Shown: positions 1-64,000 of the stretch, one piece after another
Position numbering within the stretch: position 1 is the first letter of the stretch
Layout: each line of letters opens with the position of its first letter
Assembly (NCBI GenBank): GCA_963725155.1
Contig: CAVRXU010000002.1
Location: forward strand, 492,506 to 556,505
From: an uncultured Microthrixaceae bacterium
GTDB lineage: Bacteria > Actinomycetota > Acidimicrobiia > Acidimicrobiales > DATDAH01
DNA length: 64,000 nt
Direction of reading: 5' to 3'
Made by a program: the position numbers and the translations under genes
Notes under the pieces: generated by a model
Seen by the model: the letters and a program-made list of their open reading frames with translations, nothing else
Databases searched by the model: none
Told to the model about the DNA's origin: nothing

Positions 1-648
1 GCCCGATTCGGTGAGGTCGGCCTCGGGGGTGAGCAGCACCAGCGCCTTCGGGAGGGGGAGGCCCTCGTCGCGGGCCCGCAGCATCAGGGCGGCGGCGAGG
101 TTGCCGCCGGCCGAGCCCCCGCCGACCACGATGCGCTCGGGCGGGTGGACGTCGAGGAGGTGGCGGTAGACGGCGAGGCAGTCGTCGAGGGCCGCGGGAT
201 ACGGATGGTCGGGCGGCATGCGGTAGTCCACCGACCACGTCGTCATCTGCACCATCGCCGCGGACTTCCCGGCCATCACCCGGCACGCCTCGCCGCCGCC
301 CATGATCAGCCCGCCACCGTGGATGTCGAAGTAGACGGGCTGGTCGGGATCGCCGGTCACCCCGTCCGGTGTCAGGACGAACACGGGAACCGCCCCGACC
401 GAGATCTCCTCGACGGTGGACTCCGGCACAGGCGGCTGCGACCCGAGCACGGCGATGAGCATCTCGTCGGCGGTCGTGATCATGGCCCGCCAAGCTTCGG
501 TGTCGGCCCGGTCGGGTTCCTGCCCGCCGGCTTCCCCGAAGAGGTCGCCCATGCCGAGGAAGGCCTGCGCCTCCGCGCTCACCGACGTGGGGACGGGGAC
601 GAACCGGGTCACCTCGAAGCCGGCGGAGCCCCTGTCGTCTTCGGTCAT
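1..648 (-). CDS. alpha/beta hydrolase fold-3 (HSL-family esterase/lipase), C-terminus cut by window edge
   Basis: Not in the ORF track because there is no stop in the window. Minus-strand ATG at 648-646. Translation MTEDDRGSAGFEV...VYFDIHGGGLIMGG (oxyanion HGGG) ...ERIVVGGGSAGGNLAAALMLRARDEGLP (GxSxG elbow). Paralogous to 57432-58412. Confidence 0.8.
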   Translation of the reverse strand, partial: MTEDDRGSAGFEVTRFVPVPTSVSAEAQAFLGMGDLFGEAGGQEPDRADTEAWRAMITTADEMLIAVLGSQPPVPESTVEEISVGAVPVFVLTPDGVTGDPDQPVYFDIHGGGLIMGGGEACRVMAGKSAAMVQMTTWSVDYRMPPDHPYPAALDDCLAVYRHLLDVHPPERIVVGGGSAGGNLAAALMLRARDEGLPLPKALVLLTPEADLTESG

Positions 649-831
649 GGTGCGTCTCCGTTGCTCAGTCAGTCAGTCGGTCCGAGCGAGTACTCGCCGG
701 TCTGGGGATGGTGGTACCAGCCGCTGGCGGCGTGGGTGCCGCCGTCGACTCTAAACCGATCGCCGCCTCACCTTTACAGAATGTCCGAAAAGTGTTGTCT
801 GCGGCCTGCTCTGGCGCCTTGCGGAGAGGGA

Positions 832-2451
832 CTAGGGGATGATCGTCGGCTGGACGACGAGGGCGTCGGTTCGCAGGCCGGCGGCGAACGACCGGTCGCC
901 TGCAGGGTCGCCACCGACCAGCACGGCGTCCTCGTTGACGAAGTAGCTGCGTCCCCGTCTGAGCACGATGTCCGCCGCTCCGTCCCCGGTCACGTCGCCG
1001 AGGTGGAGCTGGTCGGTGCTCCGGCCCCATGAGAAGCGGCGCTCGGTGTTGGGGTCACCGCCGGCGACGACGGAGTCCGTGCTGATCGAGATCGCCGTGC
1101 CGTGGCGCAGGACGAAGTCGTCTCGCTGGTCACCGTCGACGTCGCCGAGGTGAAGCCGGTCCGCGCTCCGGCCCCAGGTGAACTGCCGGTCGCTGCCCGG
1201 CTCGCCCCCCTCGAGGAGGACGTCGTGGTCGACGAAGTAGTCGGCGCCCCGTTTGAGCACGAAGTCGGCGTATCCGTCCCCCGTCACGTCGCCCAGGTGG
1301 AGCCGGTCGGCGCTCTGGCCGTACGAGAACCGGTACTCGGTGTTGGGGTCGCCGCCGGCGACCACGGAGTCGGTGCTGATCGAGATGGACGTGCCGTAGC
1401 GGAGGACGAAGTCGTCGCGGCCGTCGCCGTCGACGTCGTCGAGGTAGAGCCGGTCGGTGCGGCGTCCCCAGGTGAAGTGGCGATCGATGGTCGCATCCCC
1501 GCCGGCGCGAAAGAGGTCGTGGTTGACGAAGTAGTCCGCGCCCCGCCGGAAGACGAAGTCGGCCCGGCCGTCCCCCGTGACGTCGCCCAGGTGGAGTTGG
1601 TCGGTGTTGTGCCCCCAGGTGAACCGGCGCTCGGCGTCCGGGCCTCCGCCCGGAATGGTCGAGTCGGTGCTGATCGAGATGGTCGTGCCCCGGCGCAGGA
1701 CCCAGTCGTCCCGCCCGTCGCCGTTGACGTCGGCCAGTACCCCCTGGTCGGGGACGGCGAACGGCCGCGTCGTGGACCGCAGACAGCACCGTGCTTCGCC
1801 CGGGTTGGTCACCACAGTCGCTCCGTCACCATCTTGGGTCCAGTGCCCGTAGTAGTCGCGACCGGCGGAGTGGACGGTGTAGCCGCCCATCGACACGCCC
1901 TCGGCGGTGACCGCTCGGCCGTGGTGCTCGACGTAGAAGTGCACGTGCGGGAACGTCGAACGGCCCCCGCACGGGACGGCCTCACCGGCGTCTCCGAGCC
2001 GGGTCCCGGCCAACACCCGGTGCCCGACCAGGCTCCAGTTCACATTGATCACGTGGTAGTAGTGCGACACCCACCCGTTCCCGTGGTCCACCCGCGGGTA
2101 CGAACCGCCCGAGCACGTGACCCGCTGCACCGTCCCGGCCGCCGCGGCCACCACGTCGTCGTTGCCTCCGATGCGGCGAGGGCCGAAGTCCAGGGCCGAG
2201 TGTCCGTTCTCATGGGGTGAACCCGCCTGCCACAGCACGTCCCATCGGAATGGCAGCTGGAAGATCGGGCGGGCGCCGGCCTCCGTAGCCGACTCAGGAT
2301 CTGGGCGACCGCTCACCACGCCCGTCTCGGTGGGGCCGTCGTCGACGACGGTCGGCGGCACGGGCGCGATCAGCGACTCCTGGGCCGTCGCCGGCGGAGA
2401 CCAGAGCGCGCTCGCCAGGAGGCCGGCGAGCACCAGGATCCGCCTCCTCAT
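832..2451 (-). CDS. secreted M23 metallopeptidase fused to about 7 FG-GAP/VCBS-like repeats
   Basis: Signal peptide MRRRILVLAGLLASALWSPPATAQE. M23-type His motifs (HSALDF, GWVSHYYH, PHVHFYVEHHG). Then tandem repeats of GDV(T/D/N)GDGR(A/D)DFV(F/L)R(R/H/Y)G...FTWG. Confidence 0.85.
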   Translation of the reverse strand: MRRRILVLAGLLASALWSPPATAQESLIAPVPPTVVDDGPTETGVVSGRPDPESATEAGARPIFQLPFRWDVLWQAGSPHENGHSALDFGPRRIGGNDDVVAAAAGTVQRVTCSGGSYPRVDHGNGWVSHYYHVINVNWSLVGHRVLAGTRLGDAGEAVPCGGRSTFPHVHFYVEHHGRAVTAEGVSMGGYTVHSAGRDYYGHWTQDGDGATVVTNPGEARCCLRSTTRPFAVPDQGVLADVNGDGRDDWVLRRGTTISISTDSTIPGGGPDAERRFTWGHNTDQLHLGDVTGDGRADFVFRRGADYFVNHDLFRAGGDATIDRHFTWGRRTDRLYLDDVDGDGRDDFVLRYGTSISISTDSVVAGGDPNTEYRFSYGQSADRLHLGDVTGDGYADFVLKRGADYFVDHDVLLEGGEPGSDRQFTWGRSADRLHLGDVDGDQRDDFVLRHGTAISISTDSVVAGGDPNTERRFSWGRSTDQLHLGDVTGDGAADIVLRRGRSYFVNEDAVLVGGDPAGDRSFAAGLRTDALVVQPTIIP

Positions 2452-2546
2452 CCTTCCATGCGACCTTCTGTGTTGGGAGGTCCGCGACCGTCCGCGTCAC
2501 GTTAGACCCCGGGCGCGAGCGGCATGATGGGCCATGCGCGACCTTT

Positions 2547-5500
2547 GTGGAGGGGGGAAGGCGTGACGGGGGCAGATCGGTGACGCATCGGAGAACCGGC
2601 GGCGAGCGAACGGGCACGACGACCGGGCGCCCCCCACCCAGTGGCACGGTGACCTTCCTGTTCACCGACATCGAGGGGAGCAGCGACGTGGCCCAGCGCC
2701 ATCCCGACGCGTTTCCGGCCCTCCTCGAGCGCCACCACGCCATCCTCAGGCAGGCGGTCGAGGGCCACGACGGCTTCGTCTTCCAGATCGTTGGCGACGC
2801 CTTCTGCGTCGCCTTCCACACGGCGGGTGATGGACTCGGTGCCGCGCTCGATGCGCAGCGGCTGCTGCTCGCAGAACAGTGGGCTCCGGCCAGGATCAGG
2901 GTGCGGATGGGGCTCAACACGGGAACCGCTCGAGCTGAGACCGAGGGCGATCGTGCCGGGGGGTACACCGGCTACTCGACGTTGGCCCGTGTGCAACGGG
3001 TGATGTCCGCCGGCCACGGCGGTCAGGTCGTGATGTCGGACAGCACGGCGATCCAGGTGCGGGGCGACCTGCCCGACGGTGTGACCCTGCGAGACCTCGG
3101 TCGGCACCAGCTCAAGGGCCTGCTCGAACCGGAGCACCTCTGGCAGCTCGTCGTCCCCGATCTCCCCGACTCGTTCCCGCCGCTGATGACCCTGAGTACC
3201 GTGCCCAGCAACCTCCCCGTCGCCCTCAACACCTTCGTGGGAAGGAGTCGAGAGCTCCAGCAGATCGAGGACCTCCTCGGCGAGGCGCGCCTGGTCACCT
3301 TGTTGGGACCGGGAGGGACGGGCAAGACAAGGTTGGCGCTCGAGGTCGCCAGCCGCCTCCGCGACCGCTACGAGGACCGGGTCTACCTCGTCGACCTCTC
3401 GGCGAGTCGTGACCTCGACGCTGTCCTCTCCCTCACGGCCCAGGCGGTCGGTCTGCGTGAGGAGCGCCCGGATCGGACGCTGTTCGACGACCTGAAGGAA
3501 CAGATCGGTGATCAGCGCACGCTGCTCGTCCTCGACAACTTCGAGCAGGTGCTCGACGCCGCACCCGTGGTGAACCAGCTGCTCGAGGACTGCGCCCGCC
3601 TGACGCTGCTGGTCACCACTCGGGAAGCGCTGCGATTGAGGGGGGAACAGGTCTTCCCCGTGCCACCGTTGGCGCTGCCCCGGACCGACGACGAGACCGT
3701 GTTCGAGAGCATTGCGCGAACCGACGCGGTGCAGTTGTTCGTCGAGCGGGCCCGAGCCGTCCAGCCCGATTTCCGACTGACCGAGGAGAACGCACGGACG
3801 GTCGCGGAGCTCTGCCTTGGTCTGGACGGCCTGCCGCTCGCCATCGAGCTGGCCACCGCCCGGCTGGGGCTCCTCTCGCCGGAGGCGCTCGTCGAGCGGC
3901 TCGGGAGCCGCTTGGATCTGCTGAAGGGTGGACCCCGCGACGCGCCGGCGCGCCAGCGGACCCTGCGGGACACCATCGGTTGGAGCTACGCCATGCTCGA
4001 TCAGGGTGAGCAGTGGCTGTTCGGCCTCTTCTCGGTGTTCTCGGGGGCCAGCGTCGAAGCGGTCGAGGAGGTGGCCGGACGCGTCGACGGCGGTCCGGAG
4101 GTCGACGTGCTCGAGGCAATCAGCTCGCTCGTCGCCAAGAGCCTGATCCGGCGGGTGGACGGCGGTGCCGACCCGTCCCGGTTGCGCATGCTGGAGACGA
4201 TCAGGGAGTTCGCCGCGGCGCGACTCGAGGAGGACCCCACCGTGGCCCGGTCCGCTCGCCGCGCCCACGCCTCCTGGTTCGCCGAGTGGACCAACGCGAG
4301 ATGGGCCGAGCTCACCGGCTCGGTCAGGGACACCGCGGCGGACCGGATGATGGCCGACATCGACAACGTCCGTACGGCCTGGCGCCACTGGGTCGACGAG
4401 AAGGACGTCGAGCAGCTCGGGAGGCTCACGGACAGCCTGTGGCTCCTGTACGAGGAGAAGGGCTGGTACCACGCGACGGTTTCACTGACGACCGACCTCT
4501 TGGACGTGTTGGGCTCCACCCCGTCCACGCCCGACCGTCTCGTCGAGGAGATCACGCTCCAGACGAGCCTGGCCCGGGTTCTAATGGTGGTCAGAGGCGT
4601 CACCCAGGAGGTCGAGGACGCGTTCACCCGGGCCCTCGAGCTCTGCGAGGGGCGCGGTGAGGTGCCCGAGCTGCTCCCCGTCCTCCGGGGGCTCTCGACC
4701 TTCTACATCTACCGGGCCGAGTTCGCGAACTCCGCCAAGATGGCCGAGCGGATCCTCGGGCTGGCCGAGCGCCATGACGACGCCGACGCTCGGGTCGAGG
4801 GACATCTGGTGCTGGGGGTCAGCCTCGCCTTCCTCGGTCGGCTCCGGTCGGGGATGGAGAACCTGGAGAAGGGCATCGCCGCGTTCGACCGCGAGAAGCA
4901 CGCTTCACGGCCGTTCCAGCTCGGCAACAACTCCGGGGTGGTCTGCTTCACCACTTCGGCGATGGTGCTCTGGATGCTCGGTTACCCCGACCGGGCCCGC
5001 GACCGGGGCCACGAGGCGATCGCGCTCGCTGAGGAGCTCGATCATCCGTCGAGCATCGCGTACGCGAACTTCCACACCGGCCTGGTCCACCTGTGGCGGC
5101 GTGAGCCCGATGAGGTCGAGGCCTGCACCCGGGCCGTGATCGACGTGGCCGAGGAATACGACTTTCAGCTCTGGCGGGTGGTGAGCTCGTGCCTCCGCGG
5201 TGCCGCGCTCGTCGAGAACGGGGCGGCGGACGTGGGACTCGCCCTCGTGCAAGCCGCCGTCATCACCTACCAGAGACTCCAGACCCCTCCCGTCTTCTGG
5301 CCCCTCCTGCTGCACATCTACGCCGGAGCCTGCGGAGCGGCCGGCCGTCCCGAGGAGGGCATGGCGCTGGCGGACGAGGCCATCGCGGTCGCGGAGACGA
5401 GTGAGGGTCAGACGCTCGCGTCGGAGTTGCTCCACCGGAGAGGGGATCTGCTCCTCGCTGCTGCTCCCGAGCGCGAGGCGGAGGCCGAGGCCTGGTTGCA

Positions 5501-5705
5501 GCGGGCGGTGGACGAGGCGGCCGCCGTGGAGGCGCCGATGCTCCAACTGCGGGCTGCGCTCCGCCTGGGCCAGCTGTGGCGCAGGCAGGGAAGGGCGGCG
5601 GATGCCCGACGGCTGGTGGGGGAGGCGTACGACCGGATGAGCGAGGGCTTCGCCACCGCCGACCTGCGGGAGGCCAAGGCCCTCCTGGACGATCTCGCCG
5701 ACTAG
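2547..5705 (+). CDS. class III adenylate/guanylate cyclase - AAA/STAND ATPase - TPR multidomain protein (no C-terminal LuxR HTH seen)
   Basis: GTVTFLFTDIEGSS and FQIVGDAF cyclase motifs. Walker A GPGGTGKTRLA, then LLVLDNFEQV. Long helical repeat C-terminus. Start uncertain (GTG 2547 or in-frame GTG 2580 downstream of GGAGGGGGGAAGG). Confidence 0.85.
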   Translation: MEGGRRDGGRSVTHRRTGGERTGTTTGRPPPSGTVTFLFTDIEGSSDVAQRHPDAFPALLERHHAILRQAVEGHDGFVFQIVGDAFCVAFHTAGDGLGAALDAQRLLLAEQWAPARIRVRMGLNTGTARAETEGDRAGGYTGYSTLARVQRVMSAGHGGQVVMSDSTAIQVRGDLPDGVTLRDLGRHQLKGLLEPEHLWQLVVPDLPDSFPPLMTLSTVPSNLPVALNTFVGRSRELQQIEDLLGEARLVTLLGPGGTGKTRLALEVASRLRDRYEDRVYLVDLSASRDLDAVLSLTAQAVGLREERPDRTLFDDLKEQIGDQRTLLVLDNFEQVLDAAPVVNQLLEDCARLTLLVTTREALRLRGEQVFPVPPLALPRTDDETVFESIARTDAVQLFVERARAVQPDFRLTEENARTVAELCLGLDGLPLAIELATARLGLLSPEALVERLGSRLDLLKGGPRDAPARQRTLRDTIGWSYAMLDQGEQWLFGLFSVFSGASVEAVEEVAGRVDGGPEVDVLEAISSLVAKSLIRRVDGGADPSRLRMLETIREFAAARLEEDPTVARSARRAHASWFAEWTNARWAELTGSVRDTAADRMMADIDNVRTAWRHWVDEKDVEQLGRLTDSLWLLYEEKGWYHATVSLTTDLLDVLGSTPSTPDRLVEEITLQTSLARVLMVVRGVTQEVEDAFTRALELCEGRGEVPELLPVLRGLSTFYIYRAEFANSAKMAERILGLAERHDDADARVEGHLVLGVSLAFLGRLRSGMENLEKGIAAFDREKHASRPFQLGNNSGVVCFTTSAMVLWMLGYPDRARDRGHEAIALAEELDHPSSIAYANFHTGLVHLWRREPDEVEACTRAVIDVAEEYDFQLWRVVSSCLRGAALVENGAADVGLALVQAAVITYQRLQTPPVFWPLLLHIYAGACGAAGRPEEGMALADEAIAVAETSEGQTLASELLHRRGDLLLAAAPEREAEAEAWLQRAVDEAAAVEAPMLQLRAALRLGQLWRRQGRAADARRLVGEAYDRMSEGFATADLREAKALLDDLAD

Positions 5706-5766
5706 ACCTCGGGCTCCGACGTCATGCCGCACCCAGGGCTGCGGAGGGGATGTCGTACGCCGCCCG

Positions 5767-6528
5767 TCAGCGGCGCGGTTCCCAACGGAAGCGGCGAAGG
5801 GAGACGGCGACACCAACGACACCCCAGACGAGCATCACACCGAGGTGCGCGGGGCTGATGCCTGAACCGGTCACGAACGGGTCGAAGGCGTCCACGATGG
5901 ATCGGGTCAGGTGCCGAACAGGGAAGAAGCCCGCAATCCGGCCGGGCACCGAGTCGGCGGCAACCGGTCCGAAGGTGCCCGAGATGAACAGCAACGGGAA
6001 CAGCGCGAAGTTGATGATCGCCGGGGCCGCGTCCTCGTTGGGCACGAGGGTCGACATCGCCACCCCGAGCGAGCTGAAGCAGAACGCGCCTACGGCGATC
6101 GAGAGGACAAGGGCGGCGTAACGGCCCGGGAACGAGACCCCGTAGACGACGATGCCGAGCGCGATGACCAGGGCGGTGAGGATGGCCGCGACGACCATCA
6201 CGCCGCCGAGGATCCCGAGGAGGTACTCGAGCGGCGGCAGGGGTGTGCCTCGGACGCGCTTGAGGAGCCCGTTCTCACGCCGGATCGAGATGGTGAACGC
6301 CAGGTTGGTGTAGCAGGCTGAGATGACACCGAAAGCCACGATCGACGGCACGTAGTACTGGGCGAACCTCACCTCCCCGCCGCGAACACCGACAGTGTCG
6401 TTGCCATTGATGGCGATGAAGACCACCAGGAACATGAGCGGGAAGGCGAAGGTGAATGAGGCCGCCGCGGGATTGCGCCAGAACGACTTCTGTTCCCATC
6501 CGACCTGGCTCAGCACGCTCGAAGTCAT
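5767..6528 (-). CDS. ABC-2 type exporter permease
   Basis: 253 aa with about 6 hydrophobic segments. ATGA start/stop overlap with the upstream ATPase gene at 6525-6528. Confidence 0.8.
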   Translation of the reverse strand: MTSSVLSQVGWEQKSFWRNPAAASFTFAFPLMFLVVFIAINGNDTVGVRGGEVRFAQYYVPSIVAFGVISACYTNLAFTISIRRENGLLKRVRGTPLPPLEYLLGILGGVMVVAAILTALVIALGIVVYGVSFPGRYAALVLSIAVGAFCFSSLGVAMSTLVPNEDAAPAIINFALFPLLFISGTFGPVAADSVPGRIAGFFPVRHLTRSIVDAFDPFVTGSGISPAHLGVMLVWGVVGVAVSLRRFRWEPRR

Positions 6529-7478
6529 CGACGACCTCTCGTGCGGGTCGCCTGCGGGGCGGGGGCGGGTATCGGCTCTCCCTCGGCGCTCGCCGCGGTC
6601 AGCGCCAGGTAGACGTCCTCCAACGACGGTCGGGTCACGGTGAGTTGCTCGAGCTCACCGCAGTGGTCGACGGCCCAGGCGCTGAGGCGGGCCAGCACCG
6701 CGGTGGGCTCGGCGGTCGTGACCAGGGCCACGCCGTCGTCGACCGAAGCGACCGTCACCGGTAGGTCGGCGACGGCGACCGATGAGGGTACGAGGAAACG
6801 GATCTCGGTATCGGCGTTGTCGCGACCGCCCAATGACTCCGGAGTCCCGTCGGCCACGATCTCCCCGGCAGCGATCACGACCACTCGGTCGGCGAGGGCC
6901 TGGGCCTCGTCCATGTAGTGCGTCGTCAAGAGCACCGACTTGCCCAACCCACTGAGGTTGCGCACGACCTCCCATGCCTGACGGCGGGCGGTCGGGTCGA
7001 AGCCGGTCGTGGGCTCATCGAGGAACAGCAGCTCGGGATCGCCCACCAGGCCCAACGCGACATCGAGCCGCCGTTGCTGTCCACCCGACAGGGTCTTGAC
7101 CCGGGCATCGACCTTGTCCTCCAGCCCCACGAGGGCGGTCACCTCATCCAAGGGCCGTGGCGCCGCGTAGTACCCGGCGTGCATCCGCAGGACTTCGGCC
7201 ACCGTCAGATACGGCTCCACGCCCGCCTCCTGCAACACGATGCCGATGCGTTGCCTGAGCTCCGTACCGCCGTCCGCGGGGTCGGTCCCCAGGACCGAAA
7301 CCTCACCTCCGTCGCGGGGGAGGTAGCCCTCCAGGATCTCGATGGTCGTGGTCTTGCCGGCGCCGTTGGGCCCGAGCACGGCCAGCACCTCGCCCTCCTC
7401 GAGCGAGAGGCTGATGCCGCGCACGGCGTCGACCGAGCCGAACGCCTTCGTCAGCCCGTGGACTGTGATCACCGACAT
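6525..7478 (-). CDS. ABC transporter ATP-binding protein (DrrA-like)
   Basis: Start trimmed to MSVITVHGLTKAFG (ATG 7478, GGAGG upstream). Walker A GPNGAGKTT, signature LSGGQQRR, Walker B LLFLDEPT. Confidence 0.9.
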   Translation of the reverse strand: MSVITVHGLTKAFGSVDAVRGISLSLEEGEVLAVLGPNGAGKTTTIEILEGYLPRDGGEVSVLGTDPADGGTELRQRIGIVLQEAGVEPYLTVAEVLRMHAGYYAAPRPLDEVTALVGLEDKVDARVKTLSGGQQRRLDVALGLVGDPELLFLDEPTTGFDPTARRQAWEVVRNLSGLGKSVLLTTHYMDEAQALADRVVVIAAGEIVADGTPESLGGRDNADTEIRFLVPSSVAVADLPVTVASVDDGVALVTTAEPTAVLARLSAWAVDHCGELEQLTVTRPSLEDVYLALTAASAEGEPIPAPAPQATRTRGRR

Positions 7479-7780
7479 CGCGTTGACCTCCCCGGTTGCA
7501 GGATCGTGCGTAGAGCAGTCATCGACGGCCTCCGTCCACGTTCCCGAATCGGACAGTTCACGTTCCGAGCCCTGTCCGCAACCCCAGGCCCAGGTGGCTC
7601 TCAACGGCTCGACGAGGGCCGAAGGTCGATGCCTGAAGTCCGGCCTCCGCAACCGTACCGTTCGCCACTCCCGCCCCGGCAGCTGGCTCCGAGGTCAGTC
7701 GGGCGTGGATCGCGGGGTCTGAGATCGGGATCGACTGGTTGCCTCGGCACAGGACGGCTGGCCTGGCATCGCCCCGGGGC

Positions 7781-8443
7781 TCAGGTGACCCGAATGGCCC
7801 TCGCCGGTGACCAGTCGGAGGACGCATCGCCCGCCTGTTGGCGGACGCGAGCACGGATCATCCACGGCCCCCGCACCGCGGGCCAGAACCTCGCCGAGGC
7901 CGCCGTGACCCCGGTGCGCCAATCGACGAACCCCTCGGTGCCGGGGCGGCGGCGTTGGACGTCGAACACCAAGCCCGTCGGCGCCCGGGCCGCCGCCCAT
8001 CGCACGGTGACCGGCGAGCCCGCCGCGCTCTGGGTGCGGCTGGCCCTCACCGGCACGCGGATGCGCCCGGCCATCTCGGGGTGGAAGGTGCAGTAGTACC
8101 GGTAGCCACCGGCGCCCGGCAGGGGTCCGACGGTCACCGTGTCCGGTGACGAGATGAAGCCAGTGTTGAAGAGGTCGAGGCCCGACCCGTCCCAGGCGTC
8201 GTGCACCACCTGGCCGAAGTTCGTGAACTCCAGGCTCTGGCCCTGGGTCACGAGCGTGACCGCCGGGGCGTACCGGTTGTCGAACATGGTGATGTCACCG
8301 GCCGGGTTCCCCGCACCCGCCGGCGCCGAGCCCACGAGGGCGCCACCGGCGAGCACGGTGCCGGCAGCCAGCAACCATCGACGGACCACCGACCGGCCTG
8401 GCCGTGCGCCCGCGGCCCGCGGCCCTTGGTCCTGACGAGACAT
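7781..8443 (-). CDS. secreted cupredoxin (amicyanin/plastocyanin-like blue copper protein) with extra C-terminal beta domain
   Basis: Start MSRQDQ at 8443 behind GAAGGAG. Twin-Arg-like signal (RSVVRRWLLAAGTVLAGGALVG). Copper ligand loop YYCTFHPEMAG (C-x2-H-x2-M as in amicyanin). Confidence 0.75.
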   Translation of the reverse strand: MSRQDQGPRAAGARPGRSVVRRWLLAAGTVLAGGALVGSAPAGAGNPAGDITMFDNRYAPAVTLVTQGQSLEFTNFGQVVHDAWDGSGLDLFNTGFISSPDTVTVGPLPGAGGYRYYCTFHPEMAGRIRVPVRASRTQSAAGSPVTVRWAAARAPTGLVFDVQRRRPGTEGFVDWRTGVTAASARFWPAVRGPWMIRARVRQQAGDASSDWSPARAIRVT

Positions 8444-8540
8444 CCCGCACTCCTTCAGGATCGACAACGGGCCGCTCTACCCATCGGCGCGAACCGGTGC
8501 CCTTCTGAAGTCACTCGCGGGCGGCCTGTGCCCCAGACGG

Positions 8541-10334
8541 CTACCCCGCGAAGGTGGGAGTGGCCGAGATCGGCGCCACCGTGCCGGGTGGGGCGGCTGC
8601 TCGTCGGCGCTCGAAGTCGGTGGCGATCCGGTCCGAGCGGTCCAGATCGGCTCCCAGGTCCATCGCGACGAGCGCGCACGGGCTCACGGCGCAGTTGACG
8701 AGCCGTCCGTCGGACAGGTGGAGGAACTGACGTAGTCGCAGGCGGGTGCGCCACGCCACGCCGGCGGCGGGCCCACCCTCTGAGCCAGTCCCGTCGAAGT
8801 GCGAGTGGACGTAATGCCGCGTCCGCCGAGCGCAGCCGCCGACGTCGGTGGCGTTGGCCGCACACTGCATGAGGACGACGGTGCCTTCGGGGCGTCCTCC
8901 TGTACCCGATACCCGCACTTGGTCGCCGCCGTGCAGGCCGGCGAGGTCACCGGTCCGGAACCGGGGCTCCATCAGCGGTCGGCTGTCGTCGAACTCGAGG
9001 GGGGTCCTCACCGCCTCGCTGAGGTCCTCGAAGTCGTCCTCCGCGAACACGAACAGTGAGCACGACCGGACTCGGCAGTCGAAGCGGCCTCGTGACACCC
9101 GGAAGGTGGCGGCCACGCCCTGACGGAGGGTCAACCCACCGTCCTCGTCGGTCTCGGCGAACCCGAACGTGTTCGTGTCGCAGCCACCGAAGTCAATGGC
9201 CGCGGACCGGCACTGCACCACGGCGACGTAGTTGTTCGGCCGCCAGCCCGCGCCGTCGACCTCGACGATGTCGCCGTCGGCCAACCCGGTCGACGGCGTG
9301 ACGGTGACGGTCGGCGGCGGGGCCAACGGACCTGCGGGGTCGAAGTCGAGCGCGGCCTGCGCTCCCGCGGCGAAGCCCTCGTCGCTGTCCCGTACCGACA
9401 GCACGCACCCACCTGTGCGGCAGTCGTGGGTGGCCCCGCCCTCGAGATGCAGGATTGTCTCCACCCGGAACGGCGTGTCCAGATGGCCGTCGGTGTCGAC
9501 CTCTCCGAACCCGTACGTGCTGTTGTCACAGTCGTCGTAGCCGTCGGCCGGCAGCCGGCACTGGAGGAGCTCGGCGTAGCCACCCCAGCGGGGATCGAGC
9601 GTGAAGTCGTCGCCGGTCACCTGCACCTGCTGGTGATCGACCAGTCCGGAGTCGGGGTCGACCGTGACGGTGCGGCGCACCGGGTCGGGCCCCGCGGGGT
9701 CGAAGCTCAGCTCCACGAACCGGGCGCCGGTGGCCGACGGGTTGTTGTTGGAGCCGATGACGCAGACCTCGACACGGCAGTCGAAGGTCCCCTCGCTGGT
9801 CTCCAGCATCACGACGACCTCGTACTCGAGGCGAAAGTTGCCCGCCGCGTCGGTCTGGGCGAACTCGACCCGCCCACAGCCCGCGGTGCTGGAGATGCCC
9901 GAGATGCACTGCGCCGCCCCCTGGCCACCGTCGTGGGGCTGCCACCCGCGGCCCCGGATCACAACGACCTGGCCGTGGACGAGGTTGTTGTGGGGAGTGA
10001 CCGTCAGGGTGCGGGGCCCGCCCTCGGTGACGGGCGGATCGGCCTCGACCGTGGTCGCGGCGACGGGATCCTCGGGTACGTCCGGTTCGGTGGCCGGTTC
10101 GTCGGCCGGCGTGGTGGTCGGGGGCAACGTCGTGTCGGTCGGGACGGTGTCGGGCCCGCTCGTGATCGGCACCGCGGGGTCACTCGCCGCCGGGTCCTGC
10201 TGGGCGCCGCTGGCGGCCGGCCAGGCGGCCGCCAACAGCAGCGCGATCAGCAGGACCACCCCCCTTCCCCTCACCGTGCGGGACCTTAGGGCTCCTCGCT
10301 CGGTCGATGAAGGACGTGCGCCACGGTTGTCCAC
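8541..10334 (-). CDS. secreted protein with four Cys-containing Ig-like (neocarzinostatin-family-like) repeats
   Basis: Signal/TM VVLLIALLLAAAWPAASGAQQ and a Thr/Pro-rich linker. Four repeats of about 110-120 aa of form TVTV.P..GL..G..V.V.G.G(W/F)...QC....C......G.F.....DCR...C. Confidence 0.7.
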   Translation of the reverse strand: MDNRGARPSSTERGALRSRTVRGRGVVLLIALLLAAAWPAASGAQQDPAASDPAVPITSGPDTVPTDTTLPPTTTPADEPATEPDVPEDPVAATTVEADPPVTEGGPRTLTVTPHNNLVHGQVVVIRGRGWQPHDGGQGAAQCISGISSTAGCGRVEFAQTDAAGNFRLEYEVVVMLETSEGTFDCRVEVCVIGSNNNPSATGARFVELSFDPAGPDPVRRTVTVDPDSGLVDHQQVQVTGDDFTLDPRWGGYAELLQCRLPADGYDDCDNSTYGFGEVDTDGHLDTPFRVETILHLEGGATHDCRTGGCVLSVRDSDEGFAAGAQAALDFDPAGPLAPPPTVTVTPSTGLADGDIVEVDGAGWRPNNYVAVVQCRSAAIDFGGCDTNTFGFAETDEDGGLTLRQGVAATFRVSRGRFDCRVRSCSLFVFAEDDFEDLSEAVRTPLEFDDSRPLMEPRFRTGDLAGLHGGDQVRVSGTGGRPEGTVVLMQCAANATDVGGCARRTRHYVHSHFDGTGSEGGPAAGVAWRTRLRLRQFLHLSDGRLVNCAVSPCALVAMDLGADLDRSDRIATDFERRRAAAPPGTVAPISATPTFAG

Positions 10335-10479
10335 GTTGCTCTCCCCTCGGACGCCGGCGCCCGTGACCGGTTGTGACGATCCGACCTGCCCGATGGTTCC
10401 CCGGCAGCGCGAGGATTTCCCAGCCAGGGCAGAGCGACAGACGGTCAGGGCGGCCGCTGCCGGAAGAGGCTGCGTCCGA

Positions 10480-10684
10480 GTGTCAGCATTTTCCCTAGAC
10501 GGGACTCAGCTGTCTGCCTATGGCCCTCACCACCCTCCGCTGTCACGCTGTGTGGCGCACAGAGAATCCAAGGGTCTATCCTCCGGTCAACGCATCACGT
10601 AGAGTGATGGGTCTGGACCCCGAGAGTGGTCCTTCGAGGCGATCTAACGGAACCGACGGGGTTCCAAGGGAGAGGGGCGTTTTG
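10480..10684 (+). promoter_or_regulatory. conserved promoter/5' leader, copy A (candidate cis-regulatory RNA)
   Basis: Nucleotide-level match to the reverse complement of 34799-35004. Local hairpins at 10593-10609 (CATCAC-GTAGA-GTGATG), 10615-10632 (GGACC...GGTCC) and 10649-10665 (GGAACC-GACGG-GGTTCC). The last abuts the SD AAGGGAGAGGGG and ATG 10685. Confidence 0.6.
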
Positions 10685-13477
10685 ATGGCGGTTACCACGG
10701 AGTGGGCCGACGTGTCGGCCACCGTTCAGCCGGCCGCGGGTCCGGGCAAGGCGGGTAGGCCGGCTGCATTGCTGAGGGCGCTGGTTGCAGCGATTCTCGC
10801 AGTGTGCTCGATCGCGCTGGCTGTCGCGAGCCCGCAGGCGGCGCAGGCGTCGATCTCGCAGCCTGCGCTGGTGTCGGAGAACCCGTCCGACACCACCCCC
10901 CACATCATCATGGGGACCGCGGGGGAGGACATCCGCGCCTTCGCTCAGGTCGGCAACACGGTGTATGCCGGTGGCCTGTTCAACCAGGTCCAGGACTGGG
11001 CCAGGACGACCACCTACAACCGGCAGAACTTCGTCGCCTTCGACCGCGAGACCGGGGTCGTCTCCCCGCTCGACCTCGCCTTCAACGGGCGGGTCGGTGG
11101 CATCGAGGCCACCGCCGATGGAACGGCGCTGTTCATCGCCGGCGCCTTCTCGAAGGTCAACGGGATCACCCGCCGGGGTCTGGTCAAGTACGACCTGGTC
11201 AACAACCGGATCGACCCGACCTTCCTGGCCGGGAACATGCGAACGGTCTCTGACATCAAGCTGGCCAACGGTTCGCTCATCGCCGCGGGGAACTTCACCG
11301 GGCATGTGGCGGCGCTGAACCCGACCACGGGCGCCAACCTCGGCACCATCAACGTCACCGTGGCCGGGGTGGTCAATCCGGGCGACGAGACCCGGGTCCG
11401 ACACATCGCGGTGTCCCCCAACGGCACCCGGCTGGTGGCCACCGGCAACTTCGCCACGGTCAACGGCCAGAGCCGCAGGCGGGCCTTCATGCTCAACCTT
11501 GGCGCCACCGCCACCCTGAGCACCTGGCACGCCCCCCGTTTCGATGTGACCTGCGCGGCGGGCGGCAGCCGGCTGGAAAGCGCCCAGGGCGTGGACTTCT
11601 CCCCTGACGGCACCTACTTCGTGGTCGTGGCCACCGGCGGGCCGACCGGCACCAACGGGGTCTGTGACGCCGCGGCCCGGTTCGAGACCGCCAATGTCAG
11701 CGCCAACGCCGCGCCCACCTGGATCAACTGGACCGGCGGCGACACCCTCTACAGCGTGGCCATCACCGGCGTGGCGGTCTATGTCGGCGGCCACCAACGC
11801 TGGCTCGACAACCCCCAGGGCCGCGACTCCGCCGGTCCCGGCGCCGTGTCCCGCCCGGGCATCGGCGCCCTCAACCCGACGACCGGCACGGCGTTGCCCT
11901 GGAACCCGACCAAGTCCCGCAACCACGGCACCATGGTCCTCTACCCCACCCCACAAGGGCTCTGGGTGGGCAGCGACGGCACCGAGTTCGGGCACGAACC
12001 CCACGACGGGATCGGCTTCGCCCCCCTCGACGTCGCCTCCCCGCCGGACACGACCCGGCCCAACACGACCATCACCGCGGGCCCGTCCGGCTCGGTGACG
12101 GCCACCTCGGCCACGTTCAGCTTCTCCTCCACCGAAGCGGGGGCGTTCCAGTGCCGCCTCGACAGCGCCGCTTTCGCCCCCTGCACCTCACCGACGAGCT
12201 ACGCCGACCTGGCCCTCGGCGCCCACACCTTCCAAGTGGTCGCCAGCGACCCCTCGCTCAACGTGGACTTCACCGCAGCGGTGAGGACATGGACCGTGCA
12301 GTCCGGCGACGGCAACCTGGTCGGAAACCCGGGCTTCGAGGTGGACACGTCCGGTTGGACGGGCGACGTGGCGGCCAACACGCTGAGCCGAGTCGCGGGC
12401 GGGCACTCAGGCGGCTGGGCGGCCGAGGTCTCGAACACCGTGGCCGGTGGAAGCTGCGGGCTCAACGACCAGCCGGGCTGGGTGGGCCTCACCGAGGCCG
12501 GCAGCTACGCCGTGAGCATCTGGGCCCGCTCGGACACCCCCGGGCTCACGCTGAGACTGCGGGTCCGTGAGTTCGCGGGCGGCGTGCAGCAGGGCTCGGC
12601 CTCACCCACGATGGCGCTGACCTCGTCGTGGCAACAGCTGACGGCGAACTACACACCCGTCGCGCCGGGATCGTCGAACCTCGATGTCGAGGCCTTCACG
12701 GCCAGCTCGCCCGTCGGGGTGTGCTTCCGCGCTGACGACGCATCCATCACCCACGGCCCCCCGCCCGACACGACCCCGCCCGACACGGTCATCGACTCGG
12801 GTCCGTCGGGTTCGGTGACGGACACGTCGGCCACCTTCAGCTTCTCGTCCACCGAGCCGGGGACGTTCCAGTGCAGCCTCGACGGCGCTGGGTTCGCCCC
12901 GTGCACCTCACCGGCGAGCTACTCGGGTCTGGCCGCGACCTCGCACACCTTCCAGGTCGCCGCCGTCGACAACTCGCTCAACGTCGACGCCAGCCCGGCG
13001 GAGCGGACCTGGACCGTGCTGCCACCGGCGGTCAACCTGGTCGGAAACCCCGGGTTCGAGGTGGACACGTCCGGCTGGACGGGTGATGCGGCTTCCAACA
13101 CGCTGAGCCGGGTCGCGGGCGGGCACTCGGGTGGTTGGGCCGCGCAGATCTCCAACACCGTGGCCGGTGCCAACTGCGGGGTCAGCGACAAGCCGAACTG
13201 GGTGACCACCACACAGGCCGGTGCCTACACCGTGGGCTTCTGGGCCCGATCGGACACCCCCGGGCTCACCTTCAGGGTGCGCGTGCGCGAGTACGCGGGC
13301 GGCGTGCTGCAGGGATCGATCTCGACCTCGGTGGCACTCACCTCGTCGTGGCAACTGGTGACCACGGCCTACACGCCGGTCGCGCCGGGATCGTCGACCC
13401 TTGACGTCGAGGCCTACACGATCAGCTCGCCCGTCGGCGTGTGCCTCCAGCTCGACGACGCATCCATCACCCACTGA
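10685..13477 (+). CDS. large secreted protein: N-terminal beta-propeller (DUF5122-like GxF..VNG repeats) followed by two [Ig-like + CBM4/9-like] modules
   Basis: Start trimmed to MAVTTEWADVS (ATG 10685). TM/signal ALVAAILAVCSIALAVASPQAAQA. Repeats YAGGLFNQV / FIAGAFSKVNG / VATGNFATVNG. Two modules PSGSVT.TSATFSFSS...FQC.LD...CTSP.SY...HTF.V then NLVGNPGFEVDTSGWTG.... Confidence 0.85.
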   Translation: MAVTTEWADVSATVQPAAGPGKAGRPAALLRALVAAILAVCSIALAVASPQAAQASISQPALVSENPSDTTPHIIMGTAGEDIRAFAQVGNTVYAGGLFNQVQDWARTTTYNRQNFVAFDRETGVVSPLDLAFNGRVGGIEATADGTALFIAGAFSKVNGITRRGLVKYDLVNNRIDPTFLAGNMRTVSDIKLANGSLIAAGNFTGHVAALNPTTGANLGTINVTVAGVVNPGDETRVRHIAVSPNGTRLVATGNFATVNGQSRRRAFMLNLGATATLSTWHAPRFDVTCAAGGSRLESAQGVDFSPDGTYFVVVATGGPTGTNGVCDAAARFETANVSANAAPTWINWTGGDTLYSVAITGVAVYVGGHQRWLDNPQGRDSAGPGAVSRPGIGALNPTTGTALPWNPTKSRNHGTMVLYPTPQGLWVGSDGTEFGHEPHDGIGFAPLDVASPPDTTRPNTTITAGPSGSVTATSATFSFSSTEAGAFQCRLDSAAFAPCTSPTSYADLALGAHTFQVVASDPSLNVDFTAAVRTWTVQSGDGNLVGNPGFEVDTSGWTGDVAANTLSRVAGGHSGGWAAEVSNTVAGGSCGLNDQPGWVGLTEAGSYAVSIWARSDTPGLTLRLRVREFAGGVQQGSASPTMALTSSWQQLTANYTPVAPGSSNLDVEAFTASSPVGVCFRADDASITHGPPPDTTPPDTVIDSGPSGSVTDTSATFSFSSTEPGTFQCSLDGAGFAPCTSPASYSGLAATSHTFQVAAVDNSLNVDASPAERTWTVLPPAVNLVGNPGFEVDTSGWTGDAASNTLSRVAGGHSGGWAAQISNTVAGANCGVSDKPNWVTTTQAGAYTVGFWARSDTPGLTFRVRVREYAGGVLQGSISTSVALTSSWQLVTTAYTPVAPGSSTLDVEAYTISSPVGVCLQLDDASITH
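12041..13477 (+). repeat. intragenic tandem duplication, 2 units of about 720 bp (Ig-like + CBM module)
   Basis: Unit 1 starts ccgccggacacgacccggcccaac (12041). Unit 2 starts ccgcccgacacgaccccgcccgac (12761). Diverged copies aligned by eye along the whole unit. Confidence 0.85.
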
Positions 13478-13485
13478 GCCGCGAG

Positions 13486-13515
13486 CCGCTCCCACCCAAC
13501 GGGGGGTGGGAGCGG
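13486..13515 (+). terminator. GC-rich stem-loop just after the stop of 10685-13477
   Basis: CCGCTCCCACCC-aacggg-GGGTGGGAGCGG, a perfect 12-bp stem. No U-tract follows, which is common in high-GC actinobacteria. Confidence 0.5.
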
Positions 13516-13597
13516 ACTCGCGACATGGGGGGCCCGAACCGGTCCGAGGGCCGTGCGGCTGTACCCACACCGCACCAGGCTCTGGTACACCCACACG

Positions 13598-14161
13598 ATG
13601 AACCAGATGCACCGTGACTTCCTGGCCAGCCCGGCGTGGGCCCAGATGCTCGAGGACGAGCTGGCCCCCTGGCTCGACGGGATCGGTGACCTCGGTGACG
13701 ACGTGCTGGAGGTCGGTCCCGGACCGGGCCTCGTCACCGACCTGCTCCGGGCCCGAGTGTCCCAGGTGACGGCCGTCGAGCTCGACCCCGACCTCGCGTC
13801 GGCGCTGGCCACGCGCTTGGCGGGGACGGGCGTCCAGGTCATCCACGGCGACGCGGCACGGACCGACCTTCCCGGCGACCGCTTCTCGGCGGCAGTGTGC
13901 TGTTCGATGCTGCACCACGTCCCCACGTCGTCAGCCCAGGACGACGTCCTGCGTGAGCTCGGCCGAGTCGTTCGACCCGGCGGTCGGCTCGTGCTGGTCG
14001 ACTCACGAGACGAGCCGCCCATCCGGGCGTTCCATGAAGACGACACCTTCATGCCCCTCCCCGAGGAGACGATCATCGCCCGGACCGAGGTCGCCGGGTT
14101 CGTCGACGCCGACCTCGTGATCGACGAGTTCGAGCTGAGGCTCCACGCCGTGAAGAGATAG
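13598..14161 (+). CDS. class I SAM-dependent methyltransferase
   Basis: Motif I VLEVGPGPGLVT, then VTAVELDP and VIHGDA. Start taken at MNQMHRDF (ATG 13598). Confidence 0.8.
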   Translation: MNQMHRDFLASPAWAQMLEDELAPWLDGIGDLGDDVLEVGPGPGLVTDLLRARVSQVTAVELDPDLASALATRLAGTGVQVIHGDAARTDLPGDRFSAAVCCSMLHHVPTSSAQDDVLRELGRVVRPGGRLVLVDSRDEPPIRAFHEDDTFMPLPEETIIARTEVAGFVDADLVIDEFELRLHAVKR

Positions 14162-14213
14162 GTCCTCGGGACCTCGTCGGCCTTCCGATTCGGCGAACTG
14201 CGAGACTGCCGCC

Positions 14214-16403
14214 GTGCACCTGGAGGCGGCGAACGGGCTGGCCCTCGACGTGTCGGACGGCGGGACCGTCCGCATCGGTTGGGGCGAGCCCGACTGGTTC
14301 GGCCCCGGCACCGCCACCCCGCCGAGGTCGGGTCCCGTCGCCTCACCGGTCCTGTGGGTCGACGACCTGGGTGAGGCCGGCGTCGTCGTCGTCGTCGACG
14401 GCCCGATCCGATGCTCGGTCAGGGCCTACGACGACCGCCCGATGCTCGTGTTCCGGAGCGAATCCACCACCGCCCTGTCGGGTCTCGCCACCGGCGCCTT
14501 CGACCGGCCGTCGGTCGGGTGGCCGGTCTTCACCCCCGTCGAGCGGCTGGCCGGCGGCGTGCCCGACGGCACCCGGGCCCTCGTCTTCCAGCACTGCGAG
14601 TTCGGCCTGCCGAGCCAGGCCGGATCCGACCTCGACGGATTCTTCCTCCTGCCCCACCGGCCGCCGACAGGCTGGCCCCTGCTCCTCGCCGCCCCCGACA
14701 GCCGCACGCTCCTCGTGGCGCCTCTCGACGCCTTCCACGAGCAGACCATCGGGCTGAACGCCGGCACCGTCCGCTGTGGGTGGCACGGCGACCTGGAGGA
14801 GGTCGACGCCGGTTTCGCGACGGAGTTGCTGGTCCTCGCCGGCGACGGGCCGCGGGCGTGCCTCGACGAGTGGGGCCGGCTGCTGCTCGAGCGGGCCGGC
14901 ACCGTGCGTCCGGGCCGCTGGCCCGACGCCCTCGGATCCCGTCCGTCGTACTGGACCGACAACGGCGCCGCCTACTGGTACCGGACCGAACCGGGGCACG
15001 ACCCGGCCGGATCGGTCGTCGCCGCCGTCGACGACCTACGCGAGCGGGGCGTCCCACTGGGCAGCGTGCAGCTCGACTCGTGGTTCTACCCGCACGTCGA
15101 CCTGCGACCGTTCGACACCGACGAGTGGGTCGTCCCGCCGTCGGCCCTCATGGCCTGGGAGGCCCGTCCGAACATCCTGCCCGACGGCATCGGCGACCTC
15201 CGGGCCCGCCTCGGTCACCCGCTGGTCGCCCACATCCGTCACCTGTCGTCCGAGGCACCGATCGCCCGCGAGGTGCCGGTGGCGACCGACGGCCCGTACG
15301 CCGTGCCCACCACCCCCGAGGCCTACGAGCGGTGGCTCGACCAATGCCTCGCCTGGGGCGTCGAGACCTTCGAGCACGACTGGATGGTCGAGGTGTTCTT
15401 CGGCGTGCGGTGGCTCCGGGCCCGTCCCGGGCGGGCGCAGGCGTGGCAGGAGGGGATCGACCGGGCGGCCCGCGCCCGGGGCATCACCCTGCAGTGGTGC
15501 ATGGCCACCCCGGCCGACTTCGCCCAGACCGTCACCCTCACCCAGGTCACGTCGGTGCGCACCAGCGGCGACCACGGTTACATCGCCACGCCTGGCCAGC
15601 TCTGGGCCTGGTTCTGCACCACCAACGCCCTCGCCCGCAGCCTCGGGCTGATGCCGTTCAAGGACGTCTTCCGGGCCGACCCCGACGTGGCGGGCGACGA
15701 CGGTGAGCCGGAGGCGCTGCTGTCGGCGCTGTCCACCGGGCCGGTGGCGCTCGGCGACCGGGTCGGCCGGTCGGACCCCTCCCTGGCCCTCCGCACGTGT
15801 CGGGCCGACGGGCTCCTGATCAAGCCCGACGTGCCCGTCGCCGCCACCGACGAGTCGATGGTCGGCTCCGCCGCCTTCCAGAGCGAACTGCTGGTCGCCG
15901 AGTGCTTCTCCGACCACCCGGCCGGCCGCTGGGCGTACGTCGTCGGCCTCCACGCCAACCCCTCGGACGCGCCGGTCACCGGCGACATCGCCCTCGCGGA
16001 GCTCGGAGCGAGCGCGCCGGCCGGCGACGTCGTGGTGTGGGACTGGCGAGCGGGCACGGCGACGCGGTTACCTGGCGACGCGACGTGGCCGACAACGCTT
16101 CCGAGGGAGGGGTGGACCTATCTCGTGCTGGCTCCGGTGCTGCCCACCGGCCTGGCGGTGATCGGCGACACCAGCAAGTTCGTCACAGCAGGCGACGCTC
16201 GCCTGGAGGTCACCGCCACCGACAGCGGCGCCCGGCTCGTGGTAAAGGGTCCGGCCGAGTCGGTCACGATCACCGGGTGGGCCGAGCGGACACCCGACGC
16301 CGGCGAGCTACCGGTCGACCATGATCCCGCCACCGGGGTGTGGACCATCGTCGTCGAGGTGTCGGAGCGAGGTTGGGTCACGGTCGATCTCGAGGCGGGC
16401 TGA
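14214..16403 (+). CDS. hypothetical protein, possible TIM-barrel glycoside hydrolase with C-terminal beta-sandwich
   Basis: 729-aa ORF with coding-like composition. Motifs YWTDNGAAYWY, VQLDSWFYPH and FEHDWM are reminiscent of glycosidase barrels. No family assignment possible by eye. Confidence 0.45.
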   Translation: MHLEAANGLALDVSDGGTVRIGWGEPDWFGPGTATPPRSGPVASPVLWVDDLGEAGVVVVVDGPIRCSVRAYDDRPMLVFRSESTTALSGLATGAFDRPSVGWPVFTPVERLAGGVPDGTRALVFQHCEFGLPSQAGSDLDGFFLLPHRPPTGWPLLLAAPDSRTLLVAPLDAFHEQTIGLNAGTVRCGWHGDLEEVDAGFATELLVLAGDGPRACLDEWGRLLLERAGTVRPGRWPDALGSRPSYWTDNGAAYWYRTEPGHDPAGSVVAAVDDLRERGVPLGSVQLDSWFYPHVDLRPFDTDEWVVPPSALMAWEARPNILPDGIGDLRARLGHPLVAHIRHLSSEAPIAREVPVATDGPYAVPTTPEAYERWLDQCLAWGVETFEHDWMVEVFFGVRWLRARPGRAQAWQEGIDRAARARGITLQWCMATPADFAQTVTLTQVTSVRTSGDHGYIATPGQLWAWFCTTNALARSLGLMPFKDVFRADPDVAGDDGEPEALLSALSTGPVALGDRVGRSDPSLALRTCRADGLLIKPDVPVAATDESMVGSAAFQSELLVAECFSDHPAGRWAYVVGLHANPSDAPVTGDIALAELGASAPAGDVVVWDWRAGTATRLPGDATWPTTLPREGWTYLVLAPVLPTGLAVIGDTSKFVTAGDARLEVTATDSGARLVVKGPAESVTITGWAERTPDAGELPVDHDPATGVWTIVVEVSERGWVTVDLEAG

Positions 16404-16499
16404 CCGGCGACGTCGAGGTCCGGTGAACCGATGAGTTCCCGGACTGAGTGGGGTCCAAGCCGCTGAGACACGATGTGACCCCGAGCACGAGGAGGAGCA

Positions 16500-16925
16500 A
16501 TGGCCTTTGACCCGTACCTGTTCTTCGGCGGCACCTGCCGCCAGGCGTTCACCCGGTACCAGGAGATCTTCGGGGGTGAGCTGCAGCTGCTGACGATGGC
16601 CGACACGCCCGACAGCGAGGATGTGCCCGCGGAGCAGGCGGACTTGATCATCCACGCCGCCTTGACGCTCGATGACCGCCTCCTGATGGGATCCGACGAC
16701 CCGACCACCGATGACTTCGGCCCGGTGCAGGGGATGATGGTCAGCTATTCGGCGTCCGATGCCGACGACGCCCGGACGGTCTTCGAGGCGCTCGCCGAGG
16801 GCGGTTCGGTCAACCAGGCGCTGACCGAGACCTTCTTCGCGCCCGCCTTCGGGATGTGCGTGGACCGCTTCGGGACCCCCTGGATGGTCAGCGCCGCGCC
16901 CGAGGATGCCCCGGCCGGAAGCTGA
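16500..16925 (+). CDS. VOC/PhnB-like (glyoxalase fold) protein
   Basis: MAFDPYLFFGGTCRQAFTRYQEIFGG...IIHAALTLDDRLLMGSD...DRFGTPWMV, typical of the PhnB/YjdN family. GAGGAGGAG SD upstream. Confidence 0.75.
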   Translation: MAFDPYLFFGGTCRQAFTRYQEIFGGELQLLTMADTPDSEDVPAEQADLIIHAALTLDDRLLMGSDDPTTDDFGPVQGMMVSYSASDADDARTVFEALAEGGSVNQALTETFFAPAFGMCVDRFGTPWMVSAAPEDAPAGS

Positions 16926-17006
16926 GCGGATCCCTCCTCGAACCGCTCCCGCTGGTCGGCCTGGTGCCGAGAGATCTCGTTCAGCCGACCCGCTCGGAAC
17001 GGTGAC

Positions 17007-18047
17007 CTACGAGGAGTTGAGCACGTAACGCGTGCCGACGACGCTCGGTGCGCAGCCGGTGGGACTGAAGGCATTCGCCAGTTCCGCGGCGGCTCGCCAG
17101 CCTGTGCAGTGAGCCGGCGCGACGATCTGTGGGGCGACGAGGTCGGACAGGTCTCGCACGGTCGGTTCGATGCGGTCCTCGACGGCGGTACCCGCGAGGT
17201 GGTAGCCGCCGAGAAGGAGGTCCACCGGTTGATCCGGGAGCAGCCGCCGGGCCTCGAGGCCGACGTTGACGACTCCGGCGTGAGAACAGGCGGTGAGCAC
17301 GGTCGTGCCGCGGCCGTGGACGCTGGCGGCCAGGAATCGCTCGTCGTGGATCTCCGGATCGAGGGTCACCTGCTCTCCTTGCCAGGTGTGGTGTCCCGCG
17401 AGGCCGGTCTCATAGCTGGTCTGGCGCGGGATGTCGCCGCTGGCGAGAAAGAGATCGGCGACGGCGTGGAGCTCGGCGTGAGTGGTGACGCGGGCGCCGG
17501 CCGCCTCGATCGCGGCGATGGTGGGCTCCGGCGGCAGCATCGCGAAGATCTCGAAGGGGGTGAGGATCCCGCGCTGGTCCGGCCGGTCGGGGTGGACATC
17601 GACGACGAGCGGCGGGTGGCCGGCCTTCCCGCGCGCTTCGGCGATGGCGGTGACGACGTCGGTGATGCCGCCGGAGTGGTCCCAGTGCCAGTGCGACAGG
17701 AACAGCACGTCGATGCCGGACAGGTCGACCGCCAATCGCTCGGCGTTGGCGAGCCAGACGTCGCCGTAGGGGCCGACATCGAACAACACCGTGGCCTTGC
17801 GATCTCCCTGTCGCGCGGTGGCGAGGGCGGAGAACCCGTGACAGGCGACGCAGAGGTGGTCGAAGGCCACAACGCAGTCGTGGCCTTCGTGCCGGCCGCT
17901 GGGCGGGATGCTTCCGAGCAGGTGGGCCATCTCCGGCAGCTGCGGGATGCCCGGGCCGATGCTCGAGAGCGTGTCGGTTGCGTTGTCGACGACGACCGTG
18001 ATGGTGAGCTCGTCGAGCTCGGGCACAGCCGTCGGGTCGGGTGCCAT
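17007..18047 (-). CDS. MBL-fold metallo-hydrolase
   Basis: Start trimmed to MAPDPTAVPELDELTITVVVDN (ATG 18047). HxHxDH motif LSHWHWDHSGG. Confidence 0.85.
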   Translation of the reverse strand: MAPDPTAVPELDELTITVVVDNATDTLSSIGPGIPQLPEMAHLLGSIPPSGRHEGHDCVVAFDHLCVACHGFSALATARQGDRKATVLFDVGPYGDVWLANAERLAVDLSGIDVLFLSHWHWDHSGGITDVVTAIAEARGKAGHPPLVVDVHPDRPDQRGILTPFEIFAMLPPEPTIAAIEAAGARVTTHAELHAVADLFLASGDIPRQTSYETGLAGHHTWQGEQVTLDPEIHDERFLAASVHGRGTTVLTACSHAGVVNVGLEARRLLPDQPVDLLLGGYHLAGTAVEDRIEPTVRDLSDLVAPQIVAPAHCTGWRAAAELANAFSPTGCAPSVVGTRYVLNSS

Positions 18048-18151
18048 CGCCCCATGGTCCCAGAGCCGTCGGCCGCCGGCCACTGGTCGGCCGTGTCCGG
18101 AAAGACCACCGCGATACGGCGACCGCGGACAGTGGCGAGTATGGTTACTCC

Positions 18152-19753
18152 ATGGGACATTCCGGGGCGGCGGGGAGACGAGCACGATCGTGGCTCGGGA
18201 TGCTGGTCGGGATCGGCGTGTGGTCGATCCTCCTCACCCCGGCACTGATCGGGGGTGACATCGCGCAGGCGTTGACCAGCACGACAGAGCCTCGGCTCAG
18301 CCTCGATCATCTGATTCGGACCACGCCGTTCGTGGGATCGGCGACCTCGGTGCGGGACGACGAGGGCAGCGCGTACGTCGCGGGGGACGACGCGCTCTGG
18401 CTGGCCTCCGACAACGACGACGCCCTGTTCGAGGTCGACCGCACGACGGGGGCGCTGCGCAGGGAGGTCGCACAATCGGCGTTCGTCAACGCGCCTCGCT
18501 TCGGCGTCGGTGGCGCCGCCGGCCAGGCCCGCACCGAGGACCTCGAGGCGCTCGCGTACGACGCCAACGCCGACGTCCTCTACGCCTTCTCCGGGAGCGC
18601 GGGCGCCACGCCGACGGCCTTCCGCCTGACCCGGGACGCCAACCAACAGTTCCAGGTCGATTCCTGGCAGCCGCTGCCGTCCGAGTGGACCGGCGCGGGG
18701 TGGCGCCTGGCCGACGGTCTCACCTATGTGGCGAACGGACCGACCATCCGGACCTACGACTTCCCCGCGAACACGTTCGGCGCCGCGTTCTCGATCCCGG
18801 GACTGGGCGGGATCTTCGGCCTCGACTTCGACGACGTCACTGGTGACCTGCTGGCCGTCAACACCTCCGAACGCCTCTGGCGGGCGTCGATGACCACCAG
18901 GACCCTCCGGGAGGGGTGGGAGGGCATCAGCCTCACCGGTCTGGGACTCCGCGACAGCCGTGCGGTCGAGGTCATCGGTGAACAGGTGCTCGTCAGCGAC
19001 GGGGACGACTCACGGGCTTCGTCGGATCCGATGAACCATGCGGTCTTCGTGCTCGACGTCACGGCCGCCGCACCTGACACCACCGACCCCACCATCACGA
19101 TGGTGACGCCGCCCGCGGGGGCGGTCTACGCCCGGAACCGGGTCGTGAACGCTGACTTCTCCTGCACGGACGAGCCGGGGGGCTCCGGGATCGCCTCCTG
19201 TGTGGGCACGGTGGCCGACGGACACGCCATCGACACCACCACCCTGGGCCAGCACTCCTTCGGGGTGACCGCCACCGATGTCGCCGGCAACACCCGGGTC
19301 CTGAACCGCCCCTACACCGTCACCGCGGCCCGGCCCGACGGGAGGATCCGCCGCGGCAGCGGCACTCTGGTCGGCAACAACATCGAGAACACCACGGGCA
19401 GCGGCCAGACCCGCAGCGGCTCCGCCGGCCGAGGCCACAGCGTCACCTATTACGCCTCCATCCAGAACGACGCCGCCTTCGCCGAGAGGCTCCGGCTCCA
19501 CGGGCAGGGATCGACGGCCCAGTTCACCATCGGCTACCGCAACCCGGCGGGGACCAACATCACCGATCAGGTCACGGCCGGCACCTACACCACCCCCAAC
19601 CTGGTCACCGGGGGCACCTTCCAGGTCAGGATCACCGTCACCGTCCGGAACACCGCACCCCCCCACGCCGTGGTGGTCCGCACCCTCACGTCCATCTCCA
19701 CCAGCGACACCACCCGCCGCGACACCGTCGAGTTCGTCACCAGCCGGGCCTGA
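18152..19753 (+). CDS. secreted protein, paralog 1: conserved about 300-aa N-domain + Ig/HYR-like domain + C-terminal beta domain
   Basis: Start MGHSGAAGRRARSWLGMLVGIGVWSILL (ATG 18152). The N-domain is highly similar to that of 24853-27042 (GSAYVAGDDALW.ASDNDDALFE.DRTTG...TEDLEALAYDANADV.YAFSGS...). Confidence 0.8.
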   Translation: MGHSGAAGRRARSWLGMLVGIGVWSILLTPALIGGDIAQALTSTTEPRLSLDHLIRTTPFVGSATSVRDDEGSAYVAGDDALWLASDNDDALFEVDRTTGALRREVAQSAFVNAPRFGVGGAAGQARTEDLEALAYDANADVLYAFSGSAGATPTAFRLTRDANQQFQVDSWQPLPSEWTGAGWRLADGLTYVANGPTIRTYDFPANTFGAAFSIPGLGGIFGLDFDDVTGDLLAVNTSERLWRASMTTRTLREGWEGISLTGLGLRDSRAVEVIGEQVLVSDGDDSRASSDPMNHAVFVLDVTAAAPDTTDPTITMVTPPAGAVYARNRVVNADFSCTDEPGGSGIASCVGTVADGHAIDTTTLGQHSFGVTATDVAGNTRVLNRPYTVTAARPDGRIRRGSGTLVGNNIENTTGSGQTRSGSAGRGHSVTYYASIQNDAAFAERLRLHGQGSTAQFTIGYRNPAGTNITDQVTAGTYTTPNLVTGGTFQVRITVTVRNTAPPHAVVVRTLTSISTSDTTRRDTVEFVTSRA

Positions 19754-19817
19754 CGACCAGCGGCGGCCGCGTGGCCCGCGTTCCCGCTCTGGCCGACGAC
19801 CTGTGGGAAACGCTCGA

Positions 19818-20657
19818 TCAGGATGAGCCCGGGTCGGTAGCTGCGGTCTCGCCGTCCACGCCCACCGATTCCAGGATCACCGTGTCGTCGTTGTGGCTGT
19901 GGGTGAAACCGAGTTCTCGCTCGATCTTCACCGTCTCCTCGGAGCGATAGGCGACGACGTAGGCCCGCCGGAACCCGGCGGTCTGGTTCCCGCCCGAGCC
20001 GTGCATGACCTTCTCGTTGTGCACCGTGCAGTCGCCCCGTTGGATCGGCTCGACGACGACGTCGTCGCCATCGCGCAGGTCGGTGCCCAAGGCGTGGGAT
20101 TCGCCTCGGCCCCCGAACACCGGCGCATGCGGGCGCAACGACGCCTCGTGATTGGTCGCGGGAACGAATCGCATGCAGCCGTTCTCGACGGTCGACTCGT
20201 CCACGGCGAGCCAGAAGGTGGCGGTCCGCCGGTCGGGAGTGTCCGGCCAGTACGCCATGTCCTGGTGCCAGGCGAACACGGCATCGTCCTTGAACGGCTG
20301 CTTGGCCAGGAGCTGGTCGTAGTCGATCGTCATCCCGTCACCGCAGAGCTGGCGGGCGATGTCGGCCGTCCTGCGCTCGTACACGTTCCCCTGCCACGCC
20401 GGAAAGTACCGGCGGGGGAGCAGCACGTTGATGATCGAGTAGTCCGACGGATCACGGCCGTAGTCGCCGGCCATGTCGCAGAAGTCCTTGCCCGGCACCT
20501 CGATCTCGCGTCGCAGGAACCGGTCGTAGTCGACTTCCAGCTCGGCGACCTCGGTGTCGGTCAGCACCCCGGAGAGGTGGACATAGCCGTCCTCCCCGAA
20601 GCGCCGGCGATCCTCGTCATCGACGTGGTAGGTGCCATCCCGCTCGAGCCGACCCAT
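19818..20657 (-). CDS. phytanoyl-CoA dioxygenase (PhyH) family Fe(II)/2-oxoglutarate oxygenase
   Basis: DAVFAWHQDMAYWP (H-x-D), VMHGSGGN (distal His), RRAYVVAYR. Confidence 0.8.
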   Translation of the reverse strand: MGRLERDGTYHVDDEDRRRFGEDGYVHLSGVLTDTEVAELEVDYDRFLRREIEVPGKDFCDMAGDYGRDPSDYSIINVLLPRRYFPAWQGNVYERRTADIARQLCGDGMTIDYDQLLAKQPFKDDAVFAWHQDMAYWPDTPDRRTATFWLAVDESTVENGCMRFVPATNHEASLRPHAPVFGGRGESHALGTDLRDGDDVVVEPIQRGDCTVHNEKVMHGSGGNQTAGFRRAYVVAYRSEETVKIERELGFTHSHNDDTVILESVGVDGETAATDPGSS

Positions 20658-20695
20658 GCCGCCTCCAGTGTGCTGGATTTGGCCTGACCCCGCGG

Positions 20696-22912
20696 CTACT
20701 CGACGAAGAGCGGGTTGCCCCGCCGTACCTCGTCGAGCAGGCCCTCCTGGACGATGTCCCGCATGAACCAGTCCGGCAGGAACCGGTCGGAGCGGAGAGC
20801 ATCCCGGACCTGTGTGCCCGACATCGTCATGAGGTCGGCCCGTTGCGACATCTCGTAGGCGTCGGTGTCGCGGTTGTAGCCGACCGCATCGAAGAACACG
20901 GGCTCCACGCCGATGTCGCCGAGGGAGTCGAAGAGCTGCCGGTTGGCTTCGGGGGCATAGAAGTCACCGACGCCGGTGTGGTCGCGTCCGATGATGAAGT
21001 GGCTGCAGCCCATGTTCTTGCGACACAGAGCCGTGAAGACCGCCTCGCGGGGCCCGGCGTAGCGCGAGTAGGTGAAGAAGCTCCCGAGCACGACCTTGCC
21101 GCTCGGGTAGCAACCGAACTCCAGGAGCCGCTGATAGCTGGCGAGTATCGGCTCGGCCAGGAAGTCGCCGCGCTTCTTCGCCCCGACCACGGGGTTGATG
21201 TAGATGCCGTCGGCCCCGGTCTGCTCCAAGGCCTGCTTCTGGATCCATTCGTGGCCGCGATGCGCGACGTTCCGAGTGTGGAACCCGACCACGCGTGACC
21301 AACCCAGCCGCGTGAAGATGAACCGGGTCTGGGCCGGCGTCAACAGGTAGTGGCGGATGGGGGAGTCCAACGGTCGGACGAGGGTCACGTCGCCGGCGAC
21401 GAACCTGTCGCCCTGCGTCATCAGGTTGATGACGCCGGGATGGTGGCGGCTGGTCGTGCCGAACATCCGCTGGGCGAGGGTCTCGAGGTCGTAGTCGTAG
21501 ATCTCCGACACGTCCACGTAGGCGTGGACGGTCCCCCGATGGTCGGTCAGAACGACGCGATCACCCGGTCCGAACGGCGTCGGCGTCGCCGGGTCCACGG
21601 GGAGGAGGAGCGGCAGCGTCCAGACGTCGCCGCTCGGCAGGCGATGGGTGTCCAGGACCGCGTCGAGTGTCTCACGGTCCATGAACCCGGTGAGCGGCGA
21701 GTAGGTCCCATAGCCGATCTGCTCGCAATCCATGAGATCTCGCTCGGAGACGACCAAGCGAGGCAGATCCTCGAGCGTCGCCAGGTCGTCGGGGCCGGCC
21801 TCGCGGTGCACCAGCCAGCCACCGTGTGGCTCCACGAGCATCGAGACGGCGTCGAGTGCGTACACGCCGTCGCCCGAGAAATCCGTGTGCTTGAAGCCGC
21901 GGATGATCTTGTTGATCATCGAGACACATTCGACGGGATAGTCGCCGATCGCCGTCTCCGCCGCGAGCACCAAGCCGTCGGCGCCATCGACCAGCGTGTT
22001 GTAGACGTCGTTGACCTCAGCCCGGGTGGGCGTGGAGACCGACACCATCGACTCGAGCAGGTTGGTGGCGACATAGACGTGACAGTCCACGGCCTTGGCC
22101 CGGCGGATGATGGACTTCTGCGTCTGGGGGATGATCTCCATGGGCACCTGGCGGGAGAGATCCCCGCGGTCGATCAGCAGCGCGTTCGAGGCCGCCGCGA
22201 TCTCTTCGAGGTTCTTCAGGCCACTGCGAGACTCGATCTTGGAGATGACGAACGCGTCCTCACCGACGATCTCGCGCATCTCTCGCACGTCTGCCCCGCA
22301 ACTGGCGAAGGAGAGGGCAAAGTGCGACAAGCCCGCCTCGCGCCCCCACTTCATCGACGCCCGGTCCTTGTCGGTCAGCGGGGGCATCGGGATGTCCCGC
22401 TCGACGGTCACGGCCTTGTTCTGTCCGACGAGGCCACCTTGGAGCACCCGCATGGAGACGCTGTCGTCGTCGATGGCGACCACCTGGACGAGAACCGAGT
22501 TGAAGTCGATGCTGATGAAGTCCCCCAGCTCGAGCAGCCCGATGATGTCCAAGGGGTAGAAGTTGAAGTTCTTGTCATCGGCGGCGACGCGTCGGCGGTG
22601 GGCGCGCACAACGGTGCTGTCGCGCAACGTGATGCTTCCGTGAACGAAGGTGCCGGTGCGGATCTGCGCCCCCTCGCTGTCGAGGCAGATGGGAGCGTCG
22701 GTTGCCTCACGGATCCTGCGAACCAGTCCGGGCAGGTCCCCGAACTCCGTGTGCGACAGGTTGATGCGAAACACCGAGGCACCGCTCTCCTCGAGGCGCT
22801 GGATGGTGTGCCGCTCGAGGGACGCCGGCCCCAACGTGCACAGGATGGACGGCATCGTGCCGTCGAGGGCATCGGTGTCCGCGGCCTGATGGGCAGGCGT
22901 GTCGTCGTTCAT
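20696..22912 (-). CDS. fusion protein: pyruvate kinase-like A/B domains (no C-terminal regulatory domain) + ATP sulfurylase (sulfate adenylyltransferase)
   Basis: Start trimmed to MNDDTPAHQ (ATG 22912), 20 nt after the sulfotransferase stop. PK motifs ILCTLGPAS, FRINLSHT, LDSEGAQIRTG, PLTDKD, ISKIES, LIDRGDLS, ATNLLESM, PTRAEVNDV..LVDGADGLVLAAETAIGDYP. Sulfurylase motifs VEPHGGWL, GFHTRNVAHRGHEW, HFIIGRDHTGVG. Confidence 0.85.
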   Translation of the reverse strand: MNDDTPAHQAADTDALDGTMPSILCTLGPASLERHTIQRLEESGASVFRINLSHTEFGDLPGLVRRIREATDAPICLDSEGAQIRTGTFVHGSITLRDSTVVRAHRRRVAADDKNFNFYPLDIIGLLELGDFISIDFNSVLVQVVAIDDDSVSMRVLQGGLVGQNKAVTVERDIPMPPLTDKDRASMKWGREAGLSHFALSFASCGADVREMREIVGEDAFVISKIESRSGLKNLEEIAAASNALLIDRGDLSRQVPMEIIPQTQKSIIRRAKAVDCHVYVATNLLESMVSVSTPTRAEVNDVYNTLVDGADGLVLAAETAIGDYPVECVSMINKIIRGFKHTDFSGDGVYALDAVSMLVEPHGGWLVHREAGPDDLATLEDLPRLVVSERDLMDCEQIGYGTYSPLTGFMDRETLDAVLDTHRLPSGDVWTLPLLLPVDPATPTPFGPGDRVVLTDHRGTVHAYVDVSEIYDYDLETLAQRMFGTTSRHHPGVINLMTQGDRFVAGDVTLVRPLDSPIRHYLLTPAQTRFIFTRLGWSRVVGFHTRNVAHRGHEWIQKQALEQTGADGIYINPVVGAKKRGDFLAEPILASYQRLLEFGCYPSGKVVLGSFFTYSRYAGPREAVFTALCRKNMGCSHFIIGRDHTGVGDFYAPEANRQLFDSLGDIGVEPVFFDAVGYNRDTDAYEMSQRADLMTMSGTQVRDALRSDRFLPDWFMRDIVQEGLLDEVRRGNPLFVE

Positions 22913-22932
22913 GGGGGTCCTGTTCTCTGAAG

Positions 22933-23844
22933 TCAACGGTCGGCCACGGCCGCCGCGAGGTCGGTCGGGATCTCGTAACCGTGACGCTGCATCTCCTCGC
23001 GGAGCTCCGGAACGGCGCGAGCCAGATCTTGGGGATCGAGACGCCGCCATTTCTCTGTCCGGTCCGCTTTGACGGTCTCCTTCGCGGCGTTCACCATGTC
23101 GGTGGTCATCTGCAGGTCGCAGTGCGCACAGATGCGTTCCAAGTCGGCGACCGGGTCGTGGACGAAGTCCTCGTAGCGCAGTCGAAGGACTTCGCCTTCG
23201 CCGAACGAGGCGAGGTCCTGCTCGGCCTTCTTCGAGCCTTCCGCCCACTGTCGGGCGATCACGGTGAACATGTCCTCCACCGCGAGGTCGTCCTGTAGGG
23301 CTCGGTAGCGCGGTCCCCATGCCGGCAGATACGTGCTCCTCCGGACTCGCTTGGCGAACTGTTGGCGCCCGTACTTGGCGGCCTGGTGGTGCAACTGGCT
23401 GATCGGCGTCTCTCGCAGTCGCCTGATCGCACCGGTCGTGGTGACGGGACGCTGCCACTTCAACTCGACGGAGCTGATGAAGGAGAAGGGGTCCCGGACC
23501 ATGTACATGAACGTGGCTTCCGGGAAGATCGCCCTGACGTAGGGGATCCTCAGGATGTTGTGCGGTGACTTCTCCAGGACGATGGAGCTCCCGTGGTCCT
23601 CCTGGTACTCGAGGAACCGACCCCGGATGTACCGCTTCACCTTGTCGGTTGCGTCCCGTTCGTCGAACTCGTCGTGGTGTCGGCCCGGATCGGCGTACAG
23701 CCAGAGGGAGTTCGGCTCATACCAGCCGACGACATCGGGATGCACGGAGACGATGTTCTGGACGATCGTCGTTCCGGACCGGAAGTTGCCGAGGAGGATG
23801 ATGGGCGGCCGCAGCTCGGCGGCCCGTCCCTTGCCGCGGCTCAC
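22933..23844 (-). CDS. sulfotransferase family protein (PAPS-dependent type)
   Basis: 5'-PSB loop ILLGNFRSGTTIV. 3'-PB region YMVRDPFSF. ATGA overlap with the upstream epimerase gene (23841-23844). Confidence 0.8.
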   Translation of the reverse strand: MSRGKGRAAELRPPIILLGNFRSGTTIVQNIVSVHPDVVGWYEPNSLWLYADPGRHHDEFDERDATDKVKRYIRGRFLEYQEDHGSSIVLEKSPHNILRIPYVRAIFPEATFMYMVRDPFSFISSVELKWQRPVTTTGAIRRLRETPISQLHHQAAKYGRQQFAKRVRRSTYLPAWGPRYRALQDDLAVEDMFTVIARQWAEGSKKAEQDLASFGEGEVLRLRYEDFVHDPVADLERICAHCDLQMTTDMVNAAKETVKADRTEKWRRLDPQDLARAVPELREEMQRHGYEIPTDLAAAVADR

Positions 23845-24836
23845 CGCAGCACCTGTCGGCGGTCGCGGTGCCAGGCCAGCTGGGCCTCGATCCCCTCGCG
23901 GAGCCCCACCCGTGGCTGCCAGCCGAGGAGCGTGTGGGCCCGTTCGGTCGCCCCGCCGTTGCGCTTGGCGTCGCCCGCCTCAGGGGGATAGTCCTCGACG
24001 ATGACCTGGGTCCCGGCGAGGTCGCCCACCGTTGCGATGAGGTCGTTGAGCGTGATCTCCCCACCGCCGGCGATGTTGACGATCGTCCCGGGCGGGACGT
24101 CGGCCTCCGAGGCCAGGATGTTCGCGGCGACGATGTCGGCGACGTAGGTGAACTCCCGGACCTGGGTCCCGTCGCCGAACCGAGGGAAGCTCGCTCCGGT
24201 GAGCACGGCTTCGCAGAGCCGGTGGATCGACATGTCCGGTCGCTGCCGCGGACCGTAGACGGTGAAGTAGCGCAAGGCCACGGTCGGCACACCCCAGTTC
24301 TCGGCGTACAGCGCAGTCAGGTGCTCCCCGGCGAGCTTGGTCACGCCGTAGGGGCTGTACGGACGGGGCACGTCCGTCTCCACCGTCGGGTAGCGGTCCT
24401 GGTTGCCGTAGACCGACGAGGACGAGGCGTAGACGACACGGCGCACCTCGGCTTCCTTCGCGGCCTCGAGCAGCCGCTGAGTCGCGAGCACGTTGTGGCT
24501 GGCGTACTCGGGGAAGCCGTCGGACCAGGACAGACGAACGCCCGGTTGCCCGGCCTGGTGGAACACGGTGTCACACCCGTCGAACAACGTGGCGAGATCC
24601 ACCTCGCGGAGGTCGGCCTCGACGAGGGTGAAGCGCTCGTCCGCGAGCGCGCCCTCGAGGTTCGAGCGTTTCACCTCTTCCGTGTAGTACGAGGTGAAGC
24701 AGTCGATCCCGACGACGGTGTCGCCCCGAGCGAGCAGCGTGTCGACGAGGTGCGATCCCACGAACCCTGCGGCCCCCGTGACGACGTGGCGGGTCGCCGC
24801 GGGTTCCGGCCGGTTGGACCTGTGTGACTCGGTCAT
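23841..24836 (-). CDS. NAD-dependent nucleotide-sugar epimerase/dehydratase (UDP-glucuronate decarboxylase / 4-epimerase type)
   Basis: VTGAAGFVGSHLVDTLL Rossmann motif, SSSSVYG, YSPYGVTKLAGE (YxxxK). Confidence 0.85.
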   Translation of the reverse strand: MTESHRSNRPEPAATRHVVTGAAGFVGSHLVDTLLARGDTVVGIDCFTSYYTEEVKRSNLEGALADERFTLVEADLREVDLATLFDGCDTVFHQAGQPGVRLSWSDGFPEYASHNVLATQRLLEAAKEAEVRRVVYASSSSVYGNQDRYPTVETDVPRPYSPYGVTKLAGEHLTALYAENWGVPTVALRYFTVYGPRQRPDMSIHRLCEAVLTGASFPRFGDGTQVREFTYVADIVAANILASEADVPPGTIVNIAGGGEITLNDLIATVGDLAGTQVIVEDYPPEAGDAKRNGGATERAHTLLGWQPRVGLREGIEAQLAWHRDRRQVLR

Positions 24837-24852
24837 CTTCCCCTCCCTCGCC

Positions 24853-27042
24853 CTATGCGACCACGACGACTTGGGGCGGGTGCGTCCCCTGCGTGGTCTC
24901 GAACGCCCCGGTGTTCGTCGACGTCGTCGTGGCTTCGAACGAGTAGGTGCCGTTCCCGGTGATGGCGCTGGTCAGGTCGACTTCGACCCATGTGCCCACC
25001 GTGATGGCGCCGACAGAGGCGACCGGGCTGCCGGAGATGTCGGGCTTGTTGCCCCAGATCACCGTGTTCTCGGTCCAGTTGTTCGACACCAGGTACCAGT
25101 CGCCGCCCCTGGAGCTCGCGTCCTCGACGAAGAGCCGGAGCCTCACCGAGGTCGGTGGGCCGCTGAGCCCGTTCAGGGTGAACCTGACGAGCGACCGGTA
25201 CTCCGAGGGGTCGGGGAACTTGATCTTCATGGTCGGGGCCGTCGCGTAGTTCTTCGTCGGGCTGGAGGTGTTCACGTAGGTGTCAGCGTCGAGGGGCACG
25301 GTGAACTCGGTCGGTGCCTGGTTGACGGTGATGGTCTGCGAGCTGGACGTGGACCCTTGGGCGTTGGTGGCGGTCAGGGTTGCGGTGAAGGTCCGCGGCC
25401 AGGGCCCGGTGGTGGGGTTGTAGGTGTGGGAGGGCGATGTCGCCGTCGATGTGCCGCCGTCGCCGAAGTCCCAGGCGTAGCTGGTGGGCCCGCCGGTGCT
25501 CGTGTTGGTGAAGTTGACGGTGAGCGGCGCGGTGCCGGTGGTCGGCGTCGCGTTGAAACTCGCCGTCGGTGCCGATGGCTGGTTGACGGTGATGGTCTGC
25601 GAGCTGGACGTGGACCCTTGGGCGTTGGTGGCGGTCAGGGTTGCGGTGAAGGTCCGCGGCCAGGGCCCGGTGGTGGGGTTGTAGGTGTGGGAGGGCGATG
25701 TCGCCGTCGATGTGCCGCCGTCGCCGAAGTCCCAGGCGTAGCTGGTGGGCCCGCCGGTGCTCGTGTTGGTGAAGTTGACGGTGAGCGGCGCGGTGCCGGT
25801 GGTCGGCGTCGCGTTGAAACTCGCCGTCGGTGCCGATGGCTGGTTGACGGTGATGGTCTGCGAGCTGGACGTGGACCCTTGGGCGTTGGTGGCGGTCAGG
25901 GTTGCGGTGAAGGTCCGCGGCCAGGGCCCGGTGGTGGGGTTGTAGGTGTGGGAGGGCGACTGCGCGGTCGATGTGCCGCCGTCGCCGAAGTCCCAGGCGT
26001 AGCTGGTGGGCCCACCGGTGCTCGTGTCGGTGAAGTTGACGGTGAGCGGGGCTGTGCCGCTGGTCGGCGTGGCGGTGAAGCTCGCCGTCGGGGCTGTCCC
26101 ACCGGGTCCGGTGACGTCCATCACGAACACGGCGTGGGACATGGGATCCGAAGCCGGCCGCGCGCTGGTGTCGGCGCCGTCGGTGACGAGCACCTGTTCG
26201 CCGATGACCTCGACCCCACGGGTGTCGAGGAGGCCGAAGCCGGTGAGGCTGATGCCGTTCCATCCGGTCAGGAGAGTCCGGGTGGTCATCGACGCCCGGT
26301 AGAGCTTTTCACTGCTGTTGACGGCCAGGAGATCACCGGTGACGTCGTCGAAGTCGAGGCCGTAGATCTTGGAGAGCCCGGAGATGGAGAACGAGGGCCC
26401 GAACGTGTTCGTGACGAAGTCATAGGTGCGGATGGTCGAGCCGTTCGCGACGTAGGTGAGGCCGTCGGCCAGGCGCCACCCCGCGCCGGTCCACTCCGAC
26501 GGCAGCGGCTGCCAGGACTGGACCTGGAACTGGTGGTTGGCGTCCCGGGTCAGGCGGAAGGCGGTCGGGGTCGCGCTCGTGCTCCCGGAGAAGGCGTAGA
26601 TGACGTCGGCGTTCGCGTCGTAGGCGAGCGCCTCGAGGTCTTCGGTGCGCGACTGACCGGCGGCACCGCCCACGCCGAAGCGGGGCGCATTGGTGAAGGC
26701 CGCCTGCGCGACCTTTCGGCGCTGAAACCCCGTCGTGCGGTCGAACTCGAACAGGGCGTCGTCGTTGTCGGACGCCATCCAGAGCGCGTCATCCCCCGCG
26801 ACGTACGCACTGCCCTCGTTGTCCTGCAGCCGGGTCGTCGATCCCAGGGGGGGCGAGGTCCGAATCAGGTGGTTGAGGGCGAGGTGAGGCTGCGTCGTGG
26901 TGATCAGCGCGTGCGCGTTGCCGATCCCGACCACCGTGAAGGCGACCGCCGCAGTCAGCGCAAGCGCAATGAGTCGTCGGCCACTATCGGGCGAGCGTCG
27001 CGGTCGACCACTTCGGGGGATGTTGCGGGTCTCGTCAGCCAT
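24853..27042 (-). CDS. secreted protein, paralog 2: conserved N-domain + 3 PKD repeats + DNRLRE-like C-terminal domain
   Basis: Signal/TM RRLIALALTAAVAFTVVGIGNAHA. N-domain paralogous to 18152-19753. Three PKD units (FNATPTTGTAPLTVNFTNTSTGGPTSYAWDFGDGGTS). C-terminus DADTYVNTSSPTKNYA...SLVRFTL...VRLRLFV...WTENTVIWGNKP. Confidence 0.85.
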   Translation of the reverse strand: MADETRNIPRSGRPRRSPDSGRRLIALALTAAVAFTVVGIGNAHALITTTQPHLALNHLIRTSPPLGSTTRLQDNEGSAYVAGDDALWMASDNDDALFEFDRTTGFQRRKVAQAAFTNAPRFGVGGAAGQSRTEDLEALAYDANADVIYAFSGSTSATPTAFRLTRDANHQFQVQSWQPLPSEWTGAGWRLADGLTYVANGSTIRTYDFVTNTFGPSFSISGLSKIYGLDFDDVTGDLLAVNSSEKLYRASMTTRTLLTGWNGISLTGFGLLDTRGVEVIGEQVLVTDGADTSARPASDPMSHAVFVMDVTGPGGTAPTASFTATPTSGTAPLTVNFTDTSTGGPTSYAWDFGDGGTSTAQSPSHTYNPTTGPWPRTFTATLTATNAQGSTSSSQTITVNQPSAPTASFNATPTTGTAPLTVNFTNTSTGGPTSYAWDFGDGGTSTATSPSHTYNPTTGPWPRTFTATLTATNAQGSTSSSQTITVNQPSAPTASFNATPTTGTAPLTVNFTNTSTGGPTSYAWDFGDGGTSTATSPSHTYNPTTGPWPRTFTATLTATNAQGSTSSSQTITVNQAPTEFTVPLDADTYVNTSSPTKNYATAPTMKIKFPDPSEYRSLVRFTLNGLSGPPTSVRLRLFVEDASSRGGDWYLVSNNWTENTVIWGNKPDISGSPVASVGAITVGTWVEVDLTSAITGNGTYSFEATTTSTNTGAFETTQGTHPPQVVVVA
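25318..26100 (-). repeat. tandem repeat, 3 x 261 bp (one PKD domain per unit)
   Basis: Units 25318-25578 and 25579-25839 read identical base for base. Unit 25840-26100 differs at scattered positions toward its end. Confidence 0.95.
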
Positions 27043-27083
27043 TTTGGCGGTCCTTCCATTTCATGAGAGCTGTTGTGAGCGGC

Positions 27084-27102
27084 GACCGCCCTGAGGGCGG
27101 TC
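27084..27102 (-). other. GC-rich hairpin overlapping the Wzx stop codon (possible intra-operon attenuator/processing site)
   Basis: GACCGCCC-tga-GGGCGGTC, an 8-bp perfect stem, between 27101-28594 and 24853-27042. No U-tract. Confidence 0.3.
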
Positions 27103-28594
27103 ATGGCGTCGACCTGACCAGGCCGGCCATCACGGCGCGGGGTTGCTGTCGTGTGGTCGCAGGTGTCTGCATCACCGCCAGGGCGGCGATGACCAAGACG
27201 TACACCACCATCCCGACCGCGGCCGACACGAGGAGGCCGCTGCCGCGCATGGCGACGATAGCGGCGCCCATCGGCACCGTCGCCGCGGCGGGGAGGCTCA
27301 CGGCGGACAGGAGGGCGGAGCGCCCCGCGACCTGCCGGAGGAGCATGGCGTAGGCGACGAAGAGGCCGGACTCGCAGACGACCGTGGCGATGCCCGCACC
27401 GAGGTACGAGTACCTGGGGATGAGGGCGAGGTTCAGCACCACGTTGACCGCGGCGGCCGCCGCGACCGCGAACATCCGGTACCGCTGACGGTCGGCGGCC
27501 ACGAGAGACAGGCTCAGCGTGTTCCCGAGCATCCGCACGGGGATGACGAGGACGAGCAGCTGGTAGGTGACGACCGCGGGGGCGAACTTGGGCCCGTAGA
27601 GGAAGTCGATGGTCTCGGGGGCGAGCAGGAAGCTGCCCACTGCGGCCGGCACCGCGATGAGGGAGATCGTCCGGAACGAGGCATCGCGGAGTGTGCGGAA
27701 GGTCCGCACCTGGTTCGGCCACGCCCGACTCATCCGGGGGTACAGGGCGTGGTTGAGCGACCGGGCGAGGACGTTGAGGTTCAGCACGAGGTTCGTGCCG
27801 GCCTGGTAGAGCCCGACCGCCGTCGGTCCCTTGATGAAGCCGAGCAGGACCGAATCGACGCGCATGTAGGTGAGCGTGAGGGTGTCGTTCACCGCGAACG
27901 GTGTGCTCCGCCACAGCACGCTGCGGACGAACGCGGGCGTGCCCCGGGGGATCGGGAAGGCGCCGAGGTGGCCGGCGACGATCAGCCAGCCGATCCCCGC
28001 CCCCAGTGCCCGAGAGCCGCAGAAGGCGAGCAGCGCGCCGGTGACACCGCCCCCCGACCAGACGACGTACGCCACGCCGGCGAGGAAGGCGGTCTCCTGC
28101 ACCACCGTGACGACGGCCTCCAGACGCATCCGCTCCCAGGCCCAGAACGCCGCGAACTGGACCCGGGCCACGCCGTCGAAGGCCATGCCGATGCTGGCCA
28201 GTGACACCGCGACGGCGGTCTCGGGGGCGGCGCCGATGACTCGGGACCCCACGGCGAACAGCAGGGTGAAGCACGCGCCTGCGCCCAGGGCGATCAGCGT
28301 TCCGGCCTCGACCCATGTCCGGCCCTCCTCCGGCTTCCTCGCCACCTCGCGGGCGAGCAGGCTGGGGAGCCCGAAGTAGTAGGGCAGGAAGCTGGTGAGC
28401 ACCAGTGCGAACTGGAAGGTGCCGAGCCCCTCCGGACCGCCGGACCGGGCGAGGAGCACGACGCTCCCCAGGCCCGCGATCGCCCGGGCGGCAAAGGAGA
28501 CCATCTGCCAGACCGAATTGGCGGCCACCCGCCGCGCGCCGGACTCGCGGGCGGGCGGGGAGGCGACGGTGGGGTCAGGAGCCATGGGCGCCAT
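27101..28594 (-). CDS. polysaccharide flippase, Wzx/MOP superfamily
   Basis: 497 aa with about 12-14 hydrophobic segments. N-terminus RRVAANSVWQMVSFAARAIAGLGSVVLLAR is typical of Wzx-type polysaccharide biosynthesis proteins. 20-nt overlap with the upstream gene. Confidence 0.8.
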   Translation of the reverse strand: MAPMAPDPTVASPPARESGARRVAANSVWQMVSFAARAIAGLGSVVLLARSGGPEGLGTFQFALVLTSFLPYYFGLPSLLAREVARKPEEGRTWVEAGTLIALGAGACFTLLFAVGSRVIGAAPETAVAVSLASIGMAFDGVARVQFAAFWAWERMRLEAVVTVVQETAFLAGVAYVVWSGGGVTGALLAFCGSRALGAGIGWLIVAGHLGAFPIPRGTPAFVRSVLWRSTPFAVNDTLTLTYMRVDSVLLGFIKGPTAVGLYQAGTNLVLNLNVLARSLNHALYPRMSRAWPNQVRTFRTLRDASFRTISLIAVPAAVGSFLLAPETIDFLYGPKFAPAVVTYQLLVLVIPVRMLGNTLSLSLVAADRQRYRMFAVAAAAAVNVVLNLALIPRYSYLGAGIATVVCESGLFVAYAMLLRQVAGRSALLSAVSLPAAATVPMGAAIVAMRGSGLLVSAAVGMVVYVLVIAALAVMQTPATTRQQPRAVMAGLVRSTP

Positions 28595-29822
28595 GCGGTA
28601 CGAGATCCCGCGAGGTCTGGGCAGTGTCCGGGAGCCCCGGCTCGTGCTCCCGCGTGAGGTACAGGGCCGCGACCACGGCGAGGAGGGTCCAGAAGTGCCG
28701 GTAGTGCAGCGCCTCGTGGGTCAGCGCGGTGAGCGCGATCCCCGCCGCCGCCCCCGCCAGGGCAGCGGGGTTGGGTACGACCGCCGCCCAGTCGGGTGAC
28801 AATCGCTGGGCGCCCATGACCCGCACGCCCGCCGCCCCGGCGAGGACGATCAGCGCGAAGATCCCGAGCGGCCCACGCTCGACGAGCGTGCCGAGGTAGT
28901 CGTTGTGCGCCTCCTTCGCGGGGCGGGTCGACGTGTCGGCCAGGCTGAAACGAGTCGCCGACGGACCGACACCGACGACGTTGCTCCGTTGATACAGCTC
29001 GTAGGACGACGCGAACAGGGACTCGCGCCCCTCTGCGCTCCGGGAGCTGCGGGCGACCGAATAGCGGAAGATGGGGTTGTCGGTCTTCTGCAGTGAGGCC
29101 ACCGTCGCCTGGCCCACCGTTGACCAGAGCACACCGCCGGCCAGGACGAGGCAGAGGGTGACGGCGATGGCGGGGATCGAGCCACTTCGGCCGTAGACCC
29201 GCAGGAAGACGATGACCAGGGCGCCGACCGGCAGGCACAGCAACGCCGTGTTCGACCCGGTCAGGAGAATGGCGATGACGAGTGTGACGACCGCCAGGGT
29301 TCGGAGCACCGGTTGCCTGGGGTGCCGGGCCGCGAGGATGACGAAGATGGAGATCACGAAGTAGTTGCCGGCCAGGTTGGGGTGATCGAACCAGAGGCGG
29401 GCCCGGTCCCCGTACCCGCCGACGCCTCCGGGCACCCGGATCTGGCCGGTGGACACGGTCACGATGAGGACGACGCCCCAGGCGATCGCACTCAGGCACC
29501 AGACACGGAGGAGGAACCCCAGCCGCTCCGGCGTCTTGCAGAGGCTCGTGATCGCCGCGCACCAGGCCAGGAGGAAGGCCTCCTGTATGACCGCACCGCC
29601 GCCGCGGGCCGGCGCCGTCCCGAGCAGGGCGGCGACCAACCCGGCCACGCCGAGCACCCCGAGCGGAACGGCGTAGGGAACGTGGAGTTGGGCCCTGGTG
29701 GTGCCGGCCCAGAGCAAGGTCAAGAGGATCCCCGCGCCGAGGAAGAGGTCGACGGGTCCCGTGTTCATGGGCCCCTTGGGGTTCAGCAGAGGAAGCATGA
29801 CGATGCCCATGCCGATCGCCAC
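28575..29822 (-). CDS. O-antigen ligase/polymerase family membrane protein (Wzy-like)
   Basis: Polytopic, with a large loop carrying PAKEAHNDYLGTLVERGPLG (Wzy_C-type H-N-x-Y/L...E-x-G motif). Confidence 0.75.
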   Translation of the reverse strand: MAIGMGIVMLPLLNPKGPMNTGPVDLFLGAGILLTLLWAGTTRAQLHVPYAVPLGVLGVAGLVAALLGTAPARGGGAVIQEAFLLAWCAAITSLCKTPERLGFLLRVWCLSAIAWGVVLIVTVSTGQIRVPGGVGGYGDRARLWFDHPNLAGNYFVISIFVILAARHPRQPVLRTLAVVTLVIAILLTGSNTALLCLPVGALVIVFLRVYGRSGSIPAIAVTLCLVLAGGVLWSTVGQATVASLQKTDNPIFRYSVARSSRSAEGRESLFASSYELYQRSNVVGVGPSATRFSLADTSTRPAKEAHNDYLGTLVERGPLGIFALIVLAGAAGVRVMGAQRLSPDWAAVVPNPAALAGAAAGIALTALTHEALHYRHFWTLLAVVAALYLTREHEPGLPDTAQTSRDLVPHGAHGS

Positions 29823-29887
29823 GAGGGGAAGTCGATCCGGCCGAGGTTGGTGGAGGACAACCCCGCCGGGCGTCGGTACCGCGGCTC

Positions 29888-31213
29888 TCAGGACTCCACC
29901 TCAGGGCCCGAGGGCGCCCACGTCCCTGGCGTTGCCGCCGATTGGGCGGTGTGTCGGCGTCCGACCTTCGAGCCCAGGCCCGTCCGGAAGCGGGTCCAGA
30001 GCGCTCGGAGGTCGTCGCGGACGTGGTAGTGGGTCCACAGCGGGCCGGGATAGGCGATGATGCCCACGAGCGGCCACTGGGTGATGGCGAGCAGGTGCTC
30101 CAACCCACTGAGCGCGTCGCGTTGCAGCACCTCGGGAGCGACGACGACGAGGCCGTGACGAGCACGGTTCGAGCGCGGCCCGGGACGGGGTGCGTCCGGT
30201 CGTTCGGACCCGACCAGCTCGACGGCCACGTGAGGGACCGCGGTGCGAAGCCGTCCGGCCAGACCGTCGAGATCGACATCGGGGCCGACACGGGTGAGGT
30301 GGACGACGTCGAGGCGGGCGCTGCTGGCGGCCAGCCCGAGCTGAAGGCTCACGAGGTCGTCGTCGGAGTCGGCGAGTTCGGCGGAGCGACTCGACGGGTT
30401 CGGGATGCGGCCCAGGAGCGGCGCGCCGAGGACGTGGGCGAGGGCATCGCCGCTCACGATCGAGGGCCGAAGCGCTTCGATGACCGCGGCCAGGGCCACA
30501 CCCAGGATCAGCCCGAGCAGGCCGGCGACCGCCAGGTCAGCCGCCAGCCCGGATGACTCCGGGTGGCTCGGCGGCGTCGCCTGGTCGAGGAGTCGGGGAC
30601 TCGGTGTGGCATCGAGGGTCTGGCTCAGGGTGTCGCGCTGGCTCTGGATGTCGCTCTGACGACTGAGCGCCACGTCGAGCTGAAAGCGGAGCTGGTCGAT
30701 GTCTGCCCCTGGTTCCCCCGTGGCCTCGGTGATCCTGTCGATCTCCGCGTTGACGAGCTCCAGCCCGCTTTCGAGTTCAGCCAGGCGATCCTCCATCGGA
30801 CCGATGAGCAGGTCGTGACGGGAGGACACCAGCTGCTGGGCCATGCCGTTGGCCAGCGCACTGGCGACATCGGGGTCGCCGTCGGTCACCGACACGACGA
30901 GCACGCCGGAGCCCCCGACCGACTCGACATCGATCTCATCGACGACGCGGGTGGGGTCACGGTCGATTCGCTCCCTCTGGAGAGCGGCCTCGATCTCGGT
31001 CTGGCTGGTGACGATGGCCTTCGCCGTGTCGACCATCGCCTCTGACTCCTCCGCGGTGGTCGCGTCGGTGCCGAAGTAGGCACGAGCGGACGCCACGTAG
31101 GAGGCGTCGCCTTGCGCGCCCAGGAGGAACGGGAGCGACAGGAAGACGACGACCATGGCGAGGATCAGTCGACCGTGACGCAGGATGCGTTGTACCGCTT
31201 CGGTCAGCTCCAC
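29888..31213 (-). CDS. Wzz-like chain-length determinant with degenerate (Walker-A-less) C-terminal domain
   Basis: GTG start at 31213. N-terminal TM LILAMVVVFLSLPFLL, a coiled-coil periplasmic region, second TM LAVAGLLGLILGVALAAVIEAL. No GxxxxGK(S/T) in the C-terminal cytoplasmic domain. Confidence 0.7.
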   Translation of the reverse strand: MELTEAVQRILRHGRLILAMVVVFLSLPFLLGAQGDASYVASARAYFGTDATTAEESEAMVDTAKAIVTSQTEIEAALQRERIDRDPTRVVDEIDVESVGGSGVLVVSVTDGDPDVASALANGMAQQLVSSRHDLLIGPMEDRLAELESGLELVNAEIDRITEATGEPGADIDQLRFQLDVALSRQSDIQSQRDTLSQTLDATPSPRLLDQATPPSHPESSGLAADLAVAGLLGLILGVALAAVIEALRPSIVSGDALAHVLGAPLLGRIPNPSSRSAELADSDDDLVSLQLGLAASSARLDVVHLTRVGPDVDLDGLAGRLRTAVPHVAVELVGSERPDAPRPGPRSNRARHGLVVVAPEVLQRDALSGLEHLLAITQWPLVGIIAYPGPLWTHYHVRDDLRALWTRFRTGLGSKVGRRHTAQSAATPGTWAPSGPEVES

Positions 31214-32055
31214 TGCGTTCTCCTCGTCATCTGGGGGTGGTGCGGCGCTCCGCCGCGATCAGGCTCGGGTCGCCGGTCGAGCCCGAGATCCGATCGTGGC
31301 GTTGCCAACTCCGACAACACGCCCTTCAGATCGGTTGCGTCACCCGTGTAGTCGTCCGTGCGGCCGTGGAGCAGGTGCAATGATGCCACCAACGCCGCGG
31401 GATCGATGGGGCGGTCGCCGTTGACGATGCGTCGCACGGTCGTCGCCACGCGGTCACCGAACTGCGCCGTCCACGAGGCGAGCATCGCCTCGACCAACTT
31501 GGCCTGTCGCTCGAGCTCGCGACGGCGACCCGCACCGGCGGCCTCCACCCGGCTCTCCCGCCCGGGTCGGGCGGCGAGACGCAGGTCGGCGAGCCCGAGG
31601 TCGGATTCGACCACGACGATCAGGTCCGGCGCCAGCAGCGCGACCCCGGGATCGGCGATGTCGATGACCGACGCCGCGTCGCCGGCGAACCCGAGCGAGC
31701 AGAGCTCCTGCACCAGGCCCTGGTCGAAGACGTGGAAGCCGGGTGTGGTGCTCGCCCGTCGCATCGCGGCCCGGAGCACGAGCCAGTTGAGCGACCGGAT
31801 GGCGACATCACGCCGCGTCGGCTGGTGGGAGCGCCTGACGGCCTGAACCGTCCGCGCCGAAGCCTGGGGGTGGCCGGCGATCTCCGCCGCGGCCCGCCGG
31901 AGCTTGCGGCGCAGTCGATCCCCGCGCGATCGGCGCGGGGAGACCTCCTCGAGCGGCAGCGAGGCCGCATGGCCCCGGCGGCGCAGCTCGGCGACGAGCG
32001 CATGAGCGACGGTCGACTTGCCCGAGCCGGGCACGCCGCAGAGTTCGATGATCAC
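31204..32055 (-). CDS. stand-alone P-loop NTPase / nucleotide-kinase-like protein
   Basis: GTG start overlaps the upstream stop (GTGA at 32052-32055). Walker A CGVPGSGKSTVAHAL, then HVFDQG and PDLIVVVESD (kinase-fold-like order). The upstream part of the 436-aa track ORF is read-through. Confidence 0.65.
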   Translation of the reverse strand: MIIELCGVPGSGKSTVAHALVAELRRRGHAASLPLEEVSPRRSRGDRLRRKLRRAAAEIAGHPQASARTVQAVRRSHQPTRRDVAIRSLNWLVLRAAMRRASTTPGFHVFDQGLVQELCSLGFAGDAASVIDIADPGVALLAPDLIVVVESDLGLADLRLAARPGRESRVEAAGAGRRRELERQAKLVEAMLASWTAQFGDRVATTVRRIVNGDRPIDPAALVASLHLLHGRTDDYTGDATDLKGVLSELATPRSDLGLDRRPEPDRGGAPHHPQMTRRTQWS

Positions 32056-34010
32056 GTCGGGCCGTGGGTGGGTTCGAGGAGTCGTTCGGCCATGGCGGCC
32101 CGAGCCTCGACGAAGACGGTGTCGAAGGGCTGGTTGGCGTCCATCTCCACCACACCGAGCTCGGCCCGCTCGAACAGCAGGCCCTCGACCACCTGCTTGC
32201 GGGTGACGAGTGACTGGGGGTCGTGCCCGGGGCGGCGACGAGCCGCAGTCTCCTCGTCGACGTTCAGGCGGATGACGAGGTCGGGCTGGAACGCGTGGGC
32301 CTGCTCGTACGGCTTCCGCTCCCACCTCGCCAGCCCCTGCCGCCACCGACTGTCCGACGACAACCACGCATCGAGCAGCGGCCCGTCGATGATGCCCGGC
32401 ACCTGGGCCTGTGGGTAGCGGTCGCACAGCACGAGAGCGCCATTGCGCGCCGCTCGACGAGCCTGACGGAGCTTCGACCGCTTCTCCTGGGCGAGGGCCA
32501 GCGCCCACACCCACCGTGAGGTCTCCAGGGCGCGCGGAGCCCGCTCCTGGACGGCTTTCCGACGGGCTTCCGTGCCCTTGGCGCCGAACACCGCTCGCTT
32601 GACGTACGCCAGCGGCCGCCGTAGCAGGGACGACGGACCGTCGCCGCTGCCGAGGTAGAGGTGAACCACCTCCTGGTCTTCAGCGAAGCTCTCGGCGAGG
32701 GCACGGCTCAGCGTCGACTTCCCGGAGCCGTCGGACCCGACCACCGCCACGACGCGGCCCGTGACCCGGCGCTCGCTCTGCTTCACCGCGAGGACCGAGT
32801 TCACGAGATCCCGGTAGCCCTCCCGCACCCGAGTCGGACTCCACGACGACAAGTCGATCGTGGGCCCGCTTCGTTCGACGGGCCACCGAAGGTACGGCAG
32901 CGCCGCACGGGCGGCCCCGACGACGTCGCCCACGTCGACGACCTTTCCCGGGGCGCCGAGCTCGAGCAGCTCGTCGGCACCGTCGACATCGGTGGCGATG
33001 AACGGGGTTCCCGCGGCCGCGGCCTGGACCAGCACCTGCGGCAGGCCCTCTGCCCGACTCATGAGCACGACGACATCAGACGCGACGAACAGGTCGCGGG
33101 GATCGTCGACGTGGCCCAGCAACTGGCAGTCACCGTCGAGGCCGATCTGGCGGACCAGGGAACGGAGCCGGGCCTCCTCTGGCCCGGCACCGGCCACCAC
33201 CAAGAAGGGCGAAGGGCCGGCGCTGAGCTGGATCATCTGCTGCAGCAGGATCGGGAGGTCGAGGACGCGCTTGCGCTCCTCCAGGCTCCCGACATACAGG
33301 ATCCACGGTCGATCTTCGGGCAGCGCGTGGGTGTGGGCCATGGCCCGTCGTATCTCGGGCCGGTCCGCCTCGGCGGCCGGCAGCCGGGCGGCGGAACGGA
33401 TGACGGTCAACTTCTCCGCCGGGACCCCGATGTGGGCGAATCGGCTGGCGAGGTCGGTGCCCACGACCGCGTAGGCAGCCGTCCATCGCGAAAGGGCCCA
33501 TTCGAGGGTGCGAAAGAGTCGGCTCTCGTAGGTGCTGTACCCGGGGCCGAAGTCCGCCATCGACAACGAGTGGACGACGGGAGGGGCCCCCGCGATGCTC
33601 GCCGCCAGCCGACCGAGGACACCGGACTTGGACTGGTGGGTGACCACGAGCGCATAGTCAGAGTCTTTGATGGTCTGGCGCAGGCGCGAGAGGGCGATGG
33701 CGTCTTGCCACGGACTCACGGGCCGCCGCAGGCTCGGTTCCAGGGTCACCCGGGCGCCGGCGAGCTGATGGCTGGCGAGGTCGATGTCCGAGTCACGACC
33801 GATGATCACGTGGTGCTGGTGCTCCGGGAGGGCGGCCACCATGTCGCGCAGGCGCCGCTCGGAGCCGCCCTGGTCGAACCGGGTGCACACGTGGAGGATC
33901 CGCCTGGGCAGGCGAGCGACCCCGTTGGGGCCCGCCGTCACGGAAGCGGTGAAGTTGTGTTCTGCTGTCACGGGAGCGGCGCCGTTGCGTTCGGGTCTGA
34001 CCCCGTTCAC
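32052..34010 (-). CDS. fusion: GT4-family glycosyltransferase + C-terminal thymidylate-kinase-like P-loop domain
   Basis: GTG start in a GTGA overlap with the sugar transferase stop (34007-34010). GT4 features RILHVCTRFDQGGSER, ILYVGSLEERKRV, MSRAEGLPQVLVQAAAAGTPFIATDVDG. Then VVAVVGSDGSGKSTLSRAL (about 32717-32750), LVLCDRYP, PDLVIRLNVDEE. Confidence 0.8.
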   Translation of the reverse strand: MNGVRPERNGAAPVTAEHNFTASVTAGPNGVARLPRRILHVCTRFDQGGSERRLRDMVAALPEHQHHVIIGRDSDIDLASHQLAGARVTLEPSLRRPVSPWQDAIALSRLRQTIKDSDYALVVTHQSKSGVLGRLAASIAGAPPVVHSLSMADFGPGYSTYESRLFRTLEWALSRWTAAYAVVGTDLASRFAHIGVPAEKLTVIRSAARLPAAEADRPEIRRAMAHTHALPEDRPWILYVGSLEERKRVLDLPILLQQMIQLSAGPSPFLVVAGAGPEEARLRSLVRQIGLDGDCQLLGHVDDPRDLFVASDVVVLMSRAEGLPQVLVQAAAAGTPFIATDVDGADELLELGAPGKVVDVGDVVGAARAALPYLRWPVERSGPTIDLSSWSPTRVREGYRDLVNSVLAVKQSERRVTGRVVAVVGSDGSGKSTLSRALAESFAEDQEVVHLYLGSGDGPSSLLRRPLAYVKRAVFGAKGTEARRKAVQERAPRALETSRWVWALALAQEKRSKLRQARRAARNGALVLCDRYPQAQVPGIIDGPLLDAWLSSDSRWRQGLARWERKPYEQAHAFQPDLVIRLNVDEETAARRRPGHDPQSLVTRKQVVEGLLFERAELGVVEMDANQPFDTVFVEARAAMAERLLEPTHGPT

Positions 34011-34798
34011 CGTGATTCGCCGGGCTCGGGCCGCAGGACGCACCGGACGGTTCGGCGCAGGATGTCGACGTCCCCGACGAGCGAGCGGTTGAGCGCATAC
34101 TCGACGTCGAGGCGGACGCGTTCCTCGTAGGGGATCGCGTTGCGGCCGTTCACCTGCCAGGCGCCGGTCATGCCCGGTCGCACCTGGAGCACGACTTGGG
34201 CACAACTGCCGTATCGCCCGAGTTCCTCGGGGACGACGGGCCGCGGGCCCACCAGGCTCATGTCACCCCGCAGGACGTTGATCAGCTGGGGCAGCTCGTC
34301 CAGGCTCGTCCGGCGAAGAACGCGGCCGACGCGGGTGATCCGCGGGTCGGACTGGAGCTTGAAGTCCTTCTCGAACGCGGCGCGCGCCTCCGGGTCCTCG
34401 AGGAGGATGACCGCGAGCCGCTCCTCGGCGTCGGTCCGCATCGTCCTGAACTTCATGCACTCGAATGGCTCGCCGTGCCTGCCGATGCGGGTCTGGCGGA
34501 AGATCGCCGGCCCTCGGGACGTGAGGGCCACCGCGGCCGCCACCACCAACATCAAGGGTGCGGTCAGGATGGTGATCAGACTCGCGACGACGAGGTCGAA
34601 CGTGCGCTGGGCCGCGTCGGCTCGAAGGCACCGTCCCCGGGCCCGCTCGACCATCCGGGCCTCGAAGGCCAACCTCCCGGACTCGACCTGCGGGCGGGCC
34701 AGCGCGCGCAACAGCGCAGCCGGTGTGACCGCCGAACCCGGACCCGCGGCCGGCTGGACGGTGGCCGACGTGTCGGCCAACTCAGTGGTAACCGCCAT
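34007..34798 (-). CDS. polyprenyl-phosphate sugar phosphotransferase (bacterial sugar transferase, WbaP/EpsL-type initiating enzyme)
   Basis: Start trimmed to MAVTTELADTS (ATG 34798, SD GAGGGAGAGGGG). TM FDLVVASLITILTAPLMLVVAAAVAL. Motifs KFRTM and SLDELPQLINVLRGDMSLVGPRP. Confidence 0.9.
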   Translation of the reverse strand: MAVTTELADTSATVQPAAGPGSAVTPAALLRALARPQVESGRLAFEARMVERARGRCLRADAAQRTFDLVVASLITILTAPLMLVVAAAVALTSRGPAIFRQTRIGRHGEPFECMKFRTMRTDAEERLAVILLEDPEARAAFEKDFKLQSDPRITRVGRVLRRTSLDELPQLINVLRGDMSLVGPRPVVPEELGRYGSCAQVVLQVRPGMTGAWQVNGRNAIPYEERVRLDVEYALNRSLVGDVDILRRTVRCVLRPEPGESR

Positions 34799-35004
34799 CG
34801 GAAGTGCCCCTCTCCCTCGGAACCCCGTCGGTTCCAGTTGTTCGCCGCCTCGACAAGGACCACGCTTCGGGTCCAGCAGCACCACTCTGCGTGGTGCACT
34901 CTGGAGCATAGAACCTTGTTTCCCTGTGCGCAAAGAGTGGCAGTCGGGGGTGACCAGGCGCCATAGGGAGACGTCTGAGTAGCTGGTAGGGAAAATGCTG
35001 AGAC
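34799..35004 (-). promoter_or_regulatory. conserved promoter/5' leader, copy B (candidate cis-regulatory RNA of the glycan operon)
   Basis: Reverse complement aligns with 10480-10684. Shared blocks: TCAGCATTTTCCCTA, ACTCAG..GTCT.CCTATGGC, GCGCACAG.GAA..CAAGG.TCTAT.CTCC, hairpin CACCAC-GCAGA-GTGGTG, CTGGACCC...TGGTCCTT, GGAACCGACGGGGTTCC, then the SD. Confidence 0.6.
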
Positions 35005-35039
35005 ACGTCTCAGCATAATGCCGACATGTAGTCAGCATT
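34995..35039. promoter_or_regulatory. array of two adjacent palindromes built from ATGCTGA(G/C)AC-type half sites (candidate transcription factor operator)
   Basis: 34995-35016 ATGCTGAGAC-ac-GTCTCAGCAT (perfect 10+10). 35017-35039 AATGCCGAC-atgta-GTCAGCATT (one mismatch). Related half sites at 10483-10491 (GTCAGCATT), 35852-35858 and 35890-35896 (AATGCT.). Confidence 0.5.
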
Positions 35040-35093
35040 TGTCGATGGCGGCGAGCGGTGCGCAATGCGACCCTCGGTCCGGGTTCGGGCGAG

Positions 35094-35771
35094 TCAGTCG
35101 ATACCGATGACGGACACGATGCCGTGTCGGATCGCGTACTTGCAGAGGGCGACGTCGTTGTGGAGGTTCAGCTTCTTCATGATGTGCTCGCGATGCGTAC
35201 TCACCGTCTTGGGACTGATCGACAGCCGGGCTGCGATCTCTCCCGTGCCGAGGCTGTCCGCGATGAGCTCCAACACCTCGTACTCGCGGCCGGTGAGATG
35301 GGGCTCATCGGTGTGGTCCCCCCCTCGGTGGGCCACGTAGTCGCGGACCAGGTCGCCGGCTATGGCCGGGCTCAGGTACGTCTGGTTGGCGGCCACCGCG
35401 CGGATGGCCGTCAGCACCTCTTTGGTTTCGGCGCTCCAGAGCACATAGCCCGAGGCCCCCGCCTCGAGCAGATCCGACAGGACGCGCCGATCGCCGTGGT
35501 GGGAGAAGCAGAGCACGCTGGCATCCGGGTGCTCGGCGAGGATCCGGCGCGTCGCTTCGACACCGTTCGACTTGGACGTCGAGACGTCCATGAGCACGAC
35601 CCCCGGAGGGTTCTCCCGGGCGGCATCGACGGCGGCGTCGCCGTCCGGGGCCATACCGACGACCGTGATGTCCGGTTCCCGCTCTACCACGGTCTGTAGG
35701 CCCTCTCGCAACAGAGGGTGGTCATCGACCACGAGGACCCGGGTGGGCATCGCCGTCATCCGGTCACCCAC
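35094..35771 (-). CDS. NarL/LuxR-family response regulator (no adjacent histidine kinase)
   Basis: Receiver RVLVVDDHPLLREGL...VVLMDV. C-terminal HTH LTGREYEVLELIADSLGTGEIAARLSISPKTVSTHREHIMKKL. Start may be M1, M5 or M8 of the ORF. Confidence 0.9.
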   Translation of the reverse strand: MGDRMTAMPTRVLVVDDHPLLREGLQTVVEREPDITVVGMAPDGDAAVDAARENPPGVVLMDVSTSKSNGVEATRRILAEHPDASVLCFSHHGDRRVLSDLLEAGASGYVLWSAETKEVLTAIRAVAANQTYLSPAIAGDLVRDYVAHRGGDHTDEPHLTGREYEVLELIADSLGTGEIAARLSISPKTVSTHREHIMKKLNLHNDVALCKYAIRHGIVSVIGID

Positions 35772-35964
35772 CGCGGTAGGTTCGCATCGATACCCGTTCG
35801 CCGACGGGGCCCGACGGCGCGCAGGACCGTTGATCGACCTGCATTCCCGCCAATGCTGCGTCGAGCGCCCATTTCACCGTCCTTGACGCAATGCTAGGAC
35901 CACAGGCGCGGGATCGGCAACGGATCAGTTCAACCGGATCGACGAGGCAAGGAGCAAGGCGACC

Positions 35965-37077
35965 ATGGGCGGAGAGGAGACCGGGTCGGGCGCACTCGAC
36001 CTGGTGGTCGCGCTGTGCCGGGCGCTGGAGGACGAGGGGATCCGGTATTGCCACTGGAAGAGCAATGAGGCGATCGAGCGGTCCGCCTCCGGCGAGAACG
36101 ACCTCGACCTGCTCATCGACCGGAGTGACACCGACCGGTTCGGGGCTGTGCTCCACGAACTCGGCTTCAAGCAGGCCCGTCCGGCGCCGTCGCGGGAAGT
36201 CCCGGGTCTGATCGACCACTACGGCCTCGATGCCGGATCCGGTCGCCTCGTCCACCTCCAGGCCCACTACCAGCTGGTGCTCGGCGACGACATGACGAAG
36301 AACTTCCATCTGCCCGTGGAGCGGGCGTACCTCGACTCGAAGGGTGCCAGTGAGCTCATACGCGTACCCGCACCCGAGTTCGAGTTGGCCGTGTTCGTCG
36401 TCCGCATGATCCTCAAGCACTCGACATGGGATGCCCAGCTCTGTCTGATGGGGGGGCTGTCGGCGTCCGAACAGCGGGAGCTCACCCACCTGTTGGCGCA
36501 GGTGCCGGAGCCCGGGAGGGCCACAGCGCTCGCCGAGCGACTGCCGTTCCTGTCCCCGCAGCTCGTGGACCGCTGCCTCCGGTCCCTCGAATCACCCCCG
36601 TCGAGGTGGCAGCGGGCGTCGATCGCGCGATCGCTCGAGCGCGACCTGGCGGCGTACGCCCGACAGGCCAGGAGCGTCGACATCGCCCAGCGCACGGTCC
36701 GCCGAGGCCTGAGGGGGGCGCGCCACGTCGCCGGACCCCCAGCCCGGAAGCGTTTCGTCGACGGGGGCGCGCTCATCGCGGTCGTCGGCCCTGAAGAAGC
36801 CGTGGCGGCCGTCGTCGCTGGGCTGGTGGGCTGGTTGGAGAAGGCCCTGGCGGTCAAGCAATTCAGCTTCCGGGGGCCGGAGGAGGGACAGTCGTCAGCG
36901 CGAACGTACGGTCGAGCCCTTCGATTCGCCGCCAACGGGGGGATCTCGATCTGCGATCAGTTCCCGCCGGACCGCCCCGCTCCTGACATCCTCGTCCAGC
37001 TCGAGCCGGATGAGGACGGCCGGCCGATCGACGACAGGCTGCGCGACGCCCGTGAGCACATCTGGGCGAGGCTGTAG
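35965..37077 (+). CDS. hypothetical protein: N-terminal uncharacterised nucleotidyltransferase-like region + C-terminal degenerate P-loop-kinase-like region
   Basis: N-terminus IRYCHWKSNEAIERSASGENDLDLLIDRSD (D-x-D as in minimal nucleotidyltransferases). C-terminus ALIAVVGPEEAVAAV ... ICDQFP ... PDILVQLEPDED parallels the Walker A / CDRY / PDLVIRLNVDEE order of 32052-32770 but lacks GK(S/T). Confidence 0.55.
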   Translation: MGGEETGSGALDLVVALCRALEDEGIRYCHWKSNEAIERSASGENDLDLLIDRSDTDRFGAVLHELGFKQARPAPSREVPGLIDHYGLDAGSGRLVHLQAHYQLVLGDDMTKNFHLPVERAYLDSKGASELIRVPAPEFELAVFVVRMILKHSTWDAQLCLMGGLSASEQRELTHLLAQVPEPGRATALAERLPFLSPQLVDRCLRSLESPPSRWQRASIARSLERDLAAYARQARSVDIAQRTVRRGLRGARHVAGPPARKRFVDGGALIAVVGPEEAVAAVVAGLVGWLEKALAVKQFSFRGPEEGQSSARTYGRALRFAANGGISICDQFPPDRPAPDILVQLEPDEDGRPIDDRLRDAREHIWARL

Positions 37078-37141
37078 CTCGCGGCGAGGCGGAACGACCG
37101 AGCCTACGATCTCGGTGGCGAGGGCGAGTCGGGAGGTGGTG

Positions 37142-37708
37142 ATGCCGGACTACACCACGAGGCCGCTGGACGCTGAGACGTGGCCGGATTTCGCCGAGCT
37201 GGTCGAGGCGAACAACGGCGTCTGGGGTGGCTGCTGGTGCATGGGCTTCCATCCGAAGGGGCCGGGGTGGGGCAAGAGCGCCGCGCTGAACCGGGCCGAG
37301 AAAGAGGAGCGGGTCCGGAACGGAGAGGCGCACGCCGCGCTCGTCTACGACGGTGACCAGTGTGTCGGCTGGTGCCAGTTCGGGGTGCCCGAAGAATTGC
37401 CACGGATCAAGAACCGGAAGGCGTACGAGGAGGGTCTGGGCGAGCTGCCGGACTGGCGGATCACCTGCTTCTTCGTCGGCAAGGGCCATCGCGGCCAGGG
37501 GGTGGCGGCCGCCGGGCTCGCCGGGGCGCTCGAGGAGATGACCCGACTCGGCGGCGGGACGGTCGAGAGCTATCCCGACGAGGTCGAGGGCCGGGGATCG
37601 GCCTCCTTCCTGCACAACGGCACGCTCGCCATGTTCGAACAGCAGGGTTTCGAGCGGACTCGTCGCATCGGCAAGAACCGCTGGGTGGTCCACAAGTCCG
37701 TCGGTTGA
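37142..37708 (+). CDS. GNAT family N-acetyltransferase
   Basis: Start MPDYTTRPLD (ATG 37142 after GGGAGGTGG). Acetyl-CoA loop FFVGKGHRGQGVAAAGLAGAL. C-terminal FEQQGFE. Confidence 0.8.
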   Translation: MPDYTTRPLDAETWPDFAELVEANNGVWGGCWCMGFHPKGPGWGKSAALNRAEKEERVRNGEAHAALVYDGDQCVGWCQFGVPEELPRIKNRKAYEEGLGELPDWRITCFFVGKGHRGQGVAAAGLAGALEEMTRLGGGTVESYPDEVEGRGSASFLHNGTLAMFEQQGFERTRRIGKNRWVVHKSVG

Positions 37709-37763
37709 CCCGCTGGCGACGCGCCATTGGCGGATTCGGCCGACGTCGAGCGTTGTGTAATGG

Positions 37764-37787
37764 ACTATCGCGATATATCGTGATAGT
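37764..37787. promoter_or_regulatory. 24-bp near-perfect palindrome directly upstream of the PadR start (probable autoregulatory operator)
   Basis: ACTATCGCGATA|TATCGTGATAGT, one mismatch. It ends 2 nt before ATG 37789, in an AT-richer island. Confidence 0.6.
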
Positions 37788-37788
37788 C

Positions 37789-38376
37789 ATGAACGAACAC
37801 AAGCACAACCGCGGCGGCCGGCGATCCCGGCCGCCCTATGACGACAACGAGCGCTCTGGTCGCGGCCGAGGCCGCCCCGGGCGACCCGGCGACGGACGTC
37901 CTGGCCGAGGTCGGGGAGGCCGACCGGGCACCGGACGGATGCGCCGAGGCGATGTCCGTACCGCCCTGCTGATCGGACTGCTCGACGGCCCCGGGCACGG
38001 CTACGAGCTCATCCAGCTGCTCGAGACGAAGACCGATGGTCGATGGCGCCCGAGCCCCGGCTCGGTGTACCCGTCGCTGCAGCAACTGGCCGACGAAGGC
38101 CTCGTCACCTCCACCGAGGTCGAGGGCAAGCGCACCTACGAGATCACCGACGAGGGTCGAGCGCTCGCCGAGGAACGCATCGCCGCTGAGGGCTACCCGT
38201 GGGACGCGATGGACGAGGGGCGCGGCGATCAGGGTGGCCTCCGCACTGCCGTGAAGGACCTGGCCGTGGCCGCGAAGCTGGTCGGCATGAACGGCTCGCC
38301 CGAGTCGATCGAGCAGGCCTCGGCGATCCTGATCAAGGCCCGCAAGGACCTCTACGGGATCCTCGCCGAAGGCTGA
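37789..38376 (+). CDS. PadR-family transcriptional regulator with about 50-aa Arg/Gly-rich N-terminal extension
   Basis: Winged-helix core LLIGLLDGPGHGYELIQLLE...GSVYPSLQQLADEGLV...KRTYEITDEG. N-terminus MNEHKHNRGGRRSRPPYDDNERSGRGRGRPGRPGDGRPGRGRGGRPGTGRMRRG. Confidence 0.8.
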   Translation: MNEHKHNRGGRRSRPPYDDNERSGRGRGRPGRPGDGRPGRGRGGRPGTGRMRRGDVRTALLIGLLDGPGHGYELIQLLETKTDGRWRPSPGSVYPSLQQLADEGLVTSTEVEGKRTYEITDEGRALAEERIAAEGYPWDAMDEGRGDQGGLRTAVKDLAVAAKLVGMNGSPESIEQASAILIKARKDLYGILAEG

Positions 38377-38395
38377 CGATTAGCTTCGTCACCTC

Positions 38396-39511
38396 ATGAC
38401 GTCGACCGCCGGCACCGCCTTCAAGCAGATGCTCGCCGAGCTCGGCGAGCTCGGGGAGTGGCTCGACGCCCACGAGATGGGCGACCAGGACCGGGCCGAG
38501 GGGTTCCGCCACCTGGCGCACCTGCTGGCCGTCGGGCTCGACCACCACCTCGAGTCCGACCCCGAGCGCCCGCTGTTCACCCGCATCGTCTCGCCCCACC
38601 GCAAGATGCAGGGCGACAACCCCGACGCCGTCTACTTCTGGACGGCCATCCGCGGCGACCGCGCCTACCGGGTGTGGGGGCGGCACGCGGGGGAGGGCTA
38701 CCTGTCCTTCACGGTCCACGGCGCCGACCTGAACGACCCCAACCGGGAGCGGGTCATCGCCGATGTGAACTACGAGTCGCTCCTCCACGGCGACGACGGT
38801 GTTTACGAGCTGATGGTGAGCCCGGAGCCGGCGCCCGAGGGCCATGTCGGCAACTGGCTGAAGGTGGATCGAGACGCCCACTCCATCGTCACCCGCCATT
38901 ACTTCGAGCGGGTCGAGCCGGCGGCCGCCGACCCCGACGTGCACGTGGCGCTGCACATCGACCCGGTCGACGACCCCGGCCCCGCGCCGCCGTGGACCGA
39001 GGCGATGATCGCCGAGCGCCTCGCGGCCGTCGCCACCTTCGTGGCGTCGAAGACGACGGGGACGGCTCCGCCGGATGAGCAGCCCGAGATCCCTTTTGTC
39101 TCCCGGACGCCGAACGACCTGCCCCAGCCCTTCAGCTTTCGCGACGCGGGCATCGAGGTGCTCGGGGCGGTGGACGCCCACTACTCGATGGGGCCCTACG
39201 AGCTCGGCCCCGACGAGGCGCTCGTCCTGGAGGGGACCATCCCGCCGGCCGCCTTCGTCAACGTCATGCTCTGGAACCGGCACATGCAGACCTACGAGTA
39301 CCGGACCCACCAGACCTCGCTGAACCGCGAGCAGCTCCAACTCGGCCCCGACGGCAGCTATCGGATCGTCATCGCCAACCGGGACCCGGGCGTGCCCAAC
39401 TGGCTGGACACCGAGGGCCACGCCCGCGGCTCGATCTTCTGGCGCTTCTTCCTGGCCGAGGAGCGACCCAGCCCCATCACCTGCACGGTGGTCCCGCTCC
39501 CGGACCTCTGA
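38396..39511 (+). CDS. hypothetical protein (DUF1214-like)
   Basis: 371-aa ORF with good coding composition. Motifs GDNPDAVYFW, NWLKVD, PNWLDTEGHARGSIFWRF resemble DUF1214-type proteins. Function unknown. Confidence 0.6.
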   Translation: MTSTAGTAFKQMLAELGELGEWLDAHEMGDQDRAEGFRHLAHLLAVGLDHHLESDPERPLFTRIVSPHRKMQGDNPDAVYFWTAIRGDRAYRVWGRHAGEGYLSFTVHGADLNDPNRERVIADVNYESLLHGDDGVYELMVSPEPAPEGHVGNWLKVDRDAHSIVTRHYFERVEPAAADPDVHVALHIDPVDDPGPAPPWTEAMIAERLAAVATFVASKTTGTAPPDEQPEIPFVSRTPNDLPQPFSFRDAGIEVLGAVDAHYSMGPYELGPDEALVLEGTIPPAAFVNVMLWNRHMQTYEYRTHQTSLNREQLQLGPDGSYRIVIANRDPGVPNWLDTEGHARGSIFWRFFLAEERPSPITCTVVPLPDL

Positions 39512-39628
39512 GGACGGGCCCGCGCCCGCCCTAGAGCACGATGACAACCCTGGCTTGGGCCGCGGTGTTGTCGAAAGCAGCGCGCGCCGCGACCATGGCG
39601 ACCAACGGCCAGAGAAGAGGAGCTCCCT

Positions 39629-40204
39629 GTGACCAGCCTGAGCGATCGTCCCAACACCGCCCTGCTGGTGGTGGACGTGCAGAACGACGTGGTGGCCAAC
39701 ACCCACCAGCGCGACGAGGTGATCGCCAACATCAGCACCCTGGTCGACACCGCCCGCGCCCAGGAGGTGCCGGTGATCTGGGTCCAGCATGCTGACGACG
39801 AGATCGTCGAGGACAGCGACGGCTGGCAGTACGTGCCCGAGCTGGTGCGCCAGGAGGCAGAGCCGCTGGTGCACAAGCACCACGGCGATTCCTTCGAGGA
39901 CACCACCCTCGAGTCCGAGCTGGCCGAGCAGGGCGTCGGTCGGCTCGTCGTCGTCGGCGCCCAGACCGACGCCTGCGTTCGCGCCACCCTCCATGGCGCC
40001 TTCGTCCGCGGCTACGACACCCTCCTGGTCGGCGACGCCCACACGACCGAGGACTTCTCCGAGTACGGCCTGCCCCCGGCCGACAAGGTCATTGCCCACA
40101 CCAACATGTACTGGGGCTGGCAGACAGGCCCCGGGCGCGTGGCCGGCGTGGTCGAGACCGCCGACGTGAACTTCGGGGTCACCGACGAGGGCGCTCCGGC
40201 ATAG
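39629..40204 (+). CDS. isochorismatase-family cysteine hydrolase
   Basis: ALLVVDVQNDV, catalytic Cys context LVVVGAQTDACVRATL. GTG start after AGAGGAG. Confidence 0.85.
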   Translation: MTSLSDRPNTALLVVDVQNDVVANTHQRDEVIANISTLVDTARAQEVPVIWVQHADDEIVEDSDGWQYVPELVRQEAEPLVHKHHGDSFEDTTLESELAEQGVGRLVVVGAQTDACVRATLHGAFVRGYDTLLVGDAHTTEDFSEYGLPPADKVIAHTNMYWGWQTGPGRVAGVVETADVNFGVTDEGAPA

Positions 40205-40209
40205 CCGAA

Positions 40210-41376
40210 CTACGCGTCGGCTGGGACGAGGTCGTCGAGCTCGAAGCCGAACTCGTCGAAGGTCGGCTGGAGTGCCGCCAGGTCGAAGGCGTAGACCTCT
40301 GCGGCGTTCCCGTAGAGGATCTTCCGGGCGTCGGTCTCGGTGACGTGGGGGTTGCCGACGAGGGTGGCCACGTGCTCCATCGTGTCCGGGAAGATCGACT
40401 CGAAGTGCGGGTAGTCGACGCCGAACATGGCGTTGCCGCTGTCGATGTGGAACCCGGCGGTGTCGTCGGCGTCCTTCGTGCCCAGGCCGTCGACAGAGAT
40501 CTGCGACGGGTGGAACGGGGAGATCCCGGCGTAGCAGTTGTCGTGCCAGTACTCACTGGCCAGCCGACTGAACGCGCGCTCCCTCTTGATGAACTGGGCG
40601 AACTCGGTCCAGTCGTCACCCATGCTCATGCGCCGGTCGAGGTGCTCGATCATCGGGCCGATCCACCAGGCCTCGGTCTCGACGAAGGCCAGCTTGAGCT
40701 CCGGGAACCGGTCGAACACCCCGCCGAGCATCATCTGCCACATCGAGCGACCGGAGAAGAAGGAGTGTTCGGTGGCCAGCACCATGATGGCGGCGAACCC
40801 CGCGGGCTGGTAGTCCGGGGCACCGGTGCCGCCGTGCTGGCTGAGCGGCAGACCGACCTCCTGGCAGGCGGCCCAGATCGGGTCCAGCACCGGGTCGAAG
40901 AAGAACTTCGACCCCGGGTACAGGGGCGGCATGACGATGCCGCCGAGGCCCTGCTCCTTCGCCCAGTGAACGTCGGCCACCGCTTGCTCGACGTCGTCGA
41001 AGGCGACCAACGCCTGCCCGACCAGGCGGCCTTGCCCTTCGAAGCAGAAATCGACGAGCCACCGGTTGTACGCCATGTTCGCCTGCCGGGTCAGGGCGGG
41101 GTCCGGCGCGTAGTCGACCCGGCCCTCGGCGAAGGCGGTCCCGTTGGGGAAGAGGACCTCGGCGACGACGCCCTGGGTGGCGAGGTCGACCAGCCGCCGG
41201 TTCGGATCCCACTGGCCGTCTTCCATCTGCGGGCGCACGAACCCGTCGGGGGTCCCGTCGACTCGGGCCAGCCACTTGTCGAACTGGTCGCGGAACCCGG
41301 GATCGATGTAGTCCCGGTACTTCGCTCGGGGGGCCTTGACGTGCCCGTCCACCGAGATGATCCCTGCTCGTGCCAT
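40210..41376 (-). CDS. amidohydrolase-2 (ACMSD-like metal-dependent hydrolase/decarboxylase) family protein
   Basis: IISVDGHV at the N-terminus, LPLSQHGG, FGVDYPHFES near the C-terminus. Confidence 0.75.
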   Translation of the reverse strand: MARAGIISVDGHVKAPRAKYRDYIDPGFRDQFDKWLARVDGTPDGFVRPQMEDGQWDPNRRLVDLATQGVVAEVLFPNGTAFAEGRVDYAPDPALTRQANMAYNRWLVDFCFEGQGRLVGQALVAFDDVEQAVADVHWAKEQGLGGIVMPPLYPGSKFFFDPVLDPIWAACQEVGLPLSQHGGTGAPDYQPAGFAAIMVLATEHSFFSGRSMWQMMLGGVFDRFPELKLAFVETEAWWIGPMIEHLDRRMSMGDDWTEFAQFIKRERAFSRLASEYWHDNCYAGISPFHPSQISVDGLGTKDADDTAGFHIDSGNAMFGVDYPHFESIFPDTMEHVATLVGNPHVTETDARKILYGNAAEVYAFDLAALQPTFDEFGFELDDLVPADA

Positions 41377-41470
41377 CGATGCCCCCGAATCGAGCGGAGG
41401 ACCCGGTCGAACCCCTCGCTGCTCCGGCCCAGCGTGACACGGGCGGGCGCTTCGTGCAAGGTACTCCTTG

Positions 41471-42052
41471 CTAGGTTGACGGCCCCGTCCGGTCCTCCGG
41501 CACGATCAGGGACGCCAAGGTGCGGACGAACTCGTCTTCGCCGACACCGGCGAACGGGCCGCCGTCCACGAGGCCGAACTGGTGGTAGCCGGCCAGCGCG
41601 GCCACGGTGACGAGCACGACCGGGTCGTCCATCCACGGGCCGAGGGCCTGCGACCCCCGGAGCGCAGCCACGATCGTGTCCCGCAGCTCCGGTACCCGGT
41701 CGCGTTCGGCGAGCAACAGGCGGAGCAACCGGTCGAAGCGGCGCATGTCGCGGAGCGTCTGCGTGGCCCGAGCGTCGAAGTCCTCCTGGGGGTCGTCCAG
41801 CACGGGCATCGATGCCCGGGCCTCGTGGACTTCGGCCATGCACCGCGCCGCCTCCCGCTCCACCGCGGCGGTCAGCAGCGCCTCCTTGGAGGGGAAGTGA
41901 CGGTAGAAGCTGCCGGTCCCCGCGGCGAGGCCGACCTGGCGTTCGATGTCGCTGATCGTGGTCCCCCGCACGCCCTGTTCGACGAACAGGTCGAGCGCGG
42001 CGTCGAGGATCCGCTCCCGGGTGGGCGGCGTCGGCTCTCGACGGGCGGGCAT
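41471..42052 (-). CDS. TetR/AcrR family transcriptional regulator
   Basis: RERILDAALDLFVEQGVRGTTISDIERQVGLAAGTGSFYRHFPSKEALL. Confidence 0.9.
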   Translation of the reverse strand: MPARREPTPPTRERILDAALDLFVEQGVRGTTISDIERQVGLAAGTGSFYRHFPSKEALLTAAVEREAARCMAEVHEARASMPVLDDPQEDFDARATQTLRDMRRFDRLLRLLLAERDRVPELRDTIVAALRGSQALGPWMDDPVVLVTVAALAGYHQFGLVDGGPFAGVGEDEFVRTLASLIVPEDRTGPST

Positions 42053-42082
42053 CCGGGCAGCATACGAACGCCTCCCGCCGGC

Positions 42083-44335
42083 CTACCCGTCGAGAGCGGT
42101 GAGGGTGCGCGCCCCCTCGCGCCCCTCGACCCGGTAGAAGGCGAGGTCGTTGGCGCCGGCCCGGAGGAAGTCGGGAACGAGCATCGCCTCCAACTGGTGG
42201 GGCACCCCGTTCTCCGGCCACGTGGTCACGACAGCCGCGACCCGGCCGTTCAGGGCGATGGCGACGGTGAGCTGGTCGCCGTCCGGCAGGCCCTCGACCC
42301 GACCGACGAGGTGGGTGCGGAGCACGCCGCTGGACGGATCGACGTCGGCCAAGACGTCGGGATCGTCGAGGACGACGGACAGGGGAGACGAGGATCTCGC
42401 GGTCAGGTCCTCGACGCGAGCGCCGACCAGCTCGCCCGCGTCGTCGATGTCGTAGACCCGATAGTCGGGGTTGTCCGTCCGGAACAGGGAGTCGACGGTC
42501 CGGTCGAGGGCTTCGGCGAACACCTCGGCCCCGTCGTAGGGCGTTGCCGGGCCCACCGTGGTCGGTCCGACCATCCCGCCGTCGAACGAGACGAGGTGGA
42601 AGCGCTTCTGGTCGTCCGGTCGACGCTCGGTGGACACGGCGATCCCGTCGACCGGCCATGGGATGTCGATGCCCAGCAGGTTGGCGAGGGTGGGCATCAC
42701 GTCGATGGTCTCGACGTTGTCGTCGTTGACCGCGCCCGGCTCGATGCCCGGGCCACGGAGGAGCATCGGCACGGGGAGCATGTCGGCGAACGCATCCTCG
42801 GTCATGTTCTCGGGTGTTGTCGGTCGGGGGGTGGCTCCGGGCTGGAGCCCCACCCCGTGGTCGGCGACGACCACGACGAGGGTGTCCTCGACGAGCCCGG
42901 TCTCCTGTAGTCGATCGAGGACGTCGCCGACCACTCGGTCGACGTACATGGCCTGGAGGACCAGGCGTTGGCGATCGACGTCGGCACCGGCCTGCTCGCT
43001 GCTCCTCGTGCCTGAGATCTCACTGATGCCCCCTGCCAGCGTGGCATCCGGGTCGTAGGTCTGGCCCGAGGGGAGGAAGTGGTACGGGGCATGGGGCAGG
43101 AGCAGGTGCAGGTAGTGGAGGGTCGGGTCCTCGCCCGGCTCGATCGAGTCGACGAGCTGGCCGACGGCATCGAGCTCGAGCACGGGGATCCCGGCCAGGC
43201 CGGCGGGGGCGAAGACCGGTGCCTCGCCCGCGGCCGCGTCGTCGACGGCGTCGTCGGCGCTCGGGCCCACCGTCGGCCGGGTCGTGGGCGGCGGCGTGGT
43301 CGTGGTCACGACACGGGCCTCCTGCTGCAGGGCGTCGACGGAGCTCACGGCCTCGGGGTCGGGGGAGACGAGGGTCCGGTAGGTGCCGGCCGCGTCATCG
43401 AGGAGGGCCCAGAGCCCATCGGGGGGCGACGGTGGCGGGGGTGGAGCGGGCTCGGCCGCGTCCTGCGGCGCGGGGTGGTCGACCAGCTGTCCGTCGCAGA
43501 GGTTGGGCGGGCACAGCCGGGCGGCCGTCTCGATCACGTCGAGGTCGAACTGGTTGGCCAGGAGGGTGAACAGGTTCTCCGGGTAGTCGCTGGCGACCGC
43601 CGTCCGGCTGCCGTCGGGGTAGCGGCCGGTGAGGATCGCCGGCACGGCGTAGGACGTGAACGTGGCGACGGTGGTGGCGTTCCGGTACCAGGTCCCCTCG
43701 TCGGCCAGGGCGGCCAGGTTGGGGTAGAGCTCCCGATCGATGGCCCCCTCCCGGTCCATCGCCATCTCGAGAGGCCATTCGTCGAGCTGCAGGAACACGA
43801 CCGAACGGGGCTGACGAGCCGGCGCGACGTCGGCGGCGGCGACCGCCTGGCCGTCCAGGAGGTCCGAGGTGGGGCTGGCCGTGAGGAAGACCCCGACGAA
43901 CAAGACCGGGGCCAGACCGAGGTAGAGCAGGAGGAGCCGGGCCGTCGGCAGCCCGCGGTAGGCGATGACCGCGAGGGCCGCCAGCCCGAGCGCGAGGAGG
44001 ACGGCGACCGCCCCGGCCGTCAGGTCGAGGTGCTTCACCAGCTGGAGGGCGAGGAGGGCCGACAGCCCGCCGAGGAAGGCGAGGTGCACGAGGGCCCGGG
44101 CCGACGGCACCACGATGCCGACCAGCACCTCGATCGTGAGCAGGACCAGCGTGGGCCCGAGGGCGACCACAAAGGCGAAGGCGATGATGGCGAAGCGGTC
44201 GCTGTCCCGGAAGAGGAAGACGTCGGGCGCGTTCCCGAACAGGTCGAGCAGCGGTTGGGTGATGGCCAGGCCGGTGAGGGCCAGGAGCTCCGCGGCCGAG
44301 CGCAACGTCGGCCGTGCCTCGGGACGTCGGCTCAC
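42083..44335 (-). CDS. membrane-anchored sulfatase/LtaS-like (alkaline-phosphatase superfamily) hydrolase or transferase
   Basis: GTG start in a GTGA overlap with the upstream stop (44332-44335). Five or so N-terminal TM segments. Extracytoplasmic domain with FLQLDEWP, HLLLPHAPY, VVVADHGVG. Confidence 0.75.
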   Translation of the reverse strand: MSRRPEARPTLRSAAELLALTGLAITQPLLDLFGNAPDVFLFRDSDRFAIIAFAFVVALGPTLVLLTIEVLVGIVVPSARALVHLAFLGGLSALLALQLVKHLDLTAGAVAVLLALGLAALAVIAYRGLPTARLLLLYLGLAPVLFVGVFLTASPTSDLLDGQAVAAADVAPARQPRSVVFLQLDEWPLEMAMDREGAIDRELYPNLAALADEGTWYRNATTVATFTSYAVPAILTGRYPDGSRTAVASDYPENLFTLLANQFDLDVIETAARLCPPNLCDGQLVDHPAPQDAAEPAPPPPPSPPDGLWALLDDAAGTYRTLVSPDPEAVSSVDALQQEARVVTTTTPPPTTRPTVGPSADDAVDDAAAGEAPVFAPAGLAGIPVLELDAVGQLVDSIEPGEDPTLHYLHLLLPHAPYHFLPSGQTYDPDATLAGGISEISGTRSSEQAGADVDRQRLVLQAMYVDRVVGDVLDRLQETGLVEDTLVVVVADHGVGLQPGATPRPTTPENMTEDAFADMLPVPMLLRGPGIEPGAVNDDNVETIDVMPTLANLLGIDIPWPVDGIAVSTERRPDDQKRFHLVSFDGGMVGPTTVGPATPYDGAEVFAEALDRTVDSLFRTDNPDYRVYDIDDAGELVGARVEDLTARSSSPLSVVLDDPDVLADVDPSSGVLRTHLVGRVEGLPDGDQLTVAIALNGRVAAVVTTWPENGVPHQLEAMLVPDFLRAGANDLAFYRVEGREGARTLTALDG

Positions 44336-45363
44336 GGCCAGATGATCCTGTCCCGCATCGACGAGCGCTCGAGCATCCCGTGGGTCTCCTCGCCGTCCCA
44401 GCGGTAGCGGACGGTGCACTGGGACAGCACCGGGAACTGCGGGTAGCCCTCCAGGCCGAGCTGATAGGTCGCGACGACGGTCTCGGCCTCGATGCGGGTG
44501 ATGCCGCCGGACGTCTCCAGCTCGAGGGACACATCCTCGCCGTTGCCGACCAGGTGCTGCAGCCACGGCGCCTTCCGGACCTTGGCCGGGATCAGCTCGC
44601 CGTCGCCTGCGAAGAGGTAACCCTCGTTGTAGGACTCGCTGCCGTCGGGCCGGGGCGGGTAGGCGATGTAGCCGAAGGCCCGCCCGCTCGGGAAGAGGGC
44701 CGACTGCCAGGCGTGGCCCCAGAACTCGGTGATGTCGCGGACGCCCTGGCGGCGGATGCGCAGTCCGCTGCCGGTGAACGGGTGCTCCTCGCCCCGGACC
44801 CGCACCGCGCCCGTTGCCCGGAACAGCTGCTCGAACCGCGGACCGCCCATGAGCTTGCCCTCGACGGAGGTGGCCAGCATCTCGGCCGCCTCGGGGAAGA
44901 GGGTGCCCTGGATCCAGGGTGGCACCGCCATCGTGGCCTCGACGTCGAACTCGAGGTCGACCATCGGGCCCTCGGTGTCCCCCGCGATCAGCGCCTCGGT
45001 CGAGGTCTCGACGGCCTGACCGCGGAACGTGGCCGTCCAGGTCGTGAACGGCTCGACCAGCCGGAACGCCAGCGGCCCGGTGCCGAGCACCGTGGGCCGC
45101 CCGTCCGGGCCCTGCGCCGGGTGGCTGGGGTAGGGGCCACGCAGCCGGTACACGCGGCCGTCGGCGAACCCGACGTTGACCTGGAGCTGGTGCTGGTCCC
45201 ACTCCTCAGCCAGGGCCTCCACGGCGAAGCGGGGCAGCTCGACCTCACCGCGGTCGTCGGCCACCCACATGTTGACGCCGTCCCGCATTCCCGGCTCGGC
45301 CGGGCGATCGGCGAAGACGAACTCCCGGTCGTCGTCGAGGCCACCGGTGAGGTCTGTGCTCAT
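44332..45363 (-). CDS. hypothetical protein (no recognisable motif)
   Basis: 343 aa. ATGA overlap with the sulfotransferase stop (45360-45363) and GTGA overlap with the downstream gene. Coding-like composition. Confidence 0.65.
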   Translation of the reverse strand: MSTDLTGGLDDDREFVFADRPAEPGMRDGVNMWVADDRGEVELPRFAVEALAEEWDQHQLQVNVGFADGRVYRLRGPYPSHPAQGPDGRPTVLGTGPLAFRLVEPFTTWTATFRGQAVETSTEALIAGDTEGPMVDLEFDVEATMAVPPWIQGTLFPEAAEMLATSVEGKLMGGPRFEQLFRATGAVRVRGEEHPFTGSGLRIRRQGVRDITEFWGHAWQSALFPSGRAFGYIAYPPRPDGSESYNEGYLFAGDGELIPAKVRKAPWLQHLVGNGEDVSLELETSGGITRIEAETVVATYQLGLEGYPQFPVLSQCTVRYRWDGEETHGMLERSSMRDRIIWP

Positions 45364-46520
45364 GGCTCGTGCTCCTGGTGTGCGGTCCATTGGGCCCGGC
45401 GGGCGTTGTAGGTCGAGAAGGCCGAGCGGACCTCGTCGAGGTCGAGGCCGAAGGCCGCCGGGTCGGGGTGGACGTTGGGCTCACGGTCCGCGGCGTGGCC
45501 CTGCCACCAGCGGGCCATGCCCGTCTCGAACGCCTGGCTCACCGGCTCGTCGAGCCAGGCGTAGAGGGCGCGCACCTCGGCGATCGGGTCCGCCTGCACG
45601 GCGCGGAAGTCGAGGTCGTAGAAGCGGTTGTCGGCGCCTGAGTCGCGGAAGGCGATGACCCGCTCCATCGCCGTGGACCAGTGCTCGAGGTTGAGGGCCC
45701 CGAGGTAAGCGGGGTCGAGGACATCGTTGAACTGGCTGCCGACTTCGGCGTACAGGTCGGCGACCGACACCAGGACCTCGGTCGGATCCCGGTGGGTCAT
45801 GACGAAGCGGGCGTCGGGGAAGGCGCGGTCGAGGTGGTCGAGGAAGAGGAGATGCGTCGGGCACTTCAGCCGCCACGGCTTCGCCGGATTTCCCCACTGG
45901 AGCAGCTTCAGCACCCGGCGCTCGTACTGGTAGGTCGACGTGAGGTCGGCATCCAGCAGCCAGCGGGAGTACGAGGGGATGTAGGCGAAGGCCTGGAAGT
46001 AGTGGGCCTTGAAGTCCAGGGCCATGAGGTCCTGGCACTCCTCGGGTCCGGTCGCCGTCGACGGCAGGAGGTCGGCCAGACGCGGCGCCAGCTTGTCCCG
46101 GTGGGCGTTCTCCGCCTCGGCCTGGGCGATCCGGGGATCCGGGCTCTCTACCGTCGAGGGCGGCGGGCAGGGCCGCTTCGCCTCCCAGGCGCGCAGCGAC
46201 CGGGCGTCGGGATCCTCGGCCAGCAGGAATGAGAGCGCGGTCGAGCCGGTGCGGGGCAACCCGAGCCCGATCAGCGGGGCCTCGATCGGCTCTTCGTCGA
46301 TCTCGGGGTGCCGGCGGTACCACTCCTCGATCTGCAGGCGGTGGGTCAGCAGGTTCACGATCAGATAGGGCACGGCCGCCTGACCCACGGCGTTCATCGA
46401 GGCCTCGTCCCGCAACGAGCGGACCAGCCGTTCGAGCCCTTCGAGGAACGAGTCGTCGCCGAAGTCATCGAGCCCGGTCGCACCCCGCGCCGCGGCCAGG
46501 AGCTCCTCGTGTGCGGTCAT
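45360..46520 (-). CDS. sulfotransferase family protein (second one in the window)
   Basis: 5'-PSB loop LGLPRTGSTALSFLL. 3'-PB region FVMTHRDPTEVLVS. Confidence 0.8.
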   Translation of the reverse strand: MTAHEELLAAARGATGLDDFGDDSFLEGLERLVRSLRDEASMNAVGQAAVPYLIVNLLTHRLQIEEWYRRHPEIDEEPIEAPLIGLGLPRTGSTALSFLLAEDPDARSLRAWEAKRPCPPPSTVESPDPRIAQAEAENAHRDKLAPRLADLLPSTATGPEECQDLMALDFKAHYFQAFAYIPSYSRWLLDADLTSTYQYERRVLKLLQWGNPAKPWRLKCPTHLLFLDHLDRAFPDARFVMTHRDPTEVLVSVADLYAEVGSQFNDVLDPAYLGALNLEHWSTAMERVIAFRDSGADNRFYDLDFRAVQADPIAEVRALYAWLDEPVSQAFETGMARWWQGHAADREPNVHPDPAAFGLDLDEVRSAFSTYNARRAQWTAHQEHEP

Positions 46521-46612
46521 CCGCCGCCCCCTGTCGTCCGTCCCACTGTGGAGATTGGTGGCCGCACCATGACACGAACGGCCTGGGGCGGACCGTTGAC
46601 CCGCTCATTTTG

Positions 46613-46629
46613 GTGTCATAGCCTGACAC
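46613..46629. promoter_or_regulatory. palindrome in the divergent sulfotransferase/P450 intergenic region (candidate TetR-type operator)
   Basis: GTGTCA-tagcc-TGACAC. A further TGACACGAA copy lies at about 46570-46578. Confidence 0.4.
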
Positions 46630-46651
46630 GAAATATCACCGAGGGGGTCTT

Positions 46652-47857
46652 GTGGCCGTCACCAGCCCGAGCGACGTGTACTACGACCCCTACGACGTCG
46701 TCATCGACGCCGATCCGTACCCGACGTTCCGTCGGCTGCGGGACGAGGCGCCGCTGTACTTCAACGAGCCGCTCGACTTCTACGCCGTCAGCCGCTTCGA
46801 GGACGTCGAGCGCGGCCTCAAGGATCCCGCGACCTACATCTCCGGCCGCGGCGGGATCCTCGAGTTGATCAAGGCGGGCATCGAGATGCCACCCGGGATC
46901 CTCATCTTCGAGGACCCCCCGACCCACACGATCCACCGGCGGCTGCTGTCCCGGATGTTCACGCCCAAGCGCGTCGCCGATCTCGAGCCGAAGATCCGCG
47001 AGTTCTGCGCCGACAGCCTCGACCCGCTCGTCGGGACCGGTCGGTTCGACTTCATCGCCGACCTCGGCGCCCAGATGCCGATGCGCACGATCGGGATGCT
47101 GCTCGGCATCCCCGAGGCCGACCAGGTGGCCATCCGCGACCACGTCGACCGGAGCCTGGCCACCGAGGCAGGAGAGCCGATGAAGGTCGCCGACGGCTTC
47201 GTCACCGGCGAGATGTTCGAGGAGTACATCGACTGGCGGGCCGAGAACCCCTCCGACGACATCATGACCGAGCTCCTCCATGCCGAGTTCGAGGACGAGA
47301 CCGGGACGGTCCGGCGCCTCGCCAAGGCCGAGGTCATGACCTACGTCACGGTGGTCGCCGGCGCCGGCAACGAGACCACCGCCCGGCTGATCGGCTGGGC
47401 CGGCAAGGTCCTGGCCGACCACCCGGATCAGCGGCGGGAGCTCGTCGAGGACCGGTCCCTGATCCCCAATGCCATCGAGGAGCTCCTCCGCTTCGAGCCG
47501 CCCGCCCCGCACGTCGGGCGTTACGTGGCCCGGGACGTCGAGCTCCACGGACAGACGGTGCCGGCGGGCAGCGCCATGCTGTTCCTGGTCGGTTCGGCCA
47601 ATCGGGACGACCGGCGGTTCCCCGACGGCGACCGGTTCGACATCCACCGCCAGGACGGTCCCCACATCACCTTCGGCTACGGCATCCACTTCTGCCTCGG
47701 GGCCGCATTGGCCCGGCTGGAGGGTCGGGTGGCCCTCGACGAGGTCCTCTCGCGGTTCCCCGAGTGGGAGGTCGAAACCGACCGCGCCGTGCTCGCTCCC
47801 ACGTCCACGGTCCGTGGGTGGGAATCACTTCCGGTCATCACACCGACCGGGGTCTGA
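46652..47857 (+). CDS. cytochrome P450
   Basis: Heme loop FGYGIHFCLGAALAR, I-helix VVAGAGNETTA, ExxR ELLRF. Confidence 0.95.
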   Translation: MAVTSPSDVYYDPYDVVIDADPYPTFRRLRDEAPLYFNEPLDFYAVSRFEDVERGLKDPATYISGRGGILELIKAGIEMPPGILIFEDPPTHTIHRRLLSRMFTPKRVADLEPKIREFCADSLDPLVGTGRFDFIADLGAQMPMRTIGMLLGIPEADQVAIRDHVDRSLATEAGEPMKVADGFVTGEMFEEYIDWRAENPSDDIMTELLHAEFEDETGTVRRLAKAEVMTYVTVVAGAGNETTARLIGWAGKVLADHPDQRRELVEDRSLIPNAIEELLRFEPPAPHVGRYVARDVELHGQTVPAGSAMLFLVGSANRDDRRFPDGDRFDIHRQDGPHITFGYGIHFCLGAALARLEGRVALDEVLSRFPEWEVETDRAVLAPTSTVRGWESLPVITPTGV

Positions 47858-47875
47858 CAGGACGGAGGTCCGAAC

Positions 47876-48610
47876 ATGGGTGAACTGGAGGGCAAGGTCG
47901 CGGTCATCACCGGGGCCGGTTCGGGAATGGGCAGGGCATCGGTCGAGGTCTTCGTCCGCGAGGGCGCCACGGTGGTGGCCGCGGACGTCACCGGGGCCGA
48001 GCAGGACACGGCTGCCGCGGTCGGCGGCGACGTCCTGGCGGTGCACTGCGACGTCACCCAGGAGGCCGATGTCGAGGCGATGATCGCCACGACCGTCGAG
48101 GCCCACGGTCGGGTGGACGCGCTGCTCAACGTGGCCGGCATCGCCGACGCCTGCATGATCGCCGACATCACCATGGAGCACTACGACCGGTTGATGGACG
48201 TCGACCTGCGGGGCGTGGTGCTCGGGATGAAGCACGGCATCCGGGCCATGCTCGAGACCGGCGGGGGTTCGATCGTGAACTGGTCCTCGCTGGGCGGACT
48301 GGGCGGGTCGCCGTACACCGGCGTGTACACGATGGCCAAGCACGGTGTCGTCGGGGCCACGAAGGTGGGCGCGATCGAGTACGGCCCCAAGGGGATCCGG
48401 ATCAACGCCGTCTGCCCCGGCTTCATCGTCACCGCGATGTCGGCCGGCGCCGAGAACCTCCCGGAGTACCAGGGCAAGGCCGCGCTCGGCCGGGTCGGCC
48501 AGCCCGAGGAGGTGGCCGAAGTCGGCGCCTTCCTGGCGTCGGACCGGGCGTCGTTCGTCAGCGGGGCCTGCATCCCCGTCGACGGGGGCTGGGGCGCGAA
48601 GCTGGCCTGA
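47876..48610 (+). CDS. short-chain dehydrogenase/reductase (SDR)
   Basis: TGAGSGMG cofactor motif, NVAG, YTMAKHG (YxxxK). Confidence 0.9.
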   Translation: MGELEGKVAVITGAGSGMGRASVEVFVREGATVVAADVTGAEQDTAAAVGGDVLAVHCDVTQEADVEAMIATTVEAHGRVDALLNVAGIADACMIADITMEHYDRLMDVDLRGVVLGMKHGIRAMLETGGGSIVNWSSLGGLGGSPYTGVYTMAKHGVVGATKVGAIEYGPKGIRINAVCPGFIVTAMSAGAENLPEYQGKAALGRVGQPEEVAEVGAFLASDRASFVSGACIPVDGGWGAKLA

Positions 48611-48614
48611 CCCG

Positions 48615-49226
48615 ATGGCCGACCTGACCGAGGCTCGCGTCCCCCGCAAGTACGACGGCGCCCAGCGCCGTCAGCAGGTGGCGGCGTCGCGGGATCGGAT
48701 CGTCGCGGCCGGGGTGGATCTGCTCCTCGCCTCCTCGATCCGGGACTGGCGGGCGTTGACGATCCGGGCCGTGGCCGAGGGGGCCGGGGTGAGCGAGCGG
48801 ACCGTCTACCGGCAGTTCGGTGACCAGCGGGGGCTGCGGGACGCGGTGATGCACCGGTTGGAGGAGGACGCGGGGGTCGATCTGGGCGGCCTGACGCTCG
48901 AGGACGTCGCCGGCCACACCACCCGGGTCCTCGAACATGTCGCCTCGTACCCCCTCGAGCCCCGTCCGCCGCTGGATCCGACCCTCACCGACGCCCATCA
49001 GCGCCAACGTCAGGCGTTGCTGGCCGCGGTCGCCGAGCACACCGCTGACTGGGCTGAGCCGGAGCGGGCCGCGGCCGCGGCCATGTTCGACGTGCTCTGG
49101 AGCGTCGGGTCCTACGAGCGACTGGTGGTCGACTGGCAGATCGAGAGCGACGAGGCGATCCGGGTCATCGCCTGGGTCATCGGCCTCGTCGAGCGCGCCA
49201 TCCGCGAAGGTGACCGCCCGAGCTGA
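48615..49226 (+). CDS. TetR family transcriptional regulator
   Basis: Start trimmed to MADLTEARV (ATG 48615). HTH LTIRAVAEGAGVSERTVYRQFGDQRGL. Confidence 0.8.
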   Translation: MADLTEARVPRKYDGAQRRQQVAASRDRIVAAGVDLLLASSIRDWRALTIRAVAEGAGVSERTVYRQFGDQRGLRDAVMHRLEEDAGVDLGGLTLEDVAGHTTRVLEHVASYPLEPRPPLDPTLTDAHQRQRQALLAAVAEHTADWAEPERAAAAAMFDVLWSVGSYERLVVDWQIESDEAIRVIAWVIGLVERAIREGDRPS

Positions 49227-49262
49227 GTCGGCCGCACCGTGGGCGCCTGAGAGACTGGCGCC

Positions 49263-50231
49263 GTGTTCCTCATGCGCTTCGACTTGCGGGCCCCCGGCCC
49301 GACGCCGGCAGCCGACCTCTACGCCGCCGCCCTCGACATGGCCGAGTGGGCCGAGGACAAGGGTTGTCTCGGCGTTGTCATCTCTGAGCACCATGGGTCC
49401 GAGGACGGCTACCTGCCTTCCCCGCTGGTGATGGCCGCCGCAGTGGCGGCGCGGACGTCGAACGTCGGCATCAGCATCGCCGCCCTGCTCCTGTTGATGT
49501 ACGACCCGATCAAGCTGGCCGAGGACCTCAACGTCCTCGACCACCTGAGCCGGGGCCGGGTCCTGCCGATCATCGGGCTCGGGTACCGGCCCGAGGAGTT
49601 CGCCATGTTCGGCATCGACCCGCGGCAGCGCGGCGCGGAGATGGAGGAGCGGCTCGAGGTGCTGCAGGCCGCCTTGGCGGGCGAGACCGTGACCTGGCGG
49701 GGCCGCACCGGGGCCGTTCGGCCCCTGCCTTACACCGATGGGGGCATGAAGCTGGCGTACGGCGGCGGCTCTCCTGCCGCGGCCCGCCGTGCCGCGCGCT
49801 TCGGCCTCGACTTCATCGGCGAGGCCGACCGACCGGACTTGGCCGAGGTCTATGGGGACGAGGCCGAGCGGGTCGGCCGCCCGCCGGGAGGCTGCATGAT
49901 CCCGTCGGGGGGATCACCGAGCTCGGTCTTCATCGCCGAGGACGTGGACGCGGCGTGGGCCGAGATCGGGCCCCATCTTCTCCACGACGCCGTGGAGTAC
50001 GCGGCGTGGCTGGGCGACGACCACGACGCGGTCACCCGCTCGCGGGCCACGACGGTCGAGGAGCTCCGTGCCGAAGGCGGGAGCTATCGCATCCTGACCC
50101 CGGACGAGGCGGTCGAGCTGATCGGCACCAGCGGCTACCTCGGCCTGCAGCCCCTCTGTGGCGGTCTCGCCCCCGATGCCGCCTGGCGGTCCTTGCGGCT
50201 GCTCGAGACCGATGTCCTCCCTCGGATCTGA
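49263..50231 (+). CDS. LLM-class (luciferase-like) flavin-dependent oxidoreductase
   Basis: VVISEHHGSEDGYLPSP, LAEDLNVLDHLSRGRV, GLGYRPEEF. Start GTG 49263 or ATG 49272. Confidence 0.75.
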   Translation: MFLMRFDLRAPGPTPAADLYAAALDMAEWAEDKGCLGVVISEHHGSEDGYLPSPLVMAAAVAARTSNVGISIAALLLLMYDPIKLAEDLNVLDHLSRGRVLPIIGLGYRPEEFAMFGIDPRQRGAEMEERLEVLQAALAGETVTWRGRTGAVRPLPYTDGGMKLAYGGGSPAAARRAARFGLDFIGEADRPDLAEVYGDEAERVGRPPGGCMIPSGGSPSSVFIAEDVDAAWAEIGPHLLHDAVEYAAWLGDDHDAVTRSRATTVEELRAEGGSYRILTPDEAVELIGTSGYLGLQPLCGGLAPDAAWRSLRLLETDVLPRI

Positions 50232-50355
50232 CGCCGCCCCTCCTGGTGGAATCGTGGTTCTCGTTTGAGAAGGGGCGCTTTGCCGCGAGGAAGGACGCAC
50301 CTACAGTCAGCGCAGAGCGCTTGCGCCGGGAGCGCACCCGACGAGGGGGACAGAC

Positions 50356-52373
50356 GTGAGCAGTGCGCCGATCGGGTCCAAGGACCCGCAGTTCACCAGC
50401 CCGTTCGTGGACATCGACGAGTGGCGGGACGACCCGGTTCGTCACCGGTACGTGCACGGGGGGTTCGAGGGGACCGAGACGAAGTTCTCGATGTACTTCC
50501 CGCCCGAGGAGCTCTACGAGGGGCGGTTCTTCCAGCCCCTGATGCCGATCTCGGGGTTCGAGAACGCGGCGCCGATGCTCCTCGGCGGGATGATGGGCGG
50601 GTCCATCGACTTCGCCGTCGACAGCGGCGGCTACCTCGTCGAGTCGAACCTCGGCCGCACGGTCATGTTCCCCGGGGACGACACCACCCTGGTCGGCTAC
50701 CGGGCGAGCGCCGCGGTCGCCCGCTACTCCCGGGTGCTCGCCGCGGAGATGTACGGCGAGCACCGCGCCTACGGCTACGTGTACGGAGGCAGCGGCGGCG
50801 CTTACAAGACCATTGGCTGCATCGAGAACACCGTCGACGTCTGGGACGGGGCAGTTCCCTTCGTCCACGGCTCGCCGCTGAGCCTGCCGAACCTGTTCAC
50901 GGTCCAGGCCCACGCCATCCGGATCCTGCGCGACGTGTTCCCCCAGATCGTTGACGCCGTCGAGGTGGGCGGCAGCGGCGACCCCTGGGCCGGCTTGACC
51001 GTCGAGCAGCGGGAGGCCCTGGCCGAAGTCACCCGCATGGGCTTCCCCCTCCCCGTCTGGTTCGACGTCGACCGCGTCGCCGCCGGCTACACCGGGGTGT
51101 TCTGCAGCCTGATCGACAAGGTCATCGGCTACGACCCGGACTACTTCGAGGAGTTCTGGACCGAGCCCGGGTACCTGGGGGCGGACCTCCCCGCCTCGCT
51201 GGCGGCCGCTCGCGTGCAGCACGACACCACGATCAGCCAGGTCGTGCTCCAGTCGGAGGCGGCCGACCTGGGCCTGCCGATGTCGATGTCGGCGATGTTC
51301 GGCGACAGCGAGCACGACATGCCGGCGGCGCTGCGCCTGGCCAGCCTCCCCGAGGGCAACCTCCAGGGCGCCACCCTCATCCTCATCAGCGGGGACGGGA
51401 AGGGCCACCTGCTGCACATCGCCCAGGTGATCGACGACCTGATCATGACCGGCTTCGGCGAGAACCACTTCGAGGCGCTGCGCTCGATCCAGGCGGGCGA
51501 CGAAGTGAGCGTGGACAACTCCATCTACCTCGCCTCGCAGACCTACCACCGCCACCAGGTGCCGGACATCGAGGAGTACCCGACGTTCGCCCAGTTCTGC
51601 ACCGGCGGCGAGCCCATCTACCCCCAGCGCCCCGAGATCATCGGCATGAAGTTCGCCCAGGGCGGTGGGGGATCGATCCAGTCGGGGCGCTTCGCCGGGA
51701 AGATGATCGTGGTCGAGGCCCTGATGGACGAGACCTGCTCACCCTGGCAGGCGGACTGGTACCGGTCGCGGGTGCAGGAGGCCCTCGGTGACCGCCTCGA
51801 CGACCACTACCGGCTGTGGTTCGTCGAGCACGCCATGCACACCACGCCCACCGTCTTGCCCGACGACCCCCGTCCGGTGCGGACCACGCGGGCCGTCTCC
51901 TACGCCGGGGTGCTCCAGCAGGCCCTCCGGGACCTGAGTGCGTGGGTCGAGCACGACCGCGTCCCCCGGCTTCGACCCGGTACGAGATGGTGGACGGCGA
52001 GGTCGTGGTGCCCGAGACCGCGGCCGAGCGCAAGAGCATCCAGGCGGTGGTCACCGTGGCCGCCAACGGCCGGTCCCGAGCGGAGGTCGCGGTCGGCGAG
52101 GATGTCGAGTTCACCGCCGAGGTCGAGGTGCCGGCGGGCACGGGCACCATCGTCACCGCCGAGTGGGACTTCGAGGGGGCCGGCGACTTCCCCCACCCGA
52201 CCGAGGGCCTCGACGGTTCGGCTACGCGCCTGCGGCTGGCGACCAGCTACGCCTTCAGCGAGCCGGGCACGTACTTCCCGGCGTTGCGGGTCGCCAGCCA
52301 GCGCCAGGGGGCCGTCGACTCGCCCTTCGCCCGTGTCCTGAACCTTGGCCGGGTCCGGGTGGTCGTCAGCTAG
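50356..52373 (+). pseudogene. frameshifted gene: alpha/beta-hydrolase-like protein (GGSGG) with C-terminal Ig/PKD-like beta domain
   Basis: Frame A (50356) is protein-like up to ...SAWVEHDRVP, then becomes Arg/Pro/Ser-rich junk. Frame B (stop at 52373) is protein-like from PPASTRYEMVDGEVVVPE... to the end. The switch maps to the C5 run at 51963-51967. One extra C would restore a single ORF. Confidence 0.7.
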
Positions 52374-52376
52374 ACG

Positions 52377-53312
52377 ATGGGGGACCGCGCCGCCGCCATG
52401 GCGGCCGTCGGCCTGCTGTGCCTGGCCGGCTGTAGCGGGGACAACGGGGACGACGCCGCACCCGCGGAGACCGTGGAGGCCGTGACGACGATGACCACGA
52501 CACCCCCTCCGGCGAGCAGCCGGTCCCTGGCCACCACGGTGGAGCCCGCCCCGGACCTCCCGGGCTACAACGTCTACCGGCCGAGTGACCTCGAGGCGAC
52601 CGGTGCGCCGCTCCCGGTCGTGGTCTGGGCGAACGGTGGGTGCTTCCGCCACGATGCGACCTGGCAGACCCTCCTCGAGCGGTGGGCGGCGGCGGGGTTC
52701 TTCGTGGTGGCGATCACCGAGCCACCCCCTGACGCACCGCTGACCGCGACCGATCTCACCACCGCTGACGACCAGGCGATGGCGATCGACTGGGCGGTCG
52801 CGCAGGACGCTGCGGCCAGCTCCTACGCGGGCCACCTCGACCTCGATCGGGTGGTGGCCGCGGGCAACTCCTGTGGCGGGATCACGTCGCTGGCGCTGGC
52901 CGGGCAGGACGATCGCGTGCGGGCGGTGTTCGTGCTCTCCGGCTCCAGCGTCGGGCCCGGCGCGACGAGGGAGCAGGCCGCGGCGGTCATGACCGACGTG
53001 ACGGTCCCGGTCGGCTTCGCGGTCGGGGCCTCAGAGGACCTCGCCCACCCGCAGGCGCTTCAGGACTACGAGGTGCTGCCCGCCGGCGTGCCGGGCTTCG
53101 TGGCCAGCCGGGCCTCGGGCGACCATGTCCTGATGTCGACCGACACTGGGATCCTGGCCGAGGCGGCCGAGATCGGCATCAACTGGATGGATCTGGTGCT
53201 CTACGGCAACGAGACCGCACGTCGGGCCGTGGCCGAGCGCCCCTGTGGTGCGTGTGCCGCCGACCTCTGGACCGTGGCCGCCAAGCACCTCGATGCCCTT
53301 CCGGTGGCGTAG
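52377..53312 (+). CDS. lipoprotein alpha/beta hydrolase
   Basis: Lipobox LLCLAGCSG. VVVWANGGC and nucleophile elbow AAGNSCGG (GxSxG). Confidence 0.7.
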   Translation: MGDRAAAMAAVGLLCLAGCSGDNGDDAAPAETVEAVTTMTTTPPPASSRSLATTVEPAPDLPGYNVYRPSDLEATGAPLPVVVWANGGCFRHDATWQTLLERWAAAGFFVVAITEPPPDAPLTATDLTTADDQAMAIDWAVAQDAAASSYAGHLDLDRVVAAGNSCGGITSLALAGQDDRVRAVFVLSGSSVGPGATREQAAAVMTDVTVPVGFAVGASEDLAHPQALQDYEVLPAGVPGFVASRASGDHVLMSTDTGILAEAAEIGINWMDLVLYGNETARRAVAERPCGACAADLWTVAAKHLDALPVA

Positions 53313-53315
53313 GCC

Positions 53316-54281
53316 TCAGGTCGGTCGGGCGGTGGCGAAGGCCCGGAGCTCGCGGGCGACGTCGGGCCCCGTGGGTGTGTAGATGATCTCCGCGAAGCCC
53401 ACATCGGCCAGGCGCGAGAGCTGCCGGGAGACGCGCCCGACGTCGCCGACCGTGGCCTTCAGGTCGATGTGATCGAGGAGCGGTCGGTCGCGGTCGGTCA
53501 GGTGCGTCACATGGCCCTCGAAGGTCAACAGGTGGCGTTCGCCCTCCGGGGCGAGGGCCTCGAGGGCTTCCCGCCAACCGGTGCCCCCGGGGAGGGCGTC
53601 GACCGCCTCGGCGCCGCCCGTGGCGTAAGCGTTGTGCCAGTCGGTGACCCGCCACGGTCCGATCGCCTCCCGGACTCGGTCGGACCCCGCCTCCTCCCCG
53701 TCTTCGAGCACCGTGCCGGACACGATCATGGCGGCCGGGAGCGTGGGGTGGGGCGGTCCGATGATCCCGTCCGCGATGCCATCAGCCAGGGCGATGCCGC
53801 GGGGGCCGAAGACGCTCAGCCACAACGGGACCTCGATGGGTCGTGGCTCGGCCAAGCCGTCAGCGTGGAGCATCCGGGCCGGCGCCCCGTCGACGATCGC
53901 GGTCTCACCGGCGAGGAGCCGGCGGAGCGCCGTGACGTACTCCCCGAGGACCGGCAGCCTCATGGGTCGTTGCCCCACTGCCAGGCGGGCGGTGAAGCCC
54001 GTGCCGAAGCAGGCGCGGAGGCGCCCATCGGAGAGGCGGGCGATGGTGGCGATCCCCGACGCCATGGTCATCACCGACCGTTGATCGGGGATCAGGACCG
54101 AGGTGCCGAGGCCGATGCGGCTGGTCCGTTCCGCGGCCAGAGCGAGGTGGACGAACGGGTCCTCCCACAGCGGCGACGAGTCATAGATCCACGCCCGGGC
54201 GTACCCGAGCTCCTCGGCCAGCACGACGAGGTCGGCGAAGCCAGGCCCCGGGGGCAGCCCGCAGGAGAGCTCGAAACCCAC
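53316..54281 (-). CDS. LLM-class F420/flavin-dependent oxidoreductase
   Basis: Start trimmed to GTG 54281 (VGFELSCGLPPG...). LAEELGYARAWIYDS, GLGTSVLIP, FGTGFTARL. Confidence 0.7.
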   Translation of the reverse strand: MGFELSCGLPPGPGFADLVVLAEELGYARAWIYDSSPLWEDPFVHLALAAERTSRIGLGTSVLIPDQRSVMTMASGIATIARLSDGRLRACFGTGFTARLAVGQRPMRLPVLGEYVTALRRLLAGETAIVDGAPARMLHADGLAEPRPIEVPLWLSVFGPRGIALADGIADGIIGPPHPTLPAAMIVSGTVLEDGEEAGSDRVREAIGPWRVTDWHNAYATGGAEAVDALPGGTGWREALEALAPEGERHLLTFEGHVTHLTDRDRPLLDHIDLKATVGDVGRVSRQLSRLADVGFAEIIYTPTGPDVARELRAFATARPT

Positions 54282-54444
54282 CTCGGTCAGGGGAGGGGCT
54301 CGGCGACGCGGTGGAGCTGGGCGTCGGCGCCGTCGATGACCCGGGGCTGGTGCCAGATCTCGACGCACATGGCCACCATGACGATCGAGTGCACGAGCTG
54401 GAGCAGGTGACTGGCGTCGTCCGGGAGGTCGTCGAGAGGGGATC

Positions 54445-55359
54445 TCAAGCGACCTGGCGGGCCAACCACTCCTCGACGTCCCGGCGACCCTGTCGCGCCA
54501 CGGGGGCGTCGGCGGCGATCTGGTAGCCGTGGCAGGCCCCCGGGTAGACGTGCAGCTCCGTGGGCACGCCGGCCTGGTTCAGGCGGATGGCGTAGTCGAC
54601 GTCCTCGTCGCGGAACCCGTCGACGGCGCCGACGGACACGAACGCGGGGGGCAGGCCCGACAGGTCGGTTGCCCGGGCCGGCGCCGCCGTGTACGGGATG
54701 TCGTCAGTGCCGTAGAGGTCCCCGAGGTATGACCGCCAACCGAATTCGTTCGAGCGCCGGCTCCACACCGGCAGGTCGTCCTGCCGGCTCGATGCGGTGA
54801 CCTGACGGTCGTCGAGCATCGGCGAGTCGAGGAGCTGGAAGGCGACGGGCACCTCGCCGCGGTCACGGGCCAGCAGGGCGAGCGCAGCGGCGAGCCCGGC
54901 TCCGGCGCTGAGGCCCATCACCCCGATGCGGCCCGGGTCGATGCCCAGCTCTTCGGCGTGCTCGTGGATCCAGGTCAGGCCCTGGTAACAGTCCTCCAGC
55001 GGGCCCGGGTAGGGCGTCTCCGGGGCCAGTCGGTACTCGACGGACACGCCGACGACACCGAGCTTCGGGCACAGGAGGTCGAACAGCGGGTCATCCATGG
55101 TGTTGTTGCCGATGACGTAGCCGCCGCCGTGCATCGAGTACAGCCCCGGCTGAGCGCCGTCGGCCCCTTTGGCCCGGGAGATCCGCAGCGCGACCTCGGG
55201 GTCGCCCGGCACCAGGTGCTCGGTGCGCTCGACGGCGTCGGACGCCGGCATCTCGAAGCGTTCTCGCAGGGAAGGAAGGATCGTGGCGTCGATGTGATCG
55301 AACGGGATGAGCTCGATGGCCTCGGCCACCTCGGGATGGAGCAGCTCGTGGGGGTGCAC
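54445..55359 (-). CDS. alpha/beta hydrolase fold-3 (HSL-family esterase)
   Basis: YSMHGGGYVIGN (HGGG), GVMGLSAGAGLAAALALLARD (GxSxG). Confidence 0.9.
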   Translation of the reverse strand: MHPHELLHPEVAEAIELIPFDHIDATILPSLRERFEMPASDAVERTEHLVPGDPEVALRISRAKGADGAQPGLYSMHGGGYVIGNNTMDDPLFDLLCPKLGVVGVSVEYRLAPETPYPGPLEDCYQGLTWIHEHAEELGIDPGRIGVMGLSAGAGLAAALALLARDRGEVPVAFQLLDSPMLDDRQVTASSRQDDLPVWSRRSNEFGWRSYLGDLYGTDDIPYTAAPARATDLSGLPPAFVSVGAVDGFRDEDVDYAIRLNQAGVPTELHVYPGACHGYQIAADAPVARQGRRDVEEWLARQVA

Positions 55360-55400
55360 CGCAGGAGAGTAGGACAGCGGACGAGCCCGTCCTTCCGCAG

Positions 55401-55952
55401 ATGTGTGAATGTGAAGGCCGTGCGCGTCGGGTTCATCGCATCCGTCTCGCCGGCGAGGTCGGGAAGCGGGGGATCGACCTGGTCGACGCCCCTGTCAGCG
55501 GCGGAGGACCGGCCGCGGCCGAGCGTCGGCTGCTCGTCATGGTCGGTGGCCCGGACGACGCGGTGGCCAGGTGTCGCCCCGTCTTCGAGGCCTTCGGCGA
55601 CCCGATCCTCCACCTCGGTGGGGTCGGTCGTGGGCAGCTGGCGAAGGTCCTGAACAACCTCGTCTTCACCGCCCAGGTGGCGGTGGCTCTCGACACGTTC
55701 GCCGTCGCCGACGGCTTGGGCCTCGACCGGGGTGCGCTGGCGGAGGTGCTGGCCAGCGGCAGCGGGGGCAGTCGGGCGGCCGCGCTGATGGCCCAAATGG
55801 ACTTCGACACCAGCGGGATGGCCCAGGCCGTCCCTCTCCTGCGCAAGGACGTCGACATCGTGCGCGAGTTGGCCGCCGCCGCGGGGGTTCCGGCGCCGGT
55901 ACTGCTCGATGACCTGGCCGAGGACGCCCTCCGCCGGTTGGCGCAGTCGTGA
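55401..55952 (+). pseudogene. truncated 3-hydroxyisobutyrate/6-phosphogluconate dehydrogenase-like remnant (Rossmann domain missing)
   Basis: The ORF covers only the part equivalent to residues after about aa 100 of the intact paralog 62015-62875 (IDLVDAPVSGG...GRGQLAKVLNNLV...). A fragment VRVGFIA resembling the N-terminus lies in another frame at about 55420-55440. Only 40 nt separate it from the neighbouring gene. Confidence 0.6.
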
Positions 55953-55961
55953 CCGGCGGAC

Positions 55962-55988
55962 GAGGGGTCGGGCGCCGCCCGACCCCTC
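55962..55988. terminator. bidirectional GC-rich stem-loop between convergent genes
   Basis: GAGGGGTCGGG-cgccg-CCCGACCCCTC, an 11-bp perfect stem, between stops at 55952 (+) and 56003 (-). Confidence 0.6.
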
Positions 55989-56002
55989 GCCGCGACGGCC
56001 TG

Positions 56003-57319
56003 CTAGCCCTCGATCAGCGCGTAGTTCTGCGCGTCGGGGTCCCACTCGAAGAGGTAGGCCTGCGGGTTGCCGTCGGCCGCCGGCGGGGGGCCGAAGGTGA
56101 GGGTGGCGGGATCGCCGGAGACGTGCACTTCGAGCCCGTCAGCGGCCGCCTCCAGGGTCCCGTAGTTCAGGTCCTCGCCGGCGGCCTCCAGCCAGGCCCG
56201 GGTCAGGTCGACGTCGGGACAGGCCTGGAACGCGGCCTGGTAGGGCTGGTTCGAGGGGTCGTCGGTGCCGATGTCCTCGGGTGACGGCGTCTCCAGACCG
56301 GCGTCGGTGAGGGTCTGGATGCACTCCTGCATGGCCTCCTCGTCGAACCGGGCTTGGTCCGGCCCGTAGCTGCCGCCGGCGATCGAACCGTCGAGGACCG
56401 ACGTGTCGGTCGTCGCCTCGTTGGTGTAGAAGGCGCGGGGGGCGACGAAGTCGAGGAACAGGAGCTTCGGCCGGTAGTCGGTGTTGTCACCCATGTAGGT
56501 CGGCCAGTCCTGGCCGCTGGCGCCCACGATCACGATCGTGTCGGCGTCGGCCGCTTGGAACCGCTCGCCGATCGTCTGGACGTTGCTGAGCATCGCCGCC
56601 TGGTCGTCGGGGGGCGCGTCCACGATCCCGGTCTCCACCGGCTCGACGCCCGCCTCCTCGAGCGCGGGGAGGACGGTGCCTTCGAGGAGATCCTGATCCC
56701 TGGAGTTGGAGAACACGGCGACGCTCCCGTCGAGCTCACCCTGCTCCGAGAGGGCTTCGATGATCGCCGCCGGCTGCTCGGTGTCCGGGGCCCAGGTGAG
56801 CCAGGGGGCCGTTGCCTGCTCGAGCCGCTCCGGCGTCATGCTGCCGCCGACCACCGCGGTCGAGTGCGTGCCCACCACGCAGGTGACGGAGTCGGTGAGG
56901 AAGAACCCGGTGACGAGGAAGACGTCGTCGTCCTCGGTCAGCTGGACACACTTCTCCTCGGCCGGCGCCGGGCTGGTGGGGTCGATCGGGGCGAAGACGG
57001 GCTCGATCTGGCGGCCGTTGATGCCGCCGTCCTCGTTGATGGCGTCGAACAGGGCCGTGTAGACGGCCTCATGGTCACCGAGGTCGTAGTTGAGGCCGGA
57101 GGCCACGAGCGCTTCGGTGTCGACATAGGTGACGCCGACCTTGATGGTGTCGTCGGTGACCCCGGGCGCCGGACCGGTCGCCGACGGCGTGGTCCCGGCC
57201 GTGCTCGTGTCGGACCCACTCGACTCGGTGGACGTGTCGTCGCCGGACGTGCAGGCGGCGGCCAGCAACACCGCAGCGAGGAAGAGCAGGCCGCGCCTCC
57301 GAAGTCGATTCAACCCCAT
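56003..57319 (-). CDS. ABC-type substrate-binding lipoprotein (Leu/Ile/Val-binding-protein-like family), copy 1
   Basis: Start trimmed to MGLNRLRRRGLLFLAAVLLAAACTSG (lipobox, ATG 57319). VGVTYVDTEAL...LGDHEAVYTALFDAINEDGGINGRQIEPVF. No permease or ATPase gene nearby. Confidence 0.8.
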   Translation of the reverse strand: MGLNRLRRRGLLFLAAVLLAAACTSGDDTSTESSGSDTSTAGTTPSATGPAPGVTDDTIKVGVTYVDTEALVASGLNYDLGDHEAVYTALFDAINEDGGINGRQIEPVFAPIDPTSPAPAEEKCVQLTEDDDVFLVTGFFLTDSVTCVVGTHSTAVVGGSMTPERLEQATAPWLTWAPDTEQPAAIIEALSEQGELDGSVAVFSNSRDQDLLEGTVLPALEEAGVEPVETGIVDAPPDDQAAMLSNVQTIGERFQAADADTIVIVGASGQDWPTYMGDNTDYRPKLLFLDFVAPRAFYTNEATTDTSVLDGSIAGGSYGPDQARFDEEAMQECIQTLTDAGLETPSPEDIGTDDPSNQPYQAAFQACPDVDLTRAWLEAAGEDLNYGTLEAAADGLEVHVSGDPATLTFGPPPAADGNPQAYLFEWDPDAQNYALIEG

Positions 57320-57431
57320 CAGGTTCCCCCTCGGTGTGGTCACGCCCTCGCGGGTGGCGGGCGTAACGACCATTGTCAATGAATGAGAACAGTATTCTGC
57401 ATCGGCCGCGACGTAAAGGCGCCCCTCGCCG

Positions 57432-58412
57432 TCATGGGGCCAGGCGCCACTGCGCGTCCACGAACCGGCGGATCTCCTGCTCGAGCTGGCGATCCTCCGG
57501 CGCCATGCCGAAGAAGCCACCGTGGCCCCCCGCCTCGGTCACGTGGAGGTCGGCGGGGATGCCCGCGACGCGCAGGGCCCGGTGCATGCGCACGGTGTCG
57601 GAGAGGAGCATGTCCCGCGTACCCGTCGTGAGGATGGTGGGTGGGAAGCCCTTGGTGAAGTCGCCGAACAGCGGGGAGACGTACGGATCTCTGAGGTCGT
57701 GGCCGGCCGCGTACATCCCGAACGCCGGGCTGCCGCTCGTGGTGATGAGGGGGTCGAGCCCGAGATTGGTCTGCAACGAATCGCCCGACGCGGTCAGGTC
57801 GACCCCCGGGGTCATGAGCACCGCGGCGGCGGGCATCGGGAGACCTTCGTCCCGGGCCCGGAGGACGAGGGCGGCGGCGAGGTTCCCGCCCGCCGAAGCC
57901 CCGCCGACGATGATCTGCTCCGGCTGGTGGTCCGCCAACAGTGCCTGGTACACGGTCAGGCAGTCGTCGAGGCCGGCGGGGAAGGGGTGATCGGGCGGCA
58001 TGCGGTAGTCGACCGCCCACACCCGGGCACCGACGCGGGTGGCCGTGCCGATCGCCATCGCCCGGCAGCAGTCGCCGGCGCCGAAGATGAACTCACCGCC
58101 GTGGATGTCCAAGTAGACGCGCCGGTCGCCCTGGTCGAGGTCGGCGGGTGCGATGTCATAGACGCGGACGCCGCCGACGTCCCGCTCCTCGGTCGTCACC
58201 GGAGCGTCCGCGGTCCGCTCGGCCATCAGCGCGGCGATCGACTCGTCGTGATCGGCGATCATCGTCCGCCACCCGTCGAGGTCGTCGAGCGGGGGACGCT
58301 CGGGCACCGGCAGCGCCGGCATCGCCAGCACCGCCTGGGCCTCGGCGCTCACCGAGGTGGGGACAGGGATGTCGCGAGCCGCCAGGTGCAGGGTCGGTGC
58401 CGGCTCGCTCAC
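57432..58412 (-). CDS. alpha/beta hydrolase fold-3 (HSL-family esterase)
   Basis: LDIHGGEFIFG (HGG), IIVGGASAGGNLAAALVLRARDEGLP (GxSxG). Confidence 0.9.
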   Translation of the reverse strand: MSEPAPTLHLAARDIPVPTSVSAEAQAVLAMPALPVPERPPLDDLDGWRTMIADHDESIAALMAERTADAPVTTEERDVGGVRVYDIAPADLDQGDRRVYLDIHGGEFIFGAGDCCRAMAIGTATRVGARVWAVDYRMPPDHPFPAGLDDCLTVYQALLADHQPEQIIVGGASAGGNLAAALVLRARDEGLPMPAAAVLMTPGVDLTASGDSLQTNLGLDPLITTSGSPAFGMYAAGHDLRDPYVSPLFGDFTKGFPPTILTTGTRDMLLSDTVRMHRALRVAGIPADLHVTEAGGHGGFFGMAPEDRQLEQEIRRFVDAQWRLAP

Positions 58413-58419
58413 CGTCGGC

Positions 58420-59739
58420 TCAGCCCTCCTGGATGACGACGTCCTGGGCGTCCTCGTCCCAGGTGTAGAGGTAGGCCGTCGGGTTGCCGTCGGCGTCCGG
58501 CGGCGAGCCGTAGGTCCGGGCCTCCGGGTCGCCGGGGATGCTCACCTCGAGCCCGTTGATGGCGTTGGTCAGCGTGCCGTAGTTGAGGTCCTCGCCCGCG
58601 GCCTCCAGCCAGGCGCGCAGGAGGGCCACGTCGGGGCAGGCCTGGAAGGCGGCCTGGTAGGGCTGGTTCGACGGGTCGTCGCCGGACTCCTCCGGCGTCG
58701 GCGTCTCCACGCCCTGGTCGGCCAGCGTCTGGATGCACTCCTGCATGGCGGGCTCGTCGAACCGAGCCTGGTCGGGGCCGTAGCCACCGCCCATCACCGC
58801 GCCCTCCAGGACCGTGGTGTCGGTGGTGGCGGCGTTCGTGTAGAACGCGCGGGCACCGAGGATGTCGAGGAACAGCAGCTTCGGCCGGTACGAGGTGTCC
58901 TCGGCCATGATCGTCGGCCAGCCCTGGGCGCTGGTGCCGATGAGCACGACGGTGTCGACCCCGGCGGCTTCGAAGTTCTGGGCGATCGTCGTCTGCTCGG
59001 CCTGTTGGGCAGCCTGGTCGTCCGCCGGGGCCACGGCGGTGGCGGTGGCGGCCACTTCGACCCCGAGCTCATCGAGGAGCGGCTGGACCTGATCGTCAAG
59101 GACGGCTTGGTCCCGCTCGGCCACCCAGACGCCGACCGTCCCGTCGAGCTCGCCCTGCTCGTCCATGGCGCGGAGGACGGCCTCCGGCTGGTCGGTGTCC
59201 GGCGTCCAGGTGATCCAGGGGGCCTCGGCCCCCTCGATGCGTTCGGGGGTCATCTCCCCGCCAGCCACGGCCGTGGCGTGCGTGCTGACGACGCAGTTCA
59301 CGGCGTCGGCCAGGAAGAACCCGGTCACGACGAAGACGTCCTCGTCCTCGGTCAACTCCACGCACTTGGCTTCGGCCGGTGCGGCGCTGGTCGGGTCGAT
59401 GGGGGCGAAGACCGGCTCGATCTGGCGACCGTTGATTCCTCCGTCCTCGTTGATGGCGTCGAACAGCGCCGTGTACACGGCCTCGTGGTCGCCGAGGTCG
59501 TAGTTCAGCCCCGACGCCACCAGCGCCTCGGTGTCCACGAACGTCACGCCGACCTTGATCGAGTCGTCGGTGACGCCGGGCGCGGGACCGGTGGCGGCAA
59601 CGGTCGTCTCGGTCGAGGACCCACCCCCGCCGGTCGTGGTGTCACTGCTCGAGCTGTCGTCGCCCGAGGTGCACGCGGCCGCCAACGTCATCGCCAGGAG
59701 CGCGGCGAGCGCCCCTTTCACGAATCGCTTCCACCCCAT
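58420..59739 (-). CDS. ABC-type substrate-binding lipoprotein, copy 2 (paralog of 56003-57319)
   Basis: MGWKRFVKGALAALLAMTLAAACTSG lipobox. Long identical stretches with copy 1 (LNYDLGDHEAVYTALFDAINEDGGINGRQIEPVFAPIDPTS). Confidence 0.85.
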   Translation of the reverse strand: MGWKRFVKGALAALLAMTLAAACTSGDDSSSSDTTTGGGGSSTETTVAATGPAPGVTDDSIKVGVTFVDTEALVASGLNYDLGDHEAVYTALFDAINEDGGINGRQIEPVFAPIDPTSAAPAEAKCVELTEDEDVFVVTGFFLADAVNCVVSTHATAVAGGEMTPERIEGAEAPWITWTPDTDQPEAVLRAMDEQGELDGTVGVWVAERDQAVLDDQVQPLLDELGVEVAATATAVAPADDQAAQQAEQTTIAQNFEAAGVDTVVLIGTSAQGWPTIMAEDTSYRPKLLFLDILGARAFYTNAATTDTTVLEGAVMGGGYGPDQARFDEPAMQECIQTLADQGVETPTPEESGDDPSNQPYQAAFQACPDVALLRAWLEAAGEDLNYGTLTNAINGLEVSIPGDPEARTYGSPPDADGNPTAYLYTWDEDAQDVVIQEG

Positions 59740-59807
59740 CGCTGTCTCCCTGGTGTCGATTTGTACCGACCGGTCGGATGAACCCTAGACGCTCCGACGG
59801 AGCCGGG

Positions 59808-60728
59808 CTACGCGGCCCCGTCGAGGATCAGTCGCAGCCAGCGGCCGACGAGGTCGTAGGCCTTCTCGGCCGCAGGGAAGCCGAGGTTCAGGAACCCGTG
59901 GGGCTGACCGTCGAGGCACACCTCCTCGACCGTGACGCCGTCCGCGGCGAGGCGTTTGGCGTAGTCCCGCCCCTCGTCCCGGAGCACGTCGCAACCCCCG
60001 AGCACGACCAGGGCGGGCGGCAGACCCTCCAGCGACTCGGCCTCGAGCGGCGCGGCGTAGGGGTCGTGGTCGATGTCCCGGTCCCCGGAATACGCCGACC
60101 AGTAGACTTCGCGGGACTTGCGGGTGAGCATGATCCCGTCGAACTCGTCCTGCGAGGCGTAGGGCGCCGAACCCCCGAGCCCCGGGTAGAGCAGCACCTG
60201 CGCCGCGAGGCGGTCCTCGCCTGCGTCGCGCAGCCGTAGCGCTACGGCCGCCGAGAGGTTGCCGCCCGCGCTCTCACCGGCGACCGCGACCTGGCCGGGG
60301 CCCACGCCGAAGCGGTCCGTGTTGGCCAGCGCCCACCGGGTGACCGTCTCGCAGTCGTCGAGGCCGGCCGGGAACGGGTCCTCCGGGGCCAGCCGATAGC
60401 CGACGGAGACCACGGCCGAACCGGTGGCGTGGGTCAGCTCCCGGGCGACGTTGTCCATGAGGCCGATGCTGCCGATGCAGAAGCCGCCGCCGTGGAGGTA
60501 GACGAGCAGGCCGGTCGCCGGGCCGTCGCCCTGGTAGATCCGCACCGGTACACCCGCCGCCTCTTCGTCGCTGACCTGGGCGACCTCGCGCGTCACGGGG
60601 AAGCCCTGCGGGCCGCGGGCCAAGGGCAGTAGGTCGGGGTCGAGCTCCTCGATGATCGGCATCCCGTTCTCCTCGAACCACGCCGCCACCCAGGGGTCGA
60701 GCACGCCCTCGTCCATCGCCTCGCTCAT
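59808..60728 (-). CDS. alpha/beta hydrolase fold-3 (HSL-family esterase)
   Basis: VYLHGGGFCIGS (HGGG), VAVAGESAGGNLSAAVALRLRD (GxSxG). Confidence 0.9.
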   Translation of the reverse strand: MSEAMDEGVLDPWVAAWFEENGMPIIEELDPDLLPLARGPQGFPVTREVAQVSDEEAAGVPVRIYQGDGPATGLLVYLHGGGFCIGSIGLMDNVARELTHATGSAVVSVGYRLAPEDPFPAGLDDCETVTRWALANTDRFGVGPGQVAVAGESAGGNLSAAVALRLRDAGEDRLAAQVLLYPGLGGSAPYASQDEFDGIMLTRKSREVYWSAYSGDRDIDHDPYAAPLEAESLEGLPPALVVLGGCDVLRDEGRDYAKRLAADGVTVEEVCLDGQPHGFLNLGFPAAEKAYDLVGRWLRLILDGAA

Positions 60729-60848
60729 CGGTCCCCCTCACTCGAACACCGTTGCCGCAGTGTCGCATGCCGGATCGACGGGCCCGGATGGAAGCAACGT
60801 TCTCAATTGCGTAGTGTCGGGTTCTCAACCAGGCAGGGGGAGCGAGGG

Positions 60849-61613
60849 ATGGCCGAGCCGCCGATCGAAAGGATCGCCGTGGTGACGGGAGGGGCGTCGG
60901 GCATCGGCCTCGGGATCAGCCAGCGCCTCGCCCGCGACGGCGCCCAGCTGGCGATCCTCGACCTCAAGGGGGAGGAAGCCGTGAGCGCGGCGGCCGAGAT
61001 CGGGGCCGAGGGAGGCACCGCCGTCGGCCTTCCGGTGGATGTCTCGGACCGAGCCGCCGTCGACGGCGCGCTGGCCGAGGTGCGCGAGCAGTTCGGCCCG
61101 ATCACGATCCTGGTGAACAACGCCGGCATGGAGGGGTTCCAGCCCTTCCTCGACATCACCGTCGAAACGTGGAACCGCATCCTCGACGTGAACCTCACCG
61201 GCACCTTCCACTGCTGCCAGGCCGTGCTGCCCGACATGATCGAGGCCGGCTGGGGGCGGATCGTGAACATCTCGTCCTCGAGCACCCACAGCGGCCAGCC
61301 CCTGATGACGCACTACGTCGCGTCGAAGTCCGGCATGGTCGGCCTCACGAAGTCGCTCGCCCTCGAGTTCGGCCGGAAGGGCATCACCGTCAACACGATC
61401 CCGCCGGGGTTCATCGACACGCCGATGACGCGACGCAACGAGGCGAAGGGGCGCCTCGGCCAGGGCGGTGTCGACGCCGCCGTCAAGCGGACCCCGGTCG
61501 GCCGCGCCGGGCTCCCCGAGGACATCGCCGCGGCGTGCGCGTTCCTCGTATCGGACGAGGCGAGTTACGTCACCGGTCAGATCATCGGGGTCAACGGCGG
61601 CCGGAACACCTGA
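60849..61613 (+). CDS. SDR, 3-oxoacyl-ACP reductase (FabG)-like
   Basis: Start MAEPPIERIAVVTGGASGIGLG (ATG 60849). NNAG, YVASKSG (YxxxK), ASYVTGQIIGVNGG. Confidence 0.9.
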   Translation: MAEPPIERIAVVTGGASGIGLGISQRLARDGAQLAILDLKGEEAVSAAAEIGAEGGTAVGLPVDVSDRAAVDGALAEVREQFGPITILVNNAGMEGFQPFLDITVETWNRILDVNLTGTFHCCQAVLPDMIEAGWGRIVNISSSSTHSGQPLMTHYVASKSGMVGLTKSLALEFGRKGITVNTIPPGFIDTPMTRRNEAKGRLGQGGVDAAVKRTPVGRAGLPEDIAAACAFLVSDEASYVTGQIIGVNGGRNT

Positions 61614-61629
61614 ACAGAGCGGAGCGACC

Positions 61630-62013
61630 ATGGAGGAGACCGAGGAGCTGAGTGCGGCACGGGCGATGCGCCGGGCCATGCTCGGCGACGCGTACGTCGA
61701 CGCCCAGGCAGCCGACGCGAACGCCGTGATGGGGGAGTTCCAGGACTACCTCACGTCGATGGCGTGGGGCGTCTGGGCCCGCGAGGGCGCGTTGAGCCCC
61801 CGGGACCGGAGCCTCCTGGTGCTGGCCATGACCGCGGCGCTCGGTCGCATGGAGGAGTTCCGCCTCCACGTCGGCGCACAGGCCCAGACGGGGGTCACCG
61901 ACGAGGAGCTCGACGAGCTCCTGTTCCAGATCGCCGCGTACTGCGGGGCGCCCGCCGGCCTGTCGGCCAAGCGCGCGCTGCTGGCCGTCCGGGCCGAGCG
62001 GGAGGAGGGCTGA
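61630..62013 (+). CDS. carboxymuconolactone decarboxylase (CMD) family protein
   Basis: Start MEETEELSAARAM (ATG 61630). SPRDRSLLVLAMTAALGRMEEFRLHV...ELLFQIAAYCGAP. Confidence 0.8.
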   Translation: MEETEELSAARAMRRAMLGDAYVDAQAADANAVMGEFQDYLTSMAWGVWAREGALSPRDRSLLVLAMTAALGRMEEFRLHVGAQAQTGVTDEELDELLFQIAAYCGAPAGLSAKRALLAVRAEREEG

Positions 62014-62014
62014 C

Positions 62015-62875
62015 GTGGCGTTGGGCTTCGTCGGCCTCGGCAACATGGGCAGCGCCTTGGCCACGAACCTCGTGGAGTCGGGTCGGGAGCTGACCACCTA
62101 CGACGTGGCCGGGCCCGACCGCAGCCCCGAAGGGGCAGCCTTCGTCGCCGACCTGGCCGAGCTCGCCCGTCGCGCCGACGTCGTCGTCCTGAGTCTCCCG
62201 GACGGGGTGGCGTCCGAGCAGGTCGCCCGCGGGATCCTGGCCGTCCCCGACCGTCGGACCACGCACGTCCTCGACACCTCGACGATCGGGGTGTCGGCCT
62301 CCCAGACCATCGCCGGCCTCCTCGCCGAGGCGGGCGTGGCCTACGTCGACGCCCCGGTCTCCGGCGGGGTCGCCGGCGCCCGGGCCCGCACCCTGTCGGT
62401 GATGTACGCCGGGTCCGACGAGGCCTGCGAGGGGGTCGACGAGGCGCTCGCCGGTCTCAGTGACCGGACCCGCCGGGTCGGCGACCGCCCGGGCATGGCG
62501 CAGGCCCTGAAGCTGGCCAACAACTTCCTGTCGGCGACGGCGCTGGCGGCGACGAGCGAGGCCGTCGCCTTCGGGCGATCCGTCGGCCTCGACCTGGCCA
62601 CCATGCTCGAGGTCCTCAACGCCTCCAGCGGGCAGAGCGCGGCCACGAGCGACAAGTTCCCGAACCACGTCCTCACCGGCACCTATGCCGCGGGCTTCGC
62701 CAACTCGTTGATGGCCAAGGACCTCCGGCTCTACCTGGCGGCAGTGCAGAGCCAGGACAGCCCGTCGGTCATCGGCCCCGTCACTGCCGCGGTGTGGGAG
62801 CGCTTCGCCGAGGCCGAGCCGGGCGTGGACTTCACCCGCATCTATCCCTTCGTCGAGACCAGCCCGCCGCCGTGA
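62015..62875 (+). CDS. NAD(P)-dependent 3-hydroxyisobutyrate dehydrogenase-like oxidoreductase
   Basis: GFVGLGNMGSALATNL Rossmann motif, VDAPVSGG, LKLANNFL. GTG start 1 nt after the preceding stop. Confidence 0.9.
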   Translation: MALGFVGLGNMGSALATNLVESGRELTTYDVAGPDRSPEGAAFVADLAELARRADVVVLSLPDGVASEQVARGILAVPDRRTTHVLDTSTIGVSASQTIAGLLAEAGVAYVDAPVSGGVAGARARTLSVMYAGSDEACEGVDEALAGLSDRTRRVGDRPGMAQALKLANNFLSATALAATSEAVAFGRSVGLDLATMLEVLNASSGQSAATSDKFPNHVLTGTYAAGFANSLMAKDLRLYLAAVQSQDSPSVIGPVTAAVWERFAEAEPGVDFTRIYPFVETSPPP

Positions 62876-62948
62876 GAATGGACTTCTCATCCTGAGAGAT
62901 GCATGATATCGTCCCGTTGTCACGCTGTACCGGAGGGAACTGACGCAC

Positions 62949-64000
62949 ATGCCGCACTTCACCAAGCCCACCGAGGGCAGTTGGACGGAGCATTTCGGTC
63001 TCGACACCGGGCCGGTGTCCTATGCCGACTCCACCTCCCCCCAGCACTACGAGCTGGAGCAGGAGGCCATCTTCCGCAAGACGTGGCTGAACGTCGGCCG
63101 AGTCGAGCAGCTGCCCAAGAACGGCAGCTACTTCACCAAGGAGCTCGACGCCGCGAACACGTCGGTCGTGCTCGTGCGGGACATGGAGGGCGAGGTCCGG
63201 GCGTTCCACAACATGTGCCGCCACCGCGGCAACAAGTTGGTGTGGAACGACTACCCCGGTGAGGAGGTCAGCGGCACCTGTCGGCAGTTCACCTGCAAGT
63301 ACCACGGGTGGCGCTACGGGCTCGAGGGCCAGCTGACCTTCGTGCAGCAGGAGGACGAGTTCTTCGACCTCGACAAGGACGACTTCGGGCTGGCGGGCGT
63401 CAACGTCGACGTCTGGGAGGGGTTCATCTTCGTGAACTTCGATCCGGAGGCCCCGCCGCTCAAGGAGTACATGGGGCGGCTGGGGGCCGGGATCGAGGGC
63501 TATCCGTTCCACCTCATGACCCAGAAGCACACGTACAAGGCGGAGATCGGCGCCAACTGGAAGCTCTTCATCGACGCCTTCATGGAGTTCTACCACGCAC
63601 CCGTTCTGCACGCGAAGCAGGCCACCGACGAGGAGTCCCGCAAGCTCCAGGGCTATGGCTTCGAGGCCCTGGCCTACGACGTGGACGGCCCCCACTCCCT
63701 CGTTTCGTCGTGGGGCGGCATGGCCCCACCCAAGGACCTCGGCATGGTGAAGCCCATCGAGCGGGTGCTGCGCAGCGGCCTGTTCGGTGTGTGGGACGCC
63801 CCCGACATCGGTGAGCTGCCCGAGGGCCTCAACCCGGCTCGGCACCCGGCCTGGGGCGAGGACTCGTTCCTCTTCTTCCCCAACTTCACGCTGCTGGTCT
63901 GGAAGCCCAACTGGTATCTGACGTACCACTACTGGCCGACGTCGTACAACACGCACATCTTCGAGTGTTCCCTCTACTTCGTGCCCCCGACGAACGCCTA
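62949..64000 (+). CDS. Rieske-type aromatic ring-hydroxylating oxygenase alpha subunit, C-terminus beyond window
   Basis: Not in the ORF track (open to the window end). ATG 62949 after GGAGGGA. Own translation MPHFTKPTEGSW...FHNMCRHRGNKL...FTCKYHGWRY (Rieske CxH...CxxH) and NWKLFIDAFMEFYHAPVLH (mononuclear Fe site region). Confidence 0.85.
   Translation, partial: MPHFTKPTEGSWTEHFGLDTGPVSYADSTSPQHYELEQEAIFRKTWLNVGRVEQLPKNGSYFTKELDAANTSVVLVRDMEGEVRAFHNMCRHRGNKLVWNDYPGEEVSGTCRQFTCKYHGWRYGLEGQLTFVQQEDEFFDLDKDDFGLAGVNVDVWEGFIFVNFDPEAPPLKEYMGRLGAGIEGYPFHLMTQKHTYKAEIGANWKLFIDAFMEFYHAPVLHAKQATDEESRKLQGYGFEALAYDVDGPHSLVSSWGGMAPPKDLGMVKPIERVLRSGLFGVWDAPDIGELPEGLNPARHPAWGEDSFLFFPNFTLLVWKPNWYLTYHYWPTSYNTHIFECSLYFVPPTNA

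Follow-up and report, generated by a model that had tools for sequence, protein, structure and literature searches.

Why should two genes for unrelated proteins, 24 kb apart in the genome of an uncultured actinobacterium, begin with a similar stretch of ~300 nt of DNA, most of it untranslated? The locus was analysed as a window, i.e., a continuous stretch of 64,000 nt in which positions are counted from the first letter. One of the two genes (gene A) encodes a putatively secreted glycan-binding protein, while the other (gene B) is the first gene of a minus-strand sulfated-EPS operon of roughly 15 kb that runs to about 19818. The features on which the argument depends are as follows.

10483..10784, plus strand: module copy A, with a 202-nt 5' leader, the ATG start codon of gene A at 10685 and the first 33 codons of gene A (blastn; alignment against copy B).
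10685..13477, plus strand: gene A, putatively secreted beta-propeller/CBM_4_9 protein of 930 aa (Pfam; N-termini of 120 homologs).
13479..13522, plus strand: GC-rich hairpin 3' of gene A (-40.9 kcal/mol), at which homology between the window and locus L001 of a related MAG ends.
34007..34798, minus strand: gene B, initiating sugar transferase (Bac_transf) of 263 aa (Pfam; gene order repeated in loci L002 and L006).
34699..35001, minus strand: module copy B, the native copy, with a 203-nt 5' leader, the ATG start codon of gene B at 34798 and the first 33 codons of gene B (blastn; alignment).
35094..35771, minus strand: NarL/LuxR-type response regulator gene, directly upstream of gene B on the same strand and a candidate regulator (Pfam).

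The original prediction had placed the match at about 10480-10790 against the reverse complement of 34693-35004, and blastn bears this out: 10477-10784 (plus strand) and 35007-34699 (minus strand) align at 76.8% identity over 315 columns with 7 gap openings (E=2.3e-59). Neither blastn nor follow-up sequence scans found a third copy in the 64-kb window, which leaves a total of two. Global alignment of the untranslated leaders (10483-10684 and 35001-34799) gives 73.7% identity. Comparison with shuffled controls outside the coding part, which had been put forward as a check, gave a local score of 96 for the untranslated 202 nt as compared to 10.8±1.8 (maximum 20; z ~48) for 500 dinucleotide-preserving shuffles, with about 500 random genomic windows yielding the same background; on this comparison, the homology of the two leaders is established. 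The leader alignment contains six indels of 1-5 nt each, so that reading frames differ between the copies as had been claimed, and the in-frame upstream translations reported earlier (…SNGTDGVPRERG in one copy and …LEPTGFRGRG in the other) are correct. The description of the module as conserved in nucleotides rather than as a reading frame is thus accurate for the 5' untranslated ~200 nt but not for the coding third, which is conserved as a frame.

Across codons 1-33, genes A and B show 21 identical codons, 7 synonymous differences (including AGG/CGC for Arg and TTG CTG/CTG TTG for Leu-Leu) and 5 non-synonymous differences. These codons are under coding constraint. Homology ends at codon 34, and the proteins are unrelated past codon 33, gene A carrying CBM_4_9 and DUF5122 propeller domains and gene B a Bac_transf domain by Pfam; a common N-terminus followed by full divergence, as well as a unit attached to two unrelated genes, had been predicted correctly. 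While A and B share 83% identity over codons 1-33, gene A in the window and its L001 ortholog share only 56%; the N-terminal similarity between A and B thus reflects an exchange specific to the window's genome. In the N-terminal alignment, the B-derived residues 1-33 of gene A are followed by the usual signal-peptide core of the family and an AQA cleavage motif; by inspection, …GRPAALLRAL-VAAILAVCSIALAVASPQAAQA|SISQP can be aligned to the canonical signal peptides of the family, with an N-region that is, at 33 residues, unusually long. Use of the grafted ATG is favored because synonymous changes are in excess in codons 1-33. Translation of gene A from a downstream start (e.g., TTG 10770) is a possible alternative.

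Orthologs of gene B keep both the leader type and the N-terminus MAVTTELAD…PAALLRALARPQ, and those with identities down to ~67% retain MA(V/L)T… and …L(L/V)RALARPQ(V/L)xSGRLAFEARMV. Leaders of the B type are recognizable upstream of B orthologs in three clades, with leaders orthologous to copy B found in L087/L002/L007/L014, L089, L092, and L088; the response regulator gene also neighbors B in L002, L003, L004, L006, L087, and L089. Homologs of gene A, more than 100 of them, have a different beginning; the 120 listed start with MRIFKKAAA… or MTTFKKAAA…, except for some N-terminally truncated proteins or proteins with other starts, and among these listed homologs, only the window's A and P0122 (locus L001, one related MAG) start with MAVTTE. 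As the leaders and the N-terminus are native to B orthologs and MAVTTE is rare among A homologs, sequence comparison establishes a lineage-specific graft from B to A. Its distribution is likewise established as narrow: the search for more leader copies that had been proposed, carried out as pattern scans of 185,579 GTDB species genomes, matched only L001 and L087, of one MAG, a pattern scan of JGI metagenomes gave no match, and the N-terminal 44 residues of protein A as a query, 33 of which are common to A and B, retrieved nothing but a frameshifted fragment of B from the species of the window itself.

In L001, homology to the window starts exactly at the module edge (i.e., the 5' edge of copy A) and ends at the terminal hairpin, and the module, gene A and the hairpin lie on the opposite side of the neocarzinostatin-family gene; module, gene A and hairpin thus form one self-contained unit. 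Within this unit, the window and L001 are 50-80% identical over the leader and signal peptide and 97-100% identical from about 10860 on, which gives copy A an established mosaic history. In favor of a functional link, A-family genes also adjoin the EPS cluster in other loci (e.g., L006).

We consider it probable (roughly 0.6) that the EPS-priming sugar transferase gene has the module as its native 5' control region and that a copy was grafted in frame onto gene A, which would now be co-controlled with the operon. The native module would consist of the right half of an upstream palindrome and a leader of ~200 nt, as well as the ribosome-binding site with its adjacent hairpin and the ATG with the initial codons. 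Recombination within a single narrow lineage of Acidimicrobiales would have joined a copy of it, in frame, to the 5' end of a paralog of a widespread secreted propeller/CBM_4_9 protein, replacing the gene's own upstream region and start codon and lengthening the N-region of the signal peptide by about 26 residues. Gene A would then be transcribed and translated by the signals of the EPS operon, and the glycan-binding protein would be produced together with the glycan. We infer from these comparisons that gene A and the EPS operon are under the same control. The most likely route would be through a palindrome-binding regulator at TCAGCAT-type half-sites, for which the adjacent NarL/LuxR response regulator is the obvious candidate, in combination with a common translation-initiation region that includes the hairpin. 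A broader version of the same idea, which seems unlikely at present, is that the leader serves as a previously undescribed, portable and self-sufficient control cassette specific to the sulfated-EPS loci of this Acidimicrobiales clade, recruiting genes and subject to gene conversion between loci; such a cassette could comprise an operator half-site, a structured 5' UTR with the hairpin and possibly the conserved MAVTTExAD codons, with conserved blocks that would mark out a new pairing of a regulator with RNA or with DNA.

The candidate operator sites at the 5' edge of the module are the following.

34995..35016, minus strand: palindrome O2, ATGCTGAGAC-GT-GTCTCAGCAT (ATGCTGA-N8-TCAGCAT), candidate operator (motif scan).
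35018..35038, minus strand: palindrome O1, ATGCTGAC-TACAT-GTCGGCAT, with the outer arms of O2, 22 nt upstream of O2 (centre to centre).
10467..10489, plus strand: degenerate O2 of copy A, AGGCTGC-N9-TCAGCAT, with the right arm exact and 5/7 positions of the left arm (motif scan).

Homology between A and B begins inside O2, the right arm of which (TCAGCAT) represents the first 7 nt of the module. This arm is exact in both A copies, while the left arm matches at 5/7 positions with a 9-nt spacer in the window and at 3/7 positions in L001. The heptamer ATGCTGA/TCAGCAT occurs 7 times in the window as compared to 3.0 expected occurrences, and three of the seven sites lie no more than 45 nt upstream of gene B, where they make up both palindromes. 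O2 retains its arms and 8-nt spacing in L092, L087, and L007 with the spacer sequence altered. Palindromic operators are known for NarL/LuxR (GerE)-family response regulators, and O1 and O2 resemble these as tandem palindromes with 7-nt arms and fixed spacing, with constant arms and a variable spacer, and in their position directly downstream of the regulator gene and upstream of the neighboring operon. They differ in that the A copies retain only one good arm; binding at O1 and O2 is a predicted role, and ATGCTGA-N8-TCAGCAT matches no operator known to us. O2 is followed by UUUU and lies at the extreme 5' edge of the leader, and an RNA hairpin or terminator reading of it is possible.

Within the leader, four further features are relevant.

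10512..10524, plus strand: conserved block GTCTGCCTATGGC (B equivalent 34972-34960), found in every leader type.
10593..10609, plus strand: hairpin CATCAC-GTAGA-GTGATG (B equivalent GCACCAC-GCAGA-GTGGTGC, 34897-34879).
10649..10677, plus strand: hairpin GGAACC-GACGG-GGTTCC (10649-10665) followed by the ribosome-binding site AGGGAGAGGGG (10667-10677) (RNA folding; alignment).
34807..34835, minus strand: copy B counterpart of this hairpin and ribosome-binding site (sequence scan).

The conserved block is present in L089, and in L010 as GTCTCCCGATGG; sequences invariant across A, B and L001 include TCAGCATTTTCCCTA as well as GGAACCGACGGGGTTCC followed, after one base, by AGGGAGAGGGGC. The block with the hairpin and ribosome-binding site is identical in A and B save for one position (A in copy A, G in copy B).

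These features raise the possibility, which we regard as doubtful, that the active element transplanted with the module is a cis-regulatory RNA (riboswitch-like, thermosensor or protein-binding) that would act on translation or stability by occluding the ribosome-binding site; such an RNA would explain how the grafted module works and would leave its origin as in the graft model. Consistent with such an RNA, nearly every B leader type has a hairpin at a distance of 2-8 nt upstream of its ribosome-binding site, of a sequence that differs among the types, with stems GGAACC/GGUUCC, GAUCC/GGAUC, GGGAACCCC/GGGGUUCC, CGCU/AGCG, and CAGC/GCUG; in L089, the GAUCC-GACGG-GGAUC form reflects one compensatory change (A-U to U-A), and in L087 the stem is extended. 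The hairpin at 10593..10609 also carries one compensatory pair (U-A in A, C-G in B), and RNAalifold on three sequences pairs the 5' UUUUCCCU with AGGGAGAG. By contrast, the full leaders have minimum free energy (MFE) z-scores of -0.06, -0.5, and -2.3 (-0.2 to -2.2 for the 3' halves), and the covariation term, about 0 overall, changes from +2.35 with three sequences to -0.25 with six, few of which are independent, as the consensus structure shifts between the two sets; apart from one small hairpin beside the ribosome-binding site, no robust covariation was found in the leader. Rfam 15 gave no match in the whole window at the gathering score, and at E<=10 only two chance-level matches between 10350 and 10850 (15 and 12 bits, where the thresholds are 55 and 45). 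A long-distance pairing of the 5' UUUUCCCU with the ribosome-binding site was rejected, as it was predicted with three sequences and lost with six, is the best partner in no leader, and is disrupted in L092, whose block reads UUUCUCUG with no compensatory change. The leader overall, moreover, evolves like spacer DNA. Leaders with translational control through a hairpin at the ribosome-binding site include riboswitch expression platforms, RNA thermometers and repressor-binding hairpins, and the module resembles these in that divergent leaders retain a small hairpin directly before a strong ribosome-binding site; it differs from them in that the ribosome-binding site is outside the hairpin, a conserved core of the ligand-binding type is lacking, and thermodynamic and covariation signals are not significant.

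A consensus promoter scan passed no promoter in either module copy. TTGCGC-N17-TATGCT (34933-34905) is a plausible candidate in B, with TGGCGC-N18-TATCCT (10553-10582) as its equivalent in A; promoter candidates inside the module are not shared by all leader types, and we rejected a sigma-70-type promoter, given the empty consensus scan and the lack of conservation of this candidate in L087 and L001. We also rejected an ECF-type promoter in which Block 1 would serve as the -35 and CGTCT as the -10 element, since the spacing fits two clades but L089 has ~55 extra nt between the two elements. A terminator scan found no intrinsic terminator in the B leader and, in the A leader, one weak site that coincides with the ribosome-binding region.

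An explanation without any regulatory consequence is that ectopic recombination or gene conversion between the two loci left the A copy behind as a neutral remnant, which provides gene A merely with some promoter and a start codon. The high divergence between A and B (26%), the mosaic history of the window's A relative to L001 and the star-like distances among four leaders are compatible with this account. Substitution patterns, however, differ among sites: in a comparison that depends in part on the alignment, which the conserved blocks themselves guide, the two A leaders are 74% identical at columns that are conserved between B orthologs but 49% identical elsewhere (Fisher p=3.5e-4). Sites that are slow in B leaders are therefore also slow in A leaders, so that the A copy looks constrained, which argues for function. 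As blocks are invariant in both A copies and B, the frame and an intact start are retained in two lineages, and the relocated unit in L001 retains the exact 5' edge, we judge a neutral leftover to be quite unlikely. The original proposal of a shared cis-regulatory unit is supported indirectly by this established, site-specific constraint on the A copies and by the half-palindrome that they retain, while the direction from B to A had to be added to it. This constraint should be seen against a background in which B orthologs share 64% identity in the leader, 60% in the upstream spacer and 87.5% in the coding sequence. Taken over its full length, the leader evolves about as fast as neighboring intergenic DNA, and constraint is limited to short blocks. 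Leader distances were rejected as a guide to the order of events, as the four taxa are nearly star-like with an internal branch of ~3%, and a single capture followed by conversion fits about as well as repeated capture.

It is highly improbable that the two copies bound a mobile or invertible segment of 24.5 kb (10483-35001) as its inverted terminal repeats. While they are inverted and bracket the EPS cluster, their identity is only 77%, the edges of the unit have neither target duplications nor terminal repeats, no transposase or recombinase was found among the genes scanned with Pfam, the A unit occurs alone and in another context in L001, and B orthologs have the leader without a partner copy nearby. 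Related genomes showed no alternative orientation, other sites or empty site of this segment, and a mobile element in a wider sense (IS, MITE or composite transposon) was rejected given two copies only, no edge repeats and no transposase in the scanned genes. Equally improbable is a small upstream ORF or a longer N-terminal extension from the ATG in CCTATGGC (10520 in A). This ATG is shared by A, B, L001 and L087; in A, it lies in the frame of gene A, and in B and L001, it is the start of a ~60-codon ORF that ends over the main start. It is, however, not preceded by a ribosome-binding site and is replaced by ATA in L007, and the peptides are unrelated because of frame-shifting indels.

Regulon growth through duplication of a cis-regulatory region together with a start codon is already known, and the graft favored here, itself a known way in which bacterial regulation is rewired, is a well-delimited and clean example rather than a new principle. 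It represents a natural promoter swap in an uncultured actinobacterial lineage and marks ~300 nt as sufficient to carry over. The short fixed blocks (TCAGCAT, GTCTNCCTATGGC, and the hairpin with the ribosome-binding site) represent targets in the search for the EPS regulator of Acidimicrobiales, and a prediction that follows from the graft is that the sulfated polysaccharide is the substrate or partner of the propeller/CBM_4_9 protein.

A close parallel is the upstream homology box (UHB) of Borrelia burgdorferi, an upstream block that reaches into the coding start (the lipoprotein leader), has been spread by recombination and places genes under common regulation. As in the erp/ospE/ospF genes, where genes for dissimilar proteins have a common upstream promoter block, the non-homologous genes A and B have upstream non-coding DNA and first codons in common. 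OspE paralogs have been described as sharing with OspF "similar promoter sequences" that include the UHB (PMC7002432). The present case differs in consisting of two chromosomal copies with 74-77% identity in an actinobacterium, whereas the UHB is a multi-copy family on prophage plasmids; in addition, a biosynthetic operon served here as donor of its control region, antigenic variation plays no part, and common regulation of the two genes is a predicted feature.

Processive antitermination is associated with a number of 5' leaders of polysaccharide operons, including JUMPStart/ops with RfaH, the EAR RNA of Bacillus eps, and LoaP leaders. The module is similar to these in that a leader of ~200 nt with blocks and hairpins precedes an EPS operon of ~15 kb. 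Unlike EAR, which is represented in Rfam, the copies have no Rfam match, and none of 41 window ORFs scanned with Pfam has a KOW/NusG domain. An RfaH ops element was rejected, as GGCGGTTAC (GGCGGT(T/A)AC), which overlaps the start codon, agrees with the ops core at just 6-7/8 positions and belongs to the coding part. Antitermination would, moreover, be of no use to gene A, which is monocistronic.

Finally, we considered and rejected an ANTAR target. ANTAR targets consist of paired hexaloops, while the leader hairpins have, by eye, 5-nt loops, and the window is without an ANTAR gene. In L006, a GAF-ANTAR gene neighbors the EPS cluster.

Gene A, which encodes the secreted propeller/CBM_4_9 protein, and gene B, which encodes the Bac_transf sugar transferase, share a module consisting of a ~200-nt 5' leader, the start codon and the first 33 codons. 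The original prediction of a block-by-block alignment upstream of and into the coding sequences was borne out by blastn, which aligned A 10477-10784 (+) with B 35007-34699 (-) at 76.8% identity over 315 columns, with 7 gap openings and E=2e-59; no third copy similar to either module was found within the 64-kb window. The untranslated part alone (10483-10684 versus 35001-34799) was 73.7% identical and, in the comparison with shuffled controls named beforehand, its local score was 96, versus 10.8±1.8 for dinucleotide shuffles and likewise for random genomic windows. The claim that the module is conserved as nucleotides and not as a reading frame holds for the upstream 200 nt, where indels shift the frame between A and B; it does not hold for codons 1-33 (21 identical, 7 with synonymous and 5 with non-synonymous differences). 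Similarity stops at codon 34, and the coding third of the module therefore has a conserved reading frame. The features concerned are as follows.

10483-10784 (+): module copy A, with start codon ATG 10685
10685-13477 (+): gene A, CBM_4_9/propeller protein, 930 aa
13479-13522: hairpin closing gene A, -40.9 kcal/mol
35771-35094 (-): NarL/LuxR-type response regulator gene, same strand as B and immediately upstream of it
35038-35018 (-): palindrome O1, ATGCTGAC-TACAT-GTCGGCAT
35016-34995 (-): palindrome O2, ATGCTGAGAC-GT-GTCTCAGCAT
35001-34699 (-): module copy B, with start codon ATG 34798
34798-34007 (-): gene B, Bac_transf sugar transferase, opening a minus-strand operon that reaches ~19.8 kb (GT4 with P-loop domain, Wzy, Wzx, PKD/CBM96 protein, epimerase, sulfotransferase, pyruvate-kinase-barrel/PUA/ATP-sulfurylase fusion, PhyH)

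Comparison with public data indicates that B is the native site of the module, which reached A by a lineage-specific graft. B orthologs begin MAVTTELADTSA… or MA(L/M/I)T…, and they retain …L(L/V)RALARPQ(V/L)xSGRLAFEARMV down to ~67% identity. Module-type leaders precede B orthologs in several clades, i.e., at loci L087, L002, L003, L004, L007 and L014 (86% protein identity), L089 (82%), L092 (94%) and L088 (the window's own species, leader identical). The A family is large, and most of its best 120 homologs have a short signal peptide at the N-terminus (MRIFKKAAACALCS… or MTTFKKAAA…); some are N-terminally truncated or start differently. Among these 120, the MAVTTE start is found only in the window's A and in P0122, the A protein of locus L001 in an Acidimicrobiales MAG. 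In the N-terminal alignment, ~26 B-derived residues precede the ancestral start of the A family. The B-derived tract ends at the ancestral Met in L001 (…PRA/RIFRKAAAG) and is 7 codons longer in the window (…PA/ALLRAL/VAAILAV).

The neighborhood of the L001 A ortholog, which also carries the module, is rearranged; module, gene A and hairpin (block 10483-13515) are found on the opposite side of a neocarzinostatin-family gene, and window/L001 homology starts precisely at the module's 5' edge and stops at the hairpin. Between window 8530-13515 and L001 1815-6795, the neocarzinostatin-family gene (8541-10334, minus strand; 597 aa, three repeats, divergent from gene A) and the gene A unit have exchanged places, each keeping its orientation, and no counterpart of the methyltransferase at 13553-14161 was detectable in L001. 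The same MAG also has a B ortholog (L087), which carries the other leader type.

Pairwise identity of the four leaders (win, window copy)
A_win – B_win: 73.7%
A_win – A_L001: 69.7%
B_win – A_L001: 75.2%
B_win – B_L087: 63.9%
A_win – B_L087: 59.5%
A_L001 – B_L087: 66.1%

The almost star-like distances leave a single capture followed by gene conversion inseparable from repeated capture. Exchange after capture is pointed to by codons 1-33, where A_win is 83% identical to B_win and only 56% to A_L001, together with a jump in identity between the A copies, which are 50-80% identical in leader and signal peptide and 97-100% identical from ~10860 onward (approximately window 10860-11600 versus L001 5080-5920). 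Four-fold sites in codons 100-300 changed by 0-2%, and flanking genes are 88% identical; the gene A body thus indicates a recent recombination tract ending at the signal-peptide cleavage site.

In one lineage, the 5' control region and first codons of the EPS operon were thus grafted onto the secreted propeller/CBM_4_9 gene, and this would most likely couple expression of that protein to EPS synthesis. The B operon is a sulfated-EPS locus, and a functional link between protein and glycan is plausible since A-family genes adjoin this EPS cluster in other genomes too (e.g., L006). Gene A looks monocistronic, given the strong hairpin at its end. Among described systems, the nearest parallel is the upstream homology box common to the dissimilar Borrelia erp/ospE/ospF genes (PMC7002432); the A/B graft is a real, well delimited case of an already known kind.

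The leader as a whole drifts at the rate of spacer DNA, but unevenly. Identity between B orthologs is 64% for the leader, 60% for the upstream spacer and 87.5% for coding sequence, while the A copies are 74% identical at columns shared by the two B orthologs versus 49% at the remaining columns (Fisher p=3.5e-4, in an alignment itself guided by the conserved blocks). A, B and L001 share the invariant blocks TCAGCATTTTCCCTA; CTCAG..GTCT.CCTATGGC; GGAACCGACGGGGTTCC followed after one base by AGGGAGAGGGGC; and ATGGCGGT.ACCAC.GAGT.GGCCGA. The leaders of L010 and L006, although more distant, still contain GTCT(G/C)CC(T/G)ATGG and, after it, …C(C)TG.CA.

Because the exact 5' edge of the unit is kept in three unrelated contexts, a promoter inside the module would be the more economical assumption. 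A promoter consensus scan was empty; a candidate within the module is TTGCGC-N17-TATGCT (34933-34905), to which TGGCGC-N18-TATCCT (10553-10582) corresponds in A. An ECF-like reading of two leader blocks as -35 and -10 was rejected on spacing in L089.

Upstream of B, between the response regulator gene (a neighbor conserved in relatives) and the EPS operon, O1 and O2 stand in tandem with identical outer arms ATGCTGA…TC(A/G)GCAT and centers 22 nt apart. The window contains 7 occurrences of the arm heptamer versus 3.0 expected, 3 of the 7 lying within 45 nt upstream of B, and CAGCATT is likewise found 88 nt upstream of the response regulator gene. The edge of A/B homology lies within O2, the module's first 7 nt being the right arm of this palindrome (TCAGCAT); in the A copies this arm is exact and the left arm degenerate (AGGCTGC at 10467-10473, 9-nt spacer). 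In L092, L087 and L007, the arms (G/C)CTGA…TCAG(C/G) and their 8-nt spacing are kept and the spacer sequence is altered, a pattern that a protein-binding palindrome would fit better than an RNA stem. O1 and O2 could be operators, or a terminator of the regulator gene. O2 is followed by TTTT.

At the RNA level, a hairpin immediately 5' of the ribosome-binding site is found, with differing sequences, in almost every type of B leader. In L089 one of its A-U pairs is replaced by U-A, a compensatory change, and in L087 its stem is longer; a second hairpin (10593-10609; 34897-34879) shows one compensatory pair. Leader stability z-scores were not significant, the consensus fold of the leaders was unstable and its covariation term close to zero, and Rfam gave no match. 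Pairing of the 5' block with the ribosome-binding site was rejected, as it fails in L092.

An ANTAR gene was absent among the window ORFs scanned; in L006 (2.44-Mb genome contig), the response regulator that precedes the B ortholog has a GAF-ANTAR RNA-binding regulator gene (8170-8877) beside it. Sulfation genes around the EPS operon (20696-23844, 42083-46520), i.e., a 920-aa pyruvate-kinase barrel, PUA_2 and ATP-sulfurylase fusion, two sulfotransferases and a 1039-aa sulfatase-domain protein, suggest a sulfated exopolysaccharide in an Acidimicrobiales bacterium. Within gene A, an internal tandem duplication of ~720 nt (12019-13038; 300-nt cores 77% identical) yields a second CBM_4_9-type module, absent from most family members (~660 aa). 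The 1052-aa protein encoded at 2547-5705 has an adenylate/guanylate cyclase domain together with a STAND/NB-ARC NTPase and TPR repeats. Large ORFs at 14214-16403, 18041-19753 and 29888-31213 (729, 570 and 441 aa) have coding-like GC3 without a Pfam match; the last, located within the EPS operon, is conserved in L002.

What the first reader, a model, noticed from the sequence alone, without database searches (positions are those of the whole stretch)
19818..34798. Eleven-gene, translationally coupled Wzx/Wzy glycan operon with built-in sulfate activation and sulfotransferase (candidate sulfated exopolysaccharide pathway)
All genes lie on the minus strand with gaps of at most about 65 nt. Order: initiating sugar-phosphate transferase, then the GT4/P-loop fusion (GTGA overlap 34007-34010), then a P-loop protein (GTGA overlap 32052-32055). 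Next come a Wzz-like protein (10-nt overlap), a Wzy-like protein and Wzx (20-nt overlap). These are followed by a secreted PKD/DNRLRE protein, an NAD epimerase/dehydratase and a sulfotransferase (ATGA overlap 23841-23844). The operon ends with the pyruvate-kinase-like/ATP-sulfurylase fusion and a PhyH dioxygenase. Only one glycosyltransferase besides the primer is present. The repeat unit would therefore be very short, with decoration (sulfation, oxidation) supplying the chemistry. Sulfate-modified surface glycans are characterised in rhizobia and cyanobacteria. I do not know of a characterised Wzy-type sulfated polymer locus of this composition in high-GC Gram-positives.
Basis: partly seen in the sequence, partly recalled or inferred. 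Interest (0 to 1): 0.72.

Follow-up and report, generated by a model that had tools for sequence, protein, structure and literature searches.

The report
Sulfated-polysaccharide operon with PK–sulfurylase fusion
This is a real eleven-gene operon from an uncultured soil actinobacterium that most likely builds a sulfated, acidic surface or secreted polysaccharide. Its sulfate-activating enzyme is an uncharacterised fusion of a pyruvate-kinase domain to ATP sulfurylase, and that fusion travels next to the same sulfotransferase gene in several bacterial phyla.

Summary
Three corrections apply. The 23841-23844 overlap is GTGA, not ATGA. The 'Wzz-like' call is weak. Both P-loop proteins are thymidylate/nucleoside-kinase-like, not APS kinases.

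The sulfotransferase and the PK–ATP-sulfurylase fusion form an adjacent pair that is 56-94% identical across phyla. The pair sits inside Wzx/Wzy polysaccharide clusters in Acidimicrobiia, Anaerolineae, Caldilineaceae and Rhodopirellula. In Calditrichaceae and KSB1 it sits beside GT4 and sugar-transferase genes. The epimerase is closest to UDP-glucuronate 4-epimerases, so the polymer is probably a short-repeat, uronic-acid-containing, sulfated glycan.

The locus is larger than reported. It also includes a LuxR-type regulator, a nucleotidyltransferase-like gene and paralogous secreted proteins.

'Built-in sulfate activation' is only half true, because no APS kinase was found here or in any related locus examined.

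Sulfated Wzx/Wzy clusters are already known or predicted (synechan; Actinoplanes wps-1). The cluster is therefore a new variant of a known kind. The unexplored part is the fusion family, with at least 67 representatives at 50% identity and no paper found.

The parts
34007..34798 (-). Initiating polyprenyl-phosphate sugar-1-phosphate transferase. It is a small, single-TM Bac_transf protein of 263 aa.
   Evidence: PF02397 at 221.6 bits. It is closest to the WbaP/RfbP galactose-1-P transferase models but below their cut-offs. ATG 34798 is preceded by GGGAGAGGGG.
32052..34010 (-). GT4 glycosyltransferase (residues ~36-375) fused to a thymidylate-kinase-like P-loop domain (residues ~410-650).
   Evidence: Glycos_transf_1 at 84.4 bits and Glyco_trans_4_4 at 61.3 bits. 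The P-loop domain carries GSDGSGKST, DRYPQ and PDLVIRLNVD motifs, and its profile matches PDB thymidylate kinases at E 7e-10.
31204..32055 (-). Stand-alone P-loop kinase-like protein of 283 aa with unknown substrate.
   Evidence: Only P-loop-level family hits. The AF2 model has pLDDT 83, and its nearest folds are TMPK, deoxynucleoside kinase and adenylate kinase. The search returned only 31 clusters; those placed on a taxon-labelled contig lie in Acidimicrobiia loci.
29888..31213 (-). Polysaccharide co-polymerase-like protein. It has two TM segments and a ~200-aa ectodomain. Its C-terminal cytoplasmic domain has no Walker A motif.
   Evidence: No Pfam hit. Weak hits to TIGR03017, TIGR03007 and TIGR01006 (35 bits or less). 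TM-like windows start at residues 10 and 220. It aligns collinearly but weakly with the Wzz/AAA_31 protein of L015.
28575..29822 (-). Wzy-type polymerase.
   Evidence: PF04932 Wzy_C at 62.3 bits against a cut-off of 31.7. Multi-TM.
27101..28594 (-). Wzx (MOP-family) flippase.
   Evidence: PF01943 at 89.2 bits and PF13440 at 57.2 bits. At least 10 TM-like windows.
24853..27042 (-). Secreted protein made of a signal peptide, a ~270-aa beta-propeller-like domain, three PKD domains and a CBM96/DNRLRE domain.
   Evidence: PKD_4 at 128.6 bits and CBM96 at 91.6 bits. DNRLRE at 57.5 bits. The N-terminal domain gives a weak Phytase-like hit (22.8 bits, below cut-off). A tandem repeat of 3 x 261 bp lies at 25318-26091.
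23841..24836 (-). NAD-dependent SDR epimerase, most like UDP-glucuronate 4-epimerases.
   Evidence: PF01370 at 188.8 bits. The best solved relatives are the 6zl6 series and MoeE5 6kv9 (E 5e-70 and 2e-66).
22933..23844 (-). Cytoplasmic sulfotransferase with PAPS-type motifs (Sulfotransfer_3).
   Evidence: PF13469 at 95.5 bits. The 5'-PSB motif (R22-S23-G24-T-T) and the 3'-PB motif (R117...S125) are invariant across ten orthologues from several phyla.
20696..22912 (-). Fusion protein of 738 aa: a pyruvate-kinase A/B barrel domain without the C-terminal domain, followed by PUA_2 and ATP sulfurylase.
   Evidence: PK at 221.2, PUA_2 at 130.1 and ATP-sulfurylase at 212.8 bits. PK catalytic motifs and sulfurylase motifs are conserved in a 119-sequence family alignment. 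Aligned to solved PKs and sulfurylases.
19818..20657 (-). PhyH-family Fe(II)/2-oxoglutarate dioxygenase. Probably accessory.
   Evidence: PF05721 at 104.4 bits. It follows the fusion gene only in the closest relatives L001 and L009 (78% identity), not in L002 or L003.
35094..35771 (-). NarL/LuxR-type response regulator on the same strand, 295 nt upstream of the operon. Probably the regulator.
   Evidence: Response_reg at 73.8 bits and GerE at 65.9 bits. It is conserved upstream of the sugar transferase in L021, where a HisKA_3 kinase accompanies it, and in L022.
35965..37077 (+). NTP_transf_5-like protein, transcribed divergently. A conserved companion of the locus.
   Evidence: Weak PF14907 hit (22.8 bits, below cut-off). 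It is 70% identical and adjacent in L021. Homologues lie next to the TMPK-like P-loop in L004, L005, L010 and L011, and are fused to it in L015 and L018.
18041..19753 (+). Convergent paralogue of the N-terminal beta-propeller-like domain of the PKD/CBM96 protein. Secreted or membrane-anchored.
   Evidence: The translations share the domain. The same convergent arrangement occurs in L001 and L009, and two paralogues occur in L002 and L003.
34799..35007 (-). 5' leader and promoter region of the operon. It is duplicated, together with the first ~33 codons, upstream of the CBM_4_9 gene at 10477-10784.
   Evidence: blastn gives 315 bp at 77% identity in inverted orientation. The element is conserved in the relative L028.

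Best explanation
The locus encodes a Wzx/Wzy-dependent pathway for a short-repeat, acidic, O-sulfated extracellular or capsular polysaccharide in an Acidimicrobiales-type actinobacterium.

Inferred sequence of steps:
1. The small Bac_transf enzyme primes polyprenyl phosphate with a hexose- or HexNAc-1-phosphate.
2. The epimerase supplies UDP-galacturonate from UDP-glucuronate.
3. The single GT4 adds the second sugar.
4. The cytoplasmic Sulfotransfer_3 enzyme sulfates the lipid-linked unit, using PAPS.
5. Wzx flips the unit, Wzy polymerises it, and the PCP-like protein sets chain length.
6. The secreted beta-propeller/PKD/CBM96 proteins bind or trim the anionic polymer.
7. A LuxR-type response regulator controls the operon. 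A CBM_4_9 gene that carries a copy of the same leader is probably under the same control.

Sulfate is activated by a dedicated ATP sulfurylase fused to a catalytically intact pyruvate-kinase domain. The most likely role of that domain is to make ATP from ADP and PEP at the sulfurylase. This would pull the unfavourable APS-forming reaction and recycle the ADP released by APS kinase. The APS-to-PAPS step is not encoded by any recognisable gene in the locus.

Shown here: gene content, order, domain identities, motif conservation and cross-phylum synteny. Inferred: substrates, the sulfation step itself, co-transcription and the role of the PK domain.
For: - Domain calls are all above Pfam cut-offs.
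- Genes overlap or are tightly spaced, with no opposing gene inside the operon.
- Gene order is the same in relatives: L022 (~98% DNA identity), L002 and L003 (Microthrixaceae, 64-83% protein identity) and L021.
- The sulfotransferase and PK–sulfurylase genes are adjacent inside clusters carrying Bac_transf, Wzy_C, Wzz/BY-kinase, GT4, CBM96 and Wzx genes in Anaerolineae (L015), Caldilineaceae (L018) and Rhodopirellula (L017). They lie beside GT4 and sugar-transferase genes in Calditrichaceae (L004) and KSB1 (L011).
- The sulfotransferase keeps invariant 5'-PSB and 3'-PB motifs.
- The sulfurylase HxxH, RN and GRD motifs and the PK R/N/S/H, K-I-E, RGD and T motifs are conserved family-wide.
- The epimerase is closest to solved UDP-GlcA 4-epimerases.
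- The founding CBM96 member binds the polyanion alginate (PMC9971899).
- A published study states that PAPS-synthesis genes together with sulfotransferase genes in a polysaccharide cluster are a hallmark of sulfated polysaccharide synthesis (PMC11641403).
Against: - No sulfated polymer, transcript or enzyme activity has been observed.
- No APS kinase is present in the window ORFs tested or in any related locus, although the sulfotransferase motifs imply PAPS.
- The sulfotransferase acceptor is unknown, and its closest solved relatives are protein-tyrosine sulfotransferases (E ~5e-6).
- The PCP assignment is weak.
- Wzy_C cannot be told apart from a ligase by sequence alone.
- The roles of three conserved genes are unexplained: the two TMPK-like kinases and the NTP_transf_5-like protein.
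- L021 has the cluster and the sulfotransferase but no PK–sulfurylase within 10 kb.
Confidence: 0.72

Rival explanations
1. The glycan is not a free exopolysaccharide. It is a sulfated cell-wall-linked glycopolymer, a glycolipid, or the glycan of a glycoprotein, assembled by the same Wzx/Wzy-type machinery with Wzy_C acting as a ligase.
For: Wzy_C (PF04932) is the O-antigen ligase/polymerase family and sequence cannot separate the two roles. The PCP is weakly supported and lacks a kinase domain. Secreted PKD/CBM96 proteins are co-conserved and could be carriers.
Against: A two-TM PCP-like protein lies next to Wzy in all Acidimicrobiia relatives. Other phyla have full Wzz plus BY-kinase genes in the equivalent clusters. 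No LCP-type ligase or oligosaccharyltransferase was detected in the window.
Confidence: 0.12
2. The sulfotransferase sulfates tyrosines of a protein, for example the co-encoded secreted PKD/CBM96 protein, in the manner of RaxST or TPST. The glycan genes would then be functionally separate.
For: The nearest solved structures are tyrosylprotein sulfotransferases (E 5e-6 over the PAPS-binding half). CBM96 proteins co-occur with the sulfotransferase and fusion pair in several phyla.
Against: The similarity is confined to the cofactor-binding region. NCBIfam's only hit is the Nod-factor sugar sulfotransferase NoeE. The pair is embedded between glycan genes, often with start/stop overlap to the epimerase. 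L017 has the pair with glycan genes but no CBM96 protein within 10 kb.
Confidence: 0.06
3. The PK–sulfurylase fusion serves general assimilatory sulfate activation and lies next to the glycan genes by chance. Alternatively, the PK domain is a housekeeping pyruvate kinase.
For: NCBI and JGI annotate relatives simply as 'pyruvate kinase' or 'sulfate adenylyltransferase'. No APS kinase is linked to it.
Against: The fusion is adjacent to the same sulfotransferase family in at least 12 loci from at least 5 phyla. No cysH, cysD or cysN gene or sulfate transporter was seen beside it. The domain lacks the PK C-terminal domain and scores below every PK and sulfurylase equivalog cut-off.
Confidence: 0.05

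Closest known systems
Synechan (xss) cluster of Synechocystis sp. PCC 6803 (PMC8205485)
   Same: It is a Wzx/Wzy/PCP polysaccharide cluster with sulfotransferase genes embedded. Sulfation is inferred to occur on the lipid-linked repeat unit in the cytoplasm.
   Different: xss has eight glycosyltransferases and two sulfotransferases for an eight-sugar repeat, uses XssQ/R/S regulators, and has no sulfate-activation gene in the cluster. The present locus has one GT4 plus the primer, one sulfotransferase, a PK–sulfurylase fusion, two TMPK-like kinases and a LuxR-type regulator, in a different phylum.
Actinoplanes missouriensis wps-1 cluster with the adjacent gene AMIS_7390 (PMC13390465)
   Same: It is an actinobacterial Wzx/Wzy/Wzz cluster with sulfotransferases, and a neighbouring sulfate adenylyltransferase/APS-kinase-family gene is required for the same phenotype. 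The sulfated polysaccharide is predicted, not demonstrated.
   Different: wps-1 has two sulfotransferases of other families, a GH26, a methyltransferase and a protein kinase. Its sulfate-activating gene is of the conventional adenylyltransferase/APS-kinase type, not a PK fusion. It belongs to a different class (Actinomycetes, not Acidimicrobiia).
Sulfated capsule cluster of Vibrio sp. KMM 8419, which carries extra cysN, cysD and cysC copies (PMC11641403)
   Same: Dedicated sulfate-activation genes and sulfotransferases sit inside a polysaccharide locus, and there the polymer was chemically shown to be sulfated.
   Different: It is ABC-transporter (Kps) dependent. Activation uses the GTPase-coupled CysDN plus CysC, giving the complete PAPS pathway. 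The present locus uses a Sat-type sulfurylase fused to PK and has no APS kinase.
Homo-oligomeric (Sat-type) ATP sulfurylases and bifunctional Sat/APS kinases (PDB 8a8d, 1v47, 2gks)
   Same: The PUA_2 plus ATP-sulfurylase domains align end to end (E 2.5e-81 to 8a8d), and the HxxH, RN and GRD motifs are present.
   Different: The extra domain is an N-terminal pyruvate-kinase barrel, not a C-terminal APS kinase. The QTRN motif reads HTRN, with the histidine invariant in the family. Scores are below the NCBIfam equivalog cut-offs.
Canonical pyruvate kinase (PDB 7oo1, 1pkn, 1pky)
   Same: The A/B barrel aligns over ~320 residues (E 5e-57). The R-x-N-x-S-H, D-S/T, K-I-E, R-G-D, A-T-N/Q-x-L-E-S and E-T-A motifs are retained.
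   Different: There is no C-terminal (PK_C) domain. The barrel is fused to sulfurylase, and the score is below the TIGR01064 cut-off (262.5 against 306.4).

Membership tests
Wzx/Wzy-dependent polysaccharide assembly locus | Initiating polyprenyl-phosphate sugar-phosphate transferase | tested here: met
   PF02397 at 221.6 bits against a cut-off of 27.
Wzx/Wzy-dependent polysaccharide assembly locus | MOP-family flippase (Wzx) | tested here: met
   PF01943 at 89.2 bits against a cut-off of 28.2. At least 10 hydrophobic segments.
Wzx/Wzy-dependent polysaccharide assembly locus | Wzy polymerase | tested here: met
   PF04932 at 62.3 bits against a cut-off of 31.7. Polymerase and ligase roles cannot be separated by sequence.
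Wzx/Wzy-dependent polysaccharide assembly locus | Polysaccharide co-polymerase (Wzz/PCP) | tested here: inconclusive
   No Pfam Wzz hit. NCBIfam chain-length-determinant models score 35 bits or less against cut-offs above 278. Two-TM topology and a weak collinear alignment to a Wzz/AAA_31 protein.
PAPS-dependent sulfotransferase (Sulfotransfer_3) | Family profile score above the curated cut-off | tested here: met
   PF13469 at 95.5 bits against a cut-off of 27.
PAPS-dependent sulfotransferase (Sulfotransfer_3) | 5'-phosphosulfate-binding loop and 3'-phosphate-binding R...S motif | tested here: met
   RSGTT (residues 22-26) and VRDPFSFISS (R117, S121, S125) are invariant in 10 orthologues and align to the same motifs of TPST.
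PAPS-dependent sulfotransferase (Sulfotransfer_3) | Carbohydrate acceptor | not testable with these tools
   Only genomic context speaks for a glycan acceptor.
ATP sulfurylase (Sat type) | PUA_2 plus ATP-sulfurylase domains with HxxH, RN and GRD motifs | tested here: met
   130.1 and 212.8 bits. HRGH, TRN and GRDHTG are present and conserved. The Q of the QTRN motif is replaced by an invariant H.
ATP sulfurylase (Sat type) | Reaches the NCBIfam curated cut-off | tested here: not met
   NF003166 (subfamily model) at 350.8 against 387. TIGR00339 (equivalog_domain model) at 296.3 against 322.95.
Pyruvate kinase | Catalytic barrel with conserved Lys, Glu, Asp and Thr and cation/PEP ligands | tested here: met
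   PF00224 at 221.2 bits. The motifs are conserved in 119 family members.
Pyruvate kinase | C-terminal alpha/beta (PK_C) domain and equivalog score | tested here: not met
   No PK_C hit; the barrel is followed directly by PUA_2. TIGR01064 at 262.5 against 306.4.
APS kinase (CysC), tested for the two P-loop proteins | APS_kinase profile above cut-off, or an APS-kinase-like fold | tested here: not met
   PF01583 at 17.1 against 21.1, over the P-loop only. Profiles match TMPK (E 7e-10) and dNK/TMPK, while APS kinase matches weakly (E 6e-4 to 0.016) and only over the P-loop. The AF2 model's top 50 fold matches are TMPK, dNK and AK.
UDP-glucuronate 4-epimerase | Closest characterised relatives are UDP-GlcA 4-epimerases | tested here: inconclusive
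   The best PDB hits are the 6zl6 series and MoeE5 6kv9 (E 5e-70 and 2e-66), ahead of GalE and WbpP types. That these entries are UDP-GlcA 4-epimerases is from my own knowledge. No NCBIfam equivalog was reached.
Synechan-type (xss) sulfated EPS system | XssS/XssR/XssQ regulatory set | tested here: not met
   Only a NarL/LuxR-type response regulator is adjacent. A STAND NTPase with an adenylate-cyclase domain lies about 14 kb beyond the far end of the operon (2289-5705) and is not linked.

The most novel reading that the evidence does not exclude
The pyruvate-kinase domain makes this a new class of sulfate-activating enzyme. Phosphoenolpyruvate hydrolysis would be coupled directly to APS formation, and perhaps to PAPS formation. 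This would be a third solution to the thermodynamic problem of sulfate activation, alongside GTP hydrolysis by CysN and pulling by APS kinase and pyrophosphatase. The two-gene cassette (sulfotransferase plus fusion) would then be the horizontally spread genetic basis of the chemically detected but genetically unassigned sulfated exopolymers of soils, sludges and mats. In the strongest form, the module needs no canonical APS kinase: either the PK domain or a TMPK-like kinase supplies the 3'-phosphate.
Probability: 0.25. Interest if true: 0.8.

Novelty: new variant of a known kind. Interest (0 to 1): 0.6.

Why it matters
Sulfated exopolymers are detected chemically in granular sludge, microbial mats and some isolates. 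One study states that the bacterial pathways are 'not well known' and that reference sulfotransferases give few hits (PMC10483923). Another paper still describes sulfated polysaccharides as essentially cyanobacterial (PMC13390465).

The conserved pair of a Sulfotransfer_3 gene and a PK–ATP-sulfurylase gene sits inside polysaccharide clusters of Microthrixaceae/Acidimicrobiia, Anaerolineae, Caldilineaceae and Planctomycetota, and beside glycan genes in Calditrichota and KSB1. It offers a concrete, searchable marker and a testable enzyme set for non-cyanobacterial sulfated glycans.

The fusion itself is a large family for which I found no paper. It could reveal a PEP-driven way of activating sulfate. 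That would be of interest for sulfur biochemistry and for PAPS regeneration in the biotechnological production of sulfated glycans.

Tried and rejected
- **P-loop proteins as the missing APS kinase.** Rejected as family members. Both are TMPK/dNK-like by profile and fold. The GT4-fused type also occurs in Acetobacter and Sphingomonas, next to a flippase-like gene and without any sulfation genes.
- **Regulatory RNA.** Rfam gave no hit in the whole window at gathering thresholds, and none at E ≤ 1 in the leader.
- **Structured leader or anti-SD helix.** RNAalifold pairs an invariant UUUUCCC with the RBS, but there is no covariation. The single-sequence fold is no better than shuffles (z = -0.30). 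Not supported.
- **17-mer hairpin search of genome contigs.** It returned 70 loci, almost all chance matches. Only L028 (the orthologous CBM_4_9 leader) extended.
- **Promoter and terminator scans.** No promoter-like site and one plus-strand terminator-like site. Uninformative at 70% GC.
- **Encoding-contig look-up with the window's own fusion protein.** It returned only a 2.3-kb contig without DNA.
- **Literature searches for a PK–sulfurylase fusion.** Only papers using PK in coupled assays turned up.
- **Second structure prediction.** Not used. Coordinates cannot be inspected with these tools, so a model of the fusion would not have tested domain coupling.
- **Region 42.1-44.3 kb.** The two long plus-strand ORFs tested gave no Pfam hit.

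Full report
**Observation**

The window is about 70% G+C. Between 19818 and 34798 there are eleven consecutive minus-strand genes. I fixed start codons from upstream ribosome-binding sequences and domain boundaries and checked the junctions base by base.
- The fifth, at 23841-23844, is GTGA rather than ATGA.
- The remaining gaps are 65, 58, 16, 20 and 38 nt.

The only weak call is 'Wzz-like'. That protein has no Pfam hit, only sub-threshold chain-length-determinant hits, a two-TM topology, and a C-terminal domain without a Walker A motif.

**Source and synteny**

A 361-kb ENA contig (L022) is about 98% identical in DNA to the window. The closest named relatives are Acidimicrobiales and Microthrixaceae MAGs.
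- L002 and L003 keep the order GT4-P-loop, P-loop, PCP, Wzy, Wzx, PKD/CBM96, epimerase, sulfotransferase, fusion, at 64-83% protein identity.
- L021, a more distant Acidimicrobiia genome, keeps a histidine kinase, the response regulator, the sugar transferase, GT4-P-loop, P-loop, epimerase, PCP, Wzy and Wzx. The sulfotransferase, an NTP_transf_5-like gene and CBM96 giant proteins lie alongside.

It includes the LuxR-type response regulator (35094-35771), the divergent NTP_transf_5-like gene (35965-37077) and the convergent paralogue of the beta-propeller-like domain (18041-19753). PhyH is conserved only in the nearest relatives.

**The sulfation module**

The sulfotransferase and the PK–sulfurylase fusion are adjacent in at least twelve loci.
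- Taxa: Acidimicrobiia, Calditrichaceae, KSB1, Planctomycetota (Planctomycetaceae, Rhodopirellula), Anaerolineae and Caldilineaceae.
- Conservation: the two proteins are far better conserved than their neighbours. Against the Anaerolineae locus the sulfotransferase is 65% and the fusion 73% identical. The sugar transferase (41%), epimerase (38%) and GT4 (27%) are much lower.
- Composition: in the window these genes have lower G+C and GC3 than the flanks. This fits a horizontally mobile cassette.
- Context: where Pfam-annotated context is available, the pair sits among Bac_transf, Wzz/BY-kinase, Wzy_C, Wzx, GT4, CBM96, methyltransferase, acetyltransferase and deacetylase genes.
- Exception: in two alphaproteobacterial MAGs the fusion lies beside a Sulfatase-family gene, among aminotransferase, cytidylyltransferase, epimerase and carbamoyltransferase genes typical of nonulosonic-acid glycans.

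I found no locus that suggested a small-molecule pathway.

**The sulfotransferase**

Ten orthologues share 61-76% identity. They have an invariant RSGTT loop and an invariant R117...S125 motif. These align with the 5'-phosphosulfate and 3'-phosphate binding motifs of tyrosylprotein sulfotransferases, the nearest solved relatives. This points to PAPS as the donor. It also leaves protein sulfation as a minor rival. NCBIfam's only hit is the Nod-factor sugar sulfotransferase NoeE.

**The fusion protein**

Residues ~22-340 align with the A/B barrel of canonical pyruvate kinases. Residues ~358-738 align with Sat-type ATP sulfurylases.
- In a 119-member family alignment the PK catalytic motifs (FRINLSH, LDSEG..IRTG, SKIES, DRGDLS, ATNLLESM, AETA) are conserved. 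So are the sulfurylase motifs (H.RN..HRGHE, GRDHTG).
- Two differences stand out. There is no PK C-terminal domain. The sulfurylase QTRN motif reads H-x-R-N with an invariant histidine.
- The family is large. All 120 best 90%-identity clusters carry the three domains. An exhaustive search of 50%-identity representatives lists at least 67 full-length fusions, down to about 33% identity.
- Sources name them only 'pyruvate kinase' or 'ATP sulfurylase'. Full-text searches found no paper on the fusion.

My inference is that the PK domain supplies or regenerates ATP from PEP at the sulfurylase. This fits the intact PK active site but is untested.

**The missing step**

No APS kinase was found in the window ORFs examined or in any annotated related locus.
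- The 283-aa P-loop protein models confidently (pLDDT 83). Its nearest folds are thymidylate, deoxynucleoside and adenylate kinases.
- The P-loop domain fused to GT4 has the GxDGxGKS, DRY and LID signature of thymidylate kinases. Its profile matches them at E 7e-10, against 0.016 for APS kinase.
- Its stand-alone homologues in Acetobacter and Sphingomonas sit next to a flippase-like gene with no sulfation genes.
- In Chloroflexota the same domain is fused to the NTP_transf_5-like protein (L015 13662-15155; L018). GT4, the TMPK-like kinase and the nucleotidyltransferase-like protein therefore form a functionally linked trio. What it does remains unexplained.

PAPS formation must depend on a gene elsewhere or on an unrecognised activity.

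**What the polymer may be**

The epimerase is closest to solved UDP-glucuronate 4-epimerases (the 6zl6 series and MoeE5; the identities of those entries are from my own knowledge). With one primer transferase and one GT4, the simplest product is a sulfated disaccharide repeat containing galacturonate, a glycosaminoglycan-like polyanion. The founding CBM96 module binds alginate (PMC9971899). The co-conserved secreted CBM96 proteins therefore plausibly bind or process the anionic product. Their N-terminal domain is weakly Phytase-like, a beta-propeller family.

**Comparison with known systems and verdict**

Several precedents exist:
- Sulfotransferases embedded in a Wzx/Wzy cluster are established for synechan (PMC8205485).
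- A sulfated capsule locus with its own cysNDC genes is described for a Vibrio (PMC11641403).
- A Wzx/Wzy cluster with sulfotransferases and an adjacent adenylyltransferase/APS-kinase gene was genetically studied in Actinoplanes in 2026, with sulfation still unverified (PMC13390465).

The locus is therefore a new variant of a known kind. It is not categorically new.

What is new is the sulfate-activating fusion, its tight cross-phylum partnership with one sulfotransferase family, the absence of an APS kinase, and the TMPK-like/NTP_transf_5 companions. Chemically detected sulfated exopolymers of sludges and mats still lack assigned genes (PMC10483923, PMC9723792). The cassette is a useful, testable lead for that problem. 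I score interest at 0.6.

Noticed in passing
window 34699-35007 (-) and 10477-10784 (+): A ~315-bp inverted duplication at 77% identity. It covers the upstream leader, the RBS and the first ~33 codons of the sugar-transferase gene, and the same parts of a secreted CBM_4_9/DUF5122 protein gene (10682-13477). This suggests a shared promoter or operator. Conserved blocks include TCAGCATTTTCCC and a GGAACCGACGGGGTTCC hairpin just before the RBS. There is no covariation or fold-energy support for a riboswitch.
   Followed up: partly
window 25318-26091: Three tandem 261-bp units (97% matches) encode the PKD domains. The ~98%-identical contig L022 has only two copies, so repeat number varies between near-identical strains or assemblies.
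   Followed up: partly
window 45360-46604 (-), with 46622-47857 (+) and 47858-48610 (+): A second, larger Sulfotransfer_3 protein (138 bits) lies beside a cytochrome P450 and an SDR, which looks like a small-molecule context. A 43%-identical homologue lies ~5 kb beyond the cluster in the Microthrixaceae locus L003.
   Followed up: no
L015 13662-15155, L018 14151-15755, L019 7135-9466, L020 7292-8666: The TMPK-like P-loop domain is fused to an NTP_transf_5-like domain in Chloroflexota. In Acetobacter and Sphingomonas it occurs as tandem paralogues next to a MOP-flippase-like gene. This is a conserved, unexplained kinase/nucleotidyltransferase/flippase association, independent of sulfation.
   Followed up: partly
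L008 12183-13802 (-) and L014 12157-13887 (+): In two alphaproteobacterial MAGs the PK–sulfurylase gene lies next to a Sulfatase-family (PF00884) gene, not a Sulfotransfer_3 gene, among nonulosonic-acid-type sugar genes.
   Followed up: no
window 8541-10505 (-): A 654-aa protein with three neocarzinostatin-family (PF00960) repeats. It is conserved at 84% in the relative L028.
   Followed up: no
window 2289-5705 (+): An 1138-aa protein combining an adenylate/guanylate cyclase domain with an NB-ARC/STAND NTPase and TPR repeats.
   Followed up: no
window 14154-16403 (+): A 749-aa cytoplasmic protein with no Pfam or NCBIfam hit. Motifs such as YWTDNGAAYWY and LDSWFY look glycoside-hydrolase-like by eye. 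It follows a methyltransferase gene at 13478-14161.
   Followed up: no
L022 10843-12167 and 4961-6069: In the near-identical contig the PCP-like and NTP_transf_5-like genes are split by frameshifts, probably long-read assembly errors. The window has intact reading frames.
   Followed up: no
window 54445-55494, 57432-58541, 59808-60737, 1-672 (all -): Four Abhydrolase_3 esterase/lipase paralogues are interleaved with Peripla_BP_6 binding proteins and luciferase-like monooxygenases at the far end of the window.
   Followed up: no

What the first reader, a model, noticed from the sequence alone, without database searches (positions are those of the whole stretch)
20696..22912. Pyruvate-kinase-like catalytic domain fused in frame to ATP sulfurylase
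A single 738-aa product begins with a pyruvate kinase A/B-domain core. The motifs I recognise as catalytic or metal-binding are kept: RINLSH, DSEG.QIR, SKIES, DRGDLS, ATNLLESM, PTRAE...ETAIGDYP. The C-terminal allosteric domain is missing. The product continues directly into a complete ATP sulfurylase (PHGGWL, HTRNVAHRGH, GRDHTG). The sulfotransferase immediately upstream should need PAPS, yet no CysC-type APS kinase signature is visible anywhere in the window. Two readings are possible. The PK module may regenerate ATP locally from PEP to pull the unfavourable sulfurylase reaction. More speculatively, it may use PEP to phosphorylate APS and so replace APS kinase. I do not recall this architecture being described.
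Basis: partly seen in the sequence, partly recalled or inferred. Interest (0 to 1): 0.78.

Follow-up and report, generated by a model that had tools for sequence, protein, structure and literature searches.

The report
Pyruvate-kinase module fused to ATP sulfurylase
A bacterium that makes a sulfated slime polysaccharide carries one gene that joins a pyruvate-kinase-like domain to the sulfate-activating enzyme; this widespread but unstudied arrangement most likely uses phosphoenolpyruvate to keep ATP high and ADP low while the sulfate donor PAPS is made.

Summary
Window 22912..20696 (minus strand) is one uninterrupted 738-aa gene: a pyruvate kinase (PK) A/B barrel without the C-terminal domain, a flexible linker, a PUA-like domain and an ATP sulfurylase (ATPS). 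A PAPS-type sulfotransferase lies 20 nt upstream, inside a Wzx/Wzy exopolysaccharide cluster. The window holds no canonical APS kinase.

The fusion is not an artefact. More than 120 full-length homologues (68-94% identical) were listed, and 561 tblastn-confirmed relatives were found in metagenomes (80 examined, all PK-ATPS matches). They occur in Acidimicrobiia, Chloroflexota, Planctomycetota, KSB1, Calditrichota and Alphaproteobacteria, and carry only generic names.

All canonical PK catalytic residues are invariant. In more divergent relatives, a canonical cysC lies immediately downstream in 22 of 53 loci. PK-ATPS-APS-kinase triple fusions, a PK-APS-kinase fusion and an apparently independent fusion of a full-length PK to ATPS also exist.

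The PK module therefore accompanies APS kinase and does not replace it. Best inference: it regenerates ATP from PEP and scavenges ADP for PAPS synthesis.

Still unexplained: family-invariant substitutions in both active sites, the His that replaces the sulfate-binding Gln of QXRN, and the source of APS kinase in this genome. No paper describing the fusion was found. I rate it a new variant of a known kind, of moderate interest.

The parts
20696..22912 (-). PK-ATPS fusion gene (738 aa, ATG 22912, TAG 20698-20696)
   Evidence: Continuous ORF. Pfam finds PK + PUA_2 + ATP-sulfurylase. More than 120 full-length homologues share the same three Pfam domains.
21923..22849 (-). Pyruvate-kinase A/B barrel domain (residues 22-330), without the C-terminal allosteric domain
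   Evidence: PF00224, E 2.5e-65. Closest PDB entry is 7oo1, P. aeruginosa pyruvate kinase, E 1.3e-57. The AF2 model superposes on rabbit PK at 2.9-3.3 A over about 345 columns. Equivalents of R72, N74, S76, H77, D112, R119, K206, K269, E271, D295, T327 and E363 are invariant in 125-126 of 126 family members.
21806..21886 (-). Inter-domain linker (residues 343-369)
   Evidence: pLDDT is below 50 in the AF2 model, while both flanking domains are confidently folded.
21377..21832 (-). PUA-like N-terminal domain of ATP sulfurylase (residues 361-512)
   Evidence: PF14306, E 7.3e-38.
20738..21352 (-). ATP sulfurylase catalytic domain (residues 521-725), with FHTRN in place of the QXRN motif, plus HRGH and GRDHTG
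   Evidence: PF01747, E 5e-63. Closest PDB entry is 8a8d, M. thermolithotrophicus ATPS, E 6e-82. His545 is invariant in 126/126 members.
22933..23844 (-). Sulfotransferase (Sulfotransfer_3), 20 nt upstream and probably co-transcribed
   Evidence: PF13469, E 7e-27. The 5'-PSB motif RSGTT and the 3'-PB Arg and Ser align with TPST2 and are present in all 21 family members with sequence at these positions. The orthologue is immediately upstream of the fusion in 17 of 20 close loci.
19818..20657 (-). PhyH-family Fe(II)/2-oxoglutarate dioxygenase, 38 nt downstream of the fusion
   Evidence: PF05721, E 1.3e-29. A GGAGG ribosome-binding site precedes it. It is conserved only in the nearest relatives, L001 and L009.
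23841..24836 (-). NAD-dependent sugar epimerase/dehydratase
   Evidence: PF01370, E 1.3e-55.
24853..27042 (-). Protein with PKD repeats and a CBM96 carbohydrate-binding module; probably secreted (inferred from domain types, no signal peptide tested)
   Evidence: PF18911 and PF24517. Orthologues are present in related clusters.
27101..28594 (-). Wzx-type polysaccharide flippase
   Evidence: PF01943.
28575..29822 (-). Wzy/O-antigen-ligase-type polymerase
   Evidence: PF04932.
31204..32055 (-). P-loop protein A (about 283 aa), similar to nucleoside-monophosphate kinases; substrate unknown
   Evidence: Weak AAA_33 and APS_kinase P-loop hits only. A family profile hits TMPK, dNK and AK structures weakly. 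It is co-conserved with the fusion in the window's clade.
32052..34205 (-). GT4 glycosyltransferase with a C-terminal thymidylate-kinase-like P-loop domain B (about 32052-32852). The true start is probably downstream of 34205.
   Evidence: Pfam GT4 domains plus P-loop hits. The P-loop B profile hits thymidylate kinase structures at E 4e-11, with a DRY motif.
34007..35167 (-). Priming sugar transferase (Bac_transf); coordinates are stop-to-stop
   Evidence: PF02397, E 1.9e-65.
35887..37077 (+). NTP_transf_5-like protein. In other phyla this domain is fused to P-loop domain B.
   Evidence: PF14907, E 8.5e-5. Fused versions occur at L010:13059-14654 and L016:13662-15155.

Best explanation
The gene encodes a bifunctional enzyme of a dedicated sulfate-activation module for exopolysaccharide sulfation.

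The C-terminal half is a homo-oligomeric-type ATP sulfurylase that makes APS from ATP and sulfate. This is shown by homology and motif conservation. APS is then phosphorylated to PAPS by a canonical APS kinase. That kinase is encoded elsewhere in this genome (inferred). In relatives it lies next to the fusion or is fused to it (shown). The adjacent PAPS-type sulfotransferase uses the PAPS to sulfate the Wzx/Wzy-made polysaccharide (inferred from context).

The N-terminal half is a catalytically competent pyruvate-kinase A/B domain that has lost the allosteric C-domain. It most likely converts ADP + PEP to ATP + pyruvate right beside the sulfurylase (inferred). This would do three things:
1. 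Recycle the ADP released by APS kinase into the ATP that the sulfurylase adenylylates. Net reaction: ATP + PEP + sulfate gives PAPS + pyruvate + PPi.
2. Keep ADP low. ADP occupies the ATPS active site much as APS does, and it traps APS kinase in the dead-end E-ADP-APS complex.
3. Free PAPS supply from the allosteric control that governs glycolytic PK.

The PK module does not make the sulfurylase step itself favourable. That pull still comes from APS kinase and PPi removal.
For: **Fusion is real and conserved.** The ORF is continuous. All 120 listed homologues have PK + PUA_2 + ATPS. The metagenome scan gave 561 tblastn-confirmed relatives. About 70 representatives at the 50% cluster level are full-length fusions.

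**PK catalytic and nucleotide/PEP-binding residues are kept.** They are invariant in 125-126 of 126 members and are retained in nearly all full-length representatives that share the family-type PK domain. The B-domain lid is modelled confidently, and the PK fold is confirmed.

**ATPS motifs are kept.** RN, HxxH and GRDH are present.

**The sulfotransferase is PAPS-type.** It has the 5'-PSB and 3'-PB residues in all 21 members with sequence at these positions. It sits immediately upstream of the fusion in 17 of 20 close loci, and the two are joined in one ORF in L011.

**Guilt by association with APS kinase.**
- cysC is immediately downstream on the same strand in 22 of 53 divergent loci, and present in 29 of 71.
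- L097 has sulfotransferase, fusion and cysC in a row.
- L010 has a Pfam-verified APS kinase in the same cluster.
- P0157, P0158 and P0170 are PK-ATPS-APSK triple fusions, and P0231 is a PK-APSK fusion.

**Fusion with a full-length PK.** P0191 has PK_C and K+-independent-type motifs and is fused to the same ATPS type. This suggests a separate fusion event and argues that ordinary PK chemistry is what is selected.

**Biochemical rationale (PMC3734648).** APS kinase forms a dead-end E-ADP-APS complex, and ADP binds the sulfurylase nearly identically to APS.
Against: - No enzymology exists for any family member, so PK activity is inferred from residue conservation only.
- The PK-like clade has invariant non-canonical residues close to the active site: rabbit-numbering K114E, P116A, E117Q, A292D, G297S, I298R, Q328N, S361A. 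These could mean a changed substrate or cation requirement.
- Both halves score below the NCBIfam equivalog cut-offs: TIGR01064 262.5 against 306.4, and TIGR00339 296.3 against 322.95.
- The ATPS half replaces the sulfate-contacting Gln of QXRN with His in every member examined (role of Gln195 from PMC6607087).
- In the window's own clade no APS kinase is linked (0 of 20 immediately downstream). I could not show that this genome has one.
- The AF2 model gives a low-confidence linker and therefore no evidence of substrate channelling.
Confidence: 0.6

Rival explanations
1. The PK-like domain is a PEP-dependent APS 3'-kinase that replaces CysC, so the single protein makes PAPS.
For: There is no APS kinase in the 64-kb window and none adjacent in 19 of 20 close-clade loci. 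The sulfotransferase needs PAPS. The PK active-site region carries invariant unusual residues, including a new Arg after the Mg-binding Asp (DRGDLSR).
Against: The same PK-like clade, with the same signature residues, is fused to or adjacent to canonical APS kinase in many lineages. Examples are the triple fusions and the PK-APSK fusion, cysC immediately downstream in 22 of 53 loci, and L010 within the close clade. That arrangement would be redundant if PK did this job. PK chemistry transfers phosphoryl to a terminal phosphate oxygen, not to a ribose 3'-OH (established PK mechanism; my own knowledge).
Confidence: 0.04
2. In the sulfotransferase-adjacent clade, the fusion is part of a PAP-to-PAPS salvage loop. 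A co-conserved NMP-kinase-like P-loop protein phosphorylates PAP to 3'-phospho-ADP. The PK domain makes 3'-phospho-ATP from it with PEP. The His-variant sulfurylase then converts that directly to PAPS, bypassing APS kinase.
For: Two NMP-kinase-like P-loop proteins (thymidylate-kinase-like) are co-conserved with sulfotransferase + fusion across four phyla, in exactly the clade that lacks a linked cysC. Both active sites carry unexplained invariant changes. Computational models place Gln195 of QXRN near the ATP ribose hydroxyl as well as near sulfate (PMC6607087).
Against: This is pure speculation; no such pathway is known. The signature residues are identical in members fused to APS kinase, so they are not specific to a salvage clade. 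L010 has the P-loop proteins and a cysC together. The P-loop domains are fused to a glycosyltransferase or a nucleotidyltransferase, which points to a sugar or nucleotide-sugar role.
Confidence: 0.05
3. The PK-like domain is not a working ATP regenerator. Instead it is a PEP-binding regulatory or scaffolding domain, analogous to the degenerate APS-kinase-like allosteric domain of fungal ATP sulfurylase, that ties sulfate activation to carbon status or drives oligomerisation.
For: It has lost the C-domain and deviates from canonical PK at several conserved positions. It scores below the PK equivalog cut-offs. There is precedent for degenerate enzyme domains acting as regulators on ATP sulfurylase (P. 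chrysogenum; my own knowledge).
Against: Every catalytic, metal-binding and phosphate-binding residue of PK is invariant across members that are only 33-60% identical overall. That pattern is typical of a working active site, not a pseudoenzyme. A canonical full-length PK is also found fused to the same ATPS type (P0191).
Confidence: 0.1
4. The PK-like domain uses PEP (or makes pyruvate) for a different step of polysaccharide synthesis, for example phosphorylating another NDP or a sugar acid. It is fused to the sulfurylase only for co-expression.
For: PK enzymes accept several NDPs and some alpha-hydroxy acids (my own knowledge). The clusters contain many nucleotide-sugar enzymes, and in some loci they contain PEP-using NeuB-like synthases.
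Against: The partners of this PK-like clade are specifically ATP sulfurylase and APS kinase, in at least four different fusion arrangements. The surrounding glycan genes, by contrast, vary widely. No pyruvyl-transferase was seen among the window cluster genes that I scanned.
Confidence: 0.12

Closest known systems
Homo-oligomeric (Sat-type) ATP sulfurylase, e.g. Methanothermococcus thermolithotrophicus ATPS (PDB 8a8d) and Thermus thermophilus ATPS (1v47)
   Same: It has the same PUA-like plus catalytic domain layout. The RN, HxxH and GRDH motifs are kept. The match to 8a8d has E 6e-82 over the whole C-terminal half.
   Different: It carries an N-terminal PK domain. The QXRN Gln is replaced by His, and GRDHAG becomes GRDHTG, in the whole clade. 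It scores below the TIGR00339 cut-off.
Pyruvate kinase (PykA/PykF/PKM; closest PDB 7oo1, P. aeruginosa pyruvate kinase)
   Same: It has the A (TIM-barrel) and B (lid) domains. All catalytic, Mg2+/K+-site and phosphate-binding residues are present.
   Different: It has no C-terminal allosteric/tetramerisation domain. It carries clade-invariant substitutions K114E, P116A, E117Q, A292D, G297S, I298R, Q328N and S361A. It scores below the TIGR01064 cut-off. It is fused to sulfate-activation enzymes.
Bifunctional PAPS synthases (ATPS-APSK fusions: human PAPSS1/2, Aquifex aeolicus 2gks, Thiobacillus denitrificans 3cr8)
   Same: Enzymes of sulfate activation are fused on one chain to serve PAPS-dependent sulfation. 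The ATPS half is homologous.
   Different: The fused partner here is a PK barrel, not APS kinase. Some relatives (P0157, P0158, P0170) carry all three domains.
CysD-CysN (GTPase-coupled) ATP sulfurylase
   Same: The functional idea is the same: an energy-supplying nucleotide-handling module is attached to sulfate adenylylation.
   Different: CysDN belongs to an unrelated protein family. There, GTP hydrolysis is mechanistically coupled to APS formation. Here, PK would only regenerate ATP and remove ADP. This comparison rests on my own knowledge and was not tested.
PK/PEP ATP-regeneration as used in vitro in coupled APS-kinase assays and enzymatic PAPS synthesis
   Same: The proposed chemistry is the same: ADP from APS kinase is recycled with PEP. 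PK appears in PAPS-synthase papers only as a coupling enzyme.
   Different: That is a laboratory set-up of separate enzymes. Here the arrangement is encoded naturally as a fusion.

Membership tests
Pyruvate kinase (EC 2.7.1.40; PF00224 + PF02887; TIGR01064) | PK A/B barrel domain | tested here: met
   PF00224 covers residues 22-330 at E 2.5e-65. The fold match to rabbit PK has rmsd about 3 A.
Pyruvate kinase (EC 2.7.1.40; PF00224 + PF02887; TIGR01064) | Catalytic Lys, Mg ligands (Glu, Asp), K+-site residues, Thr proton donor, ADP-phosphate-binding Arg and Lys | tested here: met
   R49, N51, S53, H54, D78, R85, K166, K225, E227, D251, T283 and E319 align to the canonical positions and are invariant in 125-126 of 126 members.
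Pyruvate kinase (EC 2.7.1.40; PF00224 + PF02887; TIGR01064) | C-terminal alpha/beta (allosteric) domain PK_C | tested here: not met
   There is no PF02887 hit. The PK match ends at residue 330-340 and is followed by the linker and PUA_2.
Pyruvate kinase (EC 2.7.1.40; PF00224 + PF02887; TIGR01064) | Score above the curated equivalog cut-off | tested here: not met
   TIGR01064 scores 262.5 bits against a cut-off of 306.4.
Pyruvate kinase (EC 2.7.1.40; PF00224 + PF02887; TIGR01064) | PEP + ADP to pyruvate + ATP activity | not testable with these tools
   This needs an enzyme assay.
Sat-type ATP sulfurylase (EC 2.7.7.4; PF14306 + PF01747; TIGR00339) | PUA-like domain plus catalytic domain | tested here: met
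   PF14306 at E 7e-38 and PF01747 at E 5e-63. PDB 8a8d matches at E 6e-82.
Sat-type ATP sulfurylase (EC 2.7.7.4; PF14306 + PF01747; TIGR00339) | HXXH and (V)GRDHAG motifs | tested here: met
   HRGH (551-554) and GRDHTG (642-647) are present. The His, Arg, Asp and His residues are invariant in 126/126 members.
Sat-type ATP sulfurylase (EC 2.7.7.4; PF14306 + PF01747; TIGR00339) | QXRN motif with the sulfate-contacting Gln | tested here: not met
   The sequence is FHTRN. His545 replaces Gln in 126/126 members, while R547 and N548 are kept. The role of the Gln is taken from PMC6607087.
Sat-type ATP sulfurylase (EC 2.7.7.4; PF14306 + PF01747; TIGR00339) | Score above the curated equivalog-domain cut-off | tested here: not met
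   TIGR00339 scores 296.3 bits against 322.95. NF003166 scores 350.8 against 387.
Bifunctional PAPS synthase (ATPS + APS kinase) | APS kinase domain (PF01583) on the same chain | tested here: not met
   There is no PF01583 hit in the protein or anywhere in the window. Relatives P0157, P0158 and P0170 do have it.
PK-ATPS fusion family (unnamed; this report) | Domain order PK barrel - PUA_2 - ATPS, with the signature LD[TS]EG[AS]Q.R, DRGDLSR, ATNLLESM, LAAETAIG and FH[TS]RN | tested here: met
   All signature strings are present in the window protein. They are conserved across 126 close members and most representatives.
PAPS-dependent sulfotransferase (the neighbouring gene) | 5'-phosphosulfate-binding loop and 3'-phosphate-binding Arg and Ser | tested here: met
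   RSGTT and VRD...S align to TPST2 R183 and S191. They are present in all 21 members with sequence at these positions.

The most novel reading that the evidence does not exclude
In the clade to which this window belongs, a sulfotransferase is adjacent, no APS kinase is linked, and two NMP-kinase-like P-loop proteins are co-conserved. In this clade the PK-like and His-variant sulfurylase domains might perform non-canonical nucleotide chemistry. For example, they might regenerate PAPS directly from the by-product PAP through 3'-phospho-ADP and 3'-phospho-ATP, or they might otherwise make PAPS without APS kinase. That would be a new route of sulfate activation driven by PEP.
Probability: 0.07. 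Interest if true: 0.9.

Novelty: new variant of a known kind. Interest (0 to 1): 0.55.

Why it matters
PAPS supply limits every biological and biotechnological sulfation, including enzymatic heparin synthesis and the making of sulfated metabolites. Chemists already add pyruvate kinase and PEP to PAPS-making enzyme mixtures. This gene family suggests that bacteria evolved the same solution as a single polypeptide, apparently more than once, and in combinations with APS kinase and even with the sulfotransferase.

If the inference is confirmed, it would add a third type of energy coupling to sulfate activation, alongside PPi hydrolysis and the CysN GTPase. It would also provide ready-made PEP-driven PAPS synthases. 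Finally, it would give a genomic marker for sulfated exopolysaccharide production in abundant uncultured soil, sludge and sediment lineages (Acidimicrobiia/Microthrixaceae, Anaerolineae, Caldilineaceae, Planctomycetota, KSB1). Sulfated EPS has been reported chemically in such habitats (PMC10483923, PMC9723792), but its genetics are poorly mapped.

The invariant His in the sulfate pocket and the altered PK active-site shell are concrete, testable leads on specificity.

Tried and rejected
1. **Sequencing artefact or two genes.** Rejected. The ORF is continuous and hundreds of orthologous fusions exist.
2. **The sulfotransferase uses APS, so no kinase is needed.** Rejected. The 3'-phosphate-binding Arg and Ser are conserved.
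3. **The cluster's P-loop proteins are divergent APS kinases.** Not supported. P-loop B matches thymidylate kinases. P-loop A matches NMP/dN kinases only weakly, and matches APS kinase only at the Walker A loop. Both coexist with a true cysC in L010.
4. **Finding cysC elsewhere in the source genome.**
   - The window-wide tblastn and HMM searches were negative.
   - Look-up of the window protein's contig returned no DNA.
   - A CysC homologue search, inspected for hits on a contig of the same length as the source contig (1,074,665 bp), found none among the best 120.
   - The question therefore stays open.
5. **Structure prediction.** I repeated it with alignment A4. The model has a disordered linker and gives no information on whether the active sites face each other.
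6. **Literature.** Six full-text searches and two targeted paper checks found no description of a PK-ATP-sulfurylase fusion. PK appears only as a coupling enzyme in assays.
7. **PK supplies pyruvate or PEP for ketal-pyruvylation.** Rejected. No pyruvyl-transferase was found among the scanned cluster genes.


Full report

Yes. The coordinates are right, but the gene lies on the minus strand: ATG at 22912, TAG stop at 20698-20696, 738 codons, no internal stop. The 920-aa GTG ORF that the ORF lister reports is an upstream extension that overlaps the neighbouring gene in another frame. A 738-aa homologue with 100% coverage supports the ATG.

Pfam places a pyruvate kinase barrel at residues 22-330 (E 2.5e-65), a PUA_2 domain at 361-512 and an ATP-sulfurylase domain at 521-725 (E 5e-63). 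There is no PK_C domain.

The upstream gene (22933-23844, minus strand) is a Sulfotransfer_3 protein. It is separated from the fusion by 20 nt that contain an AGGA ribosome-binding site. A PhyH dioxygenase follows 38 nt downstream.

No APS kinase exists in the 64 kb. tblastn with a recalled E. coli CysC sequence gave only Walker-A-level hits. An HMM built from genuine CysC genes of related loci scored at best 18 bits in the window, against 125-267 bits for the real genes.

**2. The setting**

The window has about 70% G+C. The closest relatives of the fusion protein (94-95% identity) come from Acidimicrobiales MAGs.

Genes from about 19.8 to 37 kb form a Wzx/Wzy-type exopolysaccharide cluster. 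In order they are:
- PhyH dioxygenase
- the PK-ATPS fusion
- sulfotransferase
- NAD-dependent epimerase/dehydratase
- a PKD-CBM96 protein
- Wzx flippase
- Wzy polymerase
- a 441-aa protein of unknown function
- a P-loop protein
- a GT4 glycosyltransferase with a second P-loop domain
- the priming Bac_transf sugar transferase
- a LuxR-type response regulator
- an NTP_transf_5 protein

The sulfotransferase aligns with tyrosylprotein sulfotransferases over the 5'-phosphosulfate loop (RSGTT) and the 3'-phosphate-binding Arg and Ser. Both elements are present in all 21 orthologues with sequence at these positions. It is therefore a PAPS-type enzyme, not an APS-using one.

**3. The fusion is a large, conserved family, not an artefact**

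All 120 best hits in the 5.8-billion-protein collection are proteins of about 740 aa with the same three Pfam domains, 68-94% identical to the window protein. The only source names are 'pyruvate kinase', 'ATP sulfurylase' and 'sulfate adenylyltransferase'.

Genome and metagenome scans gave 14 and 561 confirmed relatives respectively. Of the 80 metagenome loci examined, all are PK-ATPS matches, nearly all spanning both halves, down to 44% identity. Named taxa in the genome scan and source annotations include Acidimicrobiia/Microthrixaceae, Anaerolineae, Caldilineaceae, Planctomycetota, Calditrichaceae, KSB1, Rhizobiaceae and Rhodospirillales.

An exhaustive HMMER search of 1.84 billion representatives shows about 70 clusters (at 50% identity) of full-length fusions.

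**4. Are the two halves likely to be active?**

*PK half.* Aligned to solved PKs and across 126 family members, every residue known to bind PEP, Mg2+, K+ or the nucleotide phosphates is invariant. In rabbit numbering these are R72, N74, S76, H77, D112, R119, K206, K269, E271, R293, D295, T327 and E363. The B-domain lid is present and confidently modelled. The model superposes on rabbit PK at about 3 A.

The clade also carries invariant departures from canonical PK: K114E, P116A, E117Q, A292D, G297S, I298R, Q328N, S361A and G362A. These are found in every architecture of the family.

*Sulfurylase half.* It is closest to the M. thermolithotrophicus enzyme (PDB 8a8d, E 6e-82). It keeps RN, HxxH and GRDH, but the sulfate-contacting Gln of QXRN is His in 126 of 126 members. 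The role of Gln195 is taken from PMC6607087.

*Cut-offs and model.* Both halves fall below the NCBIfam equivalog cut-offs. The AF2 model (pLDDT 79, pTM 0.71) shows two well-folded halves joined by a low-confidence linker at residues 343-369. It says nothing about channelling.

**5. What do neighbours and fusion partners say?**

I clustered all ORFs of 100 loci and built HMMs for the recurrent neighbours. Two patterns emerged.

*The window's own clade (at least about 66% identity; 21 non-redundant loci).*
- The orthologous sulfotransferase is immediately upstream in 17 of 20 loci with enough sequence.
- In one KSB1 MAG (L011) the sulfotransferase, PK and ATPS form a single 1069-aa ORF.
- cysC is never immediately downstream. 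It is adjacent upstream in L026.
- In L010, a Pfam-verified APS kinase (E 5.7e-66) lies 4.4 kb away in the same cluster.

*The more divergent members (71 loci).*
- A canonical cysC is present in 29.
- It is immediately downstream on the same strand in 22 of the 53 loci that have at least 700 nt of downstream sequence.
- L097 has sulfotransferase, fusion and cysC in a row.

*Representatives of unusual length.*
- P0157, P0158 and P0170 are PK-PUA-ATPS-APS-kinase triple fusions.
- P0231 is a PK-APS-kinase fusion whose PK half is 58% identical to the window's.
- P0189 adds an N-terminal nucleotide pyrophosphatase/phosphodiesterase domain.
- P0191 joins a full-length PK (with PK_C and K+-independent-type motifs) to the same His-variant sulfurylase. 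This suggests a separate fusion event.
- Stand-alone barrels of 324-350 aa with the family signature, and stand-alone FHTRN-type sulfurylases, also exist.

**6. Interpretation**

The PK-like module is a recurrent, specific companion of the two PAPS-synthesis enzymes. Because it is so often fused or adjacent to a canonical APS kinase, it does not replace that enzyme.

The simplest function that fits the intact PK active site is ordinary PK chemistry. That view is reinforced by the fusion of a canonical-type PK to the same sulfurylase type, and by the partnership with APS kinase, which is the ADP-producing step.

Under this model, ADP released by APS kinase is re-phosphorylated with PEP, and the ATP is used by the adjoining sulfurylase. 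The net reaction is ATP + PEP + sulfate giving PAPS + pyruvate + PPi.

There is an established biochemical reason why ADP removal should matter. APS kinases are trapped by APS in a dead-end E-ADP-APS complex, and ADP binds the sulfurylase active site almost exactly as APS does (PMC3734648).

The sulfurylase releases PPi, not ADP, so PK cannot shift that equilibrium directly.

All of this is inference from sequence and context. No member has been assayed, and I found no paper on the fusion.

**7. What remains unexplained**

First, the invariant non-canonical residues around both active sites have no explanation.

Second, the source of APS kinase in this genome is unknown. Only 64 kb were available, and indirect attempts to find a cysC on the 1.07-Mb source contig failed.

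Third, the window's clade co-conserves two P-loop proteins and an NTP_transf_5 protein across four phyla. Profile searches place the P-loop domains with thymidylate and NMP kinases rather than with APS kinase, and they coexist with a true cysC in L010. I therefore do not regard them as APS-kinase substitutes.

They do leave room for a speculative PAP-to-PAPS salvage loop through 3'-phospho-ADP and 3'-phospho-ATP. I give that, or any other APS-kinase-independent route, about 7%.

**8. Verdict**

The protein is not a member sensu stricto of either the pyruvate kinase equivalog (no C-domain, below cut-off) or the canonical Sat equivalog (QXRN not met, below cut-off). It very probably works like both.

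It is best described as a new, widespread and uncharacterised variant of the PAPS-synthesis machinery, in which a PEP-dependent ATP-regenerating module is built in.

Interest is moderate. The likely mechanism is unsurprising chemistry. However, the family is large, conserved across phyla, apparently assembled more than once, linked to sulfated exopolysaccharides in abundant uncultured bacteria, and directly useful for PAPS biocatalysis.

Noticed in passing
window 19818-23844 (minus strand): The PhyH / PK-ATPS / sulfotransferase trio has third-codon-position GC of 0.76-0.82, against 0.84-0.95 for the flanking genes. Window GC dips to 0.66 here. The fusion protein is also about 70% identical across different phyla. 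Together these suggest a horizontally mobile module.
   Followed up: partly
L011:4106-7315: In a KSB1 MAG, the sulfotransferase, the PK domain and the ATP sulfurylase lie in one 1069-aa ORF with no stop codon between them. This is either a genuine triple fusion or a lost stop in the assembly.
   Followed up: partly
proteins P0157, P0158, P0170, P0231, P0189, P0191, P0213: Other architectures are built on the same PK-like clade: PK-ATPS-APS kinase, PK-APS kinase, phosphodiesterase-PK-ATPS, full-length PK (with PK_C)-ATPS, and PK-CBS. Stand-alone PK barrels of 324-350 aa also exist.
   Followed up: partly
window 31204-32055 (-), 32052-32852 (-), 35887-37077 (+); L010:13059-15407; L016:6107-6898 and 13662-15155: Two paralogous NMP-kinase-like P-loop domains and an NTP_transf_5 domain are co-conserved with sulfotransferase + fusion across Acidimicrobiia, Anaerolineae, Calditrichaceae and KSB1. 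Domain B is fused to NTP_transf_5 in other phyla but to a GT4 glycosyltransferase in this window. Their function is unknown.
   Followed up: partly
L014:12157-13887, L008:12183-13802 and other loci of cluster c24: In alphaproteobacterial and other divergent loci, a sulfatase-family (PF00884) gene sits directly next to the fusion instead of the Sulfotransfer_3 gene. These loci are nonulosonic-acid-type sugar clusters with DegT, CTP_transf_3, NeuB-like and carbamoyltransferase genes.
   Followed up: no
L019:12250-13626, L031:1362-2234 and cluster c5/c19 members: Na+/H+-exchanger-family and TauE/SafE-family membrane proteins recur immediately beside the fusion in several phyla. They are candidate sulfate or sulfo-compound transporters.
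   Followed up: no
window 8541-10505 (-) and 10499-13477 (+): A 654-aa protein carries three neocarzinostatin-family repeats. Next to it is a 992-aa protein with two CBM_4_9 modules. Both lie upstream of the polysaccharide cluster.
   Followed up: no
window 21278-21280 (codon His545) and family-wide: The sulfate-contacting Gln of the ATP sulfurylase QXRN motif is His in every member of this clade, including stand-alone sulfurylases such as P0188, P0223 and P0237. GRDHAG is mostly GRDHTG.
   Followed up: partly
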